Positions 1-64,000 of a stretch of 64,000 nt of DNA are shown here, in pieces. This DNA comes from Candidatus Omnitrophota bacterium (GTDB taxonomy: Bacteria; Omnitrophota; Gorgyraeia; Zapsychrales; Fredricksoniimonadaceae). Numbering within the stretch: position 1 is the stretch's first letter; each line of letters opens with the position of its first letter. Below the pieces are notes generated by a model. It saw only the letters and a list, made by a program, of their open reading frames with translations, was not told the DNA's origin and did not search any database. The stretch spans positions 472 to 64,471 of the forward strand of contig JAUSEK010000012.1 of assembly GCA_030650275.1 (NCBI GenBank), read 5' to 3'. The translations under genes were made by a program, and so were the position numbers.

Positions 1-7
1 GCGACAT

Positions 8-994
8 TTACCATTTGACCACATTCGCCGCGCTGACCAGTCCCGCGCCAAAAGCCACCAAAACCACCTTACTGCCTTTTTTGATCCGTTTGGTCTTGAC
101 GGCCTCGTAAAGAGCAACGGCGATGGACGCGGCGGACATATTGCCGTATTTATCAATATTAACGAAAAATTTTTCCTTGGGGATGCCCAATTTCCTGGCC
201 ACCGCTGAAATGATACGGTCATTGGCCTGATGAGGAACAACGCAGTCCACGTCGCTTTTTTTCATTTTGGCTTTTTTAAGCACCTGCTCAACGGCCTCGG
301 CCATGGAATTGACCGCGACCTTGAACAATTCCTGGCCCTGCATGACCACATGCGGCAATTGGGTGTGCGTGGCTTTTTGAGGGTCGAACGGACTGCGCAT
401 CTCCTGGGCCACCACTTCCATCAAATGACCGTATTTTCCGAACGACCGGGTAAAATCGGCGATGATGCCACCGGAACGCGCCTTGCCCAGAACGCAGGCG
501 CCGGCCCCGTCCCCGAAAAGGATACAGGTGGAACGGTCTTTCCAATCAATCAGCCCGCTGATCCGCTCGGCCGCGATGACCAAAACGTTTTTTGCCGCGC
601 CTGTCCGGATGTATTGTTTCGCCGTGGTCAAGGCGTATAAAAACCCCGAGCAGGCCGCGGAAACGTCAAAAGCCGTGGCATTGAATGCCCCCAGGGTTTT
701 TTGCACCTTGCATGCCATGGACGGAAAATTGCTGTCCGGGCTGATCGTGGCCACGATGATGAGGTCTATTTTTTGCGCCGGGATCCCGGCGTCTTTGAGT
801 GCCCGCGCCGCGGCTTTAGCGGCAAGGTCGCTGGTCTTTTCTTTAATGCCGGCGATGCGCCGCTCAACAATGCCCGTGCGTGTGCGGATCCACTCATCGG
901 AGGTCGCGACCATTTTTTCCAGGTCAAAATTGGTGAGTTTTCTCGCGGGCAAATAAACGCCTAAACCAAGGATGCCGACATGGGGCATGGTCAT
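8..994 (-). CDS. fabH: 3-oxoacyl-ACP synthase III (KAS III)
   Basis: 328-aa ORF with thiolase-fold KAS III layout. It is the last gene of the conserved yceD-rpmF-plsX-fabH operon and overlaps the plsX stop by 4 nt. Confidence 0.9.
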   Translation of the reverse strand: MTMPHVGILGLGVYLPARKLTNFDLEKMVATSDEWIRTRTGIVERRIAGIKEKTSDLAAKAAARALKDAGIPAQKIDLIIVATISPDSNFPSMACKVQKTLGAFNATAFDVSAACSGFLYALTTAKQYIRTGAAKNVLVIAAERISGLIDWKDRSTCILFGDGAGACVLGKARSGGIIADFTRSFGKYGHLMEVVAQEMRSPFDPQKATHTQLPHVVMQGQELFKVAVNSMAEAVEQVLKKAKMKKSDVDCVVPHQANDRIISAVARKLGIPKEKFFVNIDKYGNMSAASIAVALYEAVKTKRIKKGSKVVLVAFGAGLVSAANVVKW

Positions 995-1977
995 TTGACC
1001 GCCTCTTCCTTGATCTTTGCCAAAACATCATGTTCCACTTCGCGGATGGCCGCGCGGATGGCGTTCCTGATGGCTTTAGGCGAAGAACGGCCGTGGCTGA
1101 TGAGTACCAGCCCATCCACCCCCAATAAAGGGGCGCCGCCGTATTCGGAATAATCAATGGATCTTCTGGCTTCGCTCAAACTGGATTTTAAAAGCAACGC
1201 GCCAAGGATGGCGATGGGATTCTTTTTGATCTCCCGCTTCATCAGTATACCGACGCTTTCCATCAAGCCCTCGGAAACCTTCAAAGCCACGTTGCCCACG
1301 TAACCGTCGCAGACAATGCAATGCGCCTTGCCGGTGAATATCTCATTGGCCTCAATATTGCCGATAAAATCGGGTTCCCTTTCTTCCAGTATTTTGTGGG
1401 CTTCTTTTTCCAACTCGGTGCCCTTGCCTTCCTCCGCGCCGATATTCAAAAGCCCCACACTCGGATGAGGGATCTCCAGGACGAGGCGCGCGTAGACCTT
1501 GGCCATTTTGGCATATTGCAATAAATGTTCGGGCTTGGCCGCGGTGTTGGCGCCCAGATCGATCATGAAAGAAAATTTCTTCAGGGTGGGGATGACGCAG
1601 CCGATGCCCGGGCGGTCTACACCAGGGATCATGCCCAGCACAACAGTGGAAGCGGCCACCACGGCACCGGTATTGCCGGCGCTGATAAAAGCGTCATAGC
1701 CGCCTTTTTTCAAAAGCCCGACACCGACGGTAATGGATGAATTTTTCTTCTGGCGGATGGAAGCGATGGCGTGATCATCCATGGCCACGATCTCCGGGGC
1801 ATGGACGATCTCAATAAGGCCTTGGGGGTATTTGTATTTTTTGAGCTCGGCCTCGACGCGTTGGGCAATGCCGACCAAGACCACCGGTACGCGGTAGGCG
1901 TTCACCGCGTCAACGGCCCCAGCAACTACATTTTCAGGGGCATGATCCCCGCCCATGGCATCGACAACGATCTTCAT
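991..1977 (-). CDS. plsX: phosphate acyltransferase PlsX
   Basis: 328-aa ORF with the N-terminal MKIVVDAMGGDHAP motif typical of PlsX. Position between rpmF and fabH matches the conserved operon. Confidence 0.9.
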   Translation of the reverse strand: MKIVVDAMGGDHAPENVVAGAVDAVNAYRVPVVLVGIAQRVEAELKKYKYPQGLIEIVHAPEIVAMDDHAIASIRQKKNSSITVGVGLLKKGGYDAFISAGNTGAVVAASTVVLGMIPGVDRPGIGCVIPTLKKFSFMIDLGANTAAKPEHLLQYAKMAKVYARLVLEIPHPSVGLLNIGAEEGKGTELEKEAHKILEEREPDFIGNIEANEIFTGKAHCIVCDGYVGNVALKVSEGLMESVGILMKREIKKNPIAILGALLLKSSLSEARRSIDYSEYGGAPLLGVDGLVLISHGRSSPKAIRNAIRAAIREVEHDVLAKIKEEAVK

Positions 1978-1984
1978 AGTATTA

Positions 1985-2176
1985 TTATTTTACGGCTTTG
2001 GCAGCCACTTCGACAATGTGCGTGCCTTTATAATACCCGCAGAACGGGCATATGCGATGGGGCAGCCCCGCTTTTTGGCATTGCGGACATTTGCGCAAAG
2101 CCGCGACAGTCACCTTCCAGTGGGTGCGGCGTTTACGCCCGCGGCTTTTTGAATGTTGTCTTTTCGGTAATGGCAT
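1985..2176 (-). CDS. rpmF: 50S ribosomal protein L32
   Basis: 63-aa basic ORF with a CxxC...CxxC zinc ribbon, located between yceD and plsX as in the conserved operon. Confidence 0.85.
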   Translation of the reverse strand: MPLPKRQHSKSRGRKRRTHWKVTVAALRKCPQCQKAGLPHRICPFCGYYKGTHIVEVAAKAVK

Positions 2177-2188
2177 GATAACTCTCCC

Positions 2189-2599
2189 TTATTTACATTT
2201 ACATTTTTCGGTATTAAGATTTGCCCCGCATTTCGCGCAAATCCCCTTGCAATCCTCCCTGCACAGGATCCGGGCGGGATTGCTCATGATCATTTCCTGC
2301 CGGATCTCCTCCCCTAGGTCCACATATTCAGCTTCGGGTTCCAAAGGAAAATTAAAATGGTATTCCTTAACCTCCAGGCGTTGAAAATTTTCCAGACAAC
2401 GGGAGCAGGTATATCCGTATTCCGTCTCCACCCGCGCTTCGGCCACAATGACATTGTCCACCTTGGCCAGATGCGCGTGGACCTTCAACGGCGAACGCAG
2501 GTCGATCTCTTCATCGGTCAGGCCGATCCCTTCCTTCGGGACGACCTGGTCGATCTCCTTGCCTTTAAACGTGATGTCCCGGATGGAAACCCTGATCAT
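2189..2599 (-). CDS. yceD: DUF177/YceD family protein (large-subunit rRNA/23S maturation accessory protein)
   Basis: 136-aa acidic ORF with C-terminal CxxC...CxxC, immediately upstream of rpmF. Confidence 0.8.
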   Translation of the reverse strand: MIRVSIRDITFKGKEIDQVVPKEGIGLTDEEIDLRSPLKVHAHLAKVDNVIVAEARVETEYGYTCSRCLENFQRLEVKEYHFNFPLEPEAEYVDLGEEIRQEMIMSNPARILCREDCKGICAKCGANLNTEKCKCK

Positions 2600-3084
2600 C
2601 GCTTCAGGCGCTCTTTCAACTTGCGTTCGACCGCCGCGGGGACCAGTGAAGAAACGTCCCCGTGGAGGGTCGCGACTTCCTTAAGCAAACTGGAAGAAAG
2701 GAAAGACACGTGCTCGGAAGGCATCAAAAACACCGTCTCAATGTCCTGGGCCAGGCGCCGGTTGGTCAACGCGATCTGGAACTCATAATCAAAATCAGAG
2801 GTCATGCGCAAACCGCGGATGAGGACATTGACCTGCTTGCGACGGGCATAATCAACGACCAGGCCGTCAAATGCTTCCACCTGGACATTGGGGATATCCG
2901 CTGTCACTTCCTTGAGCATGGCCACGCGTTCGGCAATGGTAAAGAACGCTTTTTTGCCGCTATTGTCCGCCGCCGCAACGATGACTTTGTCAAAAATACG
3001 CGCGGCCCGGTGGATAACGTCCAAATGACCGTTGGTCGCGGGGTCAAAACTGCCCGGATATATTGCGGTTTTGCCGTGTGCCAT
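2596..3084 (-). CDS. coaD: phosphopantetheine adenylyltransferase
   Basis: 162-aa ORF; the N-terminal AIYPGSFDPxTNGHLD motif is a PPAT signature. Confidence 0.9.
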   Translation of the reverse strand: MAHGKTAIYPGSFDPATNGHLDVIHRAARIFDKVIVAAADNSGKKAFFTIAERVAMLKEVTADIPNVQVEAFDGLVVDYARRKQVNVLIRGLRMTSDFDYEFQIALTNRRLAQDIETVFLMPSEHVSFLSSSLLKEVATLHGDVSSLVPAAVERKLKERLKR

Positions 3085-3091
3085 GAGTACC

Positions 3092-3646
3092 TTAGTCCGT
3101 AACCTTCTGTAAAATAGTCAGTTGGGAGGCCCCGTACCGGCGTTCGCTGACGACTTTCATATGTTCCGGTACGTCCACGCGCTCGGCCGGATCGTGCTGT
3201 ACGACGAGAAAACTGTGAGCGTGTAATATATCATTTACCCCCGGGCATTTCAAGGTTTTTTTGGCGAGGTTGCGGTCAAACGGGGGGTCAAAAAAGACGA
3301 TATCAAAGGTTTGGTCCTTTTGGGCCAATTTCTTAATTGAAGCAAAGACATCCGCCTCCAGGATCCGGTATTGTTCCCCCAGATCAATGCCTAAGATGCG
3401 GCAGTTTTCGCGTAGGATTTCGGCATTTTTGGGGTCTTTTTCTACCATGGTCACTTCCTTGGCCCCCCGGGATATGGCCTCCAGACCCACCGCCCCGCTT
3501 CCGGAAAAAAGGTCCAAAAATGTCAGCCCTTTAAAGTCATGCCCTAAAATGTCAAACACCGCGGCCCTTAAAACATTCTGGGTCGGCCTGATGCCGGAGG
3601 GCATGTAAAAATTGCGTCCTTTATATTTCCCGGAAAGTATTTTCAT
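3092..3646 (-). CDS. rsmD: 16S rRNA (guanine966-N2)-methyltransferase RsmD
   Basis: 184-aa ORF with the DLFSGSGAVGLEAISRG SAM-binding motif and a DPPF motif. coaD-rsmD adjacency is conserved. Confidence 0.85.
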   Translation of the reverse strand: MKILSGKYKGRNFYMPSGIRPTQNVLRAAVFDILGHDFKGLTFLDLFSGSGAVGLEAISRGAKEVTMVEKDPKNAEILRENCRILGIDLGEQYRILEADVFASIKKLAQKDQTFDIVFFDPPFDRNLAKKTLKCPGVNDILHAHSFLVVQHDPAERVDVPEHMKVVSERRYGASQLTILQKVTD

Positions 3647-3660
3647 AGATAATTCGGCAC

Positions 3661-5742
3661 TTATCCCGCCAGCACCGCGTCCAAATAATGCGGATACCTT
3701 TTCTTGATGACTGACCTGATCAAACGGTTTGCCGGACTCTTCAACGGCGGATCCTTACGTGTCAGCCCTATCGCTTCCTGGCGGGCTTTTTCCAAAATAT
3801 CCATTTGGGTCAAAGGGCCGGTTGTCCTCAATTCATCGGCCCCATGCTGATGACGGCCGAAATAATGCCCCGGCCCGCGGATCTGCAGGTCCTGTTGGGC
3901 GATCTTAAACCCGTCGGTGGTTTTGATAAAAATATCCAGGCGCGCCTTGGACTCCGGGGTCTTGGAGTCGGTGACCAGAATGCACACGCCGTCCTGCGGC
4001 CCGCGTCCGATCCGTCCGCGCATTTGGTGCAATTGGCTTAAACCAAATCTCTCGGCATGCTCAATGACCATGACATTGGCATTGGCCACGTCAATACCCA
4101 CCTCAAGGATGGTGGTGGCCACGAGGATGTCCAGCTCATGGTTCTTGAACTTGAGCATGGTCTCCTGGGCCTCCTTCCTGTCCATCTGCCCGTGGACCAA
4201 AGCCAGCCGCAGGCCTTTGAACTCAAACTGAATGAAATGCCTGAACATGTCCTTGGCCGCTTTGAGGTCCAGCGCTTCGCTTTCTTCCACCATGGGATAA
4301 ATGATATAGGCCTGCGTGCCTTTGTTCACCTGTTGACGCACCTGTTCATAAACAGCCGGAGCTTTGTCCATTGTGAAACGATAGGTTTGGACCTTTCCGC
4401 GCCCGGGCGGCATTTCATCGATCACAGACACGTCCAGGTCCCCATACAGGGTCAGGCACAAAGTCCTTGGAATAGGCGTCGCGGTCATGACCAAAACATC
4501 GGGGTTGCTCCCTTTGGCTGACAATAAAGCCCGCTGATCAACGCCGAATTTATGCTGTTCATCGATCACGACAAAGGTCAGCTTCTTAAAAGCAACGGTG
4601 TCCTGCAAAAGCGCGTGGGTGCCGATGACAAGATCAATGCCCCCCTCTTTCAAGCCACGCAACACCTGTTCCCTGTCTTTTTTAGACATGGAACTGGTCA
4701 AAAGCGCCGGACGCATGCCCTTAAAAACACCGCGGCCCATGAGCTTCTCAAAATGGACATAATGCTGTCTGGCCAAGATCTCCGTCGGTGCCATGAACGC
4801 GCTTTGACCGCCATTGTGGAACGCCGCGGCACAGCCGAAGAATGCCGCGGCTGTTTTGCCGCAGCCGACATCGCCCTGCAAAAGCCGCAGCATGGGACGG
4901 GGCTTGGCCATGTCTTCGGCCATCTCGGAGGCGACCCTCATCTGGGCCCGGGTGAGCGTAAAAGGGAACGACCGGACGTAATCCTCCATGAACGTCTTTT
5001 CAATGCGGTGAGCAACGCCCTCCTTGGTCGTAATGCTCAAACGCCTCAACAGCACGCAAACCTGAAAAAGAAAGAATTCTTCGAATGCCGCGCGGCGGCC
5101 CGCCTTTTCCTGCTCCCGGGCGCTGTCGGGAAAATGGATCTGCCGTATGCCCTCGGCCATGCACCCAAAACCCTGCCTGACCCGGACATCAGCCGGCACA
5201 ATGTCCCTCATTTGACCGCCGTACTTTTCCAATGCCGCATCAATGGCCTTGCGCAAGAAACGCTGGGTGATCCCCTTGGTCAAAGGATAGACCGGCACGA
5301 TCCGGCCCATGTTCAGCGACCTGTCCTCGGGGGTGATCAGTTCAAAATCCGGCATGATCATCTGCAGGCGTTTCTTAAAGACATCCACCCTGCCGTAAAA
5401 AACCGCCTCCTGCCCCGGCTTGAAATACTTGTCCAGCCACGGCCGGTTGAACCACACGCAGAAAACACGCCCGCTTTTGTCCCCCACCGATATCTCAAAG
5501 GTCTTGTGGCGGGAATAAAAATTGCGTTTGCCCACCGTCAAAACCTTGGCTGAAACGGTCTGTGTTTCGCCGGCTGAAAGCATGGCGATGGGCGTGAATT
5601 GAGAGCGGTCCTCATAACGAAAAGGAAAAAGGTACAGCAAATCCTCGACGCTGTAGATGCCGAGATCAGCCAAAAGTTTGGCCTTGCCCGGCCCAACGCC
5701 TTTGACGTATTGGACGGAAATATCGTTTAAGTGTTCAGGCAT
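3661..5742 (-). CDS. recG: ATP-dependent DNA helicase RecG
   Basis: 693-aa ORF with a wedge/OB N-terminal region, a GDVGCGKT Walker A motif, a DEQH box and helicase C-terminal motifs. Confidence 0.9.
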   Translation of the reverse strand: MPEHLNDISVQYVKGVGPGKAKLLADLGIYSVEDLLYLFPFRYEDRSQFTPIAMLSAGETQTVSAKVLTVGKRNFYSRHKTFEISVGDKSGRVFCVWFNRPWLDKYFKPGQEAVFYGRVDVFKKRLQMIMPDFELITPEDRSLNMGRIVPVYPLTKGITQRFLRKAIDAALEKYGGQMRDIVPADVRVRQGFGCMAEGIRQIHFPDSAREQEKAGRRAAFEEFFLFQVCVLLRRLSITTKEGVAHRIEKTFMEDYVRSFPFTLTRAQMRVASEMAEDMAKPRPMLRLLQGDVGCGKTAAAFFGCAAAFHNGGQSAFMAPTEILARQHYVHFEKLMGRGVFKGMRPALLTSSMSKKDREQVLRGLKEGGIDLVIGTHALLQDTVAFKKLTFVVIDEQHKFGVDQRALLSAKGSNPDVLVMTATPIPRTLCLTLYGDLDVSVIDEMPPGRGKVQTYRFTMDKAPAVYEQVRQQVNKGTQAYIIYPMVEESEALDLKAAKDMFRHFIQFEFKGLRLALVHGQMDRKEAQETMLKFKNHELDILVATTILEVGIDVANANVMVIEHAERFGLSQLHQMRGRIGRGPQDGVCILVTDSKTPESKARLDIFIKTTDGFKIAQQDLQIRGPGHYFGRHQHGADELRTTGPLTQMDILEKARQEAIGLTRKDPPLKSPANRLIRSVIKKRYPHYLDAVLAG

Positions 5743-5763
5743 GAAAAGGGGCGGGCTTGTGAA

Positions 5764-6159
5764 CTAAAAACGCATGGACTTAAGACGCCGGGCCAATTGC
5801 TTGCGGTAATTCTTATGGAACACCTCTTCAAAATCATAAGCGTTCTTGAAACTCTCGTAATTGTCATGGGCGTCTTTGGAAAGGATCTTATGCTCCACCA
5901 GATGATACACCATATTGCCGAAATCATCCGTGGTCTTCACCCCCCAGAAATTAAGGATGGTCAGGATCATGGGCCCGAATTTCTTGAGCAAAAGCGCCCT
6001 GATGCCCTCCAGGAGTTGGGCCCCGGTGACGTGCTTGGCTCTTTTGAACCTTTTCTGGCTGTAATGCAGGGCCTCCATGATGAATTCGTAGGCCTCGGGG
6101 TGATAGCGGGGATCCGTCGTACAGATCTTCGAAATGATGCTGTAGAACTCCTCATTCAT
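5764..6159 (-). CDS. conserved hypothetical protein (small alpha-helical; resembles a Planctomycetes/Verrucomicrobia-restricted family)
   Basis: 131-aa ORF with no recognisable catalytic motif. The family call is from memory only. Confidence 0.5.
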   Translation of the reverse strand: MNEEFYSIISKICTTDPRYHPEAYEFIMEALHYSQKRFKRAKHVTGAQLLEGIRALLLKKFGPMILTILNFWGVKTTDDFGNMVYHLVEHKILSKDAHDNYESFKNAYDFEEVFHKNYRKQLARRLKSMRF

Positions 6160-6202
6160 TGAGTTTATTTTAGCATCCCTAAAACGAAACTCAAAAGGAA
6201 TC

Positions 6203-6244
6203 TTAAGAAAATAAAAGGCCCCGCGATCAACGACCGCGGGGCCT
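6203..6244 (-). terminator. intrinsic terminator downstream of 5S rRNA
   Basis: GC-rich hairpin AGGCCCCGCG-N8-CGCGGGGCCU followed on the minus strand by a U-rich tract (plus-strand A tract at 6205-6215). Confidence 0.55.
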
Positions 6245-6249
6245 CAAAG

Positions 6250-6369
6250 AAACCGGTAACGTTCTACTCTCCCATGGCCATGTGACCACAGTACCATCGA
6301 CCTCGGTGGGCTTAACTTCCGTATTCGGAATGGGAACGGGTGTAACACCACCAGTAAAGTTACCGGAAG
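6250..6369 (-). rRNA. rrf: 5S ribosomal RNA
   Basis: The reverse complement matches the 5S consensus (CCGAAUACGGAAGUUAAGC and GAGAGUAG motifs). About 120 nt. Confidence 0.85.
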
Positions 6370-6424
6370 ATCAAATGACAATTGCGGAATAAAGGGAAGC
6401 ACAAAACCGTAAAAATTAAAAATG

Positions 6425-9400
<2,976 letters not shown>

Positions 9401-9542
9401 CAGGGCGCGAGAAACCCCCGGCCAAGAAAAAACACTCGGCATTGCACTACCCTTTATTCCACAATTGTCAAAGAGCTACTCTGCCGGAAGCCGTTGCCGC
9501 CGGCAGAAAAATATGCTCACAACCGATCGTCCGAGAAATATC

Positions 9543-9618
9543 TGGTGGAGCCGAGGAGGATCGAACTCCTGACCCCCTGCTTGCAAAGCAGGCGCTCTCC
9601 CAGCTGAGCTACGGCCCC
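9543..9618 (-). tRNA. tRNA-Ala (UGC)
   Basis: Reverse complement gives a canonical cloverleaf with the G3:U70 Ala identity pair and anticodon UGC. CCA is encoded. Sits in the 16S-23S spacer. Confidence 0.9.
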
Positions 9619-9633
9619 GAAGGGCTTATCGTA

Positions 9634-9710
9634 TGGTGGGCCCGAGGGGAGTCGAACCACTGACCTCGTCCTTATCAGGGACGCGCTCTAACCAACTGAG
9701 CTACGGGCCC
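9634..9710 (-). tRNA. tRNA-Ile (GAU)
   Basis: Reverse complement GGGCCCGUAGCUCAGUUGGUUAGAGCGCGUCCCUGAUAAGGACGAGGUCAGUGGUUCGACUCCCCUCGGGCCCACCA, anticodon GAU. Spacer tRNA. Confidence 0.9.
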
Positions 9711-9728
9711 ATAAAAGTCAGTGGTAGA

Positions 9729-9812
9729 AATTATGGGGACGTAAGACAAAGGTAGCACCTACCTTTTTATAAGAAGGTAGGTGCTACCTTTGTAGCCTTA
9801 GTCCCCATAATT
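9729..9812. repeat. near-perfect 84-nt palindromic hairpin in the 16S-tRNA spacer, with AATTATGGGGAC terminal inverted repeats
   Basis: A perfect 18-bp inner stem (ACAAAGGTAGCACCTACC / GGTAGGTGCTACCTTTGT) is flanked by an outer stem AATTATGGGGAC / GTCCCCATAATT. The same termini flank a second element at 24303-24374. Confidence 0.6.
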
Positions 9813-9922
9813 CTTACCAAATATAAAAAGCCAAGTCATTCTCAAAGAGAGATTCTGTCAATAAACTGCCATCCTCTCAAAGAAGGACTTACCACATTTT
9901 CTCTACCCTATCATAAGAATAG

Positions 9923-11466
<1,544 letters not shown>

Positions 11467-11517
11467 ATAACTTGGCTTTTTTGTAAACTTTGGCTAATTG
11501 AATTGAATCGGACAATC

Positions 11518-11600
11518 GATTGTCAAAGAACGTCTGCAAAAAATGTTTTATAAGATTAACAGATAAACGCTTGATGTCAAGAAAATTGTTTGACTATTTC
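11518..11600 (-). promoter_or_regulatory. putative rRNA operon promoter region (two TTGACA -35-like boxes on the minus strand)
   Basis: Reverse complements of TTGTCAA (11518-11524) and TTGATGTCAA (11566-11575) give TTGACA hexamers. The -10 elements are weak or ambiguous. Confidence 0.3.
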
Positions 11601-11634
11601 AATAAAGCCGCAAATGGCTTATTTTGCAAGGGTT

Positions 11635-12552
11635 TTAAGATGAAAAAGAACCCAGAAGGCGGGTCAAATTGCCCCCAAAAACCATGCCTCTTTCGCGGGA
11701 GGACAGGAGGGTTTGGCTGATGACCCCCAGGGAATCCGTAAAGTTCTGGTTGGCGGGAAAATCACTGCCCCAAAGGATATGGGCAATATCCGTCACTTCC
11801 AAAGCTCCTGATAAAGAGGCCGGCGACTTGGAGCCGCTGGTGTCAAAATATAAATTCCTGAAATACTCTCCCGGCGCTTTGCCCAAATCCTTGACAAAAT
11901 TGCGCTTGCGCAGCATCGCATACGTGGAATCAAAACGTTCTTTGACGATGGGCAAAACCCCGCCATAGTGGGCAAAAATAAAATTCACGCCGGGATGCCT
12001 TAAAAATACGCCGGACATCATCATTTTGCCGATGCACATGGACACGTCAAAAACATATTCCAAGACCGGGCTTAACAAGGGGTCGCGCACGCGCTGTTCG
12101 CCGATGGGGTCCATGATCTGGGGATGGACGTGGATGGGAAAATGTTTGGCGCGGGCGAACGCGTACACGTCTTCAAACAGAGCATCGTCGAGATAGGTCC
12201 CCTGATAACTGGACGCGAGGGAAATGGCTTTGAGCCCCAGGTCTTCCATGCGCTTTAATTCCCGGGCGATGGCTGATGGGGCGTCCACCGGAATAATGCC
12301 GGCACCAACGAAACGGTCCGAATATTTTTTCACAAGATCGGCAATGGAAGAATTATATACGGAACACAATTTCTCCCATCCGCCCATGTTCAGGTGCGCG
12401 TCGCTGGTGGGATAGACCAGCAAAGCCCGGTCCACATGATACTCGTCCATGAGACGCAGTTGTTTGTCCGCGTCCGACCAATGCTCCTTGAAGAACGCTG
12501 TTTTCTGCGCCACGTCGGGCGGCATATAATGGCTGTGCGCGTCAATGACCAT
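11635..12552 (-). CDS. amidohydrolase_2 family protein (ACMSD/LigW-like metal-dependent aromatic-acid decarboxylase or hydrolase)
   Basis: 305-aa ORF with an N-terminal IDAHSH metal-binding motif and a TIM-barrel amidohydrolase layout. It is the last gene of the co-directional biosynthetic block. Confidence 0.8.
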   Translation of the reverse strand: MVIDAHSHYMPPDVAQKTAFFKEHWSDADKQLRLMDEYHVDRALLVYPTSDAHLNMGGWEKLCSVYNSSIADLVKKYSDRFVGAGIIPVDAPSAIARELKRMEDLGLKAISLASSYQGTYLDDALFEDVYAFARAKHFPIHVHPQIMDPIGEQRVRDPLLSPVLEYVFDVSMCIGKMMMSGVFLRHPGVNFIFAHYGGVLPIVKERFDSTYAMLRKRNFVKDLGKAPGEYFRNLYFDTSGSKSPASLSGALEVTDIAHILWGSDFPANQNFTDSLGVISQTLLSSRERGMVFGGNLTRLLGSFSS

Positions 12553-12812
12553 CAGACCATCTTACTGTCTTTGAGGATCTTGTCCGCGGCCTGCAGGGCC
12601 TTCATGAGTTCCGGCAAAAGGTGGATGTTGATGGAAACGCCTTTGGCCGTCGGGACCATTTGGTCAGAGCCCTGGGTCAAGGTCCATATGCGCACATCAA
12701 CCAGGTCATTGCCCTTGAACTCACGGATGCCCACGCGGACTTCCTGGAACTTATTTTTGGGAAACACTGAAACGGTTTTGTCCATGATGTTCCTTTCAAC
12801 CGGCCTGCTCAC
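12552..12812 (-). CDS. PC4/YdbC-like single-strand nucleic-acid-binding family protein
   Basis: 86-aa ORF; the KFQEVRVGIREFKGNDLVDVRIW...KGVSI pattern resembles the PC4-like fold. Stop overlaps the next start. Confidence 0.55.
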   Translation of the reverse strand: MSRPVERNIMDKTVSVFPKNKFQEVRVGIREFKGNDLVDVRIWTLTQGSDQMVPTAKGVSINIHLLPELMKALQAADKILKDSKMV

Positions 12813-12861
12813 CGGCTCGCAGGCGCGCTAAGCGGTCCGGCTTATTCGCCGGACCAGCGCC

Positions 12862-12972
12862 CTACTTCGCCTGCGTCTGTTGATAGTCAATGATGGGTTT
12901 GGTCCATGTCGTCAATTGATTGATGACCGCCAACTCCAAAGGACAGGCAATATTCCCTATTCCTTCGACTGC
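12862..12972 (-). pseudogene. duplicated 3' fragment of the adjacent SDR gene (36 codons, ends in the same ...PLELAVINQLTTWTKPIIDYQQTQAK-stop)
   Basis: Imperfect direct repeat of about 85 bp, 12876-12956 versus 12993-13072. The reverse-complement translation reproduces the C-terminal 29 aa of the SDR exactly. Confidence 0.55.
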
Positions 12973-12978
12973 ATAGGT

Positions 12979-13788
12979 TTATTTTGCTTGAGTCTGTTGA
13001 TAGTCAATTATTGGCTTAGTCCATGTTGTTAACTGATTAATGACTGCTAATTCAAGGGGACATGCGTTTGCTGGTACTGACAATGCAAAGCTGACCATGT
13101 CTGCCACGGCCACCGGGTCCATCAAACGGTCGCGCTGTTCCTTGGCCACGTCTTTCAAATGATCGGTCAGATCTGACGCGACGACACCGGGCAACAATGA
13201 AGTGACCTTGATATTGTGTTCGCGCATTTCCCAGAACAGGCCTTTGAGGAACGAACGCAAACCCATTTTCAGGGAACTGTAGGCCAAAAATCCGCGCGGG
13301 ATGGGGTCCACCAGCGTCGAACCGGAAACCACGCTGATGATCTGCCCGCTCTTGCGCGCCACCATGTCGGGGATGACCAGGCGGATCAGGCGCACATAGC
13401 CCAAATAATTGACATGGGCGAGCATTTCAAAATCCTCAATGGGCTGTTGGTGGAATGGATGCTGGCTGGAAACGCCGGCCACGTTGACGAGAATATCAAT
13501 TTGTTTGAAATGTGCCTTGGCCTTTTCCACCAAATTCTTAAGGTCTTCCAGTTTGGCCACGTCGGTCGGAATGCCGACGGCCTCGATGTGATATTTGCTT
13601 TTTAATTCCTGCACAGCCGCATCCAAAGGCCCCTGCGTGCGCGCGGCCAGCACCACATTGGCCCCGTGCTCGGCCAAACGCGCGGCAATGGCACGGCCGA
13701 TGCCGCGGCTTGCCCCGGTGATAAGGGCTGTCTTGCCTTTGAGATCAACCAAAACATGTGCCATACATTTCCTTTCCTGAATGGTCAT
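12979..13788 (-). CDS. short-chain dehydrogenase/reductase (putative polyketide ketoreductase)
   Basis: 269-aa ORF with an N-terminal TGASRGIGRAIA Rossmann motif and a downstream YxxxK catalytic motif. Confidence 0.85.
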   Translation of the reverse strand: MTIQERKCMAHVLVDLKGKTALITGASRGIGRAIAARLAEHGANVVLAARTQGPLDAAVQELKSKYHIEAVGIPTDVAKLEDLKNLVEKAKAHFKQIDILVNVAGVSSQHPFHQQPIEDFEMLAHVNYLGYVRLIRLVIPDMVARKSGQIISVVSGSTLVDPIPRGFLAYSSLKMGLRSFLKGLFWEMREHNIKVTSLLPGVVASDLTDHLKDVAKEQRDRLMDPVAVADMVSFALSVPANACPLELAVINQLTTWTKPIIDYQQTQAK

Positions 13789-14981
13789 TCCCCGAATACA
13801 TCAGGGATGGACTTTTGCCGCAACGGCGTTGAAGGAATGATCTTCGGAACAAAAATGATCTGGGCCAGCATCAAACAACCGATCGCGAAAAACGTCAGGC
13901 CGAAATTCATCTGGATGAAATTGCCGCTCAAATAAAACCCTAAGCCGCCGCTGAAAAACCGCACCGAAGAATTCAACGCCGCCAGTTCCGGCCGGTACAT
14001 GTCCGAAAGATCCGTCAGCACCGTGGATATACCGTTGTGGGCAATGGTCCAGCCGACGGAGATCATGGAAAGCACCAGGGCCAAAAACGCCAGCGAATAA
14101 TGGCCGTATAAAGCCATGGTGGATAATCCTAAGATCGCGATCCCTATATAGCAGGAATTAACGCGGCCATATTTATCCGTGACCACCCCGCCGATGAGCT
14201 GTCCCGCCACAGAGGCAATGGCCGTTAAAATGATCAAAGAACTGATGGTCAACTGATCGTAATTGTAGACCTTATCCAGATAAACGCCATACCATTTGCA
14301 TACGCCGTGAAAGAACAAACTCATGAAAAAAATAAAGATCAGGATGCGACGCAAACCGGCCAGACGAAAAGCATCGCCATAATTGACCTTGACCCCGGTA
14401 TTGGCCTCCATGCCTTCCTCGGGACAGAACCATAAACCGAAAACAAGTACAAAGCCCAACAGCGCCGGGACCGCGAATAGCCAATGCCAGTCGGCAAAAG
14501 CGCTTAAGACCAGCCCCAGCAAGGCGCCAAAGAACGACGAACTGAAAAACAACCCCAGGACCCGGCCGCGGATGTCTTTTTCAAATATCTTGCCCAGCGT
14601 CATGATCGCCAGCGGTGTGACGGCCGCGGCACCGATGCCCGCGATGACCCGCCCCAAGAGGATCATATTGAGCGAATCCGTCCACAGGCACATCCAGTTG
14701 CCGAAACCGCACAGCGCAACAGCCGCGATCATCAAATTTTTGATGGAGAACCGCACGGCCAGCGGCGCGTAAAAAAGCGCGCATACGCCATAGGGAATGA
14801 TATAGAACGGGATGATGCCCGCCGCATCCCCCATTGGAACATTCAAAGAGCGGCTGACCGCCGGAATGACCGCGGTCAGGGCTGAAATGTTAAATGAAAC
14901 AAGAACGTTGGTACAGCAAAAGAAAAATAAGATCCAACGTCTGCTAACGGGCGATCGATCATCGCCCCTACTTACTGACAT
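13785..14981 (-). CDS. MFS transporter
   Basis: 398-aa ORF with 12 predicted TM segments and MFS loop motifs. Overlaps its neighbours (operon). Confidence 0.8.
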   Translation of the reverse strand: MSVSRGDDRSPVSRRWILFFFCCTNVLVSFNISALTAVIPAVSRSLNVPMGDAAGIIPFYIIPYGVCALFYAPLAVRFSIKNLMIAAVALCGFGNWMCLWTDSLNMILLGRVIAGIGAAAVTPLAIMTLGKIFEKDIRGRVLGLFFSSSFFGALLGLVLSAFADWHWLFAVPALLGFVLVFGLWFCPEEGMEANTGVKVNYGDAFRLAGLRRILIFIFFMSLFFHGVCKWYGVYLDKVYNYDQLTISSLIILTAIASVAGQLIGGVVTDKYGRVNSCYIGIAILGLSTMALYGHYSLAFLALVLSMISVGWTIAHNGISTVLTDLSDMYRPELAALNSSVRFFSGGLGFYLSGNFIQMNFGLTFFAIGCLMLAQIIFVPKIIPSTPLRQKSIPDVFGE

Positions 14982-15417
14982 GGGCTTCAGATTCGATCAC
15001 TTTCTTGAATATCTGCAGGTTATCCTGCGAATGCTTGTTGATGAACCCTTCGATCTGCTCGGCGGTGAATTTGGTGAATTTGGGGTCCATTTCAAAATCC
15101 TGGATCCATTTCATGGAAATGCCGCCTTGAACTTCGGTATAGAACCACACAATTTTCATATACAAAAATGGGAACAGCGGGTCCCAACGCTGGGCATAGG
15201 CGAATTTCAGGTCCTTGTATAACCAGCGTTTGGACACCCATGACTTGCCATCCTCATCGGTCAGGCGAAAGGTGATCTCGTTGCCCTTGTGCTCCAGCAC
15301 ATCAGCGCTGGCATATTCCTTGCCGAACAATTCAGTCCAGCGTTCAATCTTGTTGGAAATATCAAAAATCAACTCGTATGGCGCATTGATGATGATTGAA
15401 TTTACTGTATGTCCCAT
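14968..15417 (-). CDS. SRPBCC superfamily protein (polyketide cyclase/aromatase-like, Polyketide_cyc2 type)
   Basis: 149-aa ORF; helix-grip fold length and pattern resemble TcmN/SnoaL-associated cyclase/dehydratase. 14-nt overlap with the MFS gene. Confidence 0.65.
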   Translation of the reverse strand: MGHTVNSIIINAPYELIFDISNKIERWTELFGKEYASADVLEHKGNEITFRLTDEDGKSWVSKRWLYKDLKFAYAQRWDPLFPFLYMKIVWFYTEVQGGISMKWIQDFEMDPKFTKFTAEQIEGFINKHSQDNLQIFKKVIESEAHVSK

Positions 15418-15439
15418 ATCTGCCCTCCCTAAATAAATA

Positions 15440-15468
15440 TTGACTAATAATCAATAAATAATTATACT
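15440..15468 (+). promoter_or_regulatory. sigma70-type promoter (TTGACT-17 nt-TATACT) driving the tRNA-like gene
   Basis: Near-consensus -35 at 15440-15445, a 17-nt spacer, -10 at 15463-15468. The RNA gene starts 13 nt downstream. Confidence 0.65.
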
Positions 15469-15481
15469 TACATCAATTAGT

Positions 15482-15555
15482 GCCCCGGTGGTGTAATGGA
15501 TCAGCATGCAGCTCTGGCGATGTCTGAGGCGCGGGTTCGAATCCCGCCTGGGGTA
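15482..15555 (+). tRNA. tRNA-like gene with aberrant D/anticodon region (isotype undetermined, possible pseudo-tRNA or tRNA-like sRNA)
   Basis: 7-bp acceptor stem (GCCCCGG/CUGGGGU), a perfect T-arm GCGGG-UUCGAAU-CCCGC and a discriminator A. Positions 8-49 do not fold into canonical D and anticodon arms. Instead they form one 7-bp bulged hairpin with a 12-nt loop GCAGCUCUGGCG. Confidence 0.5.
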
Positions 15556-15558
15556 CTA

Positions 15559-15606
15559 AAGGCCTTAAAGATCGAGCCAGAGCGATTTTTAAGGCCATCT
15601 TTTTTC
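15559..15606 (+). terminator. intrinsic terminator after the tRNA-like gene
   Basis: Stem GGCCTTAAA / TTTAAGGCC with a 16-nt loop, followed by ATCTTTTTTCTT. Confidence 0.7.
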
Positions 15607-15681
15607 TTGCAAAGAACAGTTAAAAATGATATATTTTAATTAATCGATTTTCGCCAGAGCTGTATGTTATCCAGTTTCATT

Positions 15682-15713
15682 AGGCCGCGATCACTCGCGG
15701 CCTTTCTTTTTAT
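15682..15713 (+). terminator. second plus-strand intrinsic terminator
   Basis: AGGCCGCGA-TCAC-TCGCGGCCT hairpin followed by TTCTTTTTAT. Confidence 0.55.
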
Positions 15714-15909
15714 GTTTGCAACCACCCTTTTAACCTCATTCCGGACGCATGATAATTCTTGGCTGGCACCGATTCCCGATTCTCCACGGCGCGCTTCCCT
15801 TCTGCCCTTCTCTCGTTGGGCTGTCCCCCATTCCCAGGGTCAAGACTAGTTGGGCGTTCTAATTTAATGAATCGTGTCTTTTTTAAACTACAGCCAAGAT
15901 AAATTTAAT

Positions 15910-16749
15910 CTATAAAATAGCGACTACCCTGCTCCAACCCGCTCCCGCATTCCTTACTTTAACAGGTAAACAAGACACCGTAAACCCAAACGGTTTCGGG
16001 ATGGTGCCTAAATTACCCAAACGTTCCATGTGACAATACTCGCGCTCGCGTCCGAGGAAATGGCAGGGCCAGATCTTACTCTTGTCCTTGGTGGTCAAAA
16101 ATTCCTTGAACATCAAAAAACACGGGCGGTCAAGGCCGATGGTGTCAATGCCCATCATCTTGATGCCCGCATCCAGCAAATACTCCACGGCATCGGGCAT
16201 CATGCCCACATATTTGTTCACGTAATCGTCGGTCCCCAACAACTTGTCCCCACCCGTATAAATGAGCACAATGTCCATTGGCTTTAAAATATATTTGATC
16301 TTTTTCAGCGCGGCAATGACATGGTCCTTGGTGATGGCATCGGGGAATTTCAAATGGGTGAGATCCAAAACCACGCCGGGGCCATAACACCACTCCAGCG
16401 GCACGTCCATGATCTGTTTGGCCGGCTTGCCCTCGCACATACTTCCATAATGGAACGGCGCATCCACATGAGAGCCCATGTGCACCGACGAATGCACCAC
16501 TTCCAAAGACGGCATTTCGCCGCCGGGGATCTCCTCTGCCGTAGCAACACGCTCGCCTTTGTCAAAACGCTCCTGGCCCCCGGGCTGTTTGCTCATCACC
16601 ACCCAGTTGAAATGTTCAACACCCTGCGCATGCGTGATGCGGTCGATCTTGGCATCGTGCGTTTCGACAAGTGTGTCATCTATGGGTAAACTAAGGTCTA
16701 TAATTTTCATAATGCCTGGATTCCCGACAGAAACATTCGGGAATGACAA
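15910..16749 (-). CDS. cyclase-family protein (PF04199-like, kynurenine-formamidase fold; HxGxHxDxPxH metal motif)
   Basis: 279-aa ORF with a VHMGSHVDAPFHY motif. The first 13 codons (MSFPNVSVGNPGI) are encoded by a repeat element, so the true start is probably Met14 at 16710. Confidence 0.8.
   Translation of the reverse strand: MSFPNVSVGNPGIMKIIDLSLPIDDTLVETHDAKIDRITHAQGVEHFNWVVMSKQPGGQERFDKGERVATAEEIPGGEMPSLEVVHSSVHMGSHVDAPFHYGSMCEGKPAKQIMDVPLEWCYGPGVVLDLTHLKFPDAITKDHVIAALKKIKYILKPMDIVLIYTGGDKLLGTDDYVNKYVGMMPDAVEYLLDAGIKMMGIDTIGLDRPCFLMFKEFLTTKDKSKIWPCHFLGREREYCHMERLGNLGTIPKPFGFTVSCLPVKVRNAGAGWSRVVAIL
16716..16748. repeat. REP-like palindromic element, copy A (ATTCCCGAC-N9-TCGGGAAT core)
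   Basis: CTGGATTCCCGACAGAAACATTCGGGAATGACA. Related copies at 24765-24837 and 29840-29867. Sits at the ACP/cyclase gene junction. Confidence 0.6.
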
Positions 16750-16754
16750 TTGGA

Positions 16755-17039
16755 TTAATGCTCATGCCCACAGCCGCAGGAATGGCCGCCACTGGCCTGG
16801 GCCTTGGATCTTAGAATGCCGATGATCTCATTGAACGAATGCGTCTTTTTCAATTCATTGTCCTTAAGCGCGATGCCCAGTTCCTTTTTGATACCGACCG
16901 AGATCTCCACCATTTCCGTTGAGTCAATGTCCAAGGACTCGTCCAGTTTTGCGCCGGGGATGATCTCGCTGTCCTTGATATCCAGAACCTTTTTGAAGAT
17001 GGCTTTGACCTTGCTTTCGAGGTCTGTCTGGGTCTGCAT
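16755..17039 (-). CDS. acyl carrier protein (phosphopantetheine Ser in a DIDSTEMVEI motif) with a Cys/His-rich C-terminal tail
   Basis: 94-aa acidic ORF with an ACP four-helix pattern. The C-terminus is SGGHSCGCGHEH. Confidence 0.8.
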   Translation of the reverse strand: MQTQTDLESKVKAIFKKVLDIKDSEIIPGAKLDESLDIDSTEMVEISVGIKKELGIALKDNELKKTHSFNEIIGILRSKAQASGGHSCGCGHEH

Positions 17040-17060
17040 TTTTTTCTCCGTTTAATGTTT

Positions 17061-18293
17061 TTAAAGTTTCTGCAGGACTAAAACGCAGTTGATCCCGCCG
17101 CGTCCGCGGTTGATGATCAAAGCATTCTTGATAGTTTTTGCCTGCGCTTTGTTGGGGCAATAATCCAGGTCGCATTCCGGGTCCGGTGTCTGATAATTGA
17201 TGGTCGGCGGCACCATGCCGTGTTCCATGGCCAGCACCGTCGTGATGACGTCCAAAGCCCCGCAGGCGCCCAGCATATTGCCGAACACCGACTTAGGCGC
17301 GGACACCGGTACCTTCTTCGCGTAACCGTTAAAGGCCTGTTTGATGGCTTTTGTTTCGGTGATGTCGCCCAAAACTGTTGCAGCACCATCAGCGCAAATA
17401 TAATCAATGTCTTTGGGGGAAAGCCCGGCATCGTCCAGGGCTGATCTGATGGCACGGGCCAATTGTTTGGCATCCGGCGCCGGATCAATGCGGTTGACAG
17501 CATCGGTGGTGGACGCATAACCGATGATATTGGCATAGACATGGGCTTTACGCTTGATGGCCCGTGACTGCGGTTCCAGCGTCAAGACCCCGGCACCTTC
17601 GGCAATGGCCAAACCATCGCGGTTTTTGTCAAACGGCCGATACGCTTGGCGCGGGTCATCATTGCGTTTGGACAAAACCCCTGACGTGTTGCAGCACAAA
17701 AGCGCGTAGGGCGTCACCGGCGCTTCCATGCCCCCGGCCAAAATAAAATCGCATTTGTTACGGATGATGGTCCTGGCCGCGTAGCCGATGGCCATCAAAG
17801 AACTGGCCCTGTCCGCGACAATGGTCTTGGAAAAACCTTTGATGCCGTAATGAATGGATATCTGCCCCTGCGGTGCCGCGGGAAACCACGCGGAGGCCAT
17901 GAAAGGACTCACCCCTTCCCGGCCTTCCAGATACATATCGCGCAACTCGGTCTCGGCATACAGCCAACCGCCCAAGGCATTGCCCATAAAGATCCCGACG
18001 CGCTTTAAATCCTCGTCAGGCAGATTAATGCCCGCGTCATTCAGGCACATTTCAGAAGCCACCAAAGCCATATGCGAAAAAAGATCTATCTTCTTTAAAA
18101 GCCGCGATGAGACATTGCTATAAGCATCCAATTCTTTGACAGTCCCGGCAATGCGCGACGGATAAGCGCTGGCGTCGAAACGCTCGATCTTTTCAACCGC
18201 GCTCCTGCCATGGGCCACATTGGCCCAGAACACTTTTTTGTCCATCCCTGACGGGGATATGACGCCTAAACCGGTGATCGCAATGGGGTCCAT
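17061..18293 (-). CDS. ketosynthase-like chain-length-factor partner (KS-beta/CLF-like; catalytic triad replaced)
   Basis: 410-aa thiolase-fold KS homolog. The active-site Cys position reads ADRASS (Cys to Arg). Both catalytic His positions are changed (CADGAAT has Asp, FGNMLGA has Asn). 4-nt overlap with the upstream KS gene. Confidence 0.8.
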   Translation of the reverse strand: MDPIAITGLGVISPSGMDKKVFWANVAHGRSAVEKIERFDASAYPSRIAGTVKELDAYSNVSSRLLKKIDLFSHMALVASEMCLNDAGINLPDEDLKRVGIFMGNALGGWLYAETELRDMYLEGREGVSPFMASAWFPAAPQGQISIHYGIKGFSKTIVADRASSLMAIGYAARTIIRNKCDFILAGGMEAPVTPYALLCCNTSGVLSKRNDDPRQAYRPFDKNRDGLAIAEGAGVLTLEPQSRAIKRKAHVYANIIGYASTTDAVNRIDPAPDAKQLARAIRSALDDAGLSPKDIDYICADGAATVLGDITETKAIKQAFNGYAKKVPVSAPKSVFGNMLGACGALDVITTVLAMEHGMVPPTINYQTPDPECDLDYCPNKAQAKTIKNALIINRGRGGINCVLVLQKL

Positions 18294-19561
18294 TAGGAAT
18301 ACCTTTGCAAGGTCATGGCTGAGTGAATGCCGGAAAAACCACTGGATGTCTTAAGAATACAATTAACTTTCTTCTGTATCGCTTCGTTGGGAATGTAATA
18401 CAGATCACATAAGGGGTCCGGTTCCTGCTGATTGATGGTCGGCGGCAAAATGTTGCGCTCAAAGATCAGGGAACTCAAAGCCAGCTCTATTCCGTTGGCA
18501 CCGGCCAAAGGATGGCCGATCATGGACTTCACCGAACTGATGGGAACTTTATACGCGTACGGGCCCAAGGCCATCTTATAAGCGCTGGTCTCGAACACAT
18601 CGTTCTGGCGCGTCGAGGAACCATGGGCGTTGACATAATCAATGGTTTCGGGTTTGATGCCGGCATCTTCCAGGGCCAAGGTAATGCTGTCGGCCATGGC
18701 ATCGCCTTCCGGCGGCAGATCGGTCATGTGATAAGCATTGCAGGTGGTGCCGAAACCGGTGATCTCGCAATAAATGCGCGCCCCGCGTTTGAGGGCGTGC
18801 TCCAATTCTTCAACGACCAAAAGCCCGGCGCCTTCGGAAATGACAAAACCGTTGCGTTGATTGTCGAACGGCCGTGAGGCCCCGGCCGGATCATCATTGT
18901 GCACGGAAAGGACATTGACAGTGTCAAAAGCGCCGAACGTGATGGGGGTGACGGGCGCTTCACTGGCGCCGGTGAGCATGATGTCCGCGTCCCCGTCGCT
19001 GATGGCCTCAAAAGAAAACCCGACGGAGTCCGTGCCCGCGGTACAACCCGTAGAAATGGTATTGCAAACACCCTGAAGGCCATACTTGGCGGAAAGTTCA
19101 CTCGAAGGCGTGTTGAACATCGCGGCATCGTATAGGTCCGGACGGACAATAAGCGGATTGATGGGTTTCTTGCCGCTGTCCGTGACCAGGGCGAATTCTT
19201 CTTCCATGTATTTGGTGCCGCAAATGGCATTGGCCAAAGACACGCCCATGCGCTCTTTGTCCACTTTGAAGAGATCCAAACGGGAATCCTGCAAGGCCAT
19301 GCGGCCGGCCACCATGGCGAATTGGACATAACGGTCCATGCGTATGGCTTCTTCAAACGTAAGACCCAAAGCCACGGGGTCAAAATCACGCACCTGGGCC
19401 GCGATCTTGGTGTTAAAGAGCGACACATCAAATTCTGTGACCCGGCGCACAGCCGAAACGCCCTTGATCATGGCGCTGTAACAGGCATCATTGCCGATGC
19501 CGTTGGGCGCGATGATGCCGACGCCCGTGACAACCACCCTGCGTTTCTTATTCTTATTCAT
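18293..19561 (-). CDS. beta-ketoacyl synthase (KS-alpha type, intact Cys-His-His)
   Basis: About 422 aa. Active-site Cys in ISTGCTAGTDS, His in NAHGSST and MIGHPLAG. The ATG at 19559-19561 overlaps the stop of the preceding gene. Confidence 0.9.
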   Translation of the reverse strand: MNKNKKRRVVVTGVGIIAPNGIGNDACYSAMIKGVSAVRRVTEFDVSLFNTKIAAQVRDFDPVALGLTFEEAIRMDRYVQFAMVAGRMALQDSRLDLFKVDKERMGVSLANAICGTKYMEEEFALVTDSGKKPINPLIVRPDLYDAAMFNTPSSELSAKYGLQGVCNTISTGCTAGTDSVGFSFEAISDGDADIMLTGASEAPVTPITFGAFDTVNVLSVHNDDPAGASRPFDNQRNGFVISEGAGLLVVEELEHALKRGARIYCEITGFGTTCNAYHMTDLPPEGDAMADSITLALEDAGIKPETIDYVNAHGSSTRQNDVFETSAYKMALGPYAYKVPISSVKSMIGHPLAGANGIELALSSLIFERNILPPTINQQEPDPLCDLYYIPNEAIQKKVNCILKTSSGFSGIHSAMTLQRYS

Positions 19562-19989
19562 CAATGCCTCAACGTTTCGTCCATCAAATTGTTATGGCTG
19601 GCAATGACCTGCCAGCGGTCCTTACCTTTTTTCCACGTCATGGTGTAGCGGCGGATGACCCGCTTGCCGCCTTCCGCGTTGATCTCAACCGTAAAGATCA
19701 AATATTGCAAAATGGCGATGTCCCCGTGGAGTTTCATCTGAACAGGACGCAATTCGCAGATGGCGATATTCGTATTCTTGGTCCAGAACCCCACCCATTT
19801 CTCCAGCCACGGACGGTCAACGGGAATGGGGCTTTCATGGCCATAGCCGATCATGTCAGGATGAATGTATTTAATAAATTCATCCACACGCTTGTTGATC
19901 AAATGGTCCCAATGCGTTTCCACGCAACCCCACACCTCACGCTCTTTTTCCCCCCAATACTCTGGGATCCATGACGCTAATTGACTCAT
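19561..19989 (-). CDS. SnoaL-like/NTF2-superfamily protein (putative polyketide cyclase)
   Basis: 142-aa ORF with an alpha+beta cone-fold pattern. Translationally coupled to the KS gene. Confidence 0.65.
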   Translation of the reverse strand: MSQLASWIPEYWGEKEREVWGCVETHWDHLINKRVDEFIKYIHPDMIGYGHESPIPVDRPWLEKWVGFWTKNTNIAICELRPVQMKLHGDIAILQYLIFTVEINAEGGKRVIRRYTMTWKKGKDRWQVIASHNNLMDETLRH

Positions 19990-21002
19990 ATGGCCTCCGC
20001 TTTTAATTTTAAACCAAATGCGTTCTTCACATGTTCCACACTAAAGAATTTTCCCGTCCGCTCAACCTCATGCACCATATCCACGACGCGTTCGTTGAGC
20101 GGCGCATGGCCATGCAGACCTTTAGCCAAACGCACCGCTTCCCCGTTAATGAACTCTATTTCGCTCGTCTTGCCGCGCAGGATGCTCTGCAAAATAGAAC
20201 CGTACAACGGTTCTTTGCTCAAACCGGTCAGGGTTTTGTTGATGATCCCAGCACTTTGTTCAAGCGGCATATTGGCCAAACCTAAAATTCTTTCCTTCGG
20301 GAAATCCGGCATGGAAACCATCTCGATCTTCGCCTGCCGCACAATGTCCAGCCCTTCCTTGAGCAGCAGAATGCTCAAACGGCACAGGTCCAGATCAGCA
20401 AAGGTCTCCTGCATGGACTTGCCGACCAGCGCCGGGATGCAATTGTTGAAATTCACAAAAAGTTTCAGGTACTTCATCCCCATGATGTCGGGGCTCATCA
20501 CCACTTTAAACGCCTTGCCCAGGACCTCACCGGCCTTATGCGCGGCCGGGTCCAAAGGCGCCAAGGGACGGCCGATGATCCAATCGCCTTCAAAATTGAA
20601 AGTCACCTCGCCGGGTTTGACGTAAGTAGCGCCGAACATCACGATGCTTGACATTTGCCGGCCGCGGTCAAGATGGTTGCTCAATAAATGGTCCGCCTGT
20701 ACGCCGTTCTGGCTTGTCAAAACAAGGCCTGTTCCCAGATATTCACTATTTTGCTCAAAGGCCTTTTCCAGGTCTTGCGTCTTGACGGTAAAAATGACCA
20801 GGTCATAGGGTTTGTCCAGACGCAAGGCGGTGCGCACGCGAATATTCTCACTTCCCCGCACGCCCTTGATGGTCAGACCATTGGCCTTGATGGCCTTCAC
20901 CTGATCGGGCCGGCCCACTAAAAGCACGTCCTGCCCTGCCTTGGTCAAATAACCGGCGACAACACAACCGATGGCGCCGGCACCGATGACCGCGATCGTC
21001 AT
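19986..21002 (-). CDS. 2-dehydropantoate 2-reductase (ApbA/PanE) family NAD(P)H-dependent oxidoreductase
   Basis: 338-aa ORF with an N-terminal IAVIGAGAIG Rossmann motif and the KPR two-domain architecture. Confidence 0.8.
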   Translation of the reverse strand: MTIAVIGAGAIGCVVAGYLTKAGQDVLLVGRPDQVKAIKANGLTIKGVRGSENIRVRTALRLDKPYDLVIFTVKTQDLEKAFEQNSEYLGTGLVLTSQNGVQADHLLSNHLDRGRQMSSIVMFGATYVKPGEVTFNFEGDWIIGRPLAPLDPAAHKAGEVLGKAFKVVMSPDIMGMKYLKLFVNFNNCIPALVGKSMQETFADLDLCRLSILLLKEGLDIVRQAKIEMVSMPDFPKERILGLANMPLEQSAGIINKTLTGLSKEPLYGSILQSILRGKTSEIEFINGEAVRLAKGLHGHAPLNERVVDMVHEVERTGKFFSVEHVKNAFGLKLKAEAI

Positions 21003-21268
21003 GCCTGCCCCTTATAATGAAGACCAACCTCATCCATGATACGGATCATCAACGAATAGAAGGCCTTGGGCACTTCCGTCGTGAAAGCGGCCACAATGTC
21101 CTTTTCCTCAACCTGCGTCGAGGCGCGCTGCTGCGCGTTCTGTTCGGCCTTTTTATTCACCACTTCCTGCGCGATGCCGCGATGGAAAATGGGAATAAGA
21201 TTGAGCATCCTGTTGTATTTAGCCAGGGCCGTGGGCTCCCAGGCCATTGTCGTGTGAACGCTGACCAT
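20999..21268 (-). CDS. hypothetical small protein (89 aa) coupled to the radical-SAM gene
   Basis: Overlaps both neighbours by 4 nt. No confident motif; possibly a PCP_red-like accessory domain, as often found next to B12-binding radical-SAM enzymes. Confidence 0.45.
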   Translation of the reverse strand: MVSVHTTMAWEPTALAKYNRMLNLIPIFHRGIAQEVVNKKAEQNAQQRASTQVEEKDIVAAFTTEVPKAFYSLMIRIMDEVGLHYKGQA

Positions 21269-21272
21269 TATT

Positions 21273-22745
21273 TTACTTCGCCGCGGACACGCGCGAGTTC
21301 GCCTCCCATTTGGAAATGTTATTCATGAAATCCTTCACGCACAATTTCACCTTGATATGATAGTTGCTTTCCATGATCCGGTGGATGCGTTCCGGCTTGG
21401 AATAATATTCACGCATGCACCAGGCCCCCAAACGGCCGACCTCCTCGATGCTGAGATGATCGGTGGGGATGACCGGATGCTGGAAATCCCAGTCCTTGAG
21501 ATCGATCTTGTCCGGATCGAACCATCCTTTCTTGATCCCGTAACGCCAGTCCGGAGAATTGGGCACCGGCGTCAAATAATCCAGGGCAAAAATGTCCGAA
21601 TCGATCTCATCGGCAACGCGCAAACGTTCCTTGATCTTCGCTTCCGTGTCCTCTTTGAGGCCGATCAATACCGTCCCGACACTGCCGATATCATTTTCAC
21701 GCAAAATATCGACCGTCTTTCTGATCTGCGCGATGGTCACTCCTTTGCCGGTCTTGCTCAAGGTCATATCGTCCTCGACCTCCACACCCGTTAACGCCAA
21801 AAACAAGCCCGCTTTTTTCATCAACGGCAGGATCTCGTGCTGGGAGACCCATTGGTCGGCACGGCCCAAACACACCCAGTCGATCTTGTTGCCGCGCTTG
21901 AGTTTCTCCTCGCAGAATTCGATCATGGCGGCGGTGTCCGTATTGAACGCGTCATCCTGAAAAACAACCGTGTTGATCCCGTATTGCTTCTCTAAAATAT
22001 CCAGTTCATCAACGATGCGTTTGCCTTTCAGCCCCCGCCAGGACGTGAAATCTTTGGCGGCGGTGCGGCTGTCATAAAGCGCCCATTCATAACAAAAATG
22101 ACATTTGCCCGGACAACCGCGGGACGTCATCAATTCCGCGAACGGTTTCCAATAGGTGTGCCCGACATATTTGTCCATGGGGAACAGATCATAAGCCGGC
22201 ATGGGCAGGACGTTCAAATCAGGGATCAGATCACGGTGCGGCCCCACGACAATGGCCCCGTCTTTCTGACGGGACACCAGGCCCGGGATCTCCCGTTCAT
22301 TCCTGGGATCGCCCGCGGCCATATTATTGATCAGGTCCTCCATGGTCAATTCCGCCTCCCCGATCATGATGTAGTCAATGGTCGGGTTCAAGCGCATCTG
22401 GCGTTCGTAATCGCCGGAATACCATAACCCCCCGGCCACGGTCCTGACCTTAGGGCTAGCTTCTTTGATGATGCGAAGCCCCTCATTAAAATACCAGATG
22501 ACCGCGGCACCGCAGGTGGAATGCAGCAATTCCCCGACAAAAACAATGTCCGGCTTGCTGTTTTGAACGAATTTCAGCATCGCCTCCCAGTCCATGTCCA
22601 GCGCGCGGGAGTCGAGCACTTCCACCTGGGCTAGATTTCTTTCACGCAAATAGGCGGCCAGCTGCGCGTGCATCTGATTGGCGGCTTTGTGGTTGCCGTG
22701 TGAATCCCATGCTTTCAACGGCGGTGTCAAAAATAGAACTTTCAT
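21273..22745 (-). CDS. B12-binding radical SAM protein (class B rSAM, methyltransferase/BchE-like)
   Basis: 490-aa ORF with an N-terminal cobalamin-binding Rossmann-like domain and a CPGKCHFC (CxxxCxxC) radical-SAM cluster motif. An AGGAGA Shine-Dalgarno sequence lies upstream. Confidence 0.85.
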   Translation of the reverse strand: MKVLFLTPPLKAWDSHGNHKAANQMHAQLAAYLRERNLAQVEVLDSRALDMDWEAMLKFVQNSKPDIVFVGELLHSTCGAAVIWYFNEGLRIIKEASPKVRTVAGGLWYSGDYERQMRLNPTIDYIMIGEAELTMEDLINNMAAGDPRNEREIPGLVSRQKDGAIVVGPHRDLIPDLNVLPMPAYDLFPMDKYVGHTYWKPFAELMTSRGCPGKCHFCYEWALYDSRTAAKDFTSWRGLKGKRIVDELDILEKQYGINTVVFQDDAFNTDTAAMIEFCEEKLKRGNKIDWVCLGRADQWVSQHEILPLMKKAGLFLALTGVEVEDDMTLSKTGKGVTIAQIRKTVDILRENDIGSVGTVLIGLKEDTEAKIKERLRVADEIDSDIFALDYLTPVPNSPDWRYGIKKGWFDPDKIDLKDWDFQHPVIPTDHLSIEEVGRLGAWCMREYYSKPERIHRIMESNYHIKVKLCVKDFMNNISKWEANSRVSAAK

Positions 22746-22795
22746 AACGTTCTCCTGTTATTGTACGGGCGGGGTTACCCCGCCCCTACGTTCAT

Positions 22796-24298
22796 TTAAA
22801 ACCACGACGTGACCAGCGGCTTGCCTCCCGGCGTCTGGTCAGTGGTGACTGTTTTGATCTGTGTGTATTCATACAGCCCTTCTTTGCCCAATTCCCGTCC
22901 AAAACCGCTTTGTTTATACCCGCCGAACGGCACGGCATTGTCAAAAGCGCCATAGGTATTGATCCAGACCGTGCCGCAACGTAAACGTTTGGCCACACCA
23001 TTGGCCTTGGCCAGATCCTGCGTCCACACCATGGCCGCGAGACCATACTTGGTTTCATTGGCCAGATGAACCGCCTCATCAACGGATGTAAAAGGCATCA
23101 CGCACAATACCGGGCCAAAAATTTCTTCCTGCGCGATGGTCATGTTGTTGCGCACGTCAATAAAGATCGTGGGTTCAAGATAAGCCCCTTTAGGATTTGT
23201 CCCCGCCGGAACTTTACCGCCGCACACCAATTTTGCCCCTTCTTTCTTGCCCTGTTCGATCAAACGCAAAACAGCGTCGCGATGGGTAGTATTGACCAAA
23301 GGACCGAACTCGGTCTCAAAACTGTCCGCCGGGCCTATCGTTAATGTTTGGGCGCGTTTCACCAGTTGCCCGACGAATGTCTTATAAATTTTGTCCTCCA
23401 CCAAAAGCCGCGACCCGGCCGTGCACATCTGTCCCTGATTCATAAAAATGGAAGCCAAAGTCCCGCCCACCGCCGCTTCCATATTGCAATCGGCAAAAAC
23501 GATGTTGGGAGATTTGCCGCCCAATTCCAGCGTCAATTTCTTAATGCTCTTGGCGGCCTGGGCCATCACCGCTTTTCCGGTTTCTGTTGAGCCGGTAAAA
23601 GACACCATATCCACCTGGGAATGGGAAACCAGCTCGCTGCCGGCCTGGGCACGTGAAGAACTGATGATATTTAAAACACCTTTAGGTAATCCGGCCTGGG
23701 CGATGATCTTGCCTAAAGCCATGACCGCAACACAGGCGGTCGGCGATGGTTTTAAAACAACGGTATTGCCGGCCAGTAAAGCCGGAGCGATCTTCCACGC
23801 GGCCGTGATCAAAGGATAATTCCAGGGAATAATGGCCGCCACAACACCAACAGGTTCCCGGCTGACAAGACACAGATGAGGGGACGGTATTTCTATGGTC
23901 TCGTTATTTAACGGGGTCTCGAAATTTCCAAAATATTCAAACGTATCCGCGCAGGTCGGGACATCAATGAAGGTCGCGTGCTTGATGGTCTTACCGGTTG
24001 ACCAGCATTCCAGGTCCGCTAATTCTTTGGCATTCTCCCGGATCAGTTGGGCGATGCGCAATAAAAATTTTCCCCGTTCGGCCGTGGCCATTTGCGGCCA
24101 GCGGCCGTGGTCAAAAGCCAGGCGAGCGGCGTTGACAGCGATCTCAACGTCCACGGCATCAGCGTCCGCCAAGCGCGCGAACACCTCGCCGTTGGAAGGA
24201 TTAACGCAATCAAAATATTGACCGCTCAACGAAGGCGCTACCTTGCCTTCGAGCAACAAATCAAATTTCTCTATTTTTGATCCTATTATCATATTCAT
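22796..24298 (-). CDS. NAD(P)-dependent aldehyde dehydrogenase
   Basis: 500-aa ORF with a catalytic Cys in a QGQMCTAGSR context, plus ELGGKSP and FTGSTETG motifs. Confidence 0.9.
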   Translation of the reverse strand: MNMIIGSKIEKFDLLLEGKVAPSLSGQYFDCVNPSNGEVFARLADADAVDVEIAVNAARLAFDHGRWPQMATAERGKFLLRIAQLIRENAKELADLECWSTGKTIKHATFIDVPTCADTFEYFGNFETPLNNETIEIPSPHLCLVSREPVGVVAAIIPWNYPLITAAWKIAPALLAGNTVVLKPSPTACVAVMALGKIIAQAGLPKGVLNIISSSRAQAGSELVSHSQVDMVSFTGSTETGKAVMAQAAKSIKKLTLELGGKSPNIVFADCNMEAAVGGTLASIFMNQGQMCTAGSRLLVEDKIYKTFVGQLVKRAQTLTIGPADSFETEFGPLVNTTHRDAVLRLIEQGKKEGAKLVCGGKVPAGTNPKGAYLEPTIFIDVRNNMTIAQEEIFGPVLCVMPFTSVDEAVHLANETKYGLAAMVWTQDLAKANGVAKRLRCGTVWINTYGAFDNAVPFGGYKQSGFGRELGKEGLYEYTQIKTVTTDQTPGGKPLVTSWF

Positions 24299-24302
24299 AC
24301 GG

Positions 24303-24374
24303 AATTATGGGGACACAATACTTAATTCCTAATGCTTGTCAAACGGTTGAATTAAATATTGTGTCCCTATAATT
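24303..24374. repeat. 72-bp palindromic element with AATTATGGGGAC termini (second copy of the ITS element family)
   Basis: AATTATGGGGACACAATA ... TATTGTGTCCCTATAATT with an 18-bp stem. Intergenic between the ALDH and aldolase genes. Confidence 0.55.
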
Positions 24375-24376
24375 CA

Positions 24377-25426
24377 TTATTCCACCGGTACATTCGTCCA
24401 TAATTGAAAAATACGGCTGCAAGGCGCGTACCATTTGGAAATGCGCGCGAAATCGCCTTTTAAGAACATTTTCTTCTGCGTCGTGGCCACGAACGGGTCT
24501 ATTTGCCGGCTGAACACCGCCCGCCACACCGCTTCCGGCGCGTTGATGACAAATTCCGCGTCCGCGTCCTGCGCGACCTGCGTGATACGGCCGTTCTCAA
24601 ATGTAAACCGGTGGGCCTGCCCTGTCTCATCCAAAATGACCGCGAGGGCCATGTTCATCGCGGTCTTGTTGCCCAATTCCTGCATCTGCGCGTCGGCATT
24701 GACTAGGCGCACGATCTCTTCGATCTGTTCTTTGGAAAATAATTTGTATTTTTTATTTTTGTCACCCCCGAATGTTTCTGTCGGGGGTCCAGAAATAGAC
24801 GTGTCTGGATTCCCGACAAAAGCATTCGGGAATGACATTTTTTTATAATGAACGTCGACCAGATCCATTTTTACTTGTTCTTCCAATTCCTGAATAAGCA
24901 CAAATGCATTGAATAGATCGTCCCCCACCGCGACAACGCCGTGGTTCTTAAGCACTACGATATTGTTTATTTTCAACGCTTCCACCACTGGCGCGGGGTC
25001 AGTCACTGATGGGGTTGTTTGGGCAATGGCTTTCACTTCACCCAGATAAAATTGCGCTTCAAATGTTTTAGGCGTGAAGCGGTCGTTGGATAAAAAGAAA
25101 CCATTGGTGTAGGTTGTATGCGTATGCAAAACGCATTGGACCTTCGGCATCGCTTTGTAGATTGCCGTGTGCATCAGCCGCTCGCTGGATGCCTTACCTT
25201 TCCCGATAACCGCGCCCTTAAGGTCCATCGTGAGAATGTCTTTGTCCGTCAAATGTCCCAGACATGTTCCCGTGGCTGTTATCAAAACAGTATCGGCATC
25301 CAGGCGATGGGAAATGTTACCGTTAAAACCAAACACCAGCCCCTTGTCCCACAACAGACGTCCGGTCCGGATCATTTCTTCTTTTATTTGTTTCTCATTC
25401 ATATCAGGTATTTCTTCGGGACCCAT
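24377..25426 (-). CDS. class II aldolase/adducin-family protein (MtnB/Ald2-like) fused to a C-terminal SCP2-like domain
   Basis: 349-aa ORF. Residues 1 to about 205 are aldolase_II (GFNGNISHR, HTH motifs). Residues about 235-349 resemble an SCP2 sterol-carrier domain (FLKGDFARISKW). A 26-aa linker, MSFPNAFVGNPDTSISGPPTETFGGD, is encoded by REP-like copy B. Confidence 0.75.
   Translation of the reverse strand: MGPEEIPDMNEKQIKEEMIRTGRLLWDKGLVFGFNGNISHRLDADTVLITATGTCLGHLTDKDILTMDLKGAVIGKGKASSERLMHTAIYKAMPKVQCVLHTHTTYTNGFFLSNDRFTPKTFEAQFYLGEVKAIAQTTPSVTDPAPVVEALKINNIVVLKNHGVVAVGDDLFNAFVLIQELEEQVKMDLVDVHYKKMSFPNAFVGNPDTSISGPPTETFGGDKNKKYKLFSKEQIEEIVRLVNADAQMQELGNKTAMNMALAVILDETGQAHRFTFENGRITQVAQDADAEFVINAPEAVWRAVFSRQIDPFVATTQKKMFLKGDFARISKWYAPCSRIFQLWTNVPVE
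24765..24837. repeat. REP-like palindromic element, copy B (three consecutive hairpins) embedded in-frame in the aldolase ORF
   Basis: Hairpins CCCCCGAATGTTTCTGTCGGGGG, TCCAGAAATAGACGTGTCTGGA and ATTCCCGACAAAAGCATTCGGGAAT, followed by a T7 tract at 24838-24847. Confidence 0.6.
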
Positions 25427-25872
25427 TCCACCAAAGGCACATAACCATGAACACCTTTGGGCGCTGTTCTTTTGCCTTCAAAAGACAAAATATCCTCGGG
25501 GTTACCCAAAAACCGCGCCTTATGTTCGGCCGGTGCTAATTGAACCGGTACGTTATGGCGTTTGGCCAAAACCGCCAGGACCAACCCTCCCATATCGCAC
25601 AAAGCCCCGCTTTTATCCGCGAATTGGCAGGCCAAAACCACTTGCTTGACCAACCCCTTAAAGAACAGGAACCCGGCCATATTGTCGCAAATCACCGTCG
25701 GAACAATGCCTTTCCTGACCAGGGCCGCGCTGTTGCCTTTGCCCGCGCTAAGGTCCGGCCTACCCTCCAGAACAAAAACAGAGGCCGTCTTTGCCGGTTT
25801 AAAGGTCTTGAAAAAACCATCGGCACAAACGCCCTGTAAAAGAACAATGGATCCCGTTTTATAATCCCGCAT
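25399..25872 (-). CDS. truncated eIF-2B/MtnA-family paralog (C-terminal Rossmann-like half only)
   Basis: The ORF is open to 26025, but the probable start is the ATG at 25870-25872 (157 aa), overlapping the MtnA stop by 14 nt. Sequence parallels the MtnA C-terminal half (VICDNMAG vs VVPDNTVG; AVLAKRHNVP vs AVLAKEFGIP). Confidence 0.55.
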   Translation of the reverse strand: MRDYKTGSIVLLQGVCADGFFKTFKPAKTASVFVLEGRPDLSAGKGNSAALVRKGIVPTVICDNMAGFLFFKGLVKQVVLACQFADKSGALCDMGGLVLAVLAKRHNVPVQLAPAEHKARFLGNPEDILSFEGKRTAPKGVHGYVPLVEWVPKKYLI

Positions 25873-26824
25873 GGATGGCGATCGCTTCCGTGATATAGGT
25901 GTTGGGCACAACGTCAAACCCCGGATAAAAACCCCGCGCCTTGGGGCCAAAGACCTTTTTATTGTTAAAGACCAAAAGTTCATCGGCATCGCGCATTTCA
26001 ATGGGCATGTCATGGCCTGTGGCAACGCCTTTGGACGGCTGGGTCAAAACGATCAGCGGAATGCCGAACTCCTTGGCCAGCACCGCGATCTGGTAAGAGC
26101 CCACTTTATTGGCCACATCTCCATTGGCCGCCGAACGGTCGGAACCGATGATGATCTTGTTGACCAGCCCCTCGGCCATCAAAGCGCCGACGGTATTATC
26201 CGGGACCACGGTCACATGCGCTCCGGCTTTTTGCAGCTCCCATGCCGTCAATTTTGCGCCCTGCATGTAAGGCCGGGTTTCCGTCGCGTAAAATTTCACG
26301 CGCCTGCCTTCTTTTAAAGCGAGGAACGCGGCCATGGCCAGCTCTCCGCTGACATTGCAATGGGTCAAAATAGGATCGCCATCGGCCATATGAGCGGCGA
26401 TCCGGCGCACACGCTCAAGACGGCGATGGCGGATGCTCTCCAGAAAACCTTCCACCGTGCGTACAACGGCCTTGCAGACATCGGCATTCTCATGGGCGGC
26501 TTTGCGCGCGACACCCGTGACAATGCCCGTCACTTCCGCGAAAGGAAAGGTCGGACGGGAATTGTTCAAGGCCAGGGCAATGGCTTCTATATCTTTGACC
26601 TTTGACTTTTGGCCTTTGGCCTCCAACAAAAAAGTATTCAAAACAACCAGAAATTGTCCAAAAGCGCGGGTTTTCATGTCCCGGATCACAGCAACCGCCC
26701 CCTTAACATTACGCACAGGGATATACTTGGTCTTTAAGGGGAGCAGGGTCTCATCAAGGACATAAAGCGTATTGCCCTTGATGTGCGCCGGCCAAAATAG
26801 TGGCGATTCGAACATATTATCCAT
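25859..26824 (-). CDS. mtnA: S-methyl-5-thioribose-1-phosphate / 5-deoxyribose-1-phosphate isomerase (MtnA, eIF-2B alpha/beta/delta family)
   Basis: 321-aa ORF with eIF-2B-related family motifs, including GSDRSAANGDVANKVGSY containing the catalytic Asp region. Confidence 0.85.
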   Translation of the reverse strand: MDNMFESPLFWPAHIKGNTLYVLDETLLPLKTKYIPVRNVKGAVAVIRDMKTRAFGQFLVVLNTFLLEAKGQKSKVKDIEAIALALNNSRPTFPFAEVTGIVTGVARKAAHENADVCKAVVRTVEGFLESIRHRRLERVRRIAAHMADGDPILTHCNVSGELAMAAFLALKEGRRVKFYATETRPYMQGAKLTAWELQKAGAHVTVVPDNTVGALMAEGLVNKIIIGSDRSAANGDVANKVGSYQIAVLAKEFGIPLIVLTQPSKGVATGHDMPIEMRDADELLVFNNKKVFGPKARGFYPGFDVVPNTYITEAIAIHAGL

Positions 26825-26909
26825 GAGCGGGTCCTGTCTTCGGTTTCCCCCACCGTGCTCGTTCCTGCGCGCGGTGGGGGTCCCCCTACCGAAGCCACCC
26901 GCTGCCAGT

Positions 26910-27677
26910 TTATCTGTTCTCTTTTTGTTTAATAAGATTCAACGCAATGTTGATGAGCGCGCCTTCGGCCATGTAATAATCCGCGTTCATGAAACCCATT
27001 TCGCCCGTGATCAGATTATCGCTGACCGCCAGAATGGACACGGCCGGGATCTTATACAATTGGGCCAATGTCAAAAATACGGAACTGACCATGTCCACGG
27101 CAATGCAGTCCCGGTCAATGGCCTTGTTCACATGTTCTTTCGTTTCACGCAAAATAGCATCGGTGGACCAGACCTTGCCCTCATGGACGGCCAGCCCGGA
27201 GGCCTTGGCCGCGGCGATCAACTGGGTGTTAAGACCGGCGTCCGGCAAGGTCACGAGCGCGTCATCCACATAATACGGGGACACCCCGTCCCCGCGCACG
27301 CAACCCGTGGCCACGATCAGATCGCCGACCTTGATCGCGCTGGACAAAGCCCCGCAGCTGCCGATGCGGATCAGACAGCCCGTTTGACCGTTGCATAAGA
27401 TCTCCGTCGTGATCGCGGTATCCGCGGCAAAACGGCCGCCGTTGATGGTGGTCACCTTGACGTCTTCATAAGTCCCCGTGAACATGGTGTATTCCATGAA
27501 CGCGAATTTCTTGACGGGATTTTTCAATTTTTTCATGACGCTTTCCATGCGCTCGCGGGGGCCCGGCACAATGGCGTATTTGCCGAAATCCATCGGCAAC
27601 AACTGCACCATTCCCATCAGGTCCTTGCCGGCCAAATGAATATCCCGGGTCATTCTTTCTTTTTCTACGATGGGCAT
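26910..27677 (-). CDS. nucleoside phosphorylase, PNP_UDP_1 family (putative MTA/5'-deoxyadenosine phosphorylase)
   Basis: 255-aa ORF with the IRIGSCGAL...VGDLIVATGCVR core typical of DeoD/Udp/MtnN-fold enzymes. Confidence 0.75.
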   Translation of the reverse strand: MPIVEKERMTRDIHLAGKDLMGMVQLLPMDFGKYAIVPGPRERMESVMKKLKNPVKKFAFMEYTMFTGTYEDVKVTTINGGRFAADTAITTEILCNGQTGCLIRIGSCGALSSAIKVGDLIVATGCVRGDGVSPYYVDDALVTLPDAGLNTQLIAAAKASGLAVHEGKVWSTDAILRETKEHVNKAIDRDCIAVDMVSSVFLTLAQLYKIPAVSILAVSDNLITGEMGFMNADYYMAEGALINIALNLIKQKENR

Positions 27678-29179
27678 ACGATCTCCTGTTTTAACAATTC
27701 CTTGTCGATCTTTCCTGTCCTGTTTTTAGGCAGGCCTTCTCTTATTTCAACGGTCTGCGGCACCTTGAAATTCGCCAAATGTTCACGGGCAAAATGACGC
27801 ACGTCCTGCGGTGTCAATGCGGCACCGGCTTTAAGCACCACAAAGGCCTTGAGCGCTTCGCCTTTGAGGGCATCCGATATTCCTATGACAGCCGCCTCCA
27901 GAATTCCCTCGTGCTTGCATAGGGCGCTTTCCACTTCCGGCGCGTAGACGATCTGCCCGGCCACCTTGATCATTTCTTTCTTGCGCCCGACGATATACAA
28001 AAATCCGTCCGTATCAAAACGCCCCAGATCGCCGGTATGGAACCACCCGTTGCGTTTGGCTAAAGCCGTGCTTTCAGGGTCTTTGTAATATTCCTGCATC
28101 ACCACCCAGCCGCGGATGACGATCTCGCCGATATCACCGTCGTGCAGGATATTATCTTCATCATCCACGATCCGGATCTCACAATTCGGCGCCGGCTTGC
28201 CGACGCTTTCGATCTTCGGGTCATTCAAAGGCGTGACCGTATTGGGCGGGCATGTCTCGGTCATGCCCCAGCCGTTGAGGAGCTTGGCGTTGGGGCAATA
28301 CTTATGGAAACGTTCCAAAATATCCGGCGAAGAGGGCGCCCCAAAAACCACCACCCAGCGCAGGGATGAAAGGTCAAATTGTTCAATATTTTTTAAGGTC
28401 AGCAGGGCCGTGTACATAGGCGGGACAATGTGAAAACACGTGACCTTGTGCCGGGCCACGTTCCTTAAAAATTCCAGCGGCTGGAAACGGTCCATCAACA
28501 CCAGGGTGATGCCGAACAGGATGCAATTCTGGATATAAATGAAACCGCCGATGTGACTTAAAGGAAGGGCGCACAATTTCACGTCGCGCTCGTTTAAGTC
28601 CACGAAATGTTTCATCGCTTCCGGCGACCCGTCCAGATGGCGGTAATTCAACAAAATGCCTTTAGGATTGCCGGTCGTTCCGGACGTGTACATGATCAGC
28701 GCCGGGTCCCCTTCCTTGACTTCGGCCGGCGGCGTGCTCCCGCTACCTAAAAGCGAGGCCCACGGCTGTTCCCACGCCAGTCCGAGCGGCTGTCCCACAA
28801 CAATAACGGTCTTAAGCAACGGCAGGGCCGCTTTTAAGACCTGAATGTCCACATCCGGCCTGTATAAAGCGATCAAAACTTCGGTCTCCGAATGCCCCAA
28901 ACAGGAGACCAATTCCTCTGTTTTGAGCATATGGTCCAGGGGCACGACCGTGGCCCCCAGATAAAACAAGGACAGATACCCGTAAACATACTCCGGGCAA
29001 TTGGGAAGATAAATGGCGACTTTAGAGGACTTGCGCACACCGGCACAGGACAGCCCTTTGGCCAATTGAAAAACCATGGCCTTAAGGTCATTAAAAGAAA
29101 CCGGCTGGTCCTTAAAGATCAGGGCCGGCTTTGTCCCAAAACGATTTGCTGAAGATTGTAAGATATTGGTAATATTCAT
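27665..29179 (-). CDS. AMP-dependent synthetase/ligase (acyl- or aryl-CoA ligase, ANL superfamily)
   Basis: 504-aa ORF with a YTSGTTGNPKG adenylation motif, a GWGMTE motif and a C-terminal Lys motif. First gene of the co-directional block. Confidence 0.85.
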   Translation of the reverse strand: MNITNILQSSANRFGTKPALIFKDQPVSFNDLKAMVFQLAKGLSCAGVRKSSKVAIYLPNCPEYVYGYLSLFYLGATVVPLDHMLKTEELVSCLGHSETEVLIALYRPDVDIQVLKAALPLLKTVIVVGQPLGLAWEQPWASLLGSGSTPPAEVKEGDPALIMYTSGTTGNPKGILLNYRHLDGSPEAMKHFVDLNERDVKLCALPLSHIGGFIYIQNCILFGITLVLMDRFQPLEFLRNVARHKVTCFHIVPPMYTALLTLKNIEQFDLSSLRWVVVFGAPSSPDILERFHKYCPNAKLLNGWGMTETCPPNTVTPLNDPKIESVGKPAPNCEIRIVDDEDNILHDGDIGEIVIRGWVVMQEYYKDPESTALAKRNGWFHTGDLGRFDTDGFLYIVGRKKEMIKVAGQIVYAPEVESALCKHEGILEAAVIGISDALKGEALKAFVVLKAGAALTPQDVRHFAREHLANFKVPQTVEIREGLPKNRTGKIDKELLKQEIVCPS

Positions 29180-29279
29180 AGTATAGAATAGTAAAATTTT
29201 ACTATATAATGATTAAAAGTCAAGAAATACGTATAGGCGGGAATAAAAAAATTACTTTAGGTAGGCGGACTTTGAAAAA

Positions 29280-29516
29280 CTAGACCGGCTGATGCTGAAT
29301 GTGCTCGGCCACTGAAACCTTGATGACAGACTGCCGGGTGACCCCCAGGCGCTGGGCTTCTTTATCCAATCGATGCACCATCCACACCGGAAAGTCCACA
29401 TTGACCCGTTTTTGTTCCTGCTTTAAACGGCGGGATTTGCCTTTATTAAGGAATTTGGCCACGCTCCCGCCTTCGTCAAAAATCCTGTCGAACTCTTTAG
29501 CTTTCATATAACTCAA
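29280..29516 (-). CDS. brnA: BrnA antitoxin (RHH/CopG-like, type II TA)
   Basis: 78-aa ORF overlapping the upstream toxin gene by 20 nt. BrnA-like pattern with a C-terminal RHH. Confidence 0.75.
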   Translation of the reverse strand: MSYMKAKEFDRIFDEGGSVAKFLNKGKSRRLKQEQKRVNVDFPVWMVHRLDKEAQRLGVTRQSVIKVSVAEHIQHQPV

Positions 29517-29778
29517 CCTCCTCTTTGCGGGACCGCCTGACCGAAATGATCCTGATCTTTGCGTCCCTGTATGTAATGACGGCAGAATAACATTCGCCTT
29601 CTTTACGCCCTATGACCAGATAGCGCGGTTCATCCTTTGTTCTGGCCGGGATCTCCAATACATCAGGGTCTTCCCAGATGGCCTGCGCTTCAATGAAATT
29701 GATCCCGTGCTTTTGCTTGTTGAGAGCGCTCTTATGCTCATCGAACTCAAATTCTTCCATATATAGAAAATATACCAT
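29497..29778 (-). CDS. brnT: BrnT toxin (DUF497 ribonuclease toxin)
   Basis: 93-aa ORF MVYFLYMEEFEFDEHKSALNKQKHGINFIEA..., characteristic of the BrnT/DUF497 family. Toxin-first order matches BrnTA. Confidence 0.8.
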   Translation of the reverse strand: MVYFLYMEEFEFDEHKSALNKQKHGINFIEAQAIWEDPDVLEIPARTKDEPRYLVIGRKEGECYSAVITYRDAKIRIISVRRSRKEEVELYES

Positions 29779-29800
29779 TTCTATACTCTTATTTCAAGGT

Positions 29801-29826
29801 AAATTTGATGCGAATTTGATGCGAAT
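29801..29826. promoter_or_regulatory. tandem 11-bp direct repeats (AATTTGATGCG x2) in the brnTA upstream region; candidate operator
   Basis: GTAAATTTGATGCGAATTTGATGCGAATC. The adjacent palindrome TATAGAAAATATACCATTTCTATA (29761-29790) is also in this region. Confidence 0.4.
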
Positions 29827-29839
29827 CTTAAAACCTTCC

Positions 29840-29867
29840 TGCCATTCCCGCGAAAGCGGGAATCCAG
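29840..29867. repeat. REP-like palindromic element, copy C (ATTCCCGC-GAAA-GCGGGAAT)
   Basis: TGCCATTCCCGCGAAAGCGGGAATCCAG, in opposite orientation to copies A and B. Confidence 0.55.
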
Positions 29868-29911
29868 AAACAGTCTGTTACGACGCTTGAGCCATTGACC
29901 CCACCCCTAAA

Positions 29912-30751
29912 TTAAACCACCTGCAACGAGAGTTTCGGGGCGTTTTGGTTTAAGTTTTCCTGTTCACATTGCCTCAAGAATTCCTCAGGCGTTTTGTAAT
30001 CCAATGAGCTGTGCGGCCTGAAGGTATTATACTCGATCCGCCATTCTTCGATCTTGTTTTTTGCCTCCTGCATGTCCGAAAAGTAATTCTCGTTTAAACA
30101 TTCATCGCGGAAGCGCCCATGGAACGATTCGACATAGGCGTTCTCAACTGGCTTGCCCGGACGGATGAAGTCCAGTTTGACCCCATGGCGATACGCCCAT
30201 TCATCCAGGACCTTGGAGATGAACTCCGGACCGTTATCCACACGGATCGAATTTGGGAAGCCTTTAAGATCGACCAGCCGCTCCAGGATCCTGACGGCCC
30301 TGAACCCCGGCAACGATGTATCGGATTCAACGGTCATGCATTCCCGGGTGTATGTGTCGACAATGGACAATGTCCTGAACTTACGCCCGCTCCAGAGTGA
30401 ATCCTGGATAAAGTCCATGGCCCAGCGCTCGTTGGGTCTGGTTGCTGACGGCAGAGGACTGCGCACAACAGCCGCGAACTTGCAACGCCGACGGATCCTC
30501 AAAGATAAGCCCTCCTGACGGTAAATCCTCTCGGTTCTTTTATGGTTAATGACCAGTCCTTCACGCCGGATGAGCACATAAAGCCTGATGTGTCCGTAAC
30601 GCCTGTGCTTCTCGGCCAGTTCTTTGAGCCGTTGCCTGATCCTATCATTAAGATCATTTGGCTTAGGGTCATAGTGCATCACCGTCCGGGACACCAACAC
30701 CAGGGTGCAGGCCCTCCGCTGGGAGAGACCGTGACGTTCGATCATGTGCAA
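29912..30751 (-). CDS. IS3-family transposase OrfB (DDE integrase core)
   Basis: 279-aa ORF with an rve/integrase core domain pattern (WAMDF...IVDTYTREC...). Confidence 0.85.
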   Translation of the reverse strand: MHMIERHGLSQRRACTLVLVSRTVMHYDPKPNDLNDRIRQRLKELAEKHRRYGHIRLYVLIRREGLVINHKRTERIYRQEGLSLRIRRRCKFAAVVRSPLPSATRPNERWAMDFIQDSLWSGRKFRTLSIVDTYTRECMTVESDTSLPGFRAVRILERLVDLKGFPNSIRVDNGPEFISKVLDEWAYRHGVKLDFIRPGKPVENAYVESFHGRFRDECLNENYFSDMQEAKNKIEEWRIEYNTFRPHSSLDYKTPEEFLRQCEQENLNQNAPKLSLQVV

Positions 30752-30777
30752 CGCCGCGTTCTTCCTGGCTTTGGGCC

Positions 30778-31041
30778 TTAGAAGTTTTTTGAGAGCACGT
30801 CCTTCAAGGCCCGGTTGTCCAAAGACAAGTCGGCCACAATGTGCTTGAGCTTGCTGTTCTCTTCCTCAAGCGCCTTCATCTTCCTCAAATCAGAGACCTC
30901 AAGACCTGAATACTTGGCCTTCCACTTGTAAAACGTGGCATCCGATATGCCGTGTTGCCGGCAAAGCTCGCCTGTTTTGGTCCCAGCTTGGGCATCCTTG
31001 AGCACTGCGATGATCTGTTCTTCGGTGTAGCGTTTTGCCAT
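30778..31041 (-). CDS. IS3-family transposase OrfA (HTH plus leucine-zipper)
   Basis: 87-aa ORF MAKRYTEEQIIAVLK...GISDATFYKWKAKY, typical of IS3 OrfA. Confidence 0.85.
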   Translation of the reverse strand: MAKRYTEEQIIAVLKDAQAGTKTGELCRQHGISDATFYKWKAKYSGLEVSDLRKMKALEEENSKLKHIVADLSLDNRALKDVLSKNF

Positions 31042-31247
31042 GTGAAGCCTCCTTGTTGGGTTAGTTTACCCTAGGAAACTCTACATGCAAATGGCTTTAA
31101 TTGGTGGGGTGGGGTCAATGGTAAAACTGACGATGACCACACTGCAGATCAGCTGTCGGAAAAGGGGGTTCATTAGTAAAAATATATACTATATTTGGCA
31201 AAAAACAAGAGGTTGACGCGGTTTTTTGGAAAGCGTTTTCCAAAAAA

Positions 31248-31760
31248 TTACAGACGCTGGATGAGATTAACTGTGGAAGCGATCTCGGCATCAACAAGGT
31301 CAAGATCATGTTGAAGGATCAGCCGGATGGATTCCGACTTTTGGGGGGATTTTTCTCTCAATTGGGCCAGTTGGCGGCTGATCTTCCTTAAAAGCGTGAT
31401 CCTGGCCTTCAAGCGTCGTTTGGCCATGTCTTTGTCCACCAAAGGCAGAAAATACAAAGACAGGTCCATCTGAAAGAACGGGCGCTCCAAAGATAAAAAA
31501 CTGGACTGAACGAGCCGGTCAAATTTCTTTTTGCCCTTGACGGTGATGCGGTAAACGTGTTTTTCCGGACGGCGACCCTCCCTGCCGGTCTGTTTTTCAA
31601 TGAAACCCTCTTCTTCCATTTTCTGCAGAGGATAATAAATGGATTTGATCTTGATCCCGATATTGGGAGCCACGTCCGCTTCGATCTGGCGTTTGATCTC
31701 GTAGCCGTGTTTGGGGCCCGACGCTAAAAGACCTAAAAATAAAAGTTCGTGTTCGATCAT
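31248..31760 (-). CDS. PadR-family transcriptional regulator
   Basis: 170-aa ORF with a winged-helix GYEIKRQIE...IYYPLQKMEEEGFI PadR signature. Confidence 0.85.
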   Translation of the reverse strand: MIEHELLFLGLLASGPKHGYEIKRQIEADVAPNIGIKIKSIYYPLQKMEEEGFIEKQTGREGRRPEKHVYRITVKGKKKFDRLVQSSFLSLERPFFQMDLSLYFLPLVDKDMAKRRLKARITLLRKISRQLAQLREKSPQKSESIRLILQHDLDLVDAEIASTVNLIQRL

Positions 31761-32176
31761 GGAGCGGTCAAAGCCTTGTCCAGGTCCTTGAACAGGGCCT
31801 TGGCAACGGCGCGTTTGGCGTTGGTGCTCAAAGAGGAAAGTTCAATGCGGACCTCATTGTCAGATATCTCAACGAAAAAGATCCCGACCTCTGTCGTATT
31901 GATGTAGCCGGGGATGCCCATAACGACCACATGGCCCCTCACCTCGTCTTTTTGGAATATCAGATAGTGGTTCTCTTCAACGGCCTTCAGCACGGCCTCC
32001 ATGCATTCCCAGTATCCTTTGGGATACGTCCTGGTGATGGCGTCCACGCGCCTTTTTTCCATTTCCCGGGTGGAAGAGCCCCAGAAGGTCTTGCCGACCT
32101 CAGCCACCGACGCGCACCCGGCCAGGGCAAGAGATAAAATAACGACGGCAAAAACCCTCATTTCCCGATGTTTCAT
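31757..32176 (-). CDS. hypothetical lipoprotein
   Basis: 139-aa ORF with a signal peptide and an LAGC lipobox. 4-nt overlaps link it into the PadR operon. Confidence 0.55.
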   Translation of the reverse strand: MKHREMRVFAVVILSLALAGCASVAEVGKTFWGSSTREMEKRRVDAITRTYPKGYWECMEAVLKAVEENHYLIFQKDEVRGHVVVMGIPGYINTTEVGIFFVEISDNEVRIELSSLSTNAKRAVAKALFKDLDKALTAP

Positions 32177-32988
32177 GGCCCCTCCGGCTGCCCTTCGGGC
32201 AGAAGTTTGGATTTTTCCAAAGCCACGAGCTTGGAACGGGTTTTTTCCAATTCAAATTGGGACAATTTCTCGCGTTTGGTGAACTCTTGATTCTGTTTTT
32301 CCATCTCCCGCAAAACCTCCTCCAGACGGTTCTTCGTCGCCTGCAGTTCGATCTGGTCCTTCTCCATGGCCGCCACGCGGCCCAGGGCCTGCTCCAACTG
32401 GACCTTATAATTATCGCACATGCGTTCAAATCCCGAGGCCTGCGCCCGGTGTTTGGTGATCTCGTTGTGCAGGGCCTCGGTCTCTTCAACGGACGCCGGC
32501 CCCGCCGATGGCGGGGCGGCTTTCAACGCGGTGATCTGGGCATTGGCCGCCAGCAGTTCATCCCCCATGTGTTTGCGTACAGCGGCGATCTCATCCTGCA
32601 GTTCTTTGATCTTCGCCTGTCCTGCCTCCAACTGCTTCTGTAACGAAGAATTGTCCTCGCGCAAGCGATCCAAAGACTGCTGGGTCTCGGCCATCCTGGC
32701 CTTGTTCCCCTGTTGCGTCTCTGTCTTTAATTTTTCATTTTCTTTAGTCAGGGCATCGATCTTCGTCATGGCTTCCTGGGCCTGGGTCACCGCTTTCTCG
32801 GACATGAGACGCATTTCCTCTTCCAGGTCTTCAATATGTTTTTGAAGTCCCGGATCCTTCATTGCGGAGGGCATGATCGGCTGGATGGATATGGGCTGGA
32901 CGGATTCTTTGCGCAGCATACTGAACAAAAATCCCAGGAGAGCGCCCGCAAAGAACATGATCCCGACGATCATATAAAAAGTCATCAT
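32173..32988 (-). CDS. membrane-anchored coiled-coil protein
   Basis: 271-aa ORF with an N-terminal TM helix and a long heptad-repeat region rich in E/K/Q/L. Confidence 0.55.
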   Translation of the reverse strand: MMTFYMIVGIMFFAGALLGFLFSMLRKESVQPISIQPIMPSAMKDPGLQKHIEDLEEEMRLMSEKAVTQAQEAMTKIDALTKENEKLKTETQQGNKARMAETQQSLDRLREDNSSLQKQLEAGQAKIKELQDEIAAVRKHMGDELLAANAQITALKAAPPSAGPASVEETEALHNEITKHRAQASGFERMCDNYKVQLEQALGRVAAMEKDQIELQATKNRLEEVLREMEKQNQEFTKREKLSQFELEKTRSKLVALEKSKLLPEGQPEGP

Positions 32989-32997
32989 AAGCGCTCC

Positions 32998-33969
32998 TTA
33001 TAAAATACTTTTGTTTTTAAGATACCCGCAATAATCACGGACACCATCTTCCAAAGACAAAAACGGTTTCACATACCCGGCCCGGCGCAATTTGCTGATA
33101 TCAGCTTGTGTAAAATATTGGTAACGCGTCTTTAAGATCTCCGGCATTTCACTATATTCAACGTGGACCGGTTTGCCCACGGCGGAAAAAAGCGCGGCGG
33201 CCAGATCATTCCACGTGCGGGCATGGCCCATCCCCAGATTAAAGATCCCGTTAACGTCCTTATGGTCCATAAAGAACAAAAGCGCGTCAACGGCGTCTTT
33301 GACATAAATGAAATCCCGCATCTGTTCTCCGTCTTTATACTGGGGGTTATAGGATCTAAAAAGCGCCATTTTCCCGTCGGAGACGACCCTGTCATAGGCC
33401 TTGGCGACAACACTTTGCATGTCCCCCTTGTGGTATTCATTGGGACCGAACACGTTAAAGAACTTCACCCCCACCATGCGGTCCTGATAGCCATGGGCCA
33501 AGACCCACTCATCAAATTTTTGTTTGGATCCGCCATAGAGATTCAGCGGTTTTAGCCGGGAAATTTTTGTTTCATCGTCACTGTAGCCCCGACTGCCGTC
33601 GCCGTAGGTCGCGGCGGACGAAGCATAGATCAAACGGGCCTTGAACTTGACGGCCCAATCGGCAACATGGCAGGAATATTCAAAATTATTGGTCTGAAAA
33701 TACGCGGCATCCTGCAAAATGGTGGAACTGCACGCGCCCATGTGAAAAATACAGTCAACGTTGAAATCAAAATGGCCGCGGCGGATGAGTTTTAAGAACT
33801 CGGCCTTGTCAAAATAACGCACATATTTCTTTCCGGCCAAATTCTTCTTTTTAGGATCATCGTCGCCGTCATAATGGTCCACGGCGATGATGTCCTGACG
33901 CTTCAATTCATTGAGCTTCGCGACTAAGCAGCTGCCGATAAACCCCGCGGCTCCGGTGACGACGATCAT
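32998..33969 (-). CDS. hldD: ADP-L-glycero-D-manno-heptose-6-epimerase
   Basis: 323-aa ORF with a VTGAAGFIGS Rossmann motif, a YxxxK motif and the HldD/RfaD length and pattern. Confidence 0.8.
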   Translation of the reverse strand: MIVVTGAAGFIGSCLVAKLNELKRQDIIAVDHYDGDDDPKKKNLAGKKYVRYFDKAEFLKLIRRGHFDFNVDCIFHMGACSSTILQDAAYFQTNNFEYSCHVADWAVKFKARLIYASSAATYGDGSRGYSDDETKISRLKPLNLYGGSKQKFDEWVLAHGYQDRMVGVKFFNVFGPNEYHKGDMQSVVAKAYDRVVSDGKMALFRSYNPQYKDGEQMRDFIYVKDAVDALLFFMDHKDVNGIFNLGMGHARTWNDLAAALFSAVGKPVHVEYSEMPEILKTRYQYFTQADISKLRRAGYVKPFLSLEDGVRDYCGYLKNKSIL

Positions 33970-34010
33970 ATTCCCCCTGTGCCTGTACGGGCGCGGCTGC
34001 CGCCGTGCCC

Positions 34011-34610
34011 CTACCTTGTTTGCGCGGCAATTTTCTCCCCCAAGGCCTCTCCTAAGGCACCGGCGGCCTGGAAAACATCCTTAAAATCACCCAAATGCGC
34101 ATAACCGGCAAACGTCAGGACTTTGGCCCCCGTTGAGGACAGCCAGATCTCCCCTGATATGGCCAGGCGTCCTTTCTCCCGGCGTAAAACCAAACGTTTT
34201 AAACGGCTATTTTGTAAAAGTTCCTCGATATATCCTTGAAAAACCAGGTTCGGTTCATCCTCCGGCGCGGCGATGATCAAAGATGTCCGGCTTTGCGCGA
34301 TCCGGTCCGCCATACCCTTGATGATCATCAATGAAACGCGGTCCGATTGTTCATCAGCCGATGCCCGGGCCCCGGCCTTTAAAGGGGTGAACGCTATTTT
34401 TCCGCCGGACTTAAGAGCCGCGGCATCAACAAGAGTGATAGCAACATTGAGGGGTTTTTCAGACGGCTTGACCTGCGCCTGCCCCCCGCCAAGGCGGGGC
34501 GAGGCGTGCCAAAAACAGCCGCTGAAGGCGAATACGAAGGCCGCGCACATCAAAGGAAGAATGGACATCATTACGGGATAAATCTTAGCATAGACCGGGC
34601 AGGGGCTCAA
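34011..34610 (-). CDS. hypothetical lipoprotein
   Basis: 199-aa ORF with a signal peptide and a Cys lipobox (FSGC). Confidence 0.5.
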   Translation of the reverse strand: MSPCPVYAKIYPVMMSILPLMCAAFVFAFSGCFWHASPRLGGGQAQVKPSEKPLNVAITLVDAAALKSGGKIAFTPLKAGARASADEQSDRVSLMIIKGMADRIAQSRTSLIIAAPEDEPNLVFQGYIEELLQNSRLKRLVLRREKGRLAISGEIWLSSTGAKVLTFAGYAHLGDFKDVFQAAGALGEALGEKIAAQTR

Positions 34611-34627
34611 CCATAAAGCGGTTATTG

Positions 34628-35821
34628 TTAATGGGTAATGACGGACATGGCTTTAAGGTCAACGTTCGGGGTCGGCCGGCACAGATAATAACCCTGACCG
34701 GCGTCCACGCCCAATTCGATGAGCATATCAAGGTCCTGTTTGTCTTCAATGCCTTCCGCAACGCAGATCACATTATTTTCCCGGCAAAAAGAAGCGATCA
34801 ATTTGACGATGCTTTTTTTCACGCAGTCGTAAGCCAGGCCGGACACGATGTGCCGGTCGAGTTTGATGACTTCCGGACGTGTTTCAACGATGGACTCCAG
34901 GCTGGCAAAACCGCCGCCCACGTCGTCAATGGCGATCTTGAACCCTTCCCGGCGGTAATCCAAAAGGCGGTCAAAAAATATCTTGTATTGGCTGATGGCG
35001 GAACGTTCCGTGATCTCCAAAAATACTTTCTGACTGGGCATTCCCCAGTCGCTGAACATGTCTTTGACCACAACGAACTTGTCGCTTTCAACCAGATAGG
35101 GGTCGCAATTCAAGAACAAATGCTCCTGATCAAAGAGCCGTGTCGCGATCGCCAATGCCTTTCTCCAGACCACCATTTCCAACTGATAATACAGGCCGAA
35201 ACGCAAGGCGGCTTTGAACATCTCCTCCGGGTTGGATAAAATCCCCTTGGTCTGGGGACGGCTCAAGACCTCAAGGCCGAACAAACGCATGGGTTTTAAG
35301 AAATAAATGGGCTGGAAATACGGAATGATCCGTTCATGCTTGATGATCTGCCGCAATTCATGCATCACCGCGTACTGCTGCTGTGAGTGCTCGTGGTCGA
35401 CTGTATGATTGCTGCGCCTCAGCACGGCTTCAATGCGGGCGAACAATTCTTCGGGCTCAAAGGGCTTGGCCAGATAATCATCCACTCCGAGATGAAAACT
35501 TTCGATCTTGTCACGGCTCTGGGTATTGGCGCTGATAATGATGATGGGGATATTTTGGGTCCGGGCATTGCTTTTTAAAAGCCGGCAGACCTTAAAGCCC
35601 TGTTGGTCCGGTAAGAGAAGATCAAGAAGGATGAGGTCCACATCGCCATTGACTTTTTCCAGGGCCTCACGGCCGTTTTTAACGGCCGTGGCCTTATACC
35701 CGTGTGTGCCCAGAAGCAATAAAAGAAGCTGGGAGATCGCGGGTTCATCATCGACGACCAAAATCCTTTGATTGTTGAGCGTACCGCTGTCCATCGCCAG
35801 GGTTTTCCTTTCGAGGTGCAA
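34628..35821 (-). CDS. response regulator with receiver and EAL (c-di-GMP phosphodiesterase) domains
   Basis: 397-aa ORF. REC domain has a DD...D...K pattern. The C-terminal EAL domain carries an EVLSRP motif and DDxGxG. Confidence 0.8.
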   Translation of the reverse strand: MHLERKTLAMDSGTLNNQRILVVDDEPAISQLLLLLLGTHGYKATAVKNGREALEKVNGDVDLILLDLLLPDQQGFKVCRLLKSNARTQNIPIIIISANTQSRDKIESFHLGVDDYLAKPFEPEELFARIEAVLRRSNHTVDHEHSQQQYAVMHELRQIIKHERIIPYFQPIYFLKPMRLFGLEVLSRPQTKGILSNPEEMFKAALRFGLYYQLEMVVWRKALAIATRLFDQEHLFLNCDPYLVESDKFVVVKDMFSDWGMPSQKVFLEITERSAISQYKIFFDRLLDYRREGFKIAIDDVGGGFASLESIVETRPEVIKLDRHIVSGLAYDCVKKSIVKLIASFCRENNVICVAEGIEDKQDLDMLIELGVDAGQGYYLCRPTPNVDLKAMSVITH

Positions 35822-36001
35822 AGCGGGCTTTAATCTTTACTTAAAGTATAGTCTAACGCCGGAAGGAATCGATGGCTGTAAAGCGAAATCATTAGATTCT
35901 TTCGTCTGGCCTATCTTTTTATCCTTAAGGGGAATAAGCGGTTAGATAAAAAAACGTCTTTTTAAGAAAATGCTTTCCCAAAAACCAGAAAAACAGCGGG
36001 A

Positions 36002-36535
36002 TTATTGACCTAAAACAGAAAATTCGGCAAAACAATACGATGGGCCGGATCCGGAGGAAACAGGGGTGCGGCGGACTTCTTTAAAGCGGTTTGGAATGGA
36101 TGGGAAGAAAACGTCACAAGCAAGATCACCCGCAACAAACGTTACAAACAAACGTTGGCATAGAGGATGATGAAGGGCGTATGTATAAATTTGAGCGCCG
36201 CCAATCACAAAAATATTTTCTATTTTAGGATCTTTCTCTAACACCTCCATCGCTCTTTCAAGGGTCGGTTCGACCAAGGCCCCCTGCGCTTTAAAACCGG
36301 CACTCCGGCTCAAGACCACATTCAAACGGTTAGGCAAAGGCCTGAATTTCTCGGGTAGAGATTCCCAGGTTTTGCGTCCCATAATGACGGCATTTTTTTG
36401 AGACGGGCCAGAGGTCCTGGTCGTCATGTCCTTAAAATGTTTTAAGTCCTCGGGAAGATGCCACGGCAGGGCACCGTTCTTGCCGATCCCCCTGCGATCA
36501 TCCATGGCAACAATAATGGAAAACATTTTGGCCAT
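36002..36535 (-). CDS. folA: dihydrofolate reductase
   Basis: FSIIVAMDDRRGIGKNGALPWHLPEDLKHFK signature. The ORF track extends to 36598, but the probable start is MAKM at 36535. Confidence 0.85.
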   Translation of the reverse strand: MAKMFSIIVAMDDRRGIGKNGALPWHLPEDLKHFKDMTTRTSGPSQKNAVIMGRKTWESLPEKFRPLPNRLNVVLSRSAGFKAQGALVEPTLERAMEVLEKDPKIENIFVIGGAQIYTYALHHPLCQRLFVTFVAGDLACDVFFPSIPNRFKEVRRTPVSSGSGPSYCFAEFSVLGQ

Positions 36536-36607
36536 TTTGTGGTGAGTCCTTCGACTTCGCTCAGGATGCTTCGAAGGATGCTGAGCCCGTCGAAGCACCT
36601 GTCCATA

Positions 36608-37423
36608 TCATACTGCAATAGGAAATTTGATGAAGGCGGCCGGCTGATAGCCGATCAATTTAATGTCTTCAAAGCGGTAGTCCAGGACATTTTTCTTTGC
36701 CAATTCCAGACGGGGTAATGGCCCGGGCGCGCGTTCCAGCTGGATCTTGAGCCCGTCGATGTGGTTGAGATAAATATGAGCGTCCCCCAGGGTGTGGACG
36801 AAGATCCCCGGGGTAAGGCCGCATTCGGCAGCGGCCATGCTCATCAGAAGCGCGTAACTGGCGATATTGAACGGCACACCCAAAGCCACATCCGCCGAGC
36901 GCTGATACATTTGGCAATCCAGACGTCCATTGGCAACGTAAAACTGGATCAAAGCGTGGCAGGGCGGCAAAGCCATGCGCCCGATATCAGCGACATTCCA
37001 GGTGCTGACAATGATGCGCCGGGAGCCCGGATCTGTCTTGATGAGGTCCAGGGCCTGGCGGATCTGGTCCACATGCTCTTTGCGATAGGCCTTTGCCTTT
37101 TCATCCCATACGAATCTTTCCCATTTGCGCCACTGATACCCGTAAATAGGCCCTAACTCCCCGTCGGCATCAGCCCAGGCGTTCCAAATAGGTGTATGGG
37201 CTTTGAGATCATCGTTGATGTTGGTGGCCCCGCGCAAGAACCACAACAATTCATGGACCACGGCATCAAAAAGGACTTTCTTGGTGGTTAAAATAGGGAA
37301 ACCGTGGCGCAGGTCATATTTCGTCTGGTAGCCGAAAACAGAGATCGTCCCGGTGCCGGTGCGGTCTTCTTTTTTCTCGCCGTGCTCCAGGATATGGCGC
37401 ACCAGGTCCAAATATTGCCTCAT
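36608..37423 (-). CDS. thyA: thymidylate synthase
   Basis: Catalytic PPCH motif and ThyA-wide similarity. Probable start MRQYLDL at 37423 overlaps the glgP stop. The ORF track N-extension to 37501 is unlikely. Confidence 0.9.
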
Positions 37424-39420
37424 CCCTTCTTCTCCCACATCTTCAAACGGTATTCTTCCACCATGCGCTGGGTATTGAAAAAAGCCCCCCGGCGCACGCA
37501 ATGGATCATCTTGTCAACCCAGGGACTGCGCGCATCCACGCTTCCCTTGCGGTTGGTCTGGTAATACAGCGTCATGACCTCTTTCAATACCCGGCACAGG
37601 GCTGCCGAGTCCTCGTCGAGACGAAGATTGGATTCGCTGCCGATCTCACGGCCGTGATGTTCATATCCGAAGATCCATCCGATATTGTCCCTGGCCGCCT
37701 CCACCACCCACCCGTCGAGGGTGGACAGTTGGACCACCCCGTTGAGAATGGCTTTCATGCCGCTGGTGCCGGAGGCCTCGAAGGGCGGCAGAGGATTATT
37801 GAGCCACACATCCACGGAATTGCTCAACAATTTTCCGAAATACGTATCGTAATTCTCTAGGATCAAGACCTTGATCAGGTCATACTGCGCGTTGAGCTTG
37901 TCGATATGGCTTAAAATATCCTGGATGTGGGCGGCGCCGATATTGTCATTGGGGTGCGCTTTGCCGGCCAGCACGATCTGGATGGGGCCTATCTTGCGCG
38001 CCAGATCCAGGACCTCATCAATGCGATGGAACAATAATGAAGGCCGTTTATACCCTGTGATGCGCCGCGCCCAGCCGATGGTCAGGACGTTTTCGTCCAA
38101 TTTCCACGGCTTGACCACGGCAAGGAAGTTGCGCTTATTGGCCTGATGCGCTTCAAAGATATCTTTACGGAAATGGTCGTCGCGCATCAATTTTGACACG
38201 TGTTCCAGGTTCTTCGGCTCCCGTCTCCAGTCGCCGAAAACATGGGGATAGCGGTCAAAGAGCGCGGCAAAAGATTCCGAAACCCAGGTGTGGATGTGCA
38301 CGCCGTTGGTGATGGCATCAATGCGTTTCGCGTACGCGGGAAACTGCAGGCGCATGATCTCCCCGTGTTTTTGCGCCACGGCATTGACCTGACGGCAATT
38401 GTCCAGGCAGATATGGGTCAGGCTGATGTCCTGGGAATCCGGCCCTTCCTTGCCGAATTTTTTGGCGGCCTGCACGTATTCGTCGGGAAAGATCTCTTCA
38501 ATATCGCGGATGCCGAAACGGTCGTGCCCCGCCGCCACCGGCGTATGGCAGGTGAAAACGAACTTCTTTTTTTCTTCATCCATGCGGTTCTTGTCTGTGA
38601 GCCCGATGTATTTCTCGAGAATGGCGAACGCCGCGTGGCCTTCATTGAGATGATAACAGCCGATCTTCAGATCCAGCTTCCCGACGGCTTTCATGCCGCC
38701 GATGCCCAGGATGGAGCGCTGGAAAATACGCCATGACACGTGATCGCTGCGATAAAGCTGGTCGGTGAGTTTACGGAAATGCTCGCTGTTCTGGGGAACA
38801 TTGGAATCCAGCAGGACCAGCGGACAGACATGCTTTTTGTCGTAACTGAACACATAATATTTCCACAGCCGCAAATGAAGATCCCCGTTCTTGGTGGACA
38901 TGATCACGCGGTGTTTTAAAGGGATCAGCCCCGGATAGGTGCACGGGTCCCAGGAAAGTTCCTCGGGTACCTGGCCGTGTTTATACCAGAAATTCTGTTT
39001 GAAATACCCCTTGTTCCATAAGATCCCGAAAGCCACGGACACAACGCCCAGATCCGCCATGGTTTTGACCGTGTCCCCGGCGAGAACACCCAAACCCCCG
39101 CTGTAAATGGGGATATCGAGCATCTTGTTGATATCGATCTTAAAAACGTAATCGGACAGCCAGTAATTGGAGAAAACCTCGTGCTTAAAGAACTGGTTCT
39201 TTGCGCTCATGGGGCCGCTCAAGCGAAAGGAATTGTAAATGCTGGGTGCCAGGCCATATTCCATGGAAAAATACGCCACGGACCTGTGTCCCTCTTCGGC
39301 CAATTTCTTTTCCGCGTCCAGGATCGGCTGCAGGGGAAAACCAAAATAGGACTCCGGCGTGATGTCTTTGGCGTAATGGGAAAAATCTTCTATGGCGGAA
39401 ATGAATTCGTCGTAATTCAT
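37420..39420 (-). CDS. glgP: alpha-glucan phosphorylase (GT35 family, GlgP-like)
   Basis: 666-aa ORF with a GGLGVLAGD motif, a pyridoxal-phosphate Lys region and the architecture of the DUF3417-type bacterial alpha-glucan phosphorylases. Confidence 0.85.
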
Positions 39421-39929
39421 GATTTTTTCATTATAGCATGCAGCGCCCTGGCGCCGGCGTCAATGATAAAAAAAGCATTGTGGGCCTTGGCGATGTGATA
39501 CCTGCCCCCGTCGAAACGGATGTCCCCTGATGCCAAAAGCCGTTTGAGCCGCAGATCCAAAATGGCCTTGCTGTCGTATGTCCGGCTGATCTCGGCCATG
39601 GTTTTGCCTTGCGGCGCCTCCAATTCGCTGATCAGGCGCAGGCGTATGGACGTGGCGTAAGGGCCGAAAATACAAAGCACATAAACAAAACCTGCCAGAC
39701 CGTACACGCACAAAGAAAAAATAAAAACCAGGAATTTATCCGTCACACTCAACCCGGGCAAAAATGAAACAGCCGCCGTCAGGACCAAAATCCCGAAATA
39801 AAAGAGCTTTTGAACAGCATCCAAAATGCCCGCAGCCGGCATACAGCGCAGGACCATGACGTGCGCCAGGACAAAAACAATGAACGCGCCCATGCCGCAC
39901 GCGACGATGATCTGATCCAAACCGGACAT
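39417..39929 (-). CDS. hypothetical membrane protein (paralog of next gene)
   Basis: 170-aa ORF with an N-terminal TM bundle and a soluble C-terminus that aligns with the product of 39931-40419. Confidence 0.5.
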   Translation of the reverse strand: MSGLDQIIVACGMGAFIVFVLAHVMVLRCMPAAGILDAVQKLFYFGILVLTAAVSFLPGLSVTDKFLVFIFSLCVYGLAGFVYVLCIFGPYATSIRLRLISELEAPQGKTMAEISRTYDSKAILDLRLKRLLASGDIRFDGGRYHIAKAHNAFFIIDAGARALHAIMKKS

Positions 39930-39930
39930 G

Positions 39931-40419
39931 CTATCCCCCGGGGCCCTGCCCCAAAACCTTCTGATATATTTTTAAGACCCGCGCGATGTTCCGGCCCGAC
40001 GGGGTCAGGACGAATTTTTCTCCCGAACGCCCGACACAGCCGCTGTCCTGTAACTCACCCAAACGCAAAGAAATAAAATTCTCCCTCTCCAGCGCCTGCA
40101 GGATCATTTCATACGTCGCCCCCCGGTCTTCCTGGACAACGCGAAGGATATTTTTTGACGGGCTCATCAGCAGGGTGCTCACGTAAAATATCAAATACAC
40201 GGGGATCGCCAGAACATATAAAAAGACGGCTGTGAACGGCAGTCCCCTATCGGAAGGCGTCAGGAATAAAAAGCAAATGATCATAATGGTCCCGTTGGCC
40301 AAAGCGGTCAGGATAAAGGCCTTGGCCTGCAGGCCGGCCAAAGATGCTTTCCGGCAATAGCCAATATGAATGACGACGGACAAAACAAGAAAAATGAAAA
40401 CGATCATGAGATGGTTCAT
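39931..40419 (-). CDS. hypothetical membrane protein (paralog of previous gene)
   Basis: 162-aa ORF with the same TM + C-domain layout. Coupled to the GT2 gene. Confidence 0.5.
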   Translation of the reverse strand: MNHLMIVFIFLVLSVVIHIGYCRKASLAGLQAKAFILTALANGTIMIICFLFLTPSDRGLPFTAVFLYVLAIPVYLIFYVSTLLMSPSKNILRVVQEDRGATYEMILQALERENFISLRLGELQDSGCVGRSGEKFVLTPSGRNIARVLKIYQKVLGQGPGG

Positions 40420-41123
40420 GCGGAGTCCCGGGGCGGGAAATAAATATCTTTGATCAGGATACCGATGGTTTTAGCCACGGCCCTGATGCTCTTGAAACGA
40501 AAGGCCTTGGACTGCTCATGCCGGCGTCCGGCATGTTCAAAATAAACCGTCCGGTAGGGGGTCCCTTTCTTCAAAAGCCGCACCAGGCATTCGGCCAGAG
40601 CCGCCAGGCCGGTGGACTTGATGGGGATGGACCGCAGCAACTGTGTCTTGCAGATGAACGCGCCGTTGTAATACTGCAAACGCAGGCCAAAAAGCATGTT
40701 CATCATCCCGACGAACGATCGTGACACCGCCCGGCGGAACAGAGAACGGTGCTTGGTCTTTTGCATATACGAAATGACCAGGTCCGAGGACCCGCGGGAA
40801 GCGATCAGGTCCTTGAGAGAACTCATGGCCATGTCATTGTCGCCCGGAAAAACAGTCACATAGTCCTTGGACGCCATCTTGACCCCGCGGGCGAACGAAT
40901 AACCGAACCCCTCATTGGTCGCGTTGAGGGCCACCCGTATGCCGGGATTGCTTTCAGCCCTCAAACGCGCGAACTCTCCGGTCCGGTCCGGACTGCCGTC
41001 GTCCACGACGATGATCTCATAATCCGTGCCCGCGCCCTGGGCCGCGGCCACCGCGCTGTCAATGGCGGCTTCAATATTGCCTTCCTCTTTGTAAGCGGGA
41101 ATGATGATGGTCACACTGCTCAT
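40416..41123 (-). CDS. family-2 glycosyltransferase (polyprenyl-phosphate sugar synthase-like)
   Basis: 235-aa ORF with IIIPAYKEEGNI...VVDDGSPD GT-A motifs and a DxD motif. Confidence 0.8.
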   Translation of the reverse strand: MSSVTIIIPAYKEEGNIEAAIDSAVAAAQGAGTDYEIIVVDDGSPDRTGEFARLRAESNPGIRVALNATNEGFGYSFARGVKMASKDYVTVFPGDNDMAMSSLKDLIASRGSSDLVISYMQKTKHRSLFRRAVSRSFVGMMNMLFGLRLQYYNGAFICKTQLLRSIPIKSTGLAALAECLVRLLKKGTPYRTVYFEHAGRRHEQSKAFRFKSIRAVAKTIGILIKDIYFPPRDSA

Positions 41124-41147
41124 ATATCCTGATTCATTAGATCTGTT

Positions 41148-42902
41148 TCAGCTATTGGATACCGTCATGATTTTTGCTATTTCATCGAAAGGCAATTTAG
41201 GGTTCAGGTCCTCAAGACCGGAACCGAATTTGAGCATGGGCTCAATGGTCTGGTCAGGGTCTATCATCACGTCGCACACCACAGGCCCCTGAACGGCGAG
41301 CACCCGGGCCATGGTTTTGTCCAACTCGCCGTGATCACGGATACGGAAAGCCGGCAAGCCGAAGGCCTCGGCGGTCTTGACGAAATCCGGGAAACTCAAA
41401 CCTGTGGCTTCATTGACCGCGGCATAATTGGAATTCAGCCACGTATCAATGGTCTGTTTTTGGATGGCGTGGCCTCCGTTATTGAAAATGAACACTTTAA
41501 CGTTCAAGCGATACCGCCGGATGGTGGCCAATTCCTCGATGTTCATCATCAATCCCCCGTCGCCGGTGAGGCATAAAATCCGGCCGGGGCAGGCGAACGC
41601 GGCCCCGATGCTCGCCGACAATGCGTAACCCATCGGCGTATGGTTCCACGCGGAGAACATACGCTGGCCCTGCTTCATCTCAATAGCCTGCAGGGTCCAG
41701 GAAATATTGGCCCCGGTATCGGTGATGAACACGTCATTGTCAAGCGCGGCCTTGGAAACGGCCTTCACAAAAACATGGCCGTCAACATGCTTTGTCCGTT
41801 CATATTTATCAACCGGACAAACCGGATATTTTTTTGCCCACGCCTTGATCTGCTCCCTCCATTCTTTAAAGTGGTCCCGGTCAGGAGCGTGGACGCGCAT
41901 ATGCTCAAAGAAATGGTTAAGGTCTGCCTCAACATCCATATCCAGAGAAAAATCATTCTTGGTAAATTTGTTCAACTCGTTGGGATCAATATCCACCATG
42001 ACTTTCTTGGCCCTGGGCGCGAATAAAGTCGTTTTACCGCCGGTGATCATTTGCGACAAACGGGTGCCGACGGCAATGATCAAGTCCGCGTTCTGCGCCG
42101 CAAAATTGCCGGCCCTTGGGCCCACAACACCCAAACCCCCCATGTTCAAAGGATCGTCAAACGCCATCAGGTCTTTGCCGCCCCAGGTCAAAAGCACAGG
42201 GATATGGGAACGCCGCGCGAAGTCCAAAGCCGCGTCCATGGCACCGGCGATGCGGATGCCTGCCCCGTAAATGAGAACAGGCCGTTTGGCAGACGTGATC
42301 CAGGATGATAATGTTCCCGTCTGCTTCTTGATGTCCTTGGGTTGCGTCCCTACGGGGATGAACGTCTTCAAACGGCTGACGTCAATGTCCATCCTCTGCA
42401 GATCGTCGGGAATGTCCAGGGCCACGGGCCCCGGCCTGCCTTCTTTGGCGAGATAAACGGCTTTTTGCAATTCATATTGAATGTCATACGGGTCCATGAC
42501 ACGCGCAACGTATTTGGTGATGGACTTGAACAAAGAAACAATGTCCGTTTCCTGAAACCCTTTCTGGCGTAAATTTTCGTTGGGCCGCAGGCGCGGGGTC
42601 GTGACCTGCCCGCAGATGAACAAGACGGGGATAGAATCAAAATACGCGTTGCAGATGCTGGTGGTGAGATTGGTGGCGCCGGGGCCCGAGGTGACCATGG
42701 CTGTGCCCAAAGCAGGGCCTATGCGCGAATACGCGTCCGCGGCAGCACCGGCGGCCTGTTCATGGGCCACGCAAACATAGGACATCTCGGGATGGCGCGC
42801 CACGGAATCAACAGAATGGATGATGGCCCCACCCGAGACCACGAACACGTGTTTGATCCCCTGCCCGTATAAGAACTGCGCGATGAAATCCGATAATTTC
42901 AT
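41148..42902 (-). CDS. thiamine-pyrophosphate-dependent enzyme (acetolactate synthase large-subunit family)
   Basis: TPP N-terminal, central and C-terminal domains with GDGG and Mg-binding motifs. Probable start MKLSDF (42902); the ORF track extends to 42941. Confidence 0.8.
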   Translation of the reverse strand: MKLSDFIAQFLYGQGIKHVFVVSGGAIIHSVDSVARHPEMSYVCVAHEQAAGAAADAYSRIGPALGTAMVTSGPGATNLTTSICNAYFDSIPVLFICGQVTTPRLRPNENLRQKGFQETDIVSLFKSITKYVARVMDPYDIQYELQKAVYLAKEGRPGPVALDIPDDLQRMDIDVSRLKTFIPVGTQPKDIKKQTGTLSSWITSAKRPVLIYGAGIRIAGAMDAALDFARRSHIPVLLTWGGKDLMAFDDPLNMGGLGVVGPRAGNFAAQNADLIIAVGTRLSQMITGGKTTLFAPRAKKVMVDIDPNELNKFTKNDFSLDMDVEADLNHFFEHMRVHAPDRDHFKEWREQIKAWAKKYPVCPVDKYERTKHVDGHVFVKAVSKAALDNDVFITDTGANISWTLQAIEMKQGQRMFSAWNHTPMGYALSASIGAAFACPGRILCLTGDGGLMMNIEELATIRRYRLNVKVFIFNNGGHAIQKQTIDTWLNSNYAAVNEATGLSFPDFVKTAEAFGLPAFRIRDHGELDKTMARVLAVQGPVVCDVMIDPDQTIEPMLKFGSGLEDLNPKLPFDEIAKIMTVSNS

Positions 42903-43603
42903 TATTTTGATCCAACGCCCATGCCAAAAATATAATGGCACATCGCCGGGTATCCGGTATGCAGGACCTCATCGTTCATGCCGAACATAAAAACACGCTT
43001 GAAATATTTTTCCATCAATGTCCTGAGCGATCCCTGGCTGTGCAAATTGATGTGCTGAACGCGGCTGCGCTGGGAAGCGTATTCATTGGCCGTGACATTG
43101 GGCGTGCCGATGATACAGACCCCGTCTTTTTTAAGGATGCCCGCCTGACCGGCGACAAAAGGACCGTTCAAGTGACGATCCAGATGCTCGATCACATCGA
43201 TGGAGTATGCCCCGCAAAAAGAGGCCCTGGGCAATTTGAGGTCCTGGATGGTGCCTTGACGAAAATCGATGTTCTTGATCTTGGCCAGACGTTTTTTATT
43301 GCCGGCAATGTGCCTGGCATCCGGCTCTATGGCCGTAACTTTTTTGACATGCTGGGCAACGATGGGCGTCCCGAAGGCGTCCCCACAGCCAACCTCGATC
43401 ACACGGTCCATCCCATCCAGCATTTTGGCGCAAAATTTGTAACGGGCCAGCACGAATCCCATGTGCTTGGGGTCGTTCAATAAACTGTAGGACGTCCACG
43501 GGCCTAATGCAACGGGATCAATGAATTGATGGTCCGTGCCTATCCGATACGCCTGCTGTTGTGTCAATTTCTTAACCATAACGCCTTTCCATTGACTAGC
43601 CAA
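42902..43603 (-). CDS. class I SAM-dependent methyltransferase
   Basis: 233-aa ORF with a VIEVGCGDAFGT motif I and the methyltransferase fold pattern. Confidence 0.75.
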   Translation of the reverse strand: MASQWKGVMVKKLTQQQAYRIGTDHQFIDPVALGPWTSYSLLNDPKHMGFVLARYKFCAKMLDGMDRVIEVGCGDAFGTPIVAQHVKKVTAIEPDARHIAGNKKRLAKIKNIDFRQGTIQDLKLPRASFCGAYSIDVIEHLDRHLNGPFVAGQAGILKKDGVCIIGTPNVTANEYASQRSRVQHINLHSQGSLRTLMEKYFKRVFMFGMNDEVLHTGYPAMCHYIFGMGVGSK

Positions 43604-44408
43604 AACTGTTTTTATTACGTCTTAACTTATACATATCCGGATCGGTTTTGAGCGCTTTCTTTAATTTCTCTCTCTTGCCCTCACGCCACGGGTCGTAAAC
43701 CACGGAAAAATTACGGCCGCCGGCGACGGGCTTGCCCTGTTCGCACAGCCAGTCAACGCATTCATAAATGTCATCCAGAGATGTCCCGTTCTTGTTCTTC
43801 AAAAAATCCCGCGTTTCCAGGACCTTGGCTTTGGCGGTGCGCTTGTCGGATAAGATGGTCTTGTGGATCTTTGTCCTTGTCCACCCCGGACCGATGATGA
43901 ACACGTTAAGGTCTTTGTTCTCCGCATCCAGGAATTCACACATTTTAGCCAGCATGATCTTGGAGATCGTATAGGCCGAAAAATTAACAACACTCCCGTT
44001 CATGCCGCCGCCGGCAAAAAAAATCACGTCCGCTTTCCTGCGGTTGCGATAAGGGTGCAGCATGTGCAAGGCGCGTAACTGTTCAATGGCATTAACGCCA
44101 ACGGAACCCTTCCACTCGTCAAAATCACAATCAAAGAACGGTATCACCGGCAAAGGATAGCCGACGCAGGATATCAAAATATCCCACTTCAACTTCTTGC
44201 TCCTGATCTGCCTGACAAAACGATCCAGATCCGCGCGCTTGCCAAGGTCGCATTTGAACAAAAGGCAATCAGGCAAACCTTGGAGGTCCTGGACGTGAAT
44301 TTTGGTCCGATAAGTACCAACGACCGTAAAACCACGACGCAAATATTTCCTGGCCAAATGCGCGCCGATATCACTGCTAATAGATAAAATAACAACGATT
44401 TTCTTCAT
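43596..44408 (-). CDS. SDR-family NAD(P)-dependent oxidoreductase
   Basis: Rossmann-like N-terminus and a YTISK (YxxxK) motif. Probable start MKKIVVIL; the ORF track extends to 44438. Confidence 0.65.
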   Translation of the reverse strand: MKKIVVILSISSDIGAHLARKYLRRGFTVVGTYRTKIHVQDLQGLPDCLLFKCDLGKRADLDRFVRQIRSKKLKWDILISCVGYPLPVIPFFDCDFDEWKGSVGVNAIEQLRALHMLHPYRNRRKADVIFFAGGGMNGSVVNFSAYTISKIMLAKMCEFLDAENKDLNVFIIGPGWTRTKIHKTILSDKRTAKAKVLETRDFLKNKNGTSLDDIYECVDWLCEQGKPVAGGRNFSVVYDPWREGKREKLKKALKTDPDMYKLRRNKNSFG

Positions 44409-44434
44409 ACGTGTGTCCGCATAATTCCCGGTAT

Positions 44435-45358
44435 TCATTTTTTGAGGCCCGCGGGGAACAGCAAAGAAGTTATGATGGAAATAAAAATAGTGACCGCGAT
44501 AAAACCAAGGGCCAGGACGATGGGGATCTCCACAAAATGTCCGATCAGCATTTTGATGCCGACAAAGATCAGGATCACGCCCAGACCGTAATGCAAATGA
44601 TGAAAGAGCCCCATGACCCCGGCGAGCGCGAAATACATGGCCCTTAAGCCCAGAATGGCAAAGATATTGGACGAATACGCGATGAACGGGTCCTTGGTGA
44701 CCGCCAGAATGGCCGGGATGGAATCAATGGCAAAAATAATGTCCGCGGTCTCGATGGCGATCAGGACAACCAGCAAAGGTGTCGCATGCCAGACGCCGTT
44801 GATCACTGTCCCGAAGGCCCCGCCGATATAACCCTTTGTCACCGGGAAAAAACGGCGGAACAGGCGCAGGACAAAACTCTTTTCGGGGTCCACCTCTTTT
44901 TCTTTTTCAAAAAACAATTTAAATCCGGAAAAAGCCAGAAAACCGCCAAAGACATACATCAGCCAGTGGAATTGTTTTAAAAGCGCGATACCGGCAAGAA
45001 TAAAAACAGCGCGCATGACCTGCGCCCCGATGATCCCCCACAGAAGCACCCGGTGCTGATAGGCCGGCGGCACTTTAAAATAGGAAAAAATGAGCAGAAA
45101 AACGAACAGATTATCAACGCTTAAGGACTGTTCGATCACATACCCGGTCAAAAATTCCAACGCCCTTTGGGAGCCCAGCCAGAAATAAATGCCGATGTTA
45201 AAAAAAACGGCCAGCAGGACCCAGACCCCGGTCAAGGCCATGGCCTTGCGGATCTTGATCTCCCTGTCCCGTGGACTTAGAACGCAGGCATCGAAGACCA
45301 GCAAAAGGACCACAAAAACGTTAAAAACAACCCAAAGCACGGGCGACGATGTTGTCAT
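44435..45358 (-). CDS. TerC-family integral membrane protein
   Basis: 307-aa polytopic ORF with TerC-like repeated helices and a conserved acidic pattern. Confidence 0.75.
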   Translation of the reverse strand: MTTSSPVLWVVFNVFVVLLLVFDACVLSPRDREIKIRKAMALTGVWVLLAVFFNIGIYFWLGSQRALEFLTGYVIEQSLSVDNLFVFLLIFSYFKVPPAYQHRVLLWGIIGAQVMRAVFILAGIALLKQFHWLMYVFGGFLAFSGFKLFFEKEKEVDPEKSFVLRLFRRFFPVTKGYIGGAFGTVINGVWHATPLLVVLIAIETADIIFAIDSIPAILAVTKDPFIAYSSNIFAILGLRAMYFALAGVMGLFHHLHYGLGVILIFVGIKMLIGHFVEIPIVLALGFIAVTIFISIITSLLFPAGLKK

Positions 45359-45825
45359 GTTTTACCCCGGTCAAAGTTACCGCTTTTACCGCCGCTTTTA
45401 TGCATCAAACGGATCCCGGAAATGACCATGTCCTGCCCCGCCCATTTCATCATGTCATAAATGGTCAGGCAGGCAACGGACACCGCAGCCAGAGCTTCCA
45501 TTTCAACCCCGGTTTTTCCCGAACACAAAACCTCGGCTGTCACAAGGACCGCGTGTTTGCTCTTTTGAGGCAGACATTCGACTTTGATTTTTTCCAGGAC
45601 CAGCGGATGGCACAAAGGAATGAGGGCCGGTGTGGATTTCGCGGCCATGATGCCGGCGATCCTTGCTGTCTCTAAAACATCGCCTTTGGGCGACCGGCCG
45701 GTGATCAGGGCCTTGAACGCGGCGGGTGATAAAGTTATAACGCCTTGTGCCACAGCCCGGCGGACCGTAACATCTTTGGAACTGATGTCCACCATTCCCG
45801 CGCGCGATCTTTTATTCAAAGGCAT
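45355..45825 (-). CDS. moaC: cyclic pyranopterin monophosphate synthase accessory protein MoaC
   Basis: 156-aa ORF; the MVDISSKDVTVRRAVA...LIPLCHPL motif is a MoaC signature. Confidence 0.85.
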   Translation of the reverse strand: MPLNKRSRAGMVDISSKDVTVRRAVAQGVITLSPAAFKALITGRSPKGDVLETARIAGIMAAKSTPALIPLCHPLVLEKIKVECLPQKSKHAVLVTAEVLCSGKTGVEMEALAAVSVACLTIYDMMKWAGQDMVISGIRLMHKSGGKSGNFDRGKT

Positions 45826-46162
45826 TTTTTTTCCGCTGTTGTTTTTTTTGCGCGTGCTTCTTTTTTTCTTCCAGCATGCGCTCCTTGGCCGCCCGCGAAC
45901 GCTGACGGTCCTGACGGCGTTTTTTCGCCCGGGCCTGCCTTAACTGCTGATATTCCTGCTCAAATTTTTTTTCAACGGCACGCGCCAGCAAGCCCCAGGC
46001 CTCCTGCCGGTTGAGATGCTGGAAACGGTATTTCTGGCATTTGACCCTGATCCCCGTCGGCCGGTGCCATAACTGCACACAGGTGGCGACCTTGTTGACG
46101 TTCTGCCCGCCGGGCCCGGAAGAACGGACAAACGTTTCAACAACATCTTCCTTGCGGACCAT
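45812..46162 (-). CDS. arfB: peptidyl-tRNA hydrolase ArfB-like (GGQ release-factor domain with basic tail)
   Basis: 116-aa ORF with SSGPGGQNVNKV and a highly basic C-terminal tail. Confidence 0.7.
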   Translation of the reverse strand: MVRKEDVVETFVRSSGPGGQNVNKVATCVQLWHRPTGIRVKCQKYRFQHLNRQEAWGLLARAVEKKFEQEYQQLRQARAKKRRQDRQRSRAAKERMLEEKKKHAQKKQQRKKNAFE

Positions 46163-46170
46163 GTTCCCTC

Positions 46171-47805
46171 TTAACGCGTGAATTTGATCAGGGACGGGGC
46201 ATAATCTCCGGGGGCCTCATACCCCAGTAAATTCAATAAGGTGGCGGCGACATTGGCCAATCCCTGTTGAGATAATTGCGCCATTTCATATTCGCCGTTA
46301 TATTGGGCATCCACGATGGCGCATGGCACGGGGTTGAGCGAATGCGCTGTGCTCACCTGTTTTTTGCCGTCCTTGACAATGAACATCTCATCCGCGTTGC
46401 CGTGGTCCGCCAAAACCACGGCAATACCGTTCAATTCCTTAATAACAGCCAAAAGTTCGGCCAACCCCTGGTCCACCGCCTCAACGGCGATGATGATGGC
46501 CTGGGGCACACCCGTATGGCCGACCATGTCGCCGTTTGGAAAATTGATGCGGCCGAACCTGTATTGACCGGACCGGAGCAATTCAATGGTCTTTTCAGTG
46601 ATCTGGGCCGCTTTCATCTTCGGCGCCTGGTCAAAACGGACCTTGTCCGAAAGGATCTCAACGTAGGTTTCAAGCTTGTTATCCACATAACCGCTTTTAT
46701 TGCCGTTCCAGAAATAGGTCACGTGGCCGTATTTTTGCGTTTCGGAAAGGGCGAATGAGGTGATGCCGTTGGCGCACATATAAACGCCGACGGGGCCTTC
46801 GATCTGCGGCGGATCAACGAGAAAATTCTTCGGGATATGCAGGTCCCCATCATATTGCATCATGCCGGCAAAAAGCACGTCCGGCACGCGCACACGGTCA
46901 AACTTATTGAAATCCTTTTGCTCGAACGCCATGGACAGTTCAATGGCCCTGTCCCCGCGGAAGTTAAAAAATACGACCGAATCGCCGTCCTCAATGGTCC
47001 CGACCGGAGAGCCGTCGTCCTCAATGACGAAAGGATCCAGATACTGGTCGGTGATGGCCGGGTCTTCGTTATAGCAGGTCTGCACGGCCTCGGCCGCGGA
47101 AGCGAAACGCCGGCCTTTGCCCAACACATGCGCTTTCCAGCCGCGCTCAACGATCGCCCAATCGGCATTGTAGCGGTCCATGGTGGTGACCATGCGCCCC
47201 CCGCCGGAAGCGATGCGATAATCATAGCCCTTGGAAGTATTATTGACCTCTTTGAGAACGGCCTCGGCCTTTTCAATATAGGTCAAAGCGCTTTTCTCAT
47301 AAACATCGCGCCCGTCTAAAAGCGCGTGGATCCGCAGGCGTTTGACGCCGTCCTGGGCACAGCGGCGGACCATGGCCAACAACTGGTCAATATGCGCGTG
47401 CACGTTGCCGTCGGACAAAAGCCCTATCAAATGGAATATCTTGTTCTCGCCCTTGACCCGTTCAACCAGGTCTTTCCACAATTTGGTCTGGAAAACAGCG
47501 CCGCTGTCAATGGACTTTTGGACGAGTTTGGCGCCCTGGTCAAAAACGCGGCCAGCGCCCAGGGCATTATGCCCCACCTCGCTGTTGCCCATATCGTCAT
47601 CGGAAGGCATGCCGACGGCAGTGCCGTGGGCTTTCAATTGCGTGTACAATTTGGACTGCATCAGTTCATCCAAACACGGCGTTTTTGCCAAAAAAACACC
47701 ATCGCTGTCGTCGTGTTTACCGATGCCGATCCCGTCCATGATGACCAGCAGCAAAGGCCCCGGGCGTCCGGAAAAGCCAGACAATTTTTTTAATTCATAA
47801 GACAT
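46171..47805 (-). CDS. gpmI: 2,3-bisphosphoglycerate-independent phosphoglycerate mutase
   Basis: iPGM N-terminal LLVIMDGIG motif and full-length similarity. Probable start MSYELKK; the ORF track extends to 47877. Confidence 0.85.
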   Translation of the reverse strand: MSYELKKLSGFSGRPGPLLLVIMDGIGIGKHDDSDGVFLAKTPCLDELMQSKLYTQLKAHGTAVGMPSDDDMGNSEVGHNALGAGRVFDQGAKLVQKSIDSGAVFQTKLWKDLVERVKGENKIFHLIGLLSDGNVHAHIDQLLAMVRRCAQDGVKRLRIHALLDGRDVYEKSALTYIEKAEAVLKEVNNTSKGYDYRIASGGGRMVTTMDRYNADWAIVERGWKAHVLGKGRRFASAAEAVQTCYNEDPAITDQYLDPFVIEDDGSPVGTIEDGDSVVFFNFRGDRAIELSMAFEQKDFNKFDRVRVPDVLFAGMMQYDGDLHIPKNFLVDPPQIEGPVGVYMCANGITSFALSETQKYGHVTYFWNGNKSGYVDNKLETYVEILSDKVRFDQAPKMKAAQITEKTIELLRSGQYRFGRINFPNGDMVGHTGVPQAIIIAVEAVDQGLAELLAVIKELNGIAVVLADHGNADEMFIVKDGKKQVSTAHSLNPVPCAIVDAQYNGEYEMAQLSQQGLANVAATLLNLLGYEAPGDYAPSLIKFTR

Positions 47806-47812
47806 AAAGGTT

Positions 47813-48028
47813 CTATTTCGATCTTTTCCCTGCGGTTTTTGGGTGGGACATGTGATACGCGACCCATGCCGCGGCATGGTTTTTCAGCCAGTCCTCCGCG
47901 GCGGCCTCAAAGCCGATGTCATAGCCGGCAATCTCGCTTTCCAGCCATTTGTGACGGCCGATCTCTTCGATCACCCTCTTGTTGCGCAAGAGCTTCTTCG
48001 GGTCAATGGGTAATTTATTTTTGAACAT
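47813..48028 (-). CDS. hypothetical small protein
   Basis: 71-aa ORF, basic N-terminus. No motif recognised. Confidence 0.4.
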   Translation of the reverse strand: MFKNKLPIDPKKLLRNKRVIEEIGRHKWLESEIAGYDIGFEAAAEDWLKNHAAAWVAYHMSHPKTAGKRSK

Positions 48029-48087
48029 TTCGTTGTTATTTTAACCGCTAACCCCTTTTTTTGCAAGGATTTAACTTCCCTCAAACA

Positions 48088-48125
48088 AAAAAATCCCATC
48101 AGGAATTTCTGAAGGGATCTTTATG
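48088..48125 (-). terminator. putative intrinsic terminator
   Basis: Imperfect hairpin ATCCCaTCAG-N6-CTGAaGGGAT preceded on the plus strand by A7, which is U7 after the hairpin on the minus strand. Confidence 0.45.
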
Positions 48126-48146
48126 CCGTCATTTTGACGTAAGGGC

Positions 48147-48461
48147 CTAATTGGAAAGGGTCTGCAAAACCAACTGTTCCGCGGCCAGCCAATCCTGGAA
48201 ATCATTGCCATTCTGACAGCCCCGCTGCATATAAAGCTCGTAGGCTTTCAGGCGGATGGCGTCCTGGATCTGATCGGGAGCCAATTGTGCGCCGGGGGTT
48301 GTTTTTTGCGTTTCAAATTCCTGTTTGGCAATGGCTTTGCTGACGGCCTTTCTGCTGCTTGTTTTTCTGCCAAGTCTCATACTGCACCTCCTTCCATCAA
48401 TGGTGATGGGGTCATTATTATCACCTCTGACAAAAACTGTCAATAGATTTTTAAGCCCCAA
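48147..48461 (-). CDS. hypothetical protein
   Basis: 104-aa ORF with no recognisable motif. Confidence 0.45.
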   Translation of the reverse strand: MGLKNLLTVFVRGDNNDPITIDGRRCSMRLGRKTSSRKAVSKAIAKQEFETQKTTPGAQLAPDQIQDAIRLKAYELYMQRGCQNGNDFQDWLAAEQLVLQTLSN

Positions 48462-48483
48462 AGCAGGAAAAGCAAATTAATAA

Positions 48484-49680
48484 ATGCAAAAAGAATTAAT
48501 TGCTATAGAATTATTTTGTATGTTATCCAAGATCAAACGCTCCGCCCCCATCCTTTTTATTAGCCTGCTCTTTGCGACCGCTTCTTTCTATTTACTCGTC
48601 TCTCTGCCTTTTCTAAACATCATCCATAGACAATCCTACGATGCCCTCTTTAAAATAGAATATAAGTTAAGGCCTCCTCCTTTAGCGATCAATGATATCC
48701 TACTTGTGGTCATTGACAACGCTACGCTCAAGAACATGCCCCAGCGCTGGCCATATTCACGTGCCACGTTCGCGACAGTCATCAAAAACCTTAAAAAGGC
48801 CGAAGCAAAGACCATTGCGTTTGATTTTGTGTTCTGGGGCAAAACAGATCCTCAAGAAGATGCCACCCTTATCCAGGCGGTGGATGAAGGAAAGGTCATT
48901 CTCCCCTGCCTGATCAATGAAGATGGAATGATAGAATTCTCTGACCTGCCGGGTCCAACCACGGCGTTTTATTCCGGTGTTGTCACAAAAATTCAAGATA
49001 GAAACGGCGTCATACGCAGGAACCTCACCTACATTGTGAATAAAAATGAACCGCTCAAGGGGATCCTTTCATGGGAGATGCAGATCCTTAAAGCCGTAAG
49101 ATCGATCGACCTCTCAACCTTAGTCAGCAACGGGGACATTGTTTCGTTTCAAAACGATGCCGGCGAAAAATGGATGATCCCCGTAGAGCCCTCTACAAAA
49201 GCTTTTCCCATTCATTTTCGCGCGCACGCGGCGGATTTTAACCGGATCTCTTTTATTAATGTGCTCAAGGGAAATTTTGATCCTGATAAAGTAAAGGGTA
49301 AAATTATTATCCTGGGAACTCTTTCTTCTTTGTTTGGCGATCTATACCCTACCCCCATTGGTTGGCTGCCCGGCATTGCGATCAATGCAAACGCCTTCTT
49401 GGATCTCTATACACATGATTTTCTGAAAAATATACCAGCACCCATAGAGCTTTGTGTTATACTTCTAACTGTAATTATTTCCGGGCTGTTGGTCGTGCTG
49501 TTCAAAACCAAAAAAGCGATTTTACTGATCTCCTTGGAAATATCTCTTATTTTAACAATGACTTACGCGCTGCTGATCCACGGTTACCTTTGGAACTATT
49601 TTCTTATTGCTGTTTTAACAATGGTCTGTCCGTTCGCGGCCAAGAAGGTTTGTCTGAACTGGAGGACATATGAACAATAA
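48484..49680 (+). CDS. CHASE2 sensor-domain membrane protein without an output domain
   Basis: 398-aa ORF with a periplasmic CHASE2-like region after an N-terminal TM helix and three C-terminal TM helices. Confidence 0.65.
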   Translation: MQKELIAIELFCMLSKIKRSAPILFISLLFATASFYLLVSLPFLNIIHRQSYDALFKIEYKLRPPPLAINDILLVVIDNATLKNMPQRWPYSRATFATVIKNLKKAEAKTIAFDFVFWGKTDPQEDATLIQAVDEGKVILPCLINEDGMIEFSDLPGPTTAFYSGVVTKIQDRNGVIRRNLTYIVNKNEPLKGILSWEMQILKAVRSIDLSTLVSNGDIVSFQNDAGEKWMIPVEPSTKAFPIHFRAHAADFNRISFINVLKGNFDPDKVKGKIIILGTLSSLFGDLYPTPIGWLPGIAINANAFLDLYTHDFLKNIPAPIELCVILLTVIISGLLVVLFKTKKAILLISLEISLILTMTYALLIHGYLWNYFLIAVLTMVCPFAAKKVCLNWRTYEQ

Positions 49681-50086
49681 AAACAAAAACCGCATTTGGG
49701 CTGTATTTATTATTTGCTTTGCGCTATTGGGTTGCTCAAAAATGGACAGCAAGGTCCATATAACCGATATAAAGATAGCAACCGCGGTGGATGAGAATAT
49801 AGTCCCTGTCAAAGTGACGAATATCTTTCCTAAAGGCACAACCGGGGTATTCTGCTGGTTCAAATGGCAGGACAGCGAGATCAACACGCCAATTGTGGCA
49901 AAATGGGATTATGAAACTGACAATATCCACGTACTTGATTATACTTTTTCCATACCCAGAAGGAACGGAAGGGGCAGCGTCTCGCTTTCTATGCCTGAAG
50001 GCAAGCCCATGCCTTCCGGATCGTATCGGATAACTCTTGCGCTTGGAAAACAGGATCTAAAATCGCTTACTTTTGAAATACAATAA
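49670..50086 (+). CDS. hypothetical lipoprotein
   Basis: 138-aa ORF with a signal peptide and an LLGC lipobox. Start overlaps the CHASE2 gene stop. Confidence 0.55.
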   Translation: MNNKNKNRIWAVFIICFALLGCSKMDSKVHITDIKIATAVDENIVPVKVTNIFPKGTTGVFCWFKWQDSEINTPIVAKWDYETDNIHVLDYTFSIPRRNGRGSVSLSMPEGKPMPSGSYRITLALGKQDLKSLTFEIQ

Positions 50087-50095
50087 GACCGGATC

Positions 50096-53000
50096 TTATT
50101 TTTTGTCCTCACCCTCTTCAATCCGCGGTTCCATCAAAGATTTATCCGCGCCCGTGGGAACTCCCAATCCATAGGTTGGAACAATTTTCTGCCCTCCCGG
50201 GAACGCCGCTTGAAATTCTACATTAGAGATCATCTTATCAAAGATCACCGGCAGCAATGCCCGTGATTGAATTCCTGTAAATACTTGCTTATTGACGGCC
50301 TGGGGCAGGGTCTGCGAAGCAGTGATCCCACCAAAGTCCTGTACTTTGACAACAGGAGCTAAGACCCCGATACTGCGGATTCCCTCAAATGATGGTTGAA
50401 CCGGCAGCAATGCCCGTGATTGGACCCCGGTGAATACCTGCTTATTGACGGCCTGATGCGAAGCGGTGATCCCGCTAAAGTCCTGTGCTTTGATCACAGG
50501 AGCTAAGATCCCGATACTGCGAATTCCCTCAAATGATGGTTGAACCGGCAGCAATGCCCGTGATTGGATCCCGGTAAATACCTGCTTATTGATGGTCTGG
50601 GGCAGGGTACGCGACGGCGGTATTGGCGCCTTAGGCATGATCATCGGAACTACTGGTGCCGCAGGCATGATCATCGGAACTACTGGCGCCGCGGGCATCA
50701 TCATCGGAGCCATGGATACCCCGGGCATGATCATCGGCATTCTACCCGCACCAACGATCATCATTGGCATGCTTGGAGCAAATCTGATTCCGCCGCCGCC
50801 AAAAGTTGACGGCAAGGCCGGCCTAAACGAAACACTCTCCCCTTGTTTGATCGTGGCCCTGATATTTGCCTGGCCCACGCTTTCCTCAACACGATTATTG
50901 ATAATCACAAAACCCGGGATCGGCTCCTGAAAGAGGCCGGACCCACTTCCAGTAAGGGCGATGGAAACCATATCTTTCATTCCGCCGGCAGATATGGTCA
51001 ATGTGCCTGTAATATCTATGTTGATAGGACGGGCTGTCGTTCCTATGTAACCACTAACAGTCAGCGTGGCATTCGTCCCTTGTATTGTACCGGACGAGTT
51101 TGCCGTAAGATTTCCTGCTACAGTCAGCGTTTTGCCCCCCATTGATAATGTCGTACCGCTATTAATTGTCAAATTACCGACACTCACATTACTGGACAAT
51201 GTCGGCTTTGTCGCAGTGTCGGGAATGACCACATCCGTGGCGCTTGTCGGCACGCTGCCAGTATCCCAATTTGAAGGATTGTCCCAGTCCGTTGAGACAG
51301 CACCGGTCCAAGTGGCAACCTTAGCACTACTACTAAAATTCCAATTAGTATTATTGCCATTATCCATCACATTGTTGGAAGCATCAACGGCACTGCCGCC
51401 TGAAGCATTGGAATTAGCCACATTAACATAGGAAACATTAGATGTGCCGTTGATGGTCAAATTCCACTGATCCGTCCCAGACCCGCCGGAACGGCCCAAG
51501 GTGATATTATTCCCTAAAGTGCCGGTTATCGTAAAAGCTCCCCCGATGGTTTGAGTTGAAGCGGAGTCAAAGTTGATCGTCTTACCCGCCGCTGTGCTGG
51601 TAAGATTATTGAAGGTCGTGTTCCCGGAGATCACAGACGTTCCGGCGCCTGTGAATTCAACGGTCCCTGTACCCGCAGTAAAGGTACCTGAATTAGACCA
51701 GTTGCCGCCTACTTTGATCGTAGAGCTGTTGGCTGTAATGGTCCCCGCAGAGATCGTCAAGTCGCCGCCTAAGGTCACAGTATTGTTGAGAGAGAGCGTT
51801 CCTGCGCCTGCCTTGGTCAGAGCAAAGGTGTCACCCGAGATGGCACCACCGACCGTCAAGGTGCTGGCAGAGGCAGTGACTTGACGGCTAGCGCTGAGTG
51901 TCACGGCACCGGTGCCAAGATTCAAGGCATTAGTACCGGTAAAGGTAAAGTTCCCGTTCCAGCTTTGCGGATAGTTAAGGGTTGTGATGCTGCTGCCTGA
52001 GGTATTATCAATAGTGCCGGTTGTGATAGTGAAGGTGCCAGCCACCGTGCCTAAGGCCTGGGCATTATTGATATTGAGTGTACCGGCACTTAAAGTGGTA
52101 CCGCCAGTAAAGGTATTGACACCGGATAAAGTCAGCGTTCCTGTTCCGGCCTTGGTCAGAGCAAAGGTGTCACCCGAGATGGCACCACCGACCGTCAAGG
52201 TGCTGGCAGAGGCAGTGACTTGACGGCTAGCGCTGAGTGTCACTGCCCCTGTGCCTAGATTTAAGGCATTGGTACCGGTAAATGTAAAATTCCCATTCCA
52301 GTTCTGGGCATTGTTGTTGGATAAAGTGATGGAACCGCCCGAGGTGTTGTTGATCGTACCGGCTGTAATGGTAAATGTGCCGGTGCTGAGCGCAGTGGCG
52401 TTATTGATGTTCAAGATCCCTGCCGTCAAGGTCGTAGTCCCGCTATAGAGGTTGGCACCGGAGAGGGTCAACGTCCCAGAGCTCCCAACGTTAATCACAT
52501 TGGTTACATTGGCACCGATGACCGCGCTGATTATCGCGGTAGAGAAGTCGTTGTGGGTCACGGTGCCGATGTTGTTGATGCTGTTGGTGGAAAACGTGAT
52601 TGTGCTCAAGCTATGGGTGAGAATCGTCAGGTTGTTGGTGCCGGTCACACCCCCGCTGTAGGTTGACGATGTGGAGCATGAAATCTGCAGCGCACCGGCG
52701 GTGGCGTTCGTGGCCAACACGATCGGATTCGTAATCGTCAACGCGGCGGTCGATCTAAGCTCGACGGCGGCTGTTCCGCTGGTATCGCCCAGCGTGACCG
52801 TGCCGGCACCAAAGGCCGCGCTGACGCTGCCAAACACCTTGCCGGCCTTGAGGGTCAACCCGCTGCCGGTGAAAGTGTTCGCACCGCTTAAGTTCAAAAC
52901 CGAAGTGGTGGTGTTTTGAATCACATTGGTCACGTTGGTGCCGATGATGGCGCTGATCGTCGCGGTGCCGGTGCCGGTACCCGAGTTGGTCACGGTGCCG

Positions 53001-56000
53001 GTGTTGTTGAGGCTGGTTGTTGAGACCGTAATGCCGGCAGCGGTCGAGCTGTTGTTTTTAGTCACCACGTCGCCCGTGCCGGTCACACCGCCTGAGACAG
53101 TGAGCACCTTAGTTCCACTGCTGTTGGTCAACGTGGTGGCGGCAGCGTTGACCGTTATGGCACCGCTGACCGTCAGGGCCGAGGTCGTGCTGTTTAAAGT
53201 GATGCCGGTGACATTCGCGCCCACGGCCGCGCTGATCGTCGTGGTGCCGGTGCCGGCGCCAGTGTTGGTCACGGTGCCGGTATTATTGACGCTGGTCGTG
53301 GACAGAGTGATGGTACCGCTGGTGGCGTTGCTCTTGATCGTCAGGTTGTTCGTACCGGTCACGCCGCCGCTGAAGGTCGTTGAGATGGCAGTGCCGCTAT
53401 TGCCGATGGTCAAAGTACCGGTGGTAGTGGAAGCCAGCACGATCGCGTTGCTATACGTCAGGCCGGTGGTGCCGACCAACAGGGTCGCGGCAACGCTCCC
53501 GCCGGCACTGTCCCCTATCGTGATCGTGCCGGTACCAAAGGCGTTGGCGGCTGAAGATGTGCCTAACATCGTGCCCGCATTGATGGTCACAGCACCACTG
53601 AAGGTGTTGGCCCCGGAGAGCGTCAGGGTGCCTGTGCCGGTGGACATGGTCAGTCCGCCGGTGCCGGAGATGACGCCGCTCATGTTGAGTGTGCCCGCGT
53701 TGTTCACGGTGATCAAAAGGCCCCCATTGTCAATTGTGCCGGCGATGGTCAATGTCGTAGAAGCAGTGGTAGCGATCGTCGGTGCGGAGGTACTAAAGGT
53801 AATATTATTGTTGATCGTGCTGGTACCGACGGTATTGCTGATCGCTGACGACCCGCCGGCCAAGGTTAAAGCGTTACCGCCCAGAGTGAACCCGGTCGCT
53901 TGAATGGTAATTGACGCAAAGGTGCCGCCGGAAATATCATTATTAGGGGTCAGACGTGTTGTACCGTCAAAAACAAGCGCGTCGGTACTAACACCTGTAG
54001 GCGCGGTGCCGCCCCAATTGGCACCGGTTGACCAATTATCATCTCCACCGCCTCCATTCCACGTGAACGTAGCATCCCAGCCAATATTGATCTCCGCCCG
54101 AATATATTCATGACCGGCAAGAATGGGTACTAAAGGACCATAAGCGTGGCCGTAGTTGACGATGATATAATCCAAACTAGGATTCCCCAACCCATCACTG
54201 ATGGCATTGATGTACATCCCAAATTCATTGCCCTTGGCGGCAATAGAGGACTCAAGCGTAATATAATTAGGATAATTGGGGTATCCACCACCTTCTGCTC
54301 CCCTGATCGTCAAGGTGCCTTCAACGGTGGTCAGCGTATTGGCCTCGAATACCATCGTTTTACCCGGTGTAATGGAAGTTAAATTGTAAAAAGTGTTATT
54401 TCCTGAGACCAGGGAAACCCTGGAGGCATCTGTGAAGGTCACTGTCGAGGTTCCCGGTTCAAAAACGCCTCCCTGATTAGCCCAATCCTTGGCTATAAAA
54501 TATTGCGTATCTCCTGCTTTTAACGTAACCCCTTCGTTGATATCAATCGAGTCCCGGACGCTGACTATGGAACCCGGATATTGAATAAAGGTGACGGGGG
54601 CATCTGCTTGTTTTAAGATGAGGCTTCCCTGGGATTCGATATTGCCCAAGGTCAGTTCACCTGAAGATCGAATGGTGATGTCCCCTGCGGCGTACAAGTT
54701 AAGTGTGGTTGGATGAGAATCTGTATTGGTTGTGAGGCTGATGCTGCCGTTTAATGCGGAAAGACTAAGATCGGTATCGCGGTTGTAGAGAATGGCACCA
54801 AAAGAGGTGTCGTCCGGAGGGCCGCGAAACAATACATTTGAACCGATACCGGTGGCTTCCAAAATATTGATGTCGCCCTGGGATTTTTGAATGAAAATGG
54901 TGTTGGCCATAAGATTAAGAGGTTGAAGATAGAAACCAAACTTCTGGGCAACGACCTTTAACTGCTGGGCCTGGATGACCACTCCCGGCAAGGTGTTCAC
55001 CGCCGCGTTAGAGTTCAGGGTCAAATTACTGTTCTGAAGATAAGTAACGTCCACCCCATCCCCTTGAAGGGTGATCAAATCATCATGGACTGTGGCGCCG
55101 GTCAGATCGAGGTCCCCCAAGGTCTTATACAGTTGATTGGTAGCGGCATTGGAACTAATAACAAACCCTCCGGCAATGAGGGTGAGATCATCGACTGCCA
55201 AAGGTGTGCCAGTGGTGTCTTTGATGACCCCGTTGGGGGCCTCCAGGGTCAAAGCGCCGGAAGGATTGTAACGCAACTGGTCCCCCCGCTTAGTCGTCAA
55301 AACATTTCCGTCTTTGGCAGTGATCTCAAAATCGCCCTGGGTGTGCACATAATGGGGATTGCCTTCCATAGAGCTGGGGGGGCGGATAGCCCCCACCTGG
55401 ATGGTGCCGAATTCGGTTGATATGGTCCCGTTGAGCGTCATGACGCCTGATCCATCCACAGACACCGAACCATCCTTGGTGGTGGCAATGGTCCCTTTGG
55501 TCTGGCTAAAACTTCCCTGGCCATCACCATCTGAATCCGCCATGAGATTAATATCTTGTTTGGTGGTGGAAATATCTGAACTGACCTCAAGGTCAGCGGT
55601 GGTGGAAATATCAACTTTTGAATTTTGGGCTATGACAGGGCCGTCGATCTTGACCTGATCGTTGGCCACGATCTTAATGGTCCCGCTTTCTTGCACTAAA
55701 GACGCGGATTGGACCACACCGGTTTGATTAACGGCATTTTCAAAGATGTCCTGCGCTGTATTGACCGTCATAGCCACCTGTCTGGCTTCAATAGTGCCGG
55801 AATTGGCAATAGCATCTTTGGCCTCGGTCCCATCTTGTTTTAAAACCTTTTCACTGGTGGCTATGGAAACTTCCACCTGGATCAAACCAGAGTTATCAAA
55901 GCTGACCGTAGTTTTGTTGCCCGAAGCCAAAGCAATACTGCCCACCTTGGCCTGGATGATCCCGGAATTATCAATGCTGTTGGAGATCAAAGCGATGTTA

Positions 56001-56581
56001 TCCGCGAGGATGGCGCCCTGATTAACAATCTGCGCGGGGTCCGTGCCTTGCTGACGTTCAAATACATAATTGTGGTTAACGAAATTATTGGTGGAAATGG
56101 CCAACGTGGAAGCAACCAGGGTAGCAACATTCACCTGACTGGCGCTGCCAAAAGTGATCCCATTGGGGTTCACCAAAAACAACGCGCCATTGGCAAAAAT
56201 CTTGCCTGATATGTTGCTGGACTGATTTCCCGTGACACGGCTTAACAGTGTGGCGGAAACGGAGGGCTGGATGAAGTTGACGGTTTCAGTGGTGCCTATA
56301 TTAAAGGAGTCAAAATTGATGACGGTATTGTTGTCCGCTGTGATATTGAGGGTGCTGGCGTCCGGCTGGTCAAAAGAAGCTGTACCTACCTCAACACTTT
56401 GACCTTGCGGCAGGGCAAAAACAGGAGCGCATATCATGGCTCCTAAAACGAACGAAAGAATCGTAAACCCTATAGAAGACAGGCACTTAAAACTGTGTTT
56501 AACTGGGTGATTTAATTCCGGAAATGTATAAAAAGAAGCGGTGGGCGGGTAGATCTTATGCGGGGGACGAATGCTCCACAC
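50096..56581 (-). CDS. two-partner-secretion exoprotein (TpsA/filamentous-haemagglutinin family) with a beta-helical repeat shaft
   Basis: 2161-aa ORF. The N-terminal TPS domain carries the LFLVNPNGITFG motif. Hundreds of G/T/S/N-rich beta-strand repeats follow. The C-terminus is unusual: a Met/Pro-rich tract and three tandem 48-aa repeats. Confidence 0.85.
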   Translation of the reverse strand: MWSIRPPHKIYPPTASFYTFPELNHPVKHSFKCLSSIGFTILSFVLGAMICAPVFALPQGQSVEVGTASFDQPDASTLNITADNNTVINFDSFNIGTTETVNFIQPSVSATLLSRVTGNQSSNISGKIFANGALFLVNPNGITFGSASQVNVATLVASTLAISTNNFVNHNYVFERQQGTDPAQIVNQGAILADNIALISNSIDNSGIIQAKVGSIALASGNKTTVSFDNSGLIQVEVSIATSEKVLKQDGTEAKDAIANSGTIEARQVAMTVNTAQDIFENAVNQTGVVQSASLVQESGTIKIVANDQVKIDGPVIAQNSKVDISTTADLEVSSDISTTKQDINLMADSDGDGQGSFSQTKGTIATTKDGSVSVDGSGVMTLNGTISTEFGTIQVGAIRPPSSMEGNPHYVHTQGDFEITAKDGNVLTTKRGDQLRYNPSGALTLEAPNGVIKDTTGTPLAVDDLTLIAGGFVISSNAATNQLYKTLGDLDLTGATVHDDLITLQGDGVDVTYLQNSNLTLNSNAAVNTLPGVVIQAQQLKVVAQKFGFYLQPLNLMANTIFIQKSQGDINILEATGIGSNVLFRGPPDDTSFGAILYNRDTDLSLSALNGSISLTTNTDSHPTTLNLYAAGDITIRSSGELTLGNIESQGSLILKQADAPVTFIQYPGSIVSVRDSIDINEGVTLKAGDTQYFIAKDWANQGGVFEPGTSTVTFTDASRVSLVSGNNTFYNLTSITPGKTMVFEANTLTTVEGTLTIRGAEGGGYPNYPNYITLESSIAAKGNEFGMYINAISDGLGNPSLDYIIVNYGHAYGPLVPILAGHEYIRAEINIGWDATFTWNGGGGDDNWSTGANWGGTAPTGVSTDALVFDGTTRLTPNNDISGGTFASITIQATGFTLGGNALTLAGGSSAISNTVGTSTINNNITFSTSAPTIATTASTTLTIAGTIDNGGLLITVNNAGTLNMSGVISGTGGLTMSTGTGTLTLSGANTFSGAVTINAGTMLGTSSAANAFGTGTITIGDSAGGSVAATLLVGTTGLTYSNAIVLASTTTGTLTIGNSGTAISTTFSGGVTGTNNLTIKSNATSGTITLSTTSVNNTGTVTNTGAGTGTTTISAAVGANVTGITLNSTTSALTVSGAITVNAAATTLTNSSGTKVLTVSGGVTGTGDVVTKNNSSTAAGITVSTTSLNNTGTVTNSGTGTGTATISAIIGTNVTNVIQNTTTSVLNLSGANTFTGSGLTLKAGKVFGSVSAAFGAGTVTLGDTSGTAAVELRSTAALTITNPIVLATNATAGALQISCSTSSTYSGGVTGTNNLTILTHSLSTITFSTNSINNIGTVTHNDFSTAIISAVIGANVTNVINVGSSGTLTLSGANLYSGTTTLTAGILNINNATALSTGTFTITAGTINNTSGGSITLSNNNAQNWNGNFTFTGTNALNLGTGAVTLSASRQVTASASTLTVGGAISGDTFALTKAGTGTLTLSGVNTFTGGTTLSAGTLNINNAQALGTVAGTFTITTGTIDNTSGSSITTLNYPQSWNGNFTFTGTNALNLGTGAVTLSASRQVTASASTLTVGGAISGDTFALTKAGAGTLSLNNTVTLGGDLTISAGTITANSSTIKVGGNWSNSGTFTAGTGTVEFTGAGTSVISGNTTFNNLTSTAAGKTINFDSASTQTIGGAFTITGTLGNNITLGRSGGSGTDQWNLTINGTSNVSYVNVANSNASGGSAVDASNNVMDNGNNTNWNFSSSAKVATWTGAVSTDWDNPSNWDTGSVPTSATDVVIPDTATKPTLSSNVSVGNLTINSGTTLSMGGKTLTVAGNLTANSSGTIQGTNATLTVSGYIGTTARPINIDITGTLTISAGGMKDMVSIALTGSGSGLFQEPIPGFVIINNRVEESVGQANIRATIKQGESVSFRPALPSTFGGGGIRFAPSMPMMIVGAGRMPMIMPGVSMAPMMMPAAPVVPMIMPAAPVVPMIMPKAPIPPSRTLPQTINKQVFTGIQSRALLPVQPSFEGIRSIGILAPVIKAQDFSGITASHQAVNKQVFTGVQSRALLPVQPSFEGIRSIGVLAPVVKVQDFGGITASQTLPQAVNKQVFTGIQSRALLPVIFDKMISNVEFQAAFPGGQKIVPTYGLGVPTGADKSLMEPRIEEGEDKK
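50240..50620. repeat. tandem 144-bp repeats (about 2.6 copies) encoding the 48-aa C-terminal repeats of TpsA
   Basis: Repeated CGGCAGCAATGCCCGTGATTG... units. The protein repeat is AVNKQVFTG(I/V)QSRALLPVQPSFEGIRSIG. Confidence 0.7.
51565..52245. repeat. exact about 339-bp tandem duplication inside tpsA
   Basis: The identical block ...GTCAGAGCAAAGGTGTCACCCGAGATGGCACCACCGACCGTCAAGGTGCTGGCAGAGGCAGTGAC... occurs twice, giving two identical 53-aa protein stretches. Confidence 0.75.
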
Positions 56582-56717
56582 GATGACGGTTTCCTTTAAA
56601 TCTTACCGGTGCAATTCTTGACTCTTTTGAAAATATCATAAACTCTAGTGATCCCCTTTTCCTACTTCAAGTATATATTCTTATACTTGGGCTGTCAAAC
56701 CAAATGACGAACTTTTA

Positions 56718-58442
56718 TTACCATATTTGGCACTGCAGTGTCAGGCTCAATGTTGAATTTCCAGAACCCGCGGTGGGCTTGTTTCCCACCGCCTGGGCCC
56801 AGTCCATCCTCAGGTAAGTATGATCGGTCAAACGCAGCCGCACCCCTCCACCAACCCCTATTAACGTTTTTTCACGCTTTTCGCCGGGAAGAGTTTTCTT
56901 CAACCAGCCGCCGCCGGCATCAAAAAAGATCACCGGTTCTATCTGGGAGCGCAAGGTTTTTCCGGATTTGAGCATCTTCCAGTCCTCCGGGATAAAATAG
57001 GCCGGAAAATACCAATCTAAATTGACAAAGCCTCCCTCATCCGCAAGATAATCTCCTTCCGGATAACCCCGGATGGAATCCGCTCCTCCTAATTGCAGCT
57101 GCTCGGAAGACGTCAAGGTATGAGAAGCGGCCTGACCATGCGAACGTATCGAAAGGACCCCCACCGGCATTCTTTGCGTACGGTTCAACCCCTGATCATA
57201 TTTAAAAAAACCTCCGCCGGTTTTAGCGCGGCTGGCCGAGGGATGGTTCTCGGAGGATGCCCCCAAAAAATTGCTGGTCCCGAACGTAAAGCGCGGACTA
57301 AATTCCGTTTTACCCTGCCAGGGATCGATCTTGGTAAAATTAAAACCGAAATAAGGAAGCCGCAATTGATCATCCGATGTGGTTGTGCCCAAGGTTTTCT
57401 TTTTGATGGATTTGATCTCGATCCCGCTCTGGGCGCTGGCCTGAAAATCCTCACGCAACGCCAGTTCCCACGAAAAATGCGGATCGTAAATCTGCGAATG
57501 CCCGGTGATGTCCAGCGATTTAAAGTCCTTGCCTAACTTCATATCAAAATCAACAATGCTCATACCAAACTTGGTGCCGTAGGTGCCGACAGGGGTCTCA
57601 TAACTGATCATCTTACCCGACGATAAGGAACTGAAAATGGTGTACACGTAAAGAGAATCAAGGCGGCCGGTGATATTGGCATTCCCCCACCAGACTGATT
57701 CACGGTATTTCCCTGTCAGGCGTGTCCCCTGATTATCAAAACCGATGCCCAAATGGTCAGGCCGTTTTTCTTCGATCTTTAACGTGACATCCGAGGTCTG
57801 CGGCTGCCGGCCGGCGCCAATAACTGCCCTCACAGCCAGGATAGAATTCTTGCTGAGCCGTAACAGGTCCCTCTGCATTGTCTTAAAATTCAAAAGCTCA
57901 TTTTTCTTTATATGAAAATAGCGTTCAAACAGCCCCCGAGAAACCGATTTATTTCCTTCTATCGTTAAATCTCCCATCTTACCTTCAAAAACCCGGATCT
58001 CAAGTTTTCCGTTCTGGATATTCTGTTCGGGCAGTCGCACGATCGTGGTCAAATAACCTTTTTTCTTATACGCCTCCTTGATCCTGTCGATCACGGCATT
58101 GATTTCCTTGGCGGTCACTGTTTGATCAAGATAGGCCTTATAAGCAGAAAGAAAAACTTGCGGTTTAAAAAGCGTCATTCCGGTAATGTTCACTTCTTTG
58201 AGCACAAAAACAACGCCTGCCCCCTGCAAAGCCCCCTGCTCTTTTTCCTCCTGGATCGGCGGCATCTTGATCACTGCTTTTTCCAGTTGTTTTTTTCTCT
58301 TTTGACTTTCTTCCTGGACACGCTCCACCTGGGCCCCCGGTTCCTGTCCTGAAGGAGGATCATCAGCCCAAATCCTCTGGCTGGGAAAAAGAAGATAAAA
58401 AATTAAGAATGCTGTCGCGTATTTATATATAAATTTGACCAT
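56718..58442 (-). CDS. TpsB transporter (ShlB/FhaC/HecB family, POTRA plus 16-strand barrel)
   Basis: 574-aa ORF with a signal peptide, POTRA-like region and C-terminal barrel ending in an aromatic residue. Lies immediately upstream of tpsA on the same strand. Confidence 0.85.
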   Translation of the reverse strand: MVKFIYKYATAFLIFYLLFPSQRIWADDPPSGQEPGAQVERVQEESQKRKKQLEKAVIKMPPIQEEKEQGALQGAGVVFVLKEVNITGMTLFKPQVFLSAYKAYLDQTVTAKEINAVIDRIKEAYKKKGYLTTIVRLPEQNIQNGKLEIRVFEGKMGDLTIEGNKSVSRGLFERYFHIKKNELLNFKTMQRDLLRLSKNSILAVRAVIGAGRQPQTSDVTLKIEEKRPDHLGIGFDNQGTRLTGKYRESVWWGNANITGRLDSLYVYTIFSSLSSGKMISYETPVGTYGTKFGMSIVDFDMKLGKDFKSLDITGHSQIYDPHFSWELALREDFQASAQSGIEIKSIKKKTLGTTTSDDQLRLPYFGFNFTKIDPWQGKTEFSPRFTFGTSNFLGASSENHPSASRAKTGGGFFKYDQGLNRTQRMPVGVLSIRSHGQAASHTLTSSEQLQLGGADSIRGYPEGDYLADEGGFVNLDWYFPAYFIPEDWKMLKSGKTLRSQIEPVIFFDAGGGWLKKTLPGEKREKTLIGVGGGVRLRLTDHTYLRMDWAQAVGNKPTAGSGNSTLSLTLQCQIW

Positions 58443-58525
58443 AATATTTCAGCTAAGATTTTCGTTTCAATATTCTAAAGTATTTAAAGGGATTATAGAA
58501 CAAAACACATTTACTGACAAGCATT

Positions 58526-59776
58526 CTACAGCTTATCTCGAAGCTCCTCGGGCGGTTTGATCTTTCTAAAATCCCGGAACAGCAATAGATCATAAACGAT
58601 CTTTAACCCGCCGGCCAGGATAATAGGCACGCTGACAAGCGCCGGGTTGGCCAATAGCGGCCCTGCCAAAAGCGGTGCCGCGGATGTCCCCAGCGTGCGC
58701 GCGACATTGGCGATCCCGCCCGCGGCCGAGCGCTCCGAAGGCGTCACAACCGCCATCACATACGCCTGGCGCGTCGGCACATCCATCTGGGAAATGGTGC
58801 AGCGTAAAAGAAAAACGACCGCCGCCCAGGTCAAATTCGGCATGAACACCATCAGGATCAACAAAACATTGGAGGGCAAATGCGTGAAAACCATCGTATT
58901 AATAAGTCCAAAGCGTTTGGCCAGCCGCACGGCTAAAAGTGAAGAGATCCCGGCCAAAAGGTTGGCGCCAAAAAATATCCCGCCCAAAACCATCATATCA
59001 GCGCCAAAACGCACATGAAACCAATACGCCAGCAAGCTCTGCAGGATAAAGCCGCCTCCAAAGGCATCCAGCGCAAAAAGTGCCGATAACCGCAAGACCA
59101 TTGCCCGGGACTGATGGATCCCCAAACGGCTGTTAACAAGCGAGGCTAAATTCAAAGACGGCGGAATTGAGCTGACTTCCACTTTATTGGAGACCCGACC
59201 GAACAAAAACCACAATGCCAGCCCCGTCAACGCATAGATCACCAGAATGATCTTATAACCAACCAGAGGGCTGATCCCAACGGCAGTCAGTATTTTAAAT
59301 AAGGCCCCGACGGATAATGCTCCCAGGGCAGTGGCGCCAAAGCCCGCTAAATTGTACCAGGCAAAAACACCGGTCCGTTTGTCATCGGCAACAATATCGG
59401 ACAAAGACGCCTGCTCAATGGCCAAAAACGGCCCCACCTCATTACCACTGGGGCTGATCACTCCAACGATCGCGGCCAAAAGTAAAAAAACAAAATTGTC
59501 GGTGAAAGCGAACAAGATGCCGGCAAACATCATCAACAATGCCCCCACACGGAGCATGCGGCGCCGGCCCACGGAATCGGCGATCAGCGATATCCCCAAA
59601 GAGATCACCGCGTCGCCGATCAGGGTCAATGCCAAAAGCCAGCCGATCTGCTGCTGACTCAAGCCAAGGGACGCCAGATAAATAACAAGGATGACAGACA
59701 CGGCCCCGTAACCGAATAGCCGCAGGATGCGGGTCAAAAATAAAAGCCGGCCGTCTGGGGTCAATTTAGCCATCAC
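58526..59776 (-). CDS. MFS transporter
   Basis: 416-aa, 12-TM ORF with MFS signature loops. Confidence 0.8.
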   Translation of the reverse strand: MMAKLTPDGRLLFLTRILRLFGYGAVSVILVIYLASLGLSQQQIGWLLALTLIGDAVISLGISLIADSVGRRRMLRVGALLMMFAGILFAFTDNFVFLLLAAIVGVISPSGNEVGPFLAIEQASLSDIVADDKRTGVFAWYNLAGFGATALGALSVGALFKILTAVGISPLVGYKIILVIYALTGLALWFLFGRVSNKVEVSSIPPSLNLASLVNSRLGIHQSRAMVLRLSALFALDAFGGGFILQSLLAYWFHVRFGADMMVLGGIFFGANLLAGISSLLAVRLAKRFGLINTMVFTHLPSNVLLILMVFMPNLTWAAVVFLLRCTISQMDVPTRQAYVMAVVTPSERSAAGGIANVARTLGTSAAPLLAGPLLANPALVSVPIILAGGLKIVYDLLLFRDFRKIKPPEELRDKL

Positions 59777-60213
59777 TTGCGATGAACGGTTCCGCCGATC
59801 ACGATCGCAGCACTGATGATGAGCAGATTCTTGACAATATACTGCCCTTCCATCGTTAAAATAAAGGGGACTTTTTGAAAACAGACATCAGGCAGGATCA
59901 CCAACGGCAGGAACGTGCCACCGATCTGCAGGAACAAAAGGAACAAAGCGGCCCGGATCAAACGATGGAATAAAAAGCATACCCCGATCAAGGCCTCCCA
60001 CCAGCCCAAAACAGGGATGAAGACCGCCGGATCAAACCAGTAAACCGTCCGCGCCACCAAGTCATTGACAGGACTATGGCCAAATACCTTGAGCAGTCCG
60101 AACCAAACAAAGATGATCCCCATGGAGATGCGCAGGAACAGAGGACCGTGACGGTCCATCCATCCGGCGATGATGGGGTCAATAGTGTTAAAAATACGAT
60201 GTATCTTGGTCAT
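59773..60213 (-). CDS. small integral membrane protein (DUF417/YkgB-like)
   Basis: 146-aa, 4-TM ORF. 4-nt overlap with the MFS gene. Confidence 0.5.
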   Translation of the reverse strand: MTKIHRIFNTIDPIIAGWMDRHGPLFLRISMGIIFVWFGLLKVFGHSPVNDLVARTVYWFDPAVFIPVLGWWEALIGVCFLFHRLIRAALFLLFLQIGGTFLPLVILPDVCFQKVPFILTMEGQYIVKNLLIISAAIVIGGTVHRK

Positions 60214-60353
60214 GCCGCACTCATTTCCATAGTAATGCCCAGAACGGTGATCGGTCGCTTATTTTTATATAATAGCCCACTGACCCTTTTATGTCCAACT
60301 GATTGCTAAAATCACCGAGTATGATATACTTCAATTAAATCAATGGAGGACAT

Positions 60354-60566
60354 ATGACCATAAAAAGCATAGAAAAAAATATTTTGCAATTACCGCCGAA
60401 GGAACGTATCCATATCGTTGAGCATGTATTGGCCAGCTTAAATACCCCTGATCAAAAAATAGAAAAATTATGGGTTGCTGAATCTGAAAAAAGATATGCT
60501 GCCTATAAATCCGGAAAAATTAAACCCATCAGCCTGCAAAGCATTAAAAAACGCTTCGCGCGATGA
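60354..60566 (+). CDS. type II antitoxin (putative addiction-module component family paired with RelE/ParE toxins)
   Basis: 70-aa ORF with LPPKERIHIVEHVLASL...KLWVAESEKRYAAYKSGK, matching the short antitoxins that precede ParE/RelE toxins. 4-nt overlap with the toxin gene. Confidence 0.7.
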   Translation: MTIKSIEKNILQLPPKERIHIVEHVLASLNTPDQKIEKLWVAESEKRYAAYKSGKIKPISLQSIKKRFAR

Positions 60567-60853
60567 ATATTATTTTTCTTCCCCCCTCTGATCAAGAGCT
60601 CCTTGAGGCCATTGAATTCTACGAACTTCAACTTCCTGGGCTTGGGTATGCTTTCACTGAAGAATTCTTTGAAACATTGGAATTCATTCGGAAATTCCCA
60701 AACGGATGGCAAAAAGTCAGTCGCCATACCCATAAATGTCCATTGCGTAGGTTCCCTTATCTAATTCTTTACGCTGTCGAAGAAATTCAAATAGTCATCA
60801 CCGCTGTTGCCCATCAACACAGACGCCCATCTTCCTACCTTGACCGTAAATAA
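60563..60853 (+). CDS. RelE/ParE-family toxin
   Basis: 96-aa ORF with a RelE/ParE-fold pattern and C-terminal basic residues. AT-rich coding sequence. Confidence 0.75.
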   Translation: MNIIFLPPSDQELLEAIEFYELQLPGLGYAFTEEFFETLEFIRKFPNGWQKVSRHTHKCPLRRFPYLILYAVEEIQIVITAVAHQHRRPSSYLDRK

Positions 60854-60880
60854 AAACGGGGGAGTTTTTTCAACAAAAAA

Positions 60881-60917
60881 GCCCCGAACTAAAAAAGTTC
60901 AGGGCTTTCTCTAATAA
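60881..60917 (+). terminator. intrinsic terminator with nested inverted repeats
   Basis: GCCCCGAAC-TAAAAAA-GTTCAGGGC followed by TTTCTCT, nested inside the outer inverted repeat GGGGGAGTTTTTT / AAAAAACTCCCC. Confidence 0.5.
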
Positions 60918-60972
60918 AAAACTCCCCGGGGTTGACACAAAACGCATAGTACGCAAGCTGGCGCAACATAAT

Positions 60973-61371
60973 GTGGTTCAACTACTTGTGAAAATGTATA
61001 AATATCCGGGAAGAGGCACAACCATCGTTTTTGACCAACCTTTGGCCGCCCGTAAACTCCCTCCGCCAAAAACACTCAAGAATCTTATCACGGAAGCGAT
61101 GAAATTTCACGATTATTTAGCCGAAGATACTCAAAGAACATTTTTTGATGCCAGCCGCGAATTCAAGGTCACTCGGTCTTGGATATCCCAGCTGATGAAG
61201 ATAGCCAATGCCCTGCCAACCAACTTCCTCAAAGACATGAAATCCTGCACCGATCAAACTACCATCAAACGCTTTTCCGGCAAGACCCTAATGCACATCG
61301 CGAAACTCAAAACCCCTCAAGAACGGCAAACCACTATCAATAACTTATTAAGCGACTCCGCTTCAATATGA
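60973..61371 (+). CDS. hypothetical protein with a ParB/KorB-like HTH (lacks the N-terminal ParB/Srx domain)
   Basis: 132-aa ORF; FKVTRSWISQLMKIANALP resembles the ParB HTH. Low GC. Confidence 0.4.
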   Translation: MVQLLVKMYKYPGRGTTIVFDQPLAARKLPPPKTLKNLITEAMKFHDYLAEDTQRTFFDASREFKVTRSWISQLMKIANALPTNFLKDMKSCTDQTTIKRFSGKTLMHIAKLKTPQERQTTINNLLSDSASI

Positions 61372-61498
61372 GTCCGACTTAAGACTTGGGTATAATCTTC
61401 TGACCACCCTATCTGACCACCTGCCTGATCTTTCAAGACCGTGCTTTTTCAACCCATAGCTAATCGTGCCATAATCATGCCACAATCGCGCCTTTATA

Positions 61499-61531
61499 CC
61501 TGACGCAAATCTGACGCAAATCTGACGCAAG
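61499..61531. repeat. three tandem 11-bp direct repeats (CTGACGCAAAT)
   Basis: CTGACGCAAATCTGACGCAAATCTGACGCAAG. Nearby duplicated TCTGACCACC motifs at 61411-61434. Confidence 0.6.
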
Positions 61532-61534
61532 CTT

Positions 61535-62908
61535 TTAGCTGTTTTTTAAAATATAATGCGTAGTTTTCCCTACACCCTGTTTTTTGATAATCTTTAAACC
61601 TATCAACCGCTTTAATAATTGATTAGCAGTTTCACGGGTTATCTTAAACATCTTTTGAATCTCTCCGCTACCAATCTGTTTATTAGCAACTATATGCTCG
61701 ATAACCTTACTTTCTCTCTCAGTTAAACTAAATTGTGTTAGATATCCTTCTGTGATCTTTGTCTTTCGTAACGTAACGACAATGCTACTTCCAGCGTATT
61801 CAAATTCCGGCTCTGGCAATCCCCATTCCTTACACCATGAAATTATTTTATTAGTTCCTGTTCCAACCTCTTCAGCATATCCAATCCGGAAAAATGCTGT
61901 GGCAATTGAAGGATTTACCGGTTTTGATTCATGCGTTTGTTTTAATGTTGCCGTAGTCCAACCTTGCGGCAGATGTCCCGGATTCCAGAACTCCATACGG
62001 TCATCAAATATCCTGATCTGTACTTTTGAAGTGGTTCTATAGTCTCGGTGTGCCAAAGCATTTGATAATATTTCTCTAATAGCTTTGGGCGGATACAGCC
62101 ATTTTTCCTGCCGTTCTAATTTTCCCGATTCAATCCATGCACGCATTGGAATATGATCAAAAATAAATTTTTCTGCTTCCTTTACAAGTCTGATGACATC
62201 TGCGTTGACTGGCTTTAAATCTATCATTTCCCCCGCTACATCCACTCCTTTAAACCTGATGCATTTTACTTCCAACTGTTCAAAAAACTTTTCTGGATTT
62301 TTTCCAAACAAAAGAACCGCACCATTAGTCAGCTTACCGTTATTAAGCAACTTAAGCTGTGTTAATATCGCTTTCAGCGATCCATTCTCGTCAACATCAA
62401 GGTCACGTTTCTTTTTGGCAGACAATACAAAATTCTTAACTTTTGTAATATCAATATCTGTTAACGACGATCCTTTGCAAATTTCATTATCAAAATGATG
62501 CGATTCTTTGTATTTTTCCAGAATCAACCCTTCGTATTCATCCTTGCCCATCTGCCGGGTTGAGGGCCCCACACGCTTATACGGCCTACCATCCGCCAAG
62601 ACCAATTTATCTTTGGACTGTTTAACCTCAATGACAATTATTTGTTTACCTTTAATCTTTTTCACAGTGATCTTCGGCTGGATTCTTGGATCCGTGTGCT
62701 GGGCAATACGATTGACTAAATCTTCAACAGTGCCTTTGCCGATCTGAACACCCTGAACCTCTCCAGTCTTTGATACGCCCACAAGCAACCGCCCACCCTC
62801 GGTATTAGCGAAGGCCGTTATACTTTCAACGATCTCATGAATTTGAGACAGTGACGGCTTCCATTCAATTATCGTTGATTCACTAGAACCAATTAATTTT
62901 AATGACAT
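61535..62908 (-). CDS. AlbA_2 (Schlafen-like) / HATPase_c_4 / C-terminal HTH protein (often mis-annotated as a RecG-like or ATP-dependent DNA helicase-related transcriptional regulator)
   Basis: 457-aa ORF with an N-terminal ESxxxEWK...AFANTxGGxLxxGV AlbA_2 signature, a central ATPase-like region and a C-terminal winged HTH. AT-rich. Confidence 0.7.
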   Translation of the reverse strand: MSLKLIGSSESTIIEWKPSLSQIHEIVESITAFANTEGGRLLVGVSKTGEVQGVQIGKGTVEDLVNRIAQHTDPRIQPKITVKKIKGKQIIVIEVKQSKDKLVLADGRPYKRVGPSTRQMGKDEYEGLILEKYKESHHFDNEICKGSSLTDIDITKVKNFVLSAKKKRDLDVDENGSLKAILTQLKLLNNGKLTNGAVLLFGKNPEKFFEQLEVKCIRFKGVDVAGEMIDLKPVNADVIRLVKEAEKFIFDHIPMRAWIESGKLERQEKWLYPPKAIREILSNALAHRDYRTTSKVQIRIFDDRMEFWNPGHLPQGWTTATLKQTHESKPVNPSIATAFFRIGYAEEVGTGTNKIISWCKEWGLPEPEFEYAGSSIVVTLRKTKITEGYLTQFSLTERESKVIEHIVANKQIGSGEIQKMFKITRETANQLLKRLIGLKIIKKQGVGKTTHYILKNS

Positions 62909-63031
62909 TATGCCCCCTACCCGCTTTAACCTCGGCGGTGAATTTCTTGAATTCGATTGTTTCGGATTCTTTATGCATTAGATTTCCTAATTTACCCGTA
63001 AATTATGTTACACGTCTATGATCATATTTTA

Positions 63032-63868
63032 TTACTTTTTTGTTCGAAGAACTAAAATGCTATCATCCATAAGAACTACACCTGCTGGCTCTCCACGCAT
63101 AACTGCAATCTTATTCCATATCCACTTATCTTCAATGCCTGCAATCTTTTTCTTTCCCTTCATTCGAATTCCATAAACAGTCCATCCTGCATCTTTTAGA
63201 ACTTCGAGCGTTTTTGAAATACCCACTACTGATCGCATTTGATCAGGAACCTCTATATCATCCCAAATATCACCCAAATCACGCAATTCTTGAATAAAAC
63301 CGCCCACAAGATCAATTTCTAAATCGCTATTTGGTTCATCATTAAAAAAATACGAAAAATGACAACCGATTACAACGTCAACAATTTCTCTACCAGTGGT
63401 TAATCGAGGCATTACGACCATCCGCTTCTGCCATGCTTCCAGTATTCCGGGCTTAATTACTTCGATCAGTTTGGGCACAACAATATTAATACCATCTTCC
63501 CATTTACAAGCTATCCGATCCGCTAAAATATGCGAAGAAGATCGGACATTCTTTTCATCAATCCCAACCCAAACAGGAAGAATGACTTTCTCTCCGTTCA
63601 CTTCTTTTTGCGCCAATCCGTCTAATTCAAGATTTGTATAATGTTTATCAAAGAAAGCTGTTGATAAAATCACTATGCCATACCGGCTTTTATTCAAGCC
63701 ATCGTCTATCTTACGACGAAGACTATCTCCAATCTTTAGATCAAACTGATCAAACCATACACTTATACCCAAAGAAGACAACAGCTGAGCAAGCGGCTTT
63801 GCAACCGTTTCTCGATCTTCTGATGCATAAGAAATAAAAACATCTTTCTCAACTATTGATGAATTCAT
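63032..63868 (-). CDS. TIR-domain protein with an uncharacterised C-terminal domain of about 140 aa
   Basis: 278-aa ORF. The N-terminal DVFISYASEDRE...WFD TIR signature is followed by ILSTAFFDKHYTNLELDGL. About 38% GC. Confidence 0.8.
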   Translation of the reverse strand: MNSSIVEKDVFISYASEDRETVAKPLAQLLSSLGISVWFDQFDLKIGDSLRRKIDDGLNKSRYGIVILSTAFFDKHYTNLELDGLAQKEVNGEKVILPVWVGIDEKNVRSSSHILADRIACKWEDGINIVVPKLIEVIKPGILEAWQKRMVVMPRLTTGREIVDVVIGCHFSYFFNDEPNSDLEIDLVGGFIQELRDLGDIWDDIEVPDQMRSVVGISKTLEVLKDAGWTVYGIRMKGKKKIAGIEDKWIWNKIAVMRGEPAGVVLMDDSILVLRTKK

Positions 63869-64000
63869 AGTTTGCGACTTCAGTTTTCTTATTTGTTAAT
63901 GTCGCAAGAAATCTAATCGTACTCGTGACATGATTAAAAATTAAAAGGCTCTCATTATAATTTAATACCGGATTATCATGAGCCAAACTTTGATTATTTC

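Follow-up and report, generated by a model that had tools for sequence, protein, structure and literature searches.

What do a polyketide-type gene set and a nucleoside salvage-type module do side by side on one strand of a bacterial genome? The locus that raises this question lies in a window of 64,000 nucleotides (the whole stretch of DNA that was analysed), where 19 same-strand open reading frames, every one present at its annotated coordinates, occupy positions 11635-29179 of the minus strand. The co-directional array described in the initial annotation is thus real, and the Pfam families of its members agree with the families listed there. The host lineage, guessed to be PVC/Omnitrophota-like, was guessed rightly: the ketosynthase of the locus is 100% identical to a 422-aa protein of an NCBI 'Candidatus Omnitrophota bacterium' MAG.

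Organization and boundaries of the locus

The array, its surroundings and two small genes within it are arranged as follows.

6251-11467, minus strand, rRNA operon, directly downstream of the 19-gene array
12552-12812, minus strand, PC4-like small protein of ssDNA-binding fold (PF02229, 44.7 bits)
15482-15556, plus strand, tRNA-like gene (Rfam tRNA, 46 bits), in the gap between two transcription units
29280-29516, minus strand, CopG-like antitoxin (Pfam CopG_antitoxin)
29497-29778, minus strand, BrnT toxin (Pfam BrnT_toxin)
29912-31041, minus strand, IS3-family element with two ORFs (Pfam rve and HTH_Tnp_1)
29280-31041, minus strand, whole insertion (IS3, BrnT and CopG-like antitoxin), directly upstream of the 19-gene array
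31248-31760, minus strand, PadR-family regulator (PF03551, 52 bits)

The rRNA operon and the BrnTA/IS3 genes had been taken as the two bounds of the locus, of which only the former holds. Locus L001 and 26 of 34 metagenomic loci have a PadR homologue upstream of the ANL ligase gene, mostly directly adjacent to it. The IS3 and BrnTA genes are missing between these two genes in most orthologous loci, and other inserts of 4.5-5 kb occupy the same spot in four. The IS3 and BrnTA genes are therefore an insertion between PadR and the operon, outside the pathway; the PadR gene is the true upstream boundary of the cluster and probably its local regulator.

From the ANL gene through the PF04199 cyclase gene, the genes abut or overlap on one strand. 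Beyond them, the array is divided into two transcription units by the tRNA-like gene, which has a promoter-like site of its own (15440-15468) and is followed by two terminator hairpins. ARAGORN reads a four-base anticodon in this gene, which was not found in seven other loci examined and is not conserved. The PC4-like gene is kept at the same position in many loci; one member of what had been presented as a biosynthetic set of 19 is a PC4-like ssDNA-binding protein rather than an enzyme.

Minimal polyketide synthase

18293-19561, minus strand, KS-alpha (Cys174/His314/His351 triad intact)
17061-18293, minus strand, chain-length-factor-type partner, CLF (Arg/Asp/Asn replace the Cys/His/His triad)
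16755-17039, minus strand, acyl carrier protein, ACP (PP-binding, 28 bits; LDIDS serine motif)

Reading of the triad residues and of the ACP serine bears out the proposed minimal type II PKS of an intact KS, a dead-triad CLF and an ACP, and the Arg/Asp/Asn triad is kept in six of six CLF orthologues examined. When the KS was searched against 1.84 billion representative proteins, its best named matches were type II PKS KS-alpha proteins and not FabF, namely a metagenomic 'minimal PKS KS alpha', Laceyella/Thermoactinomyces proteins and a Streptomyces cluster including S. glaucescens TcmK. Its best PDB matches were act KS (386 bits), AntD (362) and FabF (356). A neighbour-joining tree of 161 sequences, a sample biased towards KS-alpha-like hits and with a CLF anchor validated against act CLF, joined the Omnitrophota KS-alpha to those of Streptomyces and Laceyella in 93% of bootstraps and the dead-triad partner to bona fide Streptomyces CLFs in 97%; an independent duplication was recovered in 1%. 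The pair thus falls outside FabF in this tree, and at the level of sequence a genuine type II PKS pair, rather than FabF, is supported.

Anammox bacteria belong to the same superphylum as the host. A fatty-acid-type or ladderane-type lipid locus, built as in those bacteria on a FabF heterodimer and a radical SAM enzyme, is nevertheless hardly credible here, even though the CLF scores higher against FabF (326 bits) than against act CLF (243) and the combination of a KS/dead-KS pair with B12-radical SAM enzymes is also that of anammox ladderane clusters (preprint 10.64898/2026.05.19.726425). Besides the tree, this reading is opposed by the presence of PF04199 and SRPBCC cyclases and an enzyme of aromatic-acid decarboxylase type, by a cluster lacking dehydratase and enoyl reductase, by housekeeping fatty acid synthesis genes (plsX and fabH) that sit elsewhere in the window, and by a radical SAM enzyme that reaches 77 bits on the ladderane radical SAM model (cutoff 360). 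Similarly, the KS matches the KS heterodimer entry 9s5h_B, which we take to be the anammox pair, with 257 bits, below act KS and FabF.

How the synthase is primed bears on the role of the neighbouring module. The canonical CLF Gln has been proposed to decarboxylate malonyl-ACP for priming, a requirement that is debated in the field, and the CLF studied here has Arg at this position. Neither a FabH-type KSIII nor an acyltransferase is found inside the cluster (11635-31760); the housekeeping FabH (8-994) lies about 10 kb away.

Cyclases, tailoring enzymes and export

11635-12552, minus strand, Amidohydro_2 enzyme of the non-oxidative aromatic-acid decarboxylase group (PF04909, 92 bits)
12979-13788, minus strand, candidate SDR ketoreductase (adh_short 174 bits, KR 50 bits)
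13785-14981, minus strand, MFS transporter (MFS_1, 120 bits)
14968-15417, minus strand, single-domain SRPBCC protein, candidate TcmN-type aromatase/cyclase (Polyketide_cyc 20.2 bits, cyc2 19.2 bits)
15910-16749, minus strand, PF04199 'cyclase' of kynurenine-formamidase fold (100.5 bits; HMGSHVDAPFH motif, metal site intact)
19561-19989, minus strand, accessory NTF2-like protein, DUF4440/CaMKII_AD (Pfam CaMKII_AD and DUF4440)
19986-21002, minus strand, ketopantoate-reductase-family (ApbA/PanE) NAD(P)H oxidoreductase (ApbA 113 bits, and ApbA_C)
20999-21268, minus strand, 89-aa four-helix protein, weakly PCP_red/DUF2621-like (Pfam E about 0.003, below cutoffs)

Three cyclases had been proposed, and they fare differently. 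The PF04199 protein is secure; it is 42% identical to its counterparts in the type II PKS clusters of Laceyella and L081 and among the best-conserved products of the operon (69-93%). The SRPBCC assignment holds by homology, although both Pfam scores are below the gathering cutoff (20.2 vs 23.4 bits): the protein shares 43% and 39% identity with the SRPBCC proteins of the related type II PKS clusters L080 and L082, which do match Polyketide_cyc or Polyketide_cyc2. The third call, SnoaL-like, is weak (SnoaL_3, E=0.0097 only, below cutoff), and the protein is better described as NTF2-like. Its gene is absent from about half of the orthologous clusters and confined to, but not found throughout, a sub-clade with KS identity of about 81% or more; in the single locus inspected for this, L001, the space between the small-protein and ApbA genes is taken by an unrelated 154-aa gene that is not its homologue.

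Among the tailoring candidates, the SDR is FabG-like, yet below every NCBIfam cutoff. The Amidohydro_2 enzyme is 34% identical to its homologue in L080 and finds LigW 5-carboxyvanillate decarboxylase (83 bits), ACMSD and gamma-resorcylate decarboxylase as best PDB matches, and the ApbA/PanE protein exceeds the cutoff of subfamily TIGR00745 (153.6 vs 141 bits). The 89-aa protein (AF2 pLDDT 86) gave no significant Foldseek match, the best being 2l09 and the PCP_red domain 2kru; PF11084 is found in about 40% of its homologues among the matches listed.

Nucleoside module and radical SAM enzyme

21273-22745, minus strand, accessory B12-binding-domain radical SAM enzyme, BchE/HpnJ-like (B12-binding and Radical_SAM)
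22796-24298, minus strand, non-acylating aldehyde dehydrogenase (Aldedh, 583 bits; ELGGKSP Glu and QMCTAG Cys)
24377-25426, minus strand, class II aldolase with C-terminal SCP2 domain (Aldolase_II 140 bits, SCP2 22.8 bits)
25399-25872, minus strand, half-size IF-2B paralogue, 157 aa (IF-2B profile positions 128-267; ATG at 25872)
25859-26824, minus strand, MtnA-like (5-deoxy/5-methylthio)ribose-1-phosphate isomerase (IF-2B, 159 bits)
26910-27677, minus strand, nucleoside phosphorylase of the hexameric NP-I class (PNP_UDP_1, 107 bits)
27665-29179, minus strand, ANL (adenylate-forming) acid ligase, first gene of the operon (AMP-binding 299 bits, and AMP-binding_C)

The enzymes of the module look active, judging from their residues. 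The isomerase retains the MtnA-type THCN Cys and GSDR..NGD Asp motifs; in the aldolase, the FucA-type phosphate-binding residues (GN.S, SSE) and the Zn ligands (HTH, H162) are invariant; and the dehydrogenase has its Glu and Cys. The SCP2 domain was detected in 14 of 15 aldolase orthologues (best E 2.5e-8), and PDB neighbours of the aldolase are aq_1979, FucA and 6btd. The two overlapping IF-2B frames were considered as a frameshift, which was rejected: the second is a conserved half-size paralogue, kept at 150-190 aa in all orthologous loci covering the position. It lacks the catalytic Asp motif and, on sequence grounds, is probably a non-catalytic partner.

Family scores leave room for unusual substrates. 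The phosphorylase matches uridine phosphorylase, the Sulfolobus MTA phosphorylase 1jds (over its full length) and DeoD in the PDB, and is below all NCBIfam cutoffs with a weak match to HpnG. The isomerase reaches 195-206 bits on the MtnA models (cutoffs 271-279). The dehydrogenase scores best, each time below cutoff, as BADH, phenylacetaldehyde or aminobutyraldehyde dehydrogenase, and the ANL is FadD/4CL-like, with FadD-type ligases and 4CL as best PDB matches and PRK06187 as best NCBIfam model (435 bits, below cutoff). Since all five enzymes stay under these cutoffs, they may act on substrates other than those of the DHAP shunt, in which phosphorylase, isomerase and aldolase form a known stand-alone pathway (PMC10986504).

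The radical SAM enzyme, whose gene directly follows the module, scores 179 bits as BchE (cutoff 481) and 133 bits as HpnJ, and its best PDB match is AprD4. The module might serve only to clear 5'-deoxyadenosine, which this enzyme releases as an inhibitory by-product. This nucleoside is reported to inhibit radical SAM enzymes; it is also a DHAP-shunt substrate (PMC10986504). Such a role is very unlikely, because the radical SAM gene is cleanly missing in five loci (L010, L011, L022, L110 and L113) that keep the whole module, as well as the 89-aa gene, and because related clusters with a radical SAM gene have no such module.

The same five loci weigh against a tailoring role, in which a radical SAM enzyme would add the 5'-deoxyadenosyl radical to a hydrophobic intermediate, and phosphorylase, isomerase and SCP2-aldolase would cut the adduct back to a -CH2-CHO remnant, whose oxidation and activation would then permit ring closure or coupling. 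HpnH (adenosylhopane) and MqnE (aminofutalosine) are radical SAM enzymes that perform such additions. The SCP2 domain and intact phosphate-binding residues do suggest that the substrate is phosphorylated and carries a hydrophobic tail, and the weak HpnG match of the phosphorylase and the HpnJ match of the radical SAM enzyme point the same way. Nevertheless, the enzyme present is B12-domain BchE-like and not of HpnH or MqnE type, and the cluster in the window has no second radical SAM enzyme. We consider this role unlikely.

Conservation in Omnitrophota

Synteny of the complete operon extends over more than 60 loci of Omnitrophota, with the same gene order in 28 GTDB-species loci at CLF identities down to 63%; it is a vertically conserved operon and not a sporadic acquisition. 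A scan seeded solely with the aldolase-SCP2 protein recovered KS-alpha in 28 of the 29 loci whose downstream sequence was long enough, and the ANL in all 35 whose upstream sequence was. Synteny also reaches clearly unrelated upstream neighbours (epimerase, coiled-coil protein, orf139, PadR), and the rRNA operon follows the cluster in L001, L006 and L008 as well, so collinearity alone is weak evidence for functional coupling.

This extent, well past any plausible functional unit, is one reason to consider two unrelated functions in one collinear region: a DHAP-shunt-type salvage taking 5'-deoxynucleosides through dehydrogenase and ligase to acyl-CoA, and an Ant/Den-like PKS primed otherwise, with the ANL either a member of the salvage route or an AntG-like servant of the PKS. 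The phosphorylase-isomerase-aldolase triad is known on its own, as noted above, and related type II PKS clusters do without it. We regard this, the main alternative, as possible but doubtful. Module and PKS genes stand close together in a single operon headed by a single PadR gene; no case of the SCP2-aldolase without the PKS turned up among 29 informative loci (KS-alpha itself was seen in 28); and synteny in L022 breaks after the cyclase, sparing the module-PKS junction. Further, a non-acylating dehydrogenase with a FadD/4CL-like ligase would be odd for acetaldehyde salvage, and the CLF lacks its Gln with no other priming enzyme in the cluster.

Proposed function

We tentatively favour, at somewhat less than an even chance, a PadR-headed Omnitrophota cluster encoding an 'ancestral' type II PKS whose nucleoside module, aldehyde dehydrogenase and ligase supply the starter acid. 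[quoted passage not shown] This aldehyde would be oxidised to the acid, which the ANL would adenylate and load as starter onto ACP (or CoA). Non-acylating oxidation followed by an ATP-consuming ligase is an uneconomical route to acetyl-CoA, which points to a dedicated acid, and the CLF, predicted to be unable to self-prime, would be given it. KS/CLF would then extend the starter with malonyl-ACP from housekeeping fatty acid synthesis, and ketoreductase, aromatase and cyclase would convert the chain to a small aromatic ring system. The decarboxylase and the KPR-like reductase, joined by the BchE-like radical SAM enzyme in loci that have it, would tailor the product without O2, and the MFS transporter would export it. 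The product class is read as an aromatic polyketide.

Two observations sit uneasily with the starter reading: the SCP2 fusion is unexplained by small substrates such as 5'-deoxyadenosine or MTA, and the nucleoside module is missing from every related cluster outside Omnitrophota.

Comparison with known systems

Omnitrophica KS-CLF pairs were already included, uncharacterised, in a 2023 bulk catalogue (PMC10132072). New here are the synteny over more than 60 loci, the tie between SCP2-aldolase and cluster, the loss of the radical SAM gene with the module kept, and the membership of PadR, with IS3 and BrnTA recognised as an insertion. The step order of the module agrees with the DHAP shunt (PMC10986504), and AntG is a suggested precedent for the ANL as acyl-ACP loader (PMC6638757), although the ANL shares only 29% identity with the AntG-like ligase encoded in the Laceyella cluster. 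The architecture agrees with the KS-CLF-ACP-TcmN-OxyN type described as 'ancestral' (PMC7693217), and the related clusters L080, L081 and L082 share KS, CLF, PF04199, SRPBCC, SDR, Amidohydro_2, ANL and radical SAM genes. Thus, although the gene set had been called characteristic of actinobacteria and its type II PKS identity stands, its nearest relatives are the Ant/Den-like 'ancestral' type II PKS clusters of non-actinomycetes.

Gene organization and transcription

The cluster consists of 19 ORFs, all on the minus strand, within 11635-29179 of the window; read in the direction of transcription, they are the following.

Genes of the cluster in order (window coordinates, strand, product); assignments are from Pfam except for the 89-aa and SRPBCC proteins
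27665-29179, minus, ANL ligase
26910-27677, minus, PNP_UDP_1 phosphorylase
25859-26824, minus, IF-2B/MtnA-like isomerase
25399-25872, minus, half-size IF-2B paralogue
24377-25426, minus, class II aldolase with C-terminal SCP2 domain
22796-24298, minus, aldehyde dehydrogenase (ALDH)
21273-22745, minus, B12-binding radical SAM enzyme (rSAM)
20999-21268, minus, 89-aa protein
19986-21002, minus, ApbA/ketopantoate-reductase-family reductase
19561-19989, minus, NTF2-like protein
18293-19561, minus, ketosynthase (KS)
17061-18293, minus, KS-like partner (CLF)
16755-17039, minus, acyl carrier protein (ACP)
15910-16749, minus, PF04199 cyclase
14968-15417, minus, SRPBCC protein, after a 493-nt gap
13785-14981, minus, MFS transporter
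12979-13788, minus, SDR
12552-12812, minus, PC4-like protein
11635-12552, minus, Amidohydro_2 enzyme

Adjacent genes overlap or lie less than 90 nt apart in most cases. The 493-nt gap between the cyclase and SRPBCC genes is occupied on the opposite strand by a tRNA-like gene (15482-15556, plus strand), in which ARAGORN sees a 4-base anticodon, GGCG, in a loop of 8 nt, and Infernal a GGC anticodon, a U bulging from the anticodon stem and no G3:U70 pair. This gene, which is not present at seven orthologous loci, has a promoter-like sequence of its own (TTGACT-17-TATACT) and is followed by two strong terminator hairpins, so that the array is probably divided into two transcription units. On the same strand, 167 nt beyond the Amidohydro_2 gene (gap 11468-11634), follows the 16S-23S-5S operon. 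The gap contains the hexamer TTGACA twice in perfect form, and these copies may be tandem promoters of the rRNA operon; a consensus promoter scan called no promoter in these 167 nt. Together with a terminator-like hairpin at the end of the last cluster gene, the TTGACA pair makes co-transcription of the cluster with the rRNA unlikely.

Ketosynthase pair and acyl carrier protein

The KS has an intact triad (Cys174/His314/His351), and its partner, whose gene shares one base with that of the KS (18293), has Arg/Asp/Asn in the triad columns, residues kept in all six orthologues examined. Canonical CLFs carry Gln in place of the catalytic Cys, whereas the Omnitrophota CLF carries Arg. The ACP (PF00550, 28.4 bits) has the serine of the DS motif. 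Its C-terminal tail (gene 16755-17039, minus strand) is rich in Cys/His (SGGHSCGCGHEH), and the ACPs called in two orthologous clusters, L001 and L002, are 85 aa long, nine residues shorter than that of the window.

Against PDB sequences, the KS scored highest with actinorhodin (act) KS-alpha (386 bits), followed by AntD (362) and FabF (356), so that the margin of the PKS enzymes over FabF is slight; the partner matched FabF (326 bits) better than act CLF (243 bits). Best matches of the KS among 1.84 billion representative proteins were 45-51% identical, those with names being a "minimal PKS ketosynthase (KS alpha)", Laceyella/Thermoactinomyces KS-alpha and a Streptomyces cluster including S. 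glaucescens TcmK. The KS is 100% identical to a protein of the NCBI entry "MAG: Candidatus Omnitrophota bacterium", after which come more than 100 clusters 77-92% identical to it, the named ones being, among the matches listed, almost all Omnitrophota/Omnitrophica. The homologue lists for the KS and the 89-aa protein were filled by Omnitrophota orthologues, and distant contexts were not visible there.

A neighbour-joining (NJ) tree of 161 KS domains with 100 bootstraps comprised the best matches of the KS, the Omnitrophota orthologues, flavobacterial FabFs, a second Omnitrophota dead-KS family and Streptomyces KS/CLF pairs. Omnitrophota KS-alpha grouped with Streptomyces and Laceyella KS-alpha, with FabF and the CLFs outside, in 93/100 bootstraps, and the dead partner grouped with the Streptomyces CLFs in 97/100; one of the latter, when checked, had act CLF as its best PDB match (332 bits). 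An independent duplication, making the CLF a recent local copy of the KS or of FabF, appeared in only 1/100 bootstraps. By these values, which come from NJ as the only method and from sampling seeded with the KS, the pair would thus descend from the same duplication as canonical type II PKSs. The initial annotation had proposed a non-canonical type II PKS-like locus beside the rRNA operon, to be given up if the KS pair fell inside FabF/FabB and the cyclase searches failed; the pair falls instead with type II PKS clades (93% and 97% in the NJ tree), while the PDB bit scores of the CLF favour FabF, and the call stands.

The second dead-KS family has Phe/Asn/Glu at the triad and was seen at nine Omnitrophota loci (L045, L055, L058, L067, L070, L072-L075), in two cases in the same MAG as the PKS cluster (L017 with L070, L030 with L072). 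In the NJ tree its neighbours are the C-terminal halves of fused KS-KS proteins, and it is a separate KS/CLF-like system.

Outside the cluster the window carries housekeeping genes, which to the left of the rRNA operon include RecG, RsmD, CoaD, YceD, PlsX and FabH. The genes of the primary fatty acid synthase are thus located elsewhere, and the KS pair is not the cell's FabF. The start of this housekeeping lipid cluster (YceD, PlsX, FabH), with CoaD, occupies 8-3084 of the window (minus strand), 3-6 kb beyond the rRNA operon, and FabD, which the PKS would need, probably lies just outside the window.

Several other assignments were considered and rejected. A ladderane-type lipid cluster is disfavoured by the score of TIGR04072, the ladderane-type B12 rSAM model (76.8 bits against a cutoff of 360). 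An amxFabF-type KS pair is likewise improbable, as the KS scored 257 bits with 9s5h_B, which we take to be the anammox KS, below both FabF and act KS. For a highly reducing type II PKS or aryl polyene system, the Iga KS (6kxd) stayed at 217 bits, well short of the scores of act KS and FabF, and the cluster contains no dehydratase.

Cyclases and tailoring enzymes

Three cyclase-type proteins had been named in the initial annotation, and they fared differently. The PF04199 protein, with 100.5 bits, is clearly over threshold and has its metal motif HxGxHxDxPxH intact. The SRPBCC protein falls below Pfam gathering scores and is a cyclase candidate by homology: SRPBCC proteins that match Polyketide_cyc/Polyketide_cyc2 in two related non-Omnitrophota clusters, L080 and L082, share 43% and 39% identity with it, respectively. 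The "SnoaL-like" protein proved to be NTF2-like only and, being absent from half of the orthologous clusters, was dropped as a core cyclase; in L001 its position is taken by a non-homologous gene of 154 aa.

Among the putative tailoring enzymes, the SDR (174 bits) is a ketoreductase candidate, and the best PDB matches of the Amidohydro_2 enzyme are LigW, ACMSD and gamma-resorcylate decarboxylase. The rSAM scored with the NCBIfam models for BchE (179 bits) and HpnJ (133 bits), both below cutoffs, and has AprD4 as its best PDB match. Its gene is cleanly missing between those of the ALDH and the 89-aa protein in five orthologous loci (L010, L011, L022, L110, L113), which argues that the rSAM is accessory and that the nucleoside module does not serve merely to clear the 5'-deoxyadenosine it would form. 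In L026, the most divergent orthologous cluster, a second B12 radical SAM copy (16792-18366, 45% identical) follows the Amidohydro_2 gene. The 89-aa protein is helical (AF2 pLDDT 86), and a fold search gave weak PCP_red-like matches only; it is retained where the rSAM is absent and is therefore not an obligate rSAM partner.

Nucleoside module

In the same array as the PKS genes lies a module of phosphorylase, isomerase, aldolase and ALDH. The phosphorylase (PNP_UDP_1) resembles DeoD, Udp and SsMTAP and reaches none of the NCBIfam cutoffs. In the long IF-2B protein the MtnA motifs (the Cys of THCN and the Asp of GSDR..NGD) are retained, and its scores with the NCBIfam MtnA models are 195-206 bits against cutoffs of 271-279. 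The short IF-2B protein has lost the Asp motif; as it is conserved everywhere as a separate gene, it is not a frameshifted MtnA. The aldolase (Aldolase_II, below all NCBIfam cutoffs) has FucA-type phosphate-binding residues and Zn ligands that are invariant in 15 orthologues, and an extra SCP2 domain, of a lipid-binding type, which was detected in 14 of 15 orthologues. The ALDH carries the Glu as well as the Cys typical of hydrolytic, non-acylating enzymes, and the ANL protein is a FadD/4CL-like adenylating ligase. Among the scanned ORFs of the window, neither a SAM-dependent fluorinase/chlorinase (halogenase) domain nor an enzyme making another special 5'-substituted adenosine was found.

Conservation, synteny and boundaries

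A CLF scan of one genome per GTDB species returned 28 orthologous loci at 62-95% identity, after which identity dropped to 38% or less, that is, to FabF. Gene order is identical at all 28 as far as contigs reach, including the most divergent, L025 and L026 (KS 70%, CLF 63%). An independent metagenome scan, seeded with the aldolase-SCP2 alignment only, gave 225 relatives, of which 80 were kept; of the 29 loci whose sequence extends 7 kb or more downstream, 28 have a KS, and all 35 that extend 5.2 kb or more upstream have an ANL gene.

Synteny reaches beyond the cluster. The ANL gene is preceded by an epimerase, a coiled-coil protein, orf139 and PadR in most loci, and 16S follows the Amidohydro_2 gene also in L001 (20542-20818), L006 and L008, so that adjacency to the rRNA operon was found in all four loci checked and is kept in species with a KS only 77% identical. 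For this reason, collinearity alone is weak support for a joint function of the module and the PKS, and were they two unrelated units the cluster would be a useful but ordinary genome-mining lead. Coupling is better supported by how tightly the operon is packed, by its having one PadR gene at the head and by an SCP2 fusion specific to the cluster. Further arguments come from the enzymology and from the position of the synteny break in L022, where the downstream unit is swapped for other genes and the stretch from ANL to cyclase is intact.

The PadR gene (31248-31760), which lies directly upstream of ANL in L001 and most metagenomic loci, is separated from it in the window by an inserted IS3 element and BrnT/antitoxin pair (29280-31041). 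Unrelated inserts of 4.5-5 kb occupy the same site in four other orthologous loci (L095, L101, L104, L122), and the PadR-ANL intergenic region is a recurrent insertion site. The BrnTA/IS3 segment, previously taken for a cluster boundary, is thus an insertion between two neighbouring genes.

Elsewhere in the window, 50096-58442 (minus strand) encodes a two-partner secretion pair, consisting of a 2161-aa TpsA-like protein (TPS domain and PATR repeats) and a ShlB/FhaC-type transporter. At the right end of the window, 60000-64000 is low in GC (38-42%) and carries genes for a Schlafen AlbA_2/HATPase_c_4 protein (61535-62908) and for a protein with a TIR domain (63032-63868), a possible defence island.

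A proposed route to the starter unit

In the mechanism we propose, the phosphorylase, the MtnA-type isomerase and the class II aldolase would act in the order of the DHAP shunt, the non-acylating ALDH would follow the aldolase, and the output of the module would be an acid X-CH2-COOH that the ANL ligase loads as starter. Loading would be followed by chain extension, ketoreduction, aromatisation/cyclisation, decarboxylation and export, with the BchE/HpnJ-like rSAM as an optional O2-independent tailoring step. That the module makes the starter acid is suggested by the Arg that the CLF carries for the Gln associated with decarboxylative priming, by the lack of a KSIII or acyltransferase in the cluster, and by a DHAP-shunt enzyme order that continues to a non-acylating ALDH and is headed by an adenylating ligase. 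It is possible, if on balance doubtful, that the cluster encodes an undescribed route, conserved in Omnitrophota, that leads from a SAM-derived 5'-deoxynucleoside (MTA, 5'-dAdo or a hydrophobic adenosyl adduct) to the acid with which a deep-branching type II PKS starts, by way of the phosphorylase, an MtnA-like heteromer, an SCP2-tethered aldolase, the ALDH and the ANL loader, with a CLF that cannot self-prime and an O2-independent aromatic product of core physiological role (e.g. a redox-active or membrane compound) rather than an occasional antibiotic. Such a core role would be in keeping with vertical inheritance and strong constraint (KS 70-97% identical across species). We regard the cluster as a good lead, and its chemistry as a proposal drawn from the genes.

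In terms of distribution, aromatic type II polyketide synthesis would be a conserved, vertically inherited trait of an uncultivated phylum. The slowly evolving KS/CLF pair, whose CLF has kept a FabF-like character and carries Arg for Gln, would be of use for studying the origin of CLF from FabF. Biochemically, the cluster points to SAM by-products as a new source of PKS starter units, and it offers a candidate O2-independent set of enzymes, namely a BchE-like rSAM, a non-oxidative decarboxylase and an SCP2-fused aldolase.

Comparison with known systems

Omnitrophica KS-CLF pairs have so far appeared only in a bulk CLF catalogue, which lists this phylum among 14 (PMC10132072), and beyond that entry our literature search found no paper on the Omnitrophota cluster, on its conservation, or on DHAP-shunt-type genes or 5-deoxyribose linked to a polyketide synthase. 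An ancestral non-actinomycete architecture, KS-CLF-ACP-TcmN-OxyN, has been discussed for the den, ant and pcy clusters (PMC7693217). The contexts of the nearest non-Omnitrophota KS-alpha proteins, which match this architecture, are as follows.

Gene content of related non-Omnitrophota type II PKS clusters
L080 (metagenomic): KS/CLF, SRPBCC, small PCP_red protein, SDR, Amidohydro_2, B12-rSAM
L081 (metagenomic): SDR, PF04199, rSAM, SRPBCC, KS/CLF/ACP, ANL, didomain cyclase, MFS
L082 (Laceyella sacchari): KS/CLF/ACP, PPTase, ANL, PF04199, SRPBCC, chorismate-binding enzyme

With these three clusters, ant (Photorhabdus, AQ-256) and den (Dendrosporobacter, dendrubins), the Omnitrophota cluster has in common KS-alpha/CLF/ACP followed by a PF04199-type cyclase and an SRPBCC protein (putative TcmN-type cyclase), as well as an SDR, an ANL ligase and an MFS transporter; identities to related clusters are 44-48% for KS, 38-44% for CLF, 42% for PF04199 and 39-43% for SRPBCC. 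With L080 it has, in addition, Amidohydro_2, a B12-rSAM and a small PCP_red-like protein in common. OxyN is presumably a member of PF04199; a literature search returned no paper linking OxyN or ZhuJ to this family. The ANL of ant, AntG, has been suggested to be an acyl-ACP synthetase that loads the ACP (PMC6638757). In contrast, the phosphorylase/isomerase/aldolase/ALDH module occurs in none of ant, den and L080-L082, and the Omnitrophota cluster differs further in having neither a PPTase nor an AntI-type hydrolase, in the Arg at the Gln/Cys position of its CLF, and in its conservation across many species, beside the rRNA operon where this was checked (four loci).

The FabF2/FabF-mut heterodimer of the anammox ladderane cluster is similar in being a KS/dead-KS pair with radical SAM genes in an anaerobic member of the PVC group. 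However, our KS is closer to FabF and act KS than to this pair, the model of the ladderane rSAM is unmatched, and cyclases and a decarboxylase are found in the Omnitrophota cluster.

Nucleoside-derived acyl units have precedents in the fluoroacetate of Streptomyces cattleya and the chloroethylmalonyl-CoA of salinosporamide, where a 5'-modified 5'-deoxyadenosine is passed by a nucleoside phosphorylase towards a small acyl building block, the fluoroacetate route consisting of exactly a phosphorylase, an isomerase, a class II aldolase and an aldehyde dehydrogenase. The comparison is by analogy only, the scanned ORFs of the window having no SAM-dependent halogenase.

The DHAP shunt converts MTA or 5'-dAdo to DHAP and methylthioacetaldehyde or acetaldehyde (PMC10986504). 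Its enzymes (MtnP, or MtnN with MtnK; MtnA; Ald2) belong to the same three families as those of the module, in the same order and with catalytic residues intact here. Nevertheless, the phosphorylase of the module is DeoD/Udp-like rather than MtnP, a degenerate half-MtnA is added, the aldolase is fused to SCP2, and all members lie below NCBIfam equivalog cutoffs. Moreover, unlike the shunt, the module is followed by a non-acylating ALDH, is headed by a FadD/4CL-like ligase and lies inside a PKS operon.

What the first reader, a model, noticed from the sequence alone, without database searches (positions are those of the whole stretch)
15440..15720. tRNA-like gene with its own promoter and dual terminators, antisense inside the biosynthetic operon, lacking canonical D and anticodon arms
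A near-consensus sigma70 promoter (TTGACT-17-TATACT) sits upstream and a clean intrinsic terminator downstream, on the opposite strand between the cyclase and SRPBCC genes. The 74-nt RNA has a perfect acceptor stem, T-arm (GCGGG-UUCGAAU-CCCGC) and discriminator base. Positions 8-49 cannot form the usual D and anticodon arms. They fold instead into a single 7-bp bulged hairpin with a 12-nt loop. It could be a degenerate tRNA or a tRNA-like regulatory RNA. It could also be a genuine tRNA with an unusual architecture that my manual fold misses.
Basis: seen in the sequence. Interest (0 to 1): 0.6.

Follow-up and report, generated by a model that had tools for sequence, protein, structure and literature searches.

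The report
tRNA-shaped RNA with its own antisense partner
The flagged "odd tRNA" is one half of a compact two-gene RNA cassette, apparently undescribed and recurring in Omnitrophota bacteria: a tRNA-shaped RNA that does not look like a decoding tRNA, followed by a small RNA that is antisense to its D-loop and anticodon arm; the cassette is a dispensable insertion, not part of the polyketide pathway around it.

Summary
Window 15482-15555 (+) is detected as a tRNA: Rfam scores it 46.2 bits against a cut-off of 29, and ARAGORN reports "tRNA-???" with a 4-nt anticodon. Its D arm is canonical. Only the anticodon arm is defective.

The gene is the first half of a ~290-nt module:
- promoter P1;
- the tRNA-like RNA (tRL), whose acceptor helix is extended 5-6 bp by its leader and trailer;
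- terminator hairpin H1, whose loop complements the tRL anticodon loop;
- a second promoter, P2;
- a ~70-nt sRNA that is antisense to the tRL from the D-loop to the anticodon loop (23 pairs with one bulge, 28 in the RNAduplex prediction);
- terminator T2.

I found about 60 distinct copies in Omnitrophota genomes and metagenomes. The "anticodon" differs between copies (GAC, CAC, AAC, GGC, GCU and others), and the partner sRNA co-varies with it. Copies lie between unrelated genes (cyclase|SRPBCC, dnaK|dnaJ and others), and several can share one contig. At this site the module is absent from most homologous PKS clusters. Decayed copies always keep the sRNA and lose the tRL.

Most likely this is an autonomous sense/antisense RNA pair that resembles a toxin-antitoxin system. 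Its function is untested. I found no published description.

The parts
15440..15468 (+). Promoter P1 (-35 TTGACT, 17-nt spacer, -10 TATACT). The -35 lies inside a 15-bp palindrome, TTGACTAATAATCAA (15440-15454), which may be an operator.
   Evidence: One search gives a 10/12 match to consensus. The TTGAnnnnnnnTCAA palindrome is present in 51 of 60 modules, the -35 is TTGATA/TTGATT/TTGACT, and the -10 is TAnnAT. The palindrome is unique in the window.
15477..15481 (+). 5' leader UUAGU. It pairs with trailer ACUAA (15555-15559) and extends the acceptor helix to 12 bp. The predicted transcription start, about 15475-15476, lies at the base of this helix.
   Evidence: Seen directly in the sequence. 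Covariation in 47 sequences: pair -1:73 is CG 18 / UA 16 / UG 13, and pair -2:74 is GC 20 / AU 18 / GU 8. The MFE fold keeps this helix. The start site is inferred from the position of the -10.
15482..15555 (+). tRNA-like RNA (tRL). Acceptor stem 15482-15488 with 15548-15554. D stem 15491-15494 with 15504-15507, and D loop AAUGGAUCA. Defective anticodon arm 15509-15526, with loop CUGGCGA at 15514-15520. 4-nt variable loop. T arm 15531-15547. Position 73 (A) at 15555. No CCA is encoded.
   Evidence: ARAGORN reports tRNA-??? (ggcg). Rfam RF00005 scores 46.2 bits against a gathering score of 29. 18 homologues found among 20 loci scanned score 39.6-59.1 bits.
15561..15606 (+). Hairpin H1 (14-bp stem, 8-nt loop AGCCAGAG at 15575-15582) followed by a U-tract. 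It is the terminator of the tRL transcript. Loop bases GCCAGAG (15576-15582) are complementary to CUCUGGC (15512-15518) in the tRL anticodon stem and loop.
   Evidence: Terminator scan. The H1 loop's longest complementary run to its own anticodon arm has a median of 7 nt, against 4 nt for non-cognate arms, in 52 modules.
15607..15635 (+). Promoter P2 (-35 TTGCAA, 17-nt spacer, extended -10 TGaTATATT), which drives the antisense sRNA.
   Evidence: 9/12 match, TG present. It is conserved in essentially all modules: -35 TTGCAA in 31 and TTGAAA in 21; -10 TATACT in 25 and TATATT in 21.
15642..15712 (+). Antisense sRNA ('sRNA2', about 70 nt; the start is inferred). Segment 15652-15673 (CGCCAGAGCUGUAUGUUAUCCA) pairs with tRL 15497-19 (UGGAUCAGCAUGCAGCUCUGGCG): that is, D-loop G18 G19 A20, the D-stem 3' strand, the anticodon-stem 5' strand and the anticodon loop. 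There are 2 G-U pairs and one bulge.
   Evidence: RNAduplex gives -42.4 kcal/mol over 28 pairs. Cofolding gives a ddG of -17.7 kcal/mol after paying for unfolding both RNAs. Cognate duplexes average -36.5 kcal/mol against -21.2 for non-cognate pairs, in 52 modules.
15682..15713 (+). Terminator T2 of sRNA2 (stem AGGCCGCGA/UCGCGGCCU with a U-tract). In most other loci it directly abuts the stop codon of the convergent gene.

Best explanation
The locus is an autonomous ~290-nt two-gene non-coding RNA cassette. It is not a decoding tRNA and not a component of the polyketide pathway.

Gene 1 (P1 to H1) makes a stable, compact tRNA-shaped RNA, the tRL. It has:
- a canonical D arm, T arm and elbow;
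- an acceptor helix closed and lengthened by leader/trailer pairing;
- no CCA;
- a weak, fast-evolving anticodon hairpin whose loop keeps only a Y-U-N-R-C pattern, which looks like a U-turn loop.

Gene 2 (P2 to T2) makes a ~70-nt sRNA whose 5' part is antisense to the tRL from the D-loop to the anticodon loop.

Proposed mechanism. The sRNA nucleates on the exposed U-turn anticodon loop. It then zips into a 20-30 bp (in some copies about 40 bp) duplex that unfolds the D stem, the elbow and the anticodon arm. This inactivates the tRL and probably marks it for RNase III. The H1 loop carries a shorter copy of the same antisense sequence and may mask the anticodon loop in the primary transcript.

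What is shown: the anatomy, the structural covariation, the cognate-specific complementarity, the multi-copy and patchy distribution, and the asymmetric decay.

What is inferred: that the two RNAs are made separately, that pairing neutralises the tRL, and that the pair behaves like an RNA-only toxin/antitoxin (addiction or selfish) module. In that reading the tRNA mimic is the harmful partner, for example by titrating a tRNA-binding enzyme such as ArgRS, RNase P or the CCA-adding enzyme, and the sRNA is its antidote.
For: 1. Real tRNA shape. Rfam tRNA scores 46.2 bits here and 39.6-59.1 bits in 18 homologues. On 47 distinct sequences 91.3% of cells are paired, against 81.5% in shuffles and at most 55.6% in slid registers. 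There are 163 double-change cells against 43 expected. The D stem is 97% paired, the T stem 98%, and the extended acceptor helix 93%.

2. Not a decoder.
- ARAGORN assigns 15 different anticodons to members, including gac 17, cac 13, gct 6, aac 6 and ggc or ggcg 8.
- The anticodon stem is only 74.5% paired, its hairpin energy is -0.2 to -3.6 kcal/mol, and the loop is often 9 nt.
- tRNA-Ala and tRNA-Ile in the window encode CCA; the tRL does not.

3. Cognate antisense partner.
- The X/X' segments differ completely between genomes yet match within each module.
- Cognate duplexes average -36.5 kcal/mol against -21.2 for non-cognate pairs. The cognate partner ranks first or second in 35 of 52 modules.
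- Two modules sharing a contig are largely orthogonal: -33 and -51 for own partners against -27 and -18 crossed; -32 and -41 against -21 and -15.
- In some copies the complementarity runs back to the acceptor 5' strand, about 40 nt in total.

4. The functional strand is the + strand, and the pairing is at RNA level.
- G-U pairs are frequent in the helices.
- In the duplex, 68 transition mismatches are G-U-compatible and 22 are A-C.

5. The loop keeps U33 (40/47), R35 (45/47) and C36 (46/47). This matches the YUNR U-turn motif that serves as the nucleation scaffold in sense/antisense systems such as hok/Sok, pIP501 and bsrG/SR4 (PMC3834814).

6. Separate transcription units. Both promoters and both terminators are conserved.

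7. Autonomous and dispensable.
- The module is present at only about 6 of 80 cyclase loci. All of these fall in one sub-clade, interleaved with empty sites and remnants.
- The same module lies between dnaK and dnaJ, next to an epimerase gene, and elsewhere.
- Two copies per contig occur in L089 and L101 (L109 appears to be the same sequence as L101; a third case, L121, may be a mis-assembly).

8. Decay asymmetry of the kind expected for a toxin and its antidote.
- At least 7 remnants (L008, L031, L033, L038, L081, L092, and a third copy in L122) keep sRNA2 but have lost or broken the tRL.
- Extra orphan sRNA2 genes exist in L095 and L122.
- No intact tRL lacks a cognate sRNA2 in the 142 loci.

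9. No conserved ORF lies in the module, so there is no peptide toxin.
Against: - There is no expression data. Transcript ends, processing and abundance are all inferred from consensus motifs.
- Toxicity of the tRL is pure inference, and no target is identified.
- The decay asymmetry could have another cause. sRNA2/T2 abuts the convergent gene, so deletions that spare that gene may preferentially remove the tRL side. The number of independent events is also small.
- H1's U-tract is weak in some copies. Read-through could then make one long RNA in which X and X' pair intramolecularly.
- Non-cognate duplex energies include close relatives, so the specificity statistics are not phylogenetically independent.
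- The invariant C2-C5:G68-G71 block and the conserved C36 are not explained by the pairing model. They hint at a protein partner I could not identify.
- The conserved palindrome in P1 implies a regulator that I also could not identify.
Confidence: 0.5

Rival explanations
1. A regulatory sRNA with its sponge. sRNA2 is the effector and regulates mRNAs elsewhere through its variable 5' seed. The tRL is a stable tRNA-shaped decoy that titrates it, as tRNA-derived 3'ETS fragments sponge RyhB/RybB in E. coli.
For: The anatomy and co-variation fit as well as they do for the main model. sRNA2 looks like a classical seed / U-rich / terminator sRNA. Orphan sRNA2 genes exist without a tRL, which would make sense if sRNA2 has a function of its own.
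Against: The complementarity spans 20-40 nt and includes the conserved D-loop, far more than a seed. X differs completely between close relatives, so any mRNA target would have to co-vary too. No additional X-like site was found in 297 kb of surrounding sequence, apart from one single-mismatch hit. This model does not explain why a sponge needs a full tRNA elbow and an invariant acceptor stem.
Confidence: 0.2
2. A cis-acting antisense or transcription-interference element. Convergent transcription from P1 and P2, and the antisense RNAs, modulate read-through from cyclase into SRPBCC-MFS-SDR (and from dnaK into dnaJ). This would uncouple expression of the downstream genes.
For: The module is always antisense to, and sandwiched between, co-directional genes, with T2 abutting the upstream gene's stop codon. 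P1 sits about 20 nt from the SRPBCC start codon.
Against: This does not explain the tRNA fold, the covariation, the trans-complementary second gene or the orthogonal specificities. Most homologous operons work without the module. The antisense orientation is equally expected if sense-oriented terminators are simply counter-selected within operons.
Confidence: 0.1
3. A functional, aminoacylated tRNA. It could be an unusual isoacceptor, an 8-nt-loop quadruplet decoder or frameshift suppressor (GGCG), or a dedicated aminoacyl carrier for a tRNA-dependent tailoring enzyme of the gene cluster.
For: It scores above the Rfam tRNA threshold. ARAGORN proposes a 4-nt anticodon. A35-C36 (valine-type) is frequent in the family. 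The D-loop GGA (A20) and the acceptor GCCCCGG resemble tRNA-Arg. M. smegmatis YrlA shows that a tRNA-like RNA can be cut by RNase P and receive CCA (PMC4201824).
Against: The anticodon is not conserved, even at the syntenic site. Anticodon stems are weak or irregular and loops are 7-9 nt. No CCA is encoded, unlike the genuine tRNAs here. The leader/trailer helix co-varies, which argues that the ends stay paired. The module is absent from most related genomes and clusters. No tRNA-dependent enzyme family (LanB, CDPS, Fem/GNAT, PEARL, aaRS-like) was found among the 20 ORFs scanned at 11.6-31.8 kb. A dedicated antisense RNA is not a feature of tRNA genes.
Confidence: 0.07
4. A non-functional relic: a decaying tRNA pseudogene or an att-site remnant left by an integrative element, with fortuitous promoter-like and terminator-like sequences.
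For: Truncated copies exist (L031, L033, L081, L092). MITE-like repeats and small endonuclease-like ORFs are nearby in several loci.
Against: About 60 distinct copies keep the fold through compensatory changes, keep both promoters and both terminators, and keep the X/X' complementarity although X itself has been completely replaced. This is purifying selection on RNA structure and pairing, not decay.
Confidence: 0.03
5. A DNA-level element. The inverted repeat (X in the tRL, X' in sRNA2) would be the recombination site of an invertible switch, or the hairpin ends of an IS200/IS605-type MITE.
For: A 20-30 bp imperfect inverted repeat flanks a ~130-bp segment that contains promoter P2. Distribution is patchy and multi-site.
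Against: No inverted-orientation variant was seen among about 60 copies. No recombinase or TnpA gene is linked. Mismatches in the repeat are biased 68:22 toward G-U on the + strand, which points to RNA pairing. The RNA cloverleaf covaries.
Confidence: 0.03

Closest known systems
Type I toxin-antitoxin sense/antisense pairs (hok/Sok, Ibs/Sib, bsrG/SR4)
   Same: Small autonomous cassettes: a structured, stable target RNA next to a separately promoted small antisense RNA. The target has a YUNR U-turn recognition loop. There are multiple paralogous copies with cognate-only specificity. Distribution is patchy and copies decay. (PMC3834814 and PMC2943612, plus my own knowledge.)
   Different: There is no toxin ORF here; the target is a tRNA-shaped non-coding RNA. 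The antisense gene is trans-encoded in tandem on the same strand, not overlapping on the opposite strand. Toxicity has not been shown.
Type VIII (RNA toxin / RNA antitoxin) systems such as SdsR/RyeA and CreT/CreA
   Same: Both partners would be RNAs. In these systems a non-coding RNA is the harmful partner, neutralised directly or indirectly by an RNA. (Own knowledge.)
   Different: SdsR/RyeA is cis-antisense. CreT acts through rare arginine codons that sequester tRNA-Arg, and CreA needs Cascade. Neither involves a tRNA mimic. Membership cannot be tested here.
ColE1 RNA I / RNA II copy-number control
   Same: Cloverleaf-like multi-hairpin RNAs that recognise each other through anticodon-loop-like kissing loops and then zip into a long duplex. 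The loop sequences set specificity (incompatibility groups). (Own knowledge.)
   Different: Those RNAs are cis-encoded, fully complementary transcripts at a plasmid origin. Here the module is chromosomal, only the 5' half of a true tRNA fold is targeted, and there is no replication context.
Bacterial Y RNAs (YrlA) and other tRNA mimics (tmRNA TLD, TYMV TLS, mascRNA)
   Same: Non-decoding RNAs that keep the tRNA D/T elbow and so engage tRNA-handling enzymes. In YrlA the acceptor-like stem is closed, and the M. smegmatis version can be cut by RNase P and receive CCA (PMC4201824).
   Different: YrlA has permuted topology: its ends lie in a Ro60/Rsr-binding stem at the anticodon position, and it is linked to rsr/rtcBA. 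Here the topology is that of a normal tRNA, there is no Rfam YrlA or tmRNA hit even at E<=10, and there is a dedicated antisense partner, which none of these mimics has.
T-box leader : tRNA recognition
   Same: An RNA reads a tRNA's anticodon by base pairing. (Own knowledge.)
   Different: A T-box pairs with 3-4 nt of anticodon plus the NCCA end, stacks on the elbow, and controls a downstream gene in cis. Here 20-40 nt are paired, including the D arm, which would unfold the tRNA shape. No gene lies downstream on that strand, and there is no Rfam T-box hit.
Canonical bacterial tRNA-Arg (probable evolutionary source)
   Same: Acceptor stem GCCCCGG/CCGGGGY, as in a tRNA-Arg(UCU) captured in L096. 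D-loop ..UGGAUA.. with A20. One family member (L089, second copy) still has the typical AGCUCAAAUUGGAUAGAGCA D arm. That A20 is a hallmark of tRNA-Arg is my own knowledge.
   Different: No C35; variable anticodon; weak anticodon stem; no CCA; extended terminal helix; own promoter and terminator; antisense partner.

Membership tests
Canonical decoding tRNA (Rfam RF00005) | Cloverleaf with acceptor, D, anticodon and T arms that scores above the family threshold | tested here: met
   46.2 bits against a gathering score of 29. Homologues score 39.6-59.1 bits. Covariation supports the acceptor, D and T stems.
Canonical decoding tRNA (Rfam RF00005) | Regular 5-bp anticodon stem with a 7-nt loop, and an anticodon conserved among orthologues | tested here: not met
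   The window copy needs a bulged U plus a U-U mismatch, or else an 8-nt loop. Across the family the stem is 74.5% paired, weak, and often has a 9-nt loop. ARAGORN assigns 15 different anticodons, and they differ even at the syntenic site.
Canonical decoding tRNA (Rfam RF00005) | A free 5' leader and 3' end that can mature to NCCA (here: CCA encoded, as in the genome's other tRNAs) | tested here: not met
   tRNA-Ala and tRNA-Ile in the window encode CCA; the tRL is followed by CUAAAGG. Leader and trailer form a co-varying 5-6 bp extension of the acceptor helix. Actual processing cannot be tested with these tools.
Canonical decoding tRNA (Rfam RF00005) | Stable presence across related genomes, as a housekeeping gene | tested here: not met
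   Present at about 6 of 80 syntenic loci, interleaved with empty sites and remnants.
Gene-cluster-dedicated tRNA or tRNA-like cofactor | Co-inheritance with the gene cluster, and a tRNA-dependent enzyme in it | tested here: not met
   In L004 and L020 the cyclase stop lies about 20 nt from the SRPBCC start, and most other homologous clusters also lack the module. The module also occurs between dnaK and dnaJ and elsewhere. Pfam shows KS, CLF, ACP, cyclases, SDR, MFS, B12-rSAM, ALDH and methionine-salvage genes, but no LanB, CDPS, Fem or aaRS-like enzyme.
Type I toxin-antitoxin | A small (usually hydrophobic) toxin ORF in the target RNA | tested here: not met
   No ORF is conserved in position, frame or sequence across modules.
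Type I toxin-antitoxin | A dedicated small antisense RNA with cognate specificity and a YUNR-type recognition loop | tested here: met
   The YUNR concept is taken from PMC3834814. All evidence is at sequence level; kinetics were not tested.
RNA-only (type VIII-like) toxin-antitoxin | The RNA partner is growth-inhibitory, and the antitoxin RNA relieves it | not testable with these tools
   Only indirect evidence: every remnant keeps sRNA2 and loses the tRL, and no tRL lacks a cognate sRNA2.
Bacterial Y RNA (YrlA) | A Ro60/Rsr-binding stem formed by the RNA ends, permuted tRNA-like topology, and rsr linkage | tested here: not met
   The topology is that of a normal tRNA. No Rfam hit other than tRNA and weak chance terminator matches at E<=10. 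No TROVE or rtc genes among the 20 ORFs scanned.
T-box riboswitch | Specifier loop plus antiterminator upstream of a regulated gene; Rfam T-box model | tested here: not met
   No T-box hit. No ORF lies downstream on the + strand before the convergent cyclase.
tmRNA | A tRNA-like domain with G3-U70 plus a tag reading frame | tested here: not met
   ARAGORN finds no tmRNA. The 3:70 pair is C-G.

The most novel reading that the evidence does not exclude
A previously unrecognised class of RNA-only addiction or defence module. The 'toxin' is a tRNA mimic (derived from tRNA-Arg, with a closed acceptor end) that poisons a tRNA-handling enzyme or the translation apparatus. The 'antitoxin' is a tandem-encoded sRNA that unfolds it by invading from the anticodon U-turn loop. 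Many orthogonal specificities would be maintained per genome in the ultra-small, probably host-dependent Omnitrophota.
Probability: 0.25. Interest if true: 0.85.

Novelty: new variant of a known kind. Interest (0 to 1): 0.7.

Why it matters
1. Annotation. These genes pass tRNA detectors and come out as tRNA-Val, Ala, Ser, Pro or "undetermined". They could therefore distort tRNA counts and codon-capacity inferences for Omnitrophota MAGs, and could be mistaken for cluster-linked or suppressor tRNAs.

2. Biology. A full tRNA fold used as the target of a dedicated, co-evolving antisense RNA is, as far as I could find, undescribed. It would link two well-studied themes, tRNA mimicry and antisense/TA pairs.

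3. Tools. The family is a natural set of orthogonal RNA-RNA specificity pairs built on one scaffold, with clear predictions for kinetics (U-turn nucleation) and for synthetic biology.

4. Testability. If the tRL is toxic or acts as a decoy, it points to a tRNA-binding target in an uncultivated phylum. That target could be tested in E. coli or in vitro without culturing the organism.

Tried and rejected
- Rfam at permissive thresholds over 15300-15900 gave only tRNA plus weak chance matches to terminator-containing sRNAs (ncS54, SorY, RyhB and others). There was no T-box, YrlA, tmRNA or tRNA-Sec hit.
- The idea of a tRNA dedicated to the gene cluster was rejected on distribution and on Pfam content.
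- A peptide toxin was rejected because no ORF is conserved.
- Other targets of X or X' were sought in the window and in 297 kb of neighbouring loci. Only the module itself matched, apart from one extra single-mismatch X'-like site in L127, which was not examined.
- The P1 palindrome was searched elsewhere in the window to define a regulon. It is unique.
- The viral collection was scanned with the module pattern and gave 0 hits.
- Four literature searches found no description. Three (tRNA-like + Omnitrophota; tRNA-like + RNA toxin/antitoxin; Omnitrophica + ncRNA + tRNA) returned nothing relevant. The fourth (tRNA-like + antisense + U-turn + kissing + TA) returned only general type I TA and antisense-RNA papers, two of which I cite for comparison.
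- Two recurrent neighbouring small ORFs (148 aa, HNH-like by eye, and 340 aa) gave no Pfam hit.
- An exact-protein lookup of the SRPBCC gene found only one 3.9-kb Logan contig identical to the window. The source genome could therefore not be examined for copy number or for its full tRNA set.
- I considered a Glu- or Val-type tRNA ancestry. I rejected Glu (the resemblance was from memory only). I left Val open, because A35-C36 is frequent. I favour Arg on the D-loop and acceptor evidence.
Full report
**1. What is at the coordinates**

The + strand of 15440-15720 carries the following features, in order:
- a promoter-like site, TTGACT-17-TATACT, at 15440-15468;
- a tRNA-like gene at 15482-15555;
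- a 14-bp hairpin with a U-tract at 15561-15606;
- a second promoter-like site with an extended -10 (TTGCAA-17-TGaTATATT) at 15607-15635;
- a second GC-rich hairpin with a U-tract at 15682-15713.

ARAGORN reports the gene as "tRNA-???" with a 4-nt anticodon, ggcg. Infernal with Rfam RF00005 scores it 46.2 bits against a gathering score of 29. The two genuine tRNAs of the rRNA operon in the same window score 66-67 bits.

The Infernal alignment shows:
- a normal acceptor stem;
- a normal 4-bp D stem (GUGU/GCAU) with a GG-containing 9-nt loop;
- a 4-nt variable loop;
- a perfect T arm;
- a defective anticodon arm: CAGCU / CUGGCGA / UG(u)CUG, with a bulged U and a U-U mismatch.

The second terminator belongs to another gene.

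The flanking genes, all on the - strand, form a type II PKS-like cluster:
- KS-alpha at 18293-19564, CLF at 17061-18293 and ACP at 16755-17039;
- a PF04199 cyclase at 15910-16749;
- the module;
- SRPBCC at 14968-15417, followed by MFS, SDR and an amidohydrolase.

**2. Organism and synteny**

The cyclase has homologues of 75-93% identity in many Candidatus Omnitrophota MAGs. I fetched 80 species-level genome loci around it.

ARAGORN found a tRNA at the same place and on the same strand in only five of them, and each had a different "anticodon": cgc, gac, gct, cac and cac.

Reading those loci showed that the whole arrangement is conserved as a unit: P1, tRNA-like RNA (tRL), hairpin H1, P2, a short RNA (sRNA2) and terminator T2. 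It also showed that the variable anticodon-arm sequence (X) always reappears as its reverse complement (X') just downstream of P2. A shorter version of X' (6-8 nt) appears in the apical loop of H1.

In the window:
- X is AGCUCUGGCG (15510-15519);
- X' is CGCCAGAGCU (15653-15662);
- the H1 loop contains GCCAGAG (15576-15582).

**3. More copies and their contexts**

I scanned the metagenome collection with a pattern spanning the T loop, the acceptor 3' strand and the start of H1. It returned 61 loci. About 57 are true modules and two are ordinary tRNAs. Together with the genome loci this gives 60 non-redundant full modules. The viral collection gave none.

Flanking-gene clustering found these recurrent contexts:
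- cyclase | SRPBCC, in about 20 loci;
- dnaK | dnaJ, in 8 loci;
- downstream of a GDP-sugar epimerase-type gene (Pfam);
- several others.

The module is always antisense to the flanking genes, and T2 abuts the stop codon of the convergent gene. Two full modules occur on one contig in L089 and L101 (L109 appears to be the same sequence as L101; a third case, L121, may be a mis-assembly).

At the cyclase site most loci have no module. In L004 and L020 the cyclase stop lies about 20 nt from the SRPBCC start. On a cyclase similarity tree, the full copies (window, L007, L009, L019, L021, L040) fall in one sub-clade. There they are interleaved with empty sites and remnants at under 8% amino-acid divergence, and different tRL subtypes occupy the same site.

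The module is therefore a dispensable and dynamic insertion, not part of the PKS operon design.

**4. The tRL is a real tRNA-shaped RNA but not a decoder**

On an alignment of 47 distinct tRLs with 7-nt flanks, I tested the cloverleaf plus a 6-bp leader/trailer extension.

| Measure | Observed | Control |
|---|---|---|
| Cells paired | 91.3% | 81.5% in shuffles (0 of 500 reach it); at most 55.6% in slid registers |
| Cells with changes on both sides | 163 | 43 expected |

Individual pairs:

| Pair | Pair types seen |
|---|---|
| -1:73 | CG 18, UA 16, UG 13 |
| -2:74 | GC 20, AU 18, GU 8 |
| 1:72 | GC 30, AU 11, GU 5 |

The D stem is 97% paired and the T stem 98% paired, both with compensatory changes. 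Pairs 2-5:68-71 (CCCC:GGGG) are invariant. The many G-U pairs show that the + strand is the functional one.

The anticodon stem is different. It is only 74.5% paired, its hairpin is worth -0.2 to -3.6 kcal/mol, and the loop is often 9 nt. ARAGORN assigns 15 different anticodons across the family.

The loop keeps only U33 (40/47), R35 (45/47) and C36 (46/47). This is a Y-U-N-R pattern.

The window's tRNA-Ala and tRNA-Ile encode CCA, and the tRL does not. The 18 tRLs found among 20 further loci all pass the Rfam tRNA threshold, at 39.6-59.1 bits, so pipelines will probably annotate them as tRNAs.

The D-loop GGA(U)A (A20) and the acceptor GCCCCGG match a tRNA-Arg(UCU) captured by chance in L096. 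One family member still has an AGCUCAAAUUGGAUAGAGCA D arm. This suggests descent from tRNA-Arg. That A20 marks tRNA-Arg is my own knowledge.

**5. The antisense partner**

sRNA2 is complementary to more than X. It also covers the D-stem 3' strand and the D-loop: the conserved UUAUCCA in sRNA2 is the complement of UGGAUAA. In some copies the complementarity runs back to the acceptor 5' strand, about 40 nt in total.

Duplex energies from RNAduplex on 52 modules:
- cognate pairs have a mean of -36.5 kcal/mol; the weakest is -20.8;
- non-cognate pairs have a mean of -21.2 kcal/mol;
- the cognate partner ranks first or second in 35 of 52 modules, and the exceptions are close relatives with the same X.

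For the window, the duplex has 28 pairs and -42.4 kcal/mol. Cofolding still favours the heterodimer by -17.7 kcal/mol after both RNAs are unfolded.

Within the duplex, transition mismatches are G-U-compatible on the + strand 68 times and A-C 22 times. This argues for RNA-RNA pairing rather than a DNA-level repeat or a - strand RNA.

The H1 loop's longest complementary run to its own anticodon arm has a median of 7 nt, against 4 nt for non-cognate arms. Two modules on one contig are largely orthogonal.

Both promoters are conserved:
- P1: -35 TTGATA in 37 of 58, inside a TTGAT-N5-ATCAA palindrome present in 51 of 60;
- P2: -35 TTGCAA or TTGAAA, with an extended -10 TATAYT.

The single-sequence folds have z-scores of -4.8 for tRL+H1 and -3.7 for sRNA2. 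No ORF is conserved in the module.

**6. Decay pattern**

Remnants always keep sRNA2 and lose the tRL:
- L081: the tRL is deleted from P1 to mid-H1, and the rest is nearly identical to the window.
- L038: H1 and sRNA2 only.
- L008: sRNA2 only.
- L031: the tRL 5' fragment is fused to P2.
- L033: the tRL 5' half is gone.
- L092: only the T arm onward remains.
- A third copy in L122.

L095 and L122 carry extra orphan sRNA2 genes. The one in L122 has exactly the window's specificity, CGCCAGAGCUGUAUGUUAUCCAG.

No intact tRL without a cognate sRNA2 was seen in the 142 loci.

**7. Interpretation**

The best-supported reading is an autonomous sense/antisense RNA pair. The tRL is a stable tRNA mimic whose ends are sealed in a 12-13 bp helix. 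sRNA2 recognises its exposed anticodon loop, then invades the weak anticodon stem and the D arm. This destroys the L-shape and creates an RNase III-type duplex.

YUNR U-turn loops are the established nucleation scaffold in hok/Sok, pIP501 and bsrG/SR4 (PMC3834814).

Several features parallel multi-copy type I TA families such as Ibs/Sib (PMC2943612, listed):
- multiple copies with orthogonal specificities;
- patchy distribution and neighbouring mobile elements;
- decay that always spares the antisense gene.

Because there is no ORF, I propose an RNA-only toxin/antitoxin-like module in which the tRNA mimic is the harmful partner. That last step is inference only.

Rivals are scored in the report sections:
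- sRNA2 as regulator with the tRL as its sponge;
- cis transcription interference on the host operon;
- a functional charged tRNA;
- a pseudogene;
- a DNA-level inverted-repeat element.

**8. Comparison with known systems and novelty**

The module resembles type I TA and ColE1-type antisense control in mechanism, and YrlA, tmRNA and viral TLS in being a tRNA mimic. It fails the defining features of each:
- it has no toxin ORF;
- it is not cis-antisense;
- it lacks the Ro-binding permuted topology (PMC4201824);
- it gives no Rfam hit other than tRNA.

Four full-text searches found no description. I rate it a new variant of a known kind: an antisense-controlled RNA with a full tRNA fold as the target. 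If toxicity or decoy activity were demonstrated, it could prove categorically new.

**9. Caveats**

- There is no expression data.
- Specificity statistics and covariation counts are inflated by relatedness between copies.
- Only one pattern-based metagenome scan was possible, so more divergent relatives and other phyla were not sampled.
- The source genome could not be retrieved, so copy number and the complete tRNA set are unknown.

Noticed in passing
window 15725-15909: A ~185-nt non-coding element lies between terminator T2 and the cyclase stop codon. In most loci T2 directly abuts the stop. At 88-93% identity the element recurs near modules or at the same site in L002 (which has no module), L118, L003, L094, L019 and L086. 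It looks like a small mobile repeat (MITE-like). It begins with a degenerate duplicate of the cyclase 3' end (gcaaccaccctt...).
   Followed up: partly
window 11635-29179 (- strand); loci L002-L081: The type II PKS-like cluster is unusually conserved across Omnitrophota: the cyclase is 75-93% identical in 80 species-level genomes. It often sits a few kb from the rRNA operon. It contains an AMP-ligase, MTA phosphorylase, MtnA- and MtnB-like genes, an aldehyde dehydrogenase, a B12-radical SAM enzyme, a PanE-like reductase, a SnoaL-like protein, KS/CLF/ACP, a PF04199 cyclase, SRPBCC, MFS, SDR and an amidohydrolase. This degree of conservation looks more like core metabolism (a lipid or cofactor?) than a typical secondary-metabolite cluster.
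   Followed up: partly
L009 9000-9300; flanks of L083, L090, L092, L097, L099, L102, L122: A hairpin repeat of the type GTCATTCCCGCGAAAGCGGGAATGAC/GGAATCC is abundant next to the modules. In L009 a ~150-nt element carrying it has inserted between P1 and the tRL, duplicating ~20 nt of the promoter-proximal sequence (GATAATAyAATCATCAATTTA).
   Followed up: no
L122 10080-10640 (- strand of locus); L040 8800-10240; L088, L112: Free-standing small endonuclease-like ORFs sit beside modules in several loci. One has a GIY-YIG-like motif (GIYALY...YIG). A recurrent 148-aa protein looks HNH-like by eye, and a recurrent 340-aa protein is also present; neither of these two has a Pfam hit. They may be homing-type genes that contribute to module turnover.
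   Followed up: partly
L122 ~10650-10773 (locus coordinates, - strand): An orphan sRNA2 gene has an antisense segment (CGCCAGAGCTGTATGTTATCCAG) identical to that of the window's sRNA2. It sits next to a module of a different specificity, and no matching tRL is on the 13.7 kb of locus sequence available for that 16-kb contig.
   Followed up: partly
window 15440-15454 and 51 of 60 modules: A 15-bp palindrome, TTGAT(A/T)AATAATCAA, overlaps the -35 of P1. It is far better conserved than a promoter spacer should be, which implies a dimeric DNA-binding regulator. It is unique in the 64-kb window, and no candidate regulator was identified (a PadR-family gene lies at 31248-31760).
   Followed up: partly
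window 15910-16749 (-): The mechanically listed cyclase ORF starts at a TTG. All homologues align only from residue 13-14, so the real start is probably the downstream ATG, near 16710.
   Followed up: no
window 29912-30751 (-) and 50096-56581 (-): An IS3-type transposase (rve, rve_3 and HTH_21 domains) borders the cluster. A 2161-aa giant ORF lies further on. Neither was examined.
   Followed up: no
L121 1531-1842 versus 2611-2916: Two near-identical modules lie in opposite orientation about 1 kb apart, each followed by a cyclase 3' end. The second copy carries several single-base indels (for example GGTTCGAAATCCC). This may be an assembly artefact or a recent inverted duplication.
   Followed up: no

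Follow-up and report, generated by a model that had tools for sequence, protein, structure and literature searches.

A ketosynthase/chain length factor pair with arginine at the catalytic-cysteine position in a type II polyketide synthase operon of Candidatus Omnitrophota

Introduction

In KAS enzymes, the side chains of the catalytic cysteine and of the first catalytic histidine are in contact with each other. For the chain length factors (CLFs) of actinomycetes, a glutamine-assisted decarboxylation of malonyl-ACP has been proposed. [quoted passage not shown] In anammox bacteria, which belong to the PVC group as do the Omnitrophota, an active ketosynthase (KS; amxFabF2) is found together with an inactive FabF-like partner (amxFabFmut), with radical SAM genes nearby; PDB entries 9S5H/9S5I probably represent this heterodimer.

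The actinorhodin (act) KS/CLF (PDB 1TQY) is a heterodimer with an intact KSα triad. Its CLF (1TQY_B) lacks the cysteine and both histidines, and glutamine, aspartate and arginine are present at the three respective columns, in line with the statement in the initial annotation of the locus described here that classical CLFs carry glutamine at the cysteine position. AntD/AntE of Photorhabdus (AQ-256; PDB 6SMO) is a non-actinobacterial KS/CLF whose CLF has no glutamine either; a legend in PMC6638757 gives the AntE residue at the cysteine column as aspartate, and the register (Asp versus Asp-Arg) follows that legend. Pairs of KS and CLF have previously been catalogued in Omnitrophica (PMC10132072). 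Here, we compare one such pair and its operon with these systems.

Results

We analyzed a 64,000-nt stretch of DNA (the window) from a Candidatus Omnitrophota genome (GCA_030650275.1, JAUSEK010000012.1:472-64471). All features given below are located on its minus strand. The window contains a KSα/CLF-type pair that is part of a type II PKS operon, as revealed by domain composition, PDB matches and a neighbor-joining (NJ) tree, which bears out the initial annotation of a KS/CLF-like pair. The active ketosynthase, KSα (18293..19561), has 422 aa when read from the ATG at 19561, and an in-frame TTG at 19564 provides an alternative start (18293..19564, 423 aa). The chain length factor, KSβ (17061..18293), has 410 aa, and both proteins match PF00109 and PF02801. 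The two genes had been described as overlapping by 4 nt; the actual junction reads tccTAATGgac, with one base common to the stop codon TAA and the start codon ATG and hence a 1-nt overlap. A 4-nt overlap is present only at the boundary between the SnoaL-like gene and KSα, and only with the TTG start. Among related loci (best 80 of 497), the spacing between KSα and KSβ was at most 30 nt in 22 of 80, with small genes intervening in others. Since intergenic spacing differs between relatives, translational coupling was dropped as a functional feature.

The catalytic set of KSα is complete (Cys173, His313, Lys345 and His350, with the ATG as residue 1), confirming that the upstream partner is intact, as is its CNAYHMT motif. 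The Omnitrophota pair thus resembles the act heterodimer in its intact KSα triad, deduced here from the genes. The best matches of KSα among PDB sequences were act KS (1TQY_A, 386 bits) and AntD (6SMO_B, 362 bits). In the NJ tree it fell inside the KSα clade with 100% bootstrap support, grouped with characterized aromatic-PKS KSα proteins and not with FabF. KSβ formed one group with act CLF and other KSβ proteins (60% bootstrap), and the combined KSα and KSβ group was split from FabF at 100%. KSβ was nevertheless far less diverged from FabF (326 bits in a phmmer search of PDB sequences) than from act CLF (243 bits), and when a profile built from Arg-type CLFs, as defined below, was run against the PDB, FabFs again came out at the top, above act CLF. 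The entries of the probable anammox heterodimer scored 244 and 214 bits, below FabF, and Iga KS (6KXD_A), the reference for aryl-polyene and highly reducing type II PKSs, scored just 169 bits. AntE is far more diverged, lying outside the 60 matches listed of the 110 obtained for KSβ (E ≤ 1e-20). Judging from sequence, the pair is probably the KSα/KSβ heterodimer of a minimal type II aromatic PKS of the non-actinobacterial lineage, heterodimer and product both being predicted.

The active-site columns of KSβ were set by three independent alignments: phmmer against Bacillus subtilis FabF (4LS5), BLASTP against the KSα of the same pair, and a MAFFT alignment that included actinorhodin CLF and relatives. 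All three agreed in placing Arg162 (in ADRASS; codon AGG, 17808..17810) at the catalytic-Cys column, Asp302 (in CADGAAT; codon GAT, 17388..17390) at the first-His column and Asn339 (in FGNMLGA; codon AAT, 17277..17279) at the second-His column; the corresponding residues of both KSα and FabF are Cys, His and His. Arg162 is directly preceded by Asp161 (codon GAC, 17811-17813). The three replacements that had been read manually were thus reproduced, and neither Cys nor Gln was present at the Arg162 column in any alignment, so the manual alignment had not been shifted. Having arginine and not glutamine at this column, KSβ lies outside the classical actinomycete CLF/KSQ type. Lys334 is retained. 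The FabF motif GFGGHN is represented by GRGGIN, in which the gate Phe is changed to Arg, and in DGAAT (versus HGTST) one of the two pantetheine-binding threonines is gone.

Several derived states are common to KSβ and act CLF in addition to the loss of the cysteine and both histidines, namely, an acidic residue immediately N-terminal to the dead nucleophile (AD-R in KSβ, AE-Q in act CLF), the change of the first His to Asp (CADGA and FADGA) and that of the gate Phe to Arg (GRGG and GRWG). Of the substitutions initially pointed out, the change from His to Asp is therefore not distinctive, as act CLF reads FADGAG, and CLFs without glutamine were already known from AntE, which has Asp according to the legend in PMC6638757; the arginine itself is real and conserved.

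An AlphaFold2 model of the KSβ monomer had a thiolase fold and a pLDDT of 89.9, with disorder confined to residues 111-136, the dimer-interface/tunnel region. Such disorder in an otherwise confident monomer model would fit a region that is ordered only in the heterodimer. A Foldseek search with the model matched FabF and act KS at a TM score of 0.9. Trp110, Ala113 and Leu117 align to the gate residues of act CLF (109, 112 and 116), and the gate pattern Trp-x-x-(Gly/Ala)-x-x-x-Leu is common to KSβ and the non-actinomycete "ancestral" CLFs. Deriving chain length or product size from these residues was dropped as too weak an inference.

We then examined how widely the arginine is conserved. A scan of genome contigs yielded 497 confirmed loci. 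We analyzed the 80 best, all of which came from Omnitrophota or from MAGs mislabelled "Planctomycetales". As the initial annotation had proposed to look for, the same substitution recurred in related genomes: Arg was present at the Cys column in 76/76 Omnitrophota species-level loci in which the motif was found (best 80 of 497), encoded by all six codons (CGC, CGG, CGT, CGA, AGG and AGA), and in 116 of the 120 closest protein clusters. Given this near-universal presence and the use of six different codons, Arg162 is under strong purifying selection rather than being a chance substitution.

Taxonomic breadth beyond Omnitrophota was assessed by two further protein searches and not by the contig scan. 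A separate search of protein representatives with KSβ had a top 150 dominated by multi-KS type I PKS giants, whose scores are summed, and left about 10 usable single-domain matches. Of 304 sampled relatives, 284 had Arg or Lys at the Cys column, including proteins from Clostridium beijerinckii, C. puniceum, Pyxidicoccus, Sorangium, Archangium, Leptolyngbya and Desulfobacterota. With this distribution across phyla, the suggestion that arginine defines a new CLF subtype did not hold up; arginine is rather the state that predominates throughout the non-actinobacterial CLFs as a clade and not a peculiarity of the Omnitrophota locus. From our alignments we derived a definition, not a published one, of an Arg-type CLF clade: the Cys column holds an Arg preceded by Asp, Glu or Gly, and the first-His column holds an acidic residue (Asp or Glu). 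KSβ carries this signature (Asp-Arg at 161-162 and Asp302), and its DR/D form is common to KSβ and the Clostridium, myxobacterial, cyanobacterial and Desulfobacterota proteins. No explicit statement on arginine in CLFs was found in the accessible literature, with key subscription papers outside its reach, and this state is apparently undiscussed in searchable papers.

The charge at the Cys column covaried with that at the first-His column. Among the 284 proteins with a basic residue at the former, 282 had an acidic residue at the latter and 2 did not, whereas 16 proteins with neutral Ser, Ile, Thr or Met had Asn or Ala at the first-His column and none combined a neutral with an acidic residue. 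This pattern is suggestive, but it reflects few independent events (approximately 2-3 lineages with neutral residues) and does not amount to statistical proof. The second-His column is Asn in the Omnitrophota, Desulfobacterota and Nitrospirota clade, whereas His is kept in clostridial, myxobacterial and cyanobacterial Arg-type CLFs.

Of the two roles that had been considered for KSβ, a new subtype or a purely structural partner, we favor the structural one on the basis of these sequence comparisons. All decarboxylative Claisen condensations on malonyl-ACP would be performed by KSα, while KSβ would be catalytically dead and would shape the acyl tunnel where it ends, at the dimer interface. The geometry of the triad and the covariation suggest that the guanidinium of Arg162 may pair with the carboxylate of Asp302, its proposed ion-pair partner, and possibly with that of Asp161. 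Such a buried Arg-Asp ion pair would fill and stabilize the vestigial active-site pocket of KSβ. Since KSβ has no glutamine, it would be unable to carry out Gln-assisted decarboxylation of malonyl-ACP, and priming would have to rely either on KSα or on a starter unit that the AMP-ligase of the cluster activates.

A different role for Arg162, in which the KSβ pocket is open and the arginine binds the malonyl carboxylate for decarboxylative priming as an analogue of the Gln of actinomycete CLFs and KSQ domains, seems to us unlikely. While the very strong conservation of the arginine speaks for this role, Arg covaries with an acid and does not stand alone, and the flanking Asp161 and Asp302 would repel a carboxylate. 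Lys334 is still present, but one pantetheine-binding threonine is lost and Arg takes the place of the gate Phe, just as it does in act CLF. The second His, whose retention in many Arg-type CLFs outside the clade of this KSβ would also favor such a role, is Asn within it. Malonyl-ACP decarboxylation also persists in KS heterodimers with an inert partner, as described for anammox FabF2/FabFmut (bioRxiv 10.64898/2026.05.19.726425).

The genes around the pair were compared across related loci; the counts given here are for loci with enough flanking sequence among the best 80 of 497. Downstream of KSβ lies the gene for an acyl carrier protein (16755..17039; 94 aa, PF00550, with a DS phosphopantetheine motif), found in 69/69 loci. 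Its Cys/His-rich C-terminal tail was seen in the source genome only, and no ortholog reaches into it. Two families of aromatic-polyketide cyclases are encoded within the operon: a PF04199 "Cyclase" family protein (15910..16749), the OxyN type of the literature, with 46% identity to its homolog in the C. beijerinckii cluster (64/64 loci), and an SRPBCC/TcmN-like polyketide cyclase (14968..15417; weak PF03364 match), with 43% identity to the Clostridium and 54% to the Desulfobacterota homolog (54/55 loci). The block of tailoring and export genes (11635..14981), syntenic in relatives, encodes an MFS transporter (13785-14981), an SDR ketoreductase (12979-13788) and an Amidohydro_2 protein of the aromatic-acid-decarboxylase family (11635-12552). 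The upstream genes of the operon (19561..22745) encode a SnoaL/DUF4440-like protein (19561-19989), an ApbA/PanE-type reductase (19986-21002; 62/62 loci), a small 89-aa protein (20999-21268; 62/62) and a B12-binding radical SAM enzyme (21273-22745; 52/57). They are followed by conserved neighbors (22796..29179) encoding an aldehyde dehydrogenase, a class II aldolase-SCP2 protein, an IF-2B/MtnA-like isomerase (two open reading frames), a PNP_UDP_1 phosphorylase and an AMP-dependent ligase, together resembling a salvage module akin to 5'-deoxyadenosine or methylthioadenosine salvage. In Omnitrophota, the aldehyde dehydrogenase was linked to the PKS in 54/54 and the aldolase in 50/51 of these loci, and the linkage of the salvage-like module to the PKS was also seen in one Desulfobacterota MAG.

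The operon has a homologous counterpart in a cluster of C. beijerinckii and C. puniceum, the two clostrubin producers. Identities between the clostridial and Omnitrophota proteins were 44% for KSα, 43% for KSβ, 46% for the PF04199 cyclase, 43% for the SRPBCC cyclase and 30% for the Amidohydro_2 protein. Judging from organism and cluster content, with no accession match, the clostridial CLF is very likely the clostrubin CLF ClrB, and the CLF of Pyxidicoccus fallax is probably PcyF. The dead-nucleophile motif reads VADRASG in the Clostridium CLF, ERASGH in that of Pyxidicoccus and ADRASS in Omnitrophota KSβ, and all three share an acidic residue at the first-His column; at the second-His column the Omnitrophota KSβ clade has Asn, whereas the Clostridium and Pyxidicoccus CLFs have His. 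The B12 radical SAM enzyme, ApbA reductase, aldehyde dehydrogenase and salvage-like module are additional in the Omnitrophota operon and are missing from the Clostridium and Archangium clusters.

We also considered whether the pair, instead of making an aromatic product, might be a KS/CLF-like heterodimer that derives from FabF and yields a reduced or lipid-type one, as do the anammox pair and the highly reducing type II PKSs, with the radical SAM enzyme acting on the acyl chain. FabF is the top-scoring match of KSβ, the KS pair is adjoined by the B12 radical SAM enzyme, the ApbA reductase and the SDR protein, and the host is a PVC member like the anammox bacteria. Calls of the antiSMASH type have moreover assigned "ladderane" clusters to Omnitrophota MAGs (PMC9902471). 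We nevertheless regard such a product as quite improbable: KSα is typical of aromatic PKSs, being nearest to act KS and AntD and having the CNAYHMT motif; two aromatic cyclase families are present, while a domain search of the PKS operon found no FabZ/FabA dehydratase and no enoyl reductase; and the homologous Clostridium cluster belongs to the two clostrubin producers. The anammox FabF2/FabFmut-type FAS heterodimer was also dropped as a model, as it differs in Cys-column residue, gene order and context. Unlike the Omnitrophota KSβ, amxFabFmut carries Val or Thr in place of the Cys and is encoded upstream of the active KS, in a FAS-type context (FabZ, amxACP) with no cyclases.

That the KSβ substitutions represent an alignment artefact or a decaying gene has found no support and can be set aside with near certainty, given the agreement of the three alignments, the synonymous codons at the Arg column and a full-length reading frame that is 71-95% identical in at least 80 species.

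Discussion

For the pair itself, which is a normal KS/CLF, very little changes, arginine being what non-actinobacterial CLFs normally carry. In the literature accessible on type II PKSs, on the other hand, the site in the CLF is treated as "Gln, or simply inactive," and our data show a conserved and covarying Arg/acid pair in many phyla. This pair bears on the long-standing question of whether any chemistry takes place at the CLF site.

One tentative reading, which we find possible but on balance doubtful, combines these observations. The Arg-Asp pair would be the ancestral CLF state and a mutational intermediate through which a FabF-like Cys gave way to the Gln of actinomycetes, and the operon would encode a pathway that anaerobic Omnitrophota have inherited vertically across their whole lineage. 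At the codon level, one transition leads from Cys (TGY) to Arg (CGY) and another from Arg (CGR) to Gln (CAR), whereas the direct path from Cys to Gln takes three changes. If such an intermediate existed, decarboxylative priming with the help of Gln would have arisen late, and the role of the first CLFs would have been structural alone.

The Omnitrophota/Desulfobacterota version of the operon combines an "ancestral" type II PKS with a B12 radical SAM enzyme and a salvage-like module (phosphorylase, isomerase, class II aldolase, aldehyde oxidation and AMP-ligase), and this module might turn the by-product of the radical SAM enzyme back into a starter for the polyketide. What the pathway makes could be an aromatic compound of physiological importance, such as a quinone-like one. 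FabF-like KS/CLF pairs that can be expressed in E. coli are wanted for the engineering of aromatic polyketides, and the highly conserved Omnitrophota family is a candidate. With its unusual operon partners, it is also a candidate for the discovery of a polyketide that serves the physiology of anaerobes.

The syntenic conservation of the cluster in Omnitrophota is very wide, which is unusual for a secondary-metabolite cluster and could mean that it has another role. The operon, which is also present in a Desulfobacterota MAG, could be a lineage-wide Omnitrophota pathway rather than a sporadic antibiotic cluster. A related core, without the B12 radical SAM and salvage genes, was observed in a Nitrospirota-type MAG, where a U32 (UbiU/V-family) protein replaces the radical SAM enzyme.

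KSβ lacks the catalytic triad of its KSα partner

The ketosynthase pair is encoded on the minus strand by KSα (18293..19564; 423 aa from a TTG start, or 422 aa if the ATG at 19561 is used) and KSβ (17061..18293; a 410-aa open reading frame [ORF]), both of which carry N- and C-terminal ketoacyl-synthase domains. The window derives from a "Candidatus Omnitrophota" MAG, and a protein match at 100% identity is present in NCBI. In a phmmer alignment of KSβ with Bacillus subtilis FabF (4LS5), ungapped near the catalytic residues, Arg162 (ADRASS) aligned to the catalytic Cys of TACATG, Asp302 (CADGAAT) to the His of NAHGTS, and Asn339 (FGNMLGA) to the His of TGHLLG. BLASTP against the KSα of the window (35% identity) gave identical columns (STGCTAG, VNAHGSS, and MIGHPLA), as did MAFFT alignments with the actinorhodin chain length factor (act CLF; the sequence used is identical to PDB 1TQY_B). 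The three substitutions proposed in the initial annotation were thus upheld by all three methods, none of which placed a Cys or Gln at the active-site column of KSβ. KSα keeps Cys173, His313, Lys345, and His350; KSβ has none of the triad residues and retains Lys334.

The 4-nt overlap reported for the two genes was not confirmed: their junction (tccTAATGgac) is a 1-nt overlap, and the only 4-nt overlap is that of the preceding SnoaL-like gene with the TTG start of KSα. Among the best 80 of 497 confirmed genome loci, all from Omnitrophota or mislabelled "Planctomycetales" MAGs, the KSα-KSβ spacing was tight in 22, 31 to 600 nt in 42, and outside both ranges in 16. Since this spacing is not conserved, translational coupling is incidental. 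Six proteins of ∼820 to 870 aa (P0125, P0148, P0241, P0242, P0250, and P0265) contain two KS-like stretches, each matching KSβ, and may be natural KSα-KSβ fusions.

The pair probably belongs to a type II PKS branch outside the actinomycetes

The best solved relatives of KSα were the actinorhodin KS (386 bits) and Photorhabdus AntD (362 bits), both above every FabF, and its sequence marks it as a typical aromatic-PKS KSα. KSβ has diverged less from FabF (326 bits) than from act CLF (243 bits). In a neighbor-joining tree of 23 sequences, all KSα proteins formed a single clade (100% bootstrap), as did all KSβ proteins including act CLF (60%), with FabF split from the two combined at 100%; the Omnitrophota KSβ grouped with Desulfobacterota and Nitrospirota proteins at 99%. 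By function and descent, the pair is probably the KSα/CLF of the non-actinomycete type II PKS branch, which has been called ancestral in the literature. The anammox FAS-type heterodimer was rejected as its identity on the published description.

At the triad columns, act CLF has Gln, Asp, and Arg, whereas the KSβ of the window has Arg, Asp, and Asn. The first His-to-Asp change, although real, is therefore not peculiar to KSβ but a CLF character shared with act CLF (FADGAG and CADGAA, respectively). Both proteins also have an acidic residue ahead of the dead nucleophile (AEQ in act CLF and ADR in KSβ) and an Arg in place of the gate Phe (GRWG and GRGG, compared to GFGG in FabF). The Gln of classical CLFs is, however, lacking in KSβ and in the rest of its clade. 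Photorhabdus AntE has Asp instead of Gln at the Cys column (PMC6638757).

Arg at the Cys column is conserved and widespread

The D-R-A-S-S motif was present in 116 of the 120 closest KSβ protein clusters. At the species level, it was readable in 76 of the 80 genome loci, and all 76 have Arg, encoded by CGC, CGG, CGT, CGA, AGG (the codon in the window), or AGA; this residue is clearly under selection. A representative protein search recovered more distant KSβ proteins with the same Asp-Arg, which exact look-up identified as a protein of Clostridium beijerinckii and C. puniceum (P0162; VADRASG at the Cys column), an Archangium protein (P0240), and a protein of Deltaproteobacteria MAGs (P0121). 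The neighborhood of P0162 has the order KSα-KSβ-cyclase-SRPBCC-PPTase...Amidohydro_2-ACP. Both Clostridium species produce clostrubin, for which ClrB has been named as the CLF (PMC7693217), and we infer that P0162 is ClrB.

Two protein searches that started from the Clostridium and Archangium sequences widened the range of Arg-type CLFs to Pyxidicoccus fallax (probably PcyF), Sorangium, Polyangium, Corallococcus, Vitiosangium, Leptolyngbya, Rhizonema, Bacillus cytotoxicus, Desulfobacter, and many metagenomic proteins. Arg or Lys occupied the Cys column in 284 of 304 distinct sampled relatives, so that the Arg, initially considered unusual, is unusual only relative to actinomycete CLFs. Nor does it define a new CLF subtype, being common to a clade that spans Clostridium, myxobacteria, cyanobacteria, and Desulfobacter. 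KS-CLF pairs of "Candidatus Omnitrophica" have already been listed (PMC10132072). The searchable literature made no mention of a CLF Arg, which is weak evidence given that some of the central papers lie behind paywalls. Recognition that the common CLF state outside Actinobacteria is an Arg/acid pair rather than Gln may be new.

Arg162 may fill a vestigial pocket

Among the 304 relatives, the residue at the Cys column covaried with that at the first His column: a basic residue was accompanied by an acidic one 282 times and lacked it twice, and in 16 cases neutral Ser, Ile, Thr, or Met was combined with Asn or Ala, no neutral residue having an acidic counterpart. This pattern is suggestive rather than statistical proof, as the neutral variants represent no more than two or three lineages. 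Because the side chains of the Cys and first His are in contact in KAS enzymes, Arg162 and Asp302, perhaps together with Asp161, should form a buried ion pair that would fill the vestigial KSβ pocket. The two acids around Arg162 would make it a poor carboxylate binder, which argues against the alternative that it acts in malonyl decarboxylation. The absence of Gln from KSβ implies that priming would have to depend on KSα alone or on a starter that the clustered AMP-ligase activates and supplies. In the anammox FabF2/FabFmut pair, malonyl-ACP decarboxylation is compatible with an inert partner (bioRxiv 10.64898/2026.05.19.726425).

An AlphaFold2 model of the KSβ monomer (pLDDT 89.9) was confident except at residues 111 to 136, which aligned to the interface helix of act CLF; this disorder in the model would fit an obligate heterodimer. 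In act CLF, this helix bears the residues that gate chain length (109, 112, and 116). The corresponding KSβ residues are Trp110, Ala113, and Leu117, a pattern common to other Arg-type CLFs. In the genetic code, a single step separates Arg from Cys (TGY to CGY) and likewise from Gln (CGR to CAR), which suggests a Cys-to-Arg-to-Gln path that we only infer, the root of the CLFs having 22% support in the tree.

The operon is almost invariant and linked to a radical SAM gene

The core operon (minus strand) comprises genes for a SnoaL/DUF4440-like protein, KSα, KSβ, ACP, a PF04199 cyclase, an SRPBCC (TcmN-like) cyclase, an MFS transporter, an SDR reductase, and Amidohydro_2. Upstream lie genes for an ApbA-type reductase, a small 89-aa protein, a B12-binding radical SAM enzyme (rSAM), an aldehyde dehydrogenase (ALDH), a class II aldolase-SCP2 fusion, an IF-2B/MtnA-like isomerase, a PNP_UDP_1 phosphorylase, and an AMP-dependent ligase. 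Among those of the 80 Omnitrophota loci with enough flank, this arrangement was almost invariant: KSα, 67/67; ACP, 69/69; PF04199 cyclase, 64/64 (median identity, 86%); SRPBCC, 54/55; ApbA, 62/62; small protein, 62/62; rSAM, 52/57; ALDH, 54/54; aldolase, 50/51; and SDR, 40/43. This architecture recurs in a Desulfobacterota MAG, where the rSAM, ApbA, phosphorylase, isomerase, and aldolase genes are all present and an aldehyde:ferredoxin oxidoreductase replaces ALDH.

The rSAM and salvage-like genes (21273-29179, minus strand) are persistently linked to the PKS (related loci L087, L001-L003, and L007-L086). The salvage-like set consists of the phosphorylase, the isomerase, the aldolase-SCP2, ALDH (or its Desulfobacterota replacement), and the AMP-ligase. 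It looks like a "DHAP shunt" for 5'-deoxyadenosine or methylthioadenosine attached to the PKS and could serve rSAM by-product recycling or starter-unit supply; this linkage across anaerobic phyla is a more intriguing lead than the Arg residue. The isomerase is encoded by two overlapping ORFs (25862-26824 and 25399-26025, minus strand), apparently as a conserved pair of genes and not through a frameshift error, because the same split occurs in L002, L003, and L087. The core operon is also kept in a MAG (locus L089) whose KSβ is of the Nitrospirota-annotated type with Ser and Asn at the Cys and first His columns. At the place of the Omnitrophota B12-rSAM gene, L089 (2774-4946) encodes a Peptidase_U32 (UbiU/UbiV-family) protein and DUF2621-like small proteins, a hint that the product may undergo O2-independent ring hydroxylation.

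The C terminus of the ACP is a Cys/His-rich tail (GGHSCGCGHEH; 16755-16800, minus strand), into which none of 76 orthologous ACP matches reached. In other Omnitrophota genomes, selfish-looking small genes lie between KSα and KSβ or directly after ACP, with the core intact (L001, 9720-9989 and 11490-12295; L002 and L003, 9601-9966); some encode a 23S_rRNA_IVP-family four-helix protein or a CdiI_3-like protein, and others have no family assignment. A tRNA-like gene (15482-15556, plus strand; Rfam tRNA, 46 bits) lies antisense within the 495 bp that separate the cyclase gene from the SRPBCC gene. ARAGORN reported it as "tRNA-???" with a four-base anticodon, ggcg, i.e., an 8-nt anticodon loop, and only two related loci (L031 and L023) have copies at the same place (75 to 81% identity).

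The cluster is embedded among housekeeping genes, as PlsX (991-1977), RecG (3661-5742), thyA/folA (36 to 37.5 kb), and a full rRNA operon (6251-11467, minus strand; 16S, two tRNAs, 23S, and 5S) lie nearby, the last beginning ∼170 bp downstream of Amidohydro_2, the final gene of the cluster. The conserved block is bordered upstream, next to the AMP-ligase gene, by an integrase of an IS element (rve family; 29912-30751, minus strand), and a 2161-aa ORF lies further along at 50096-56581 (minus strand).
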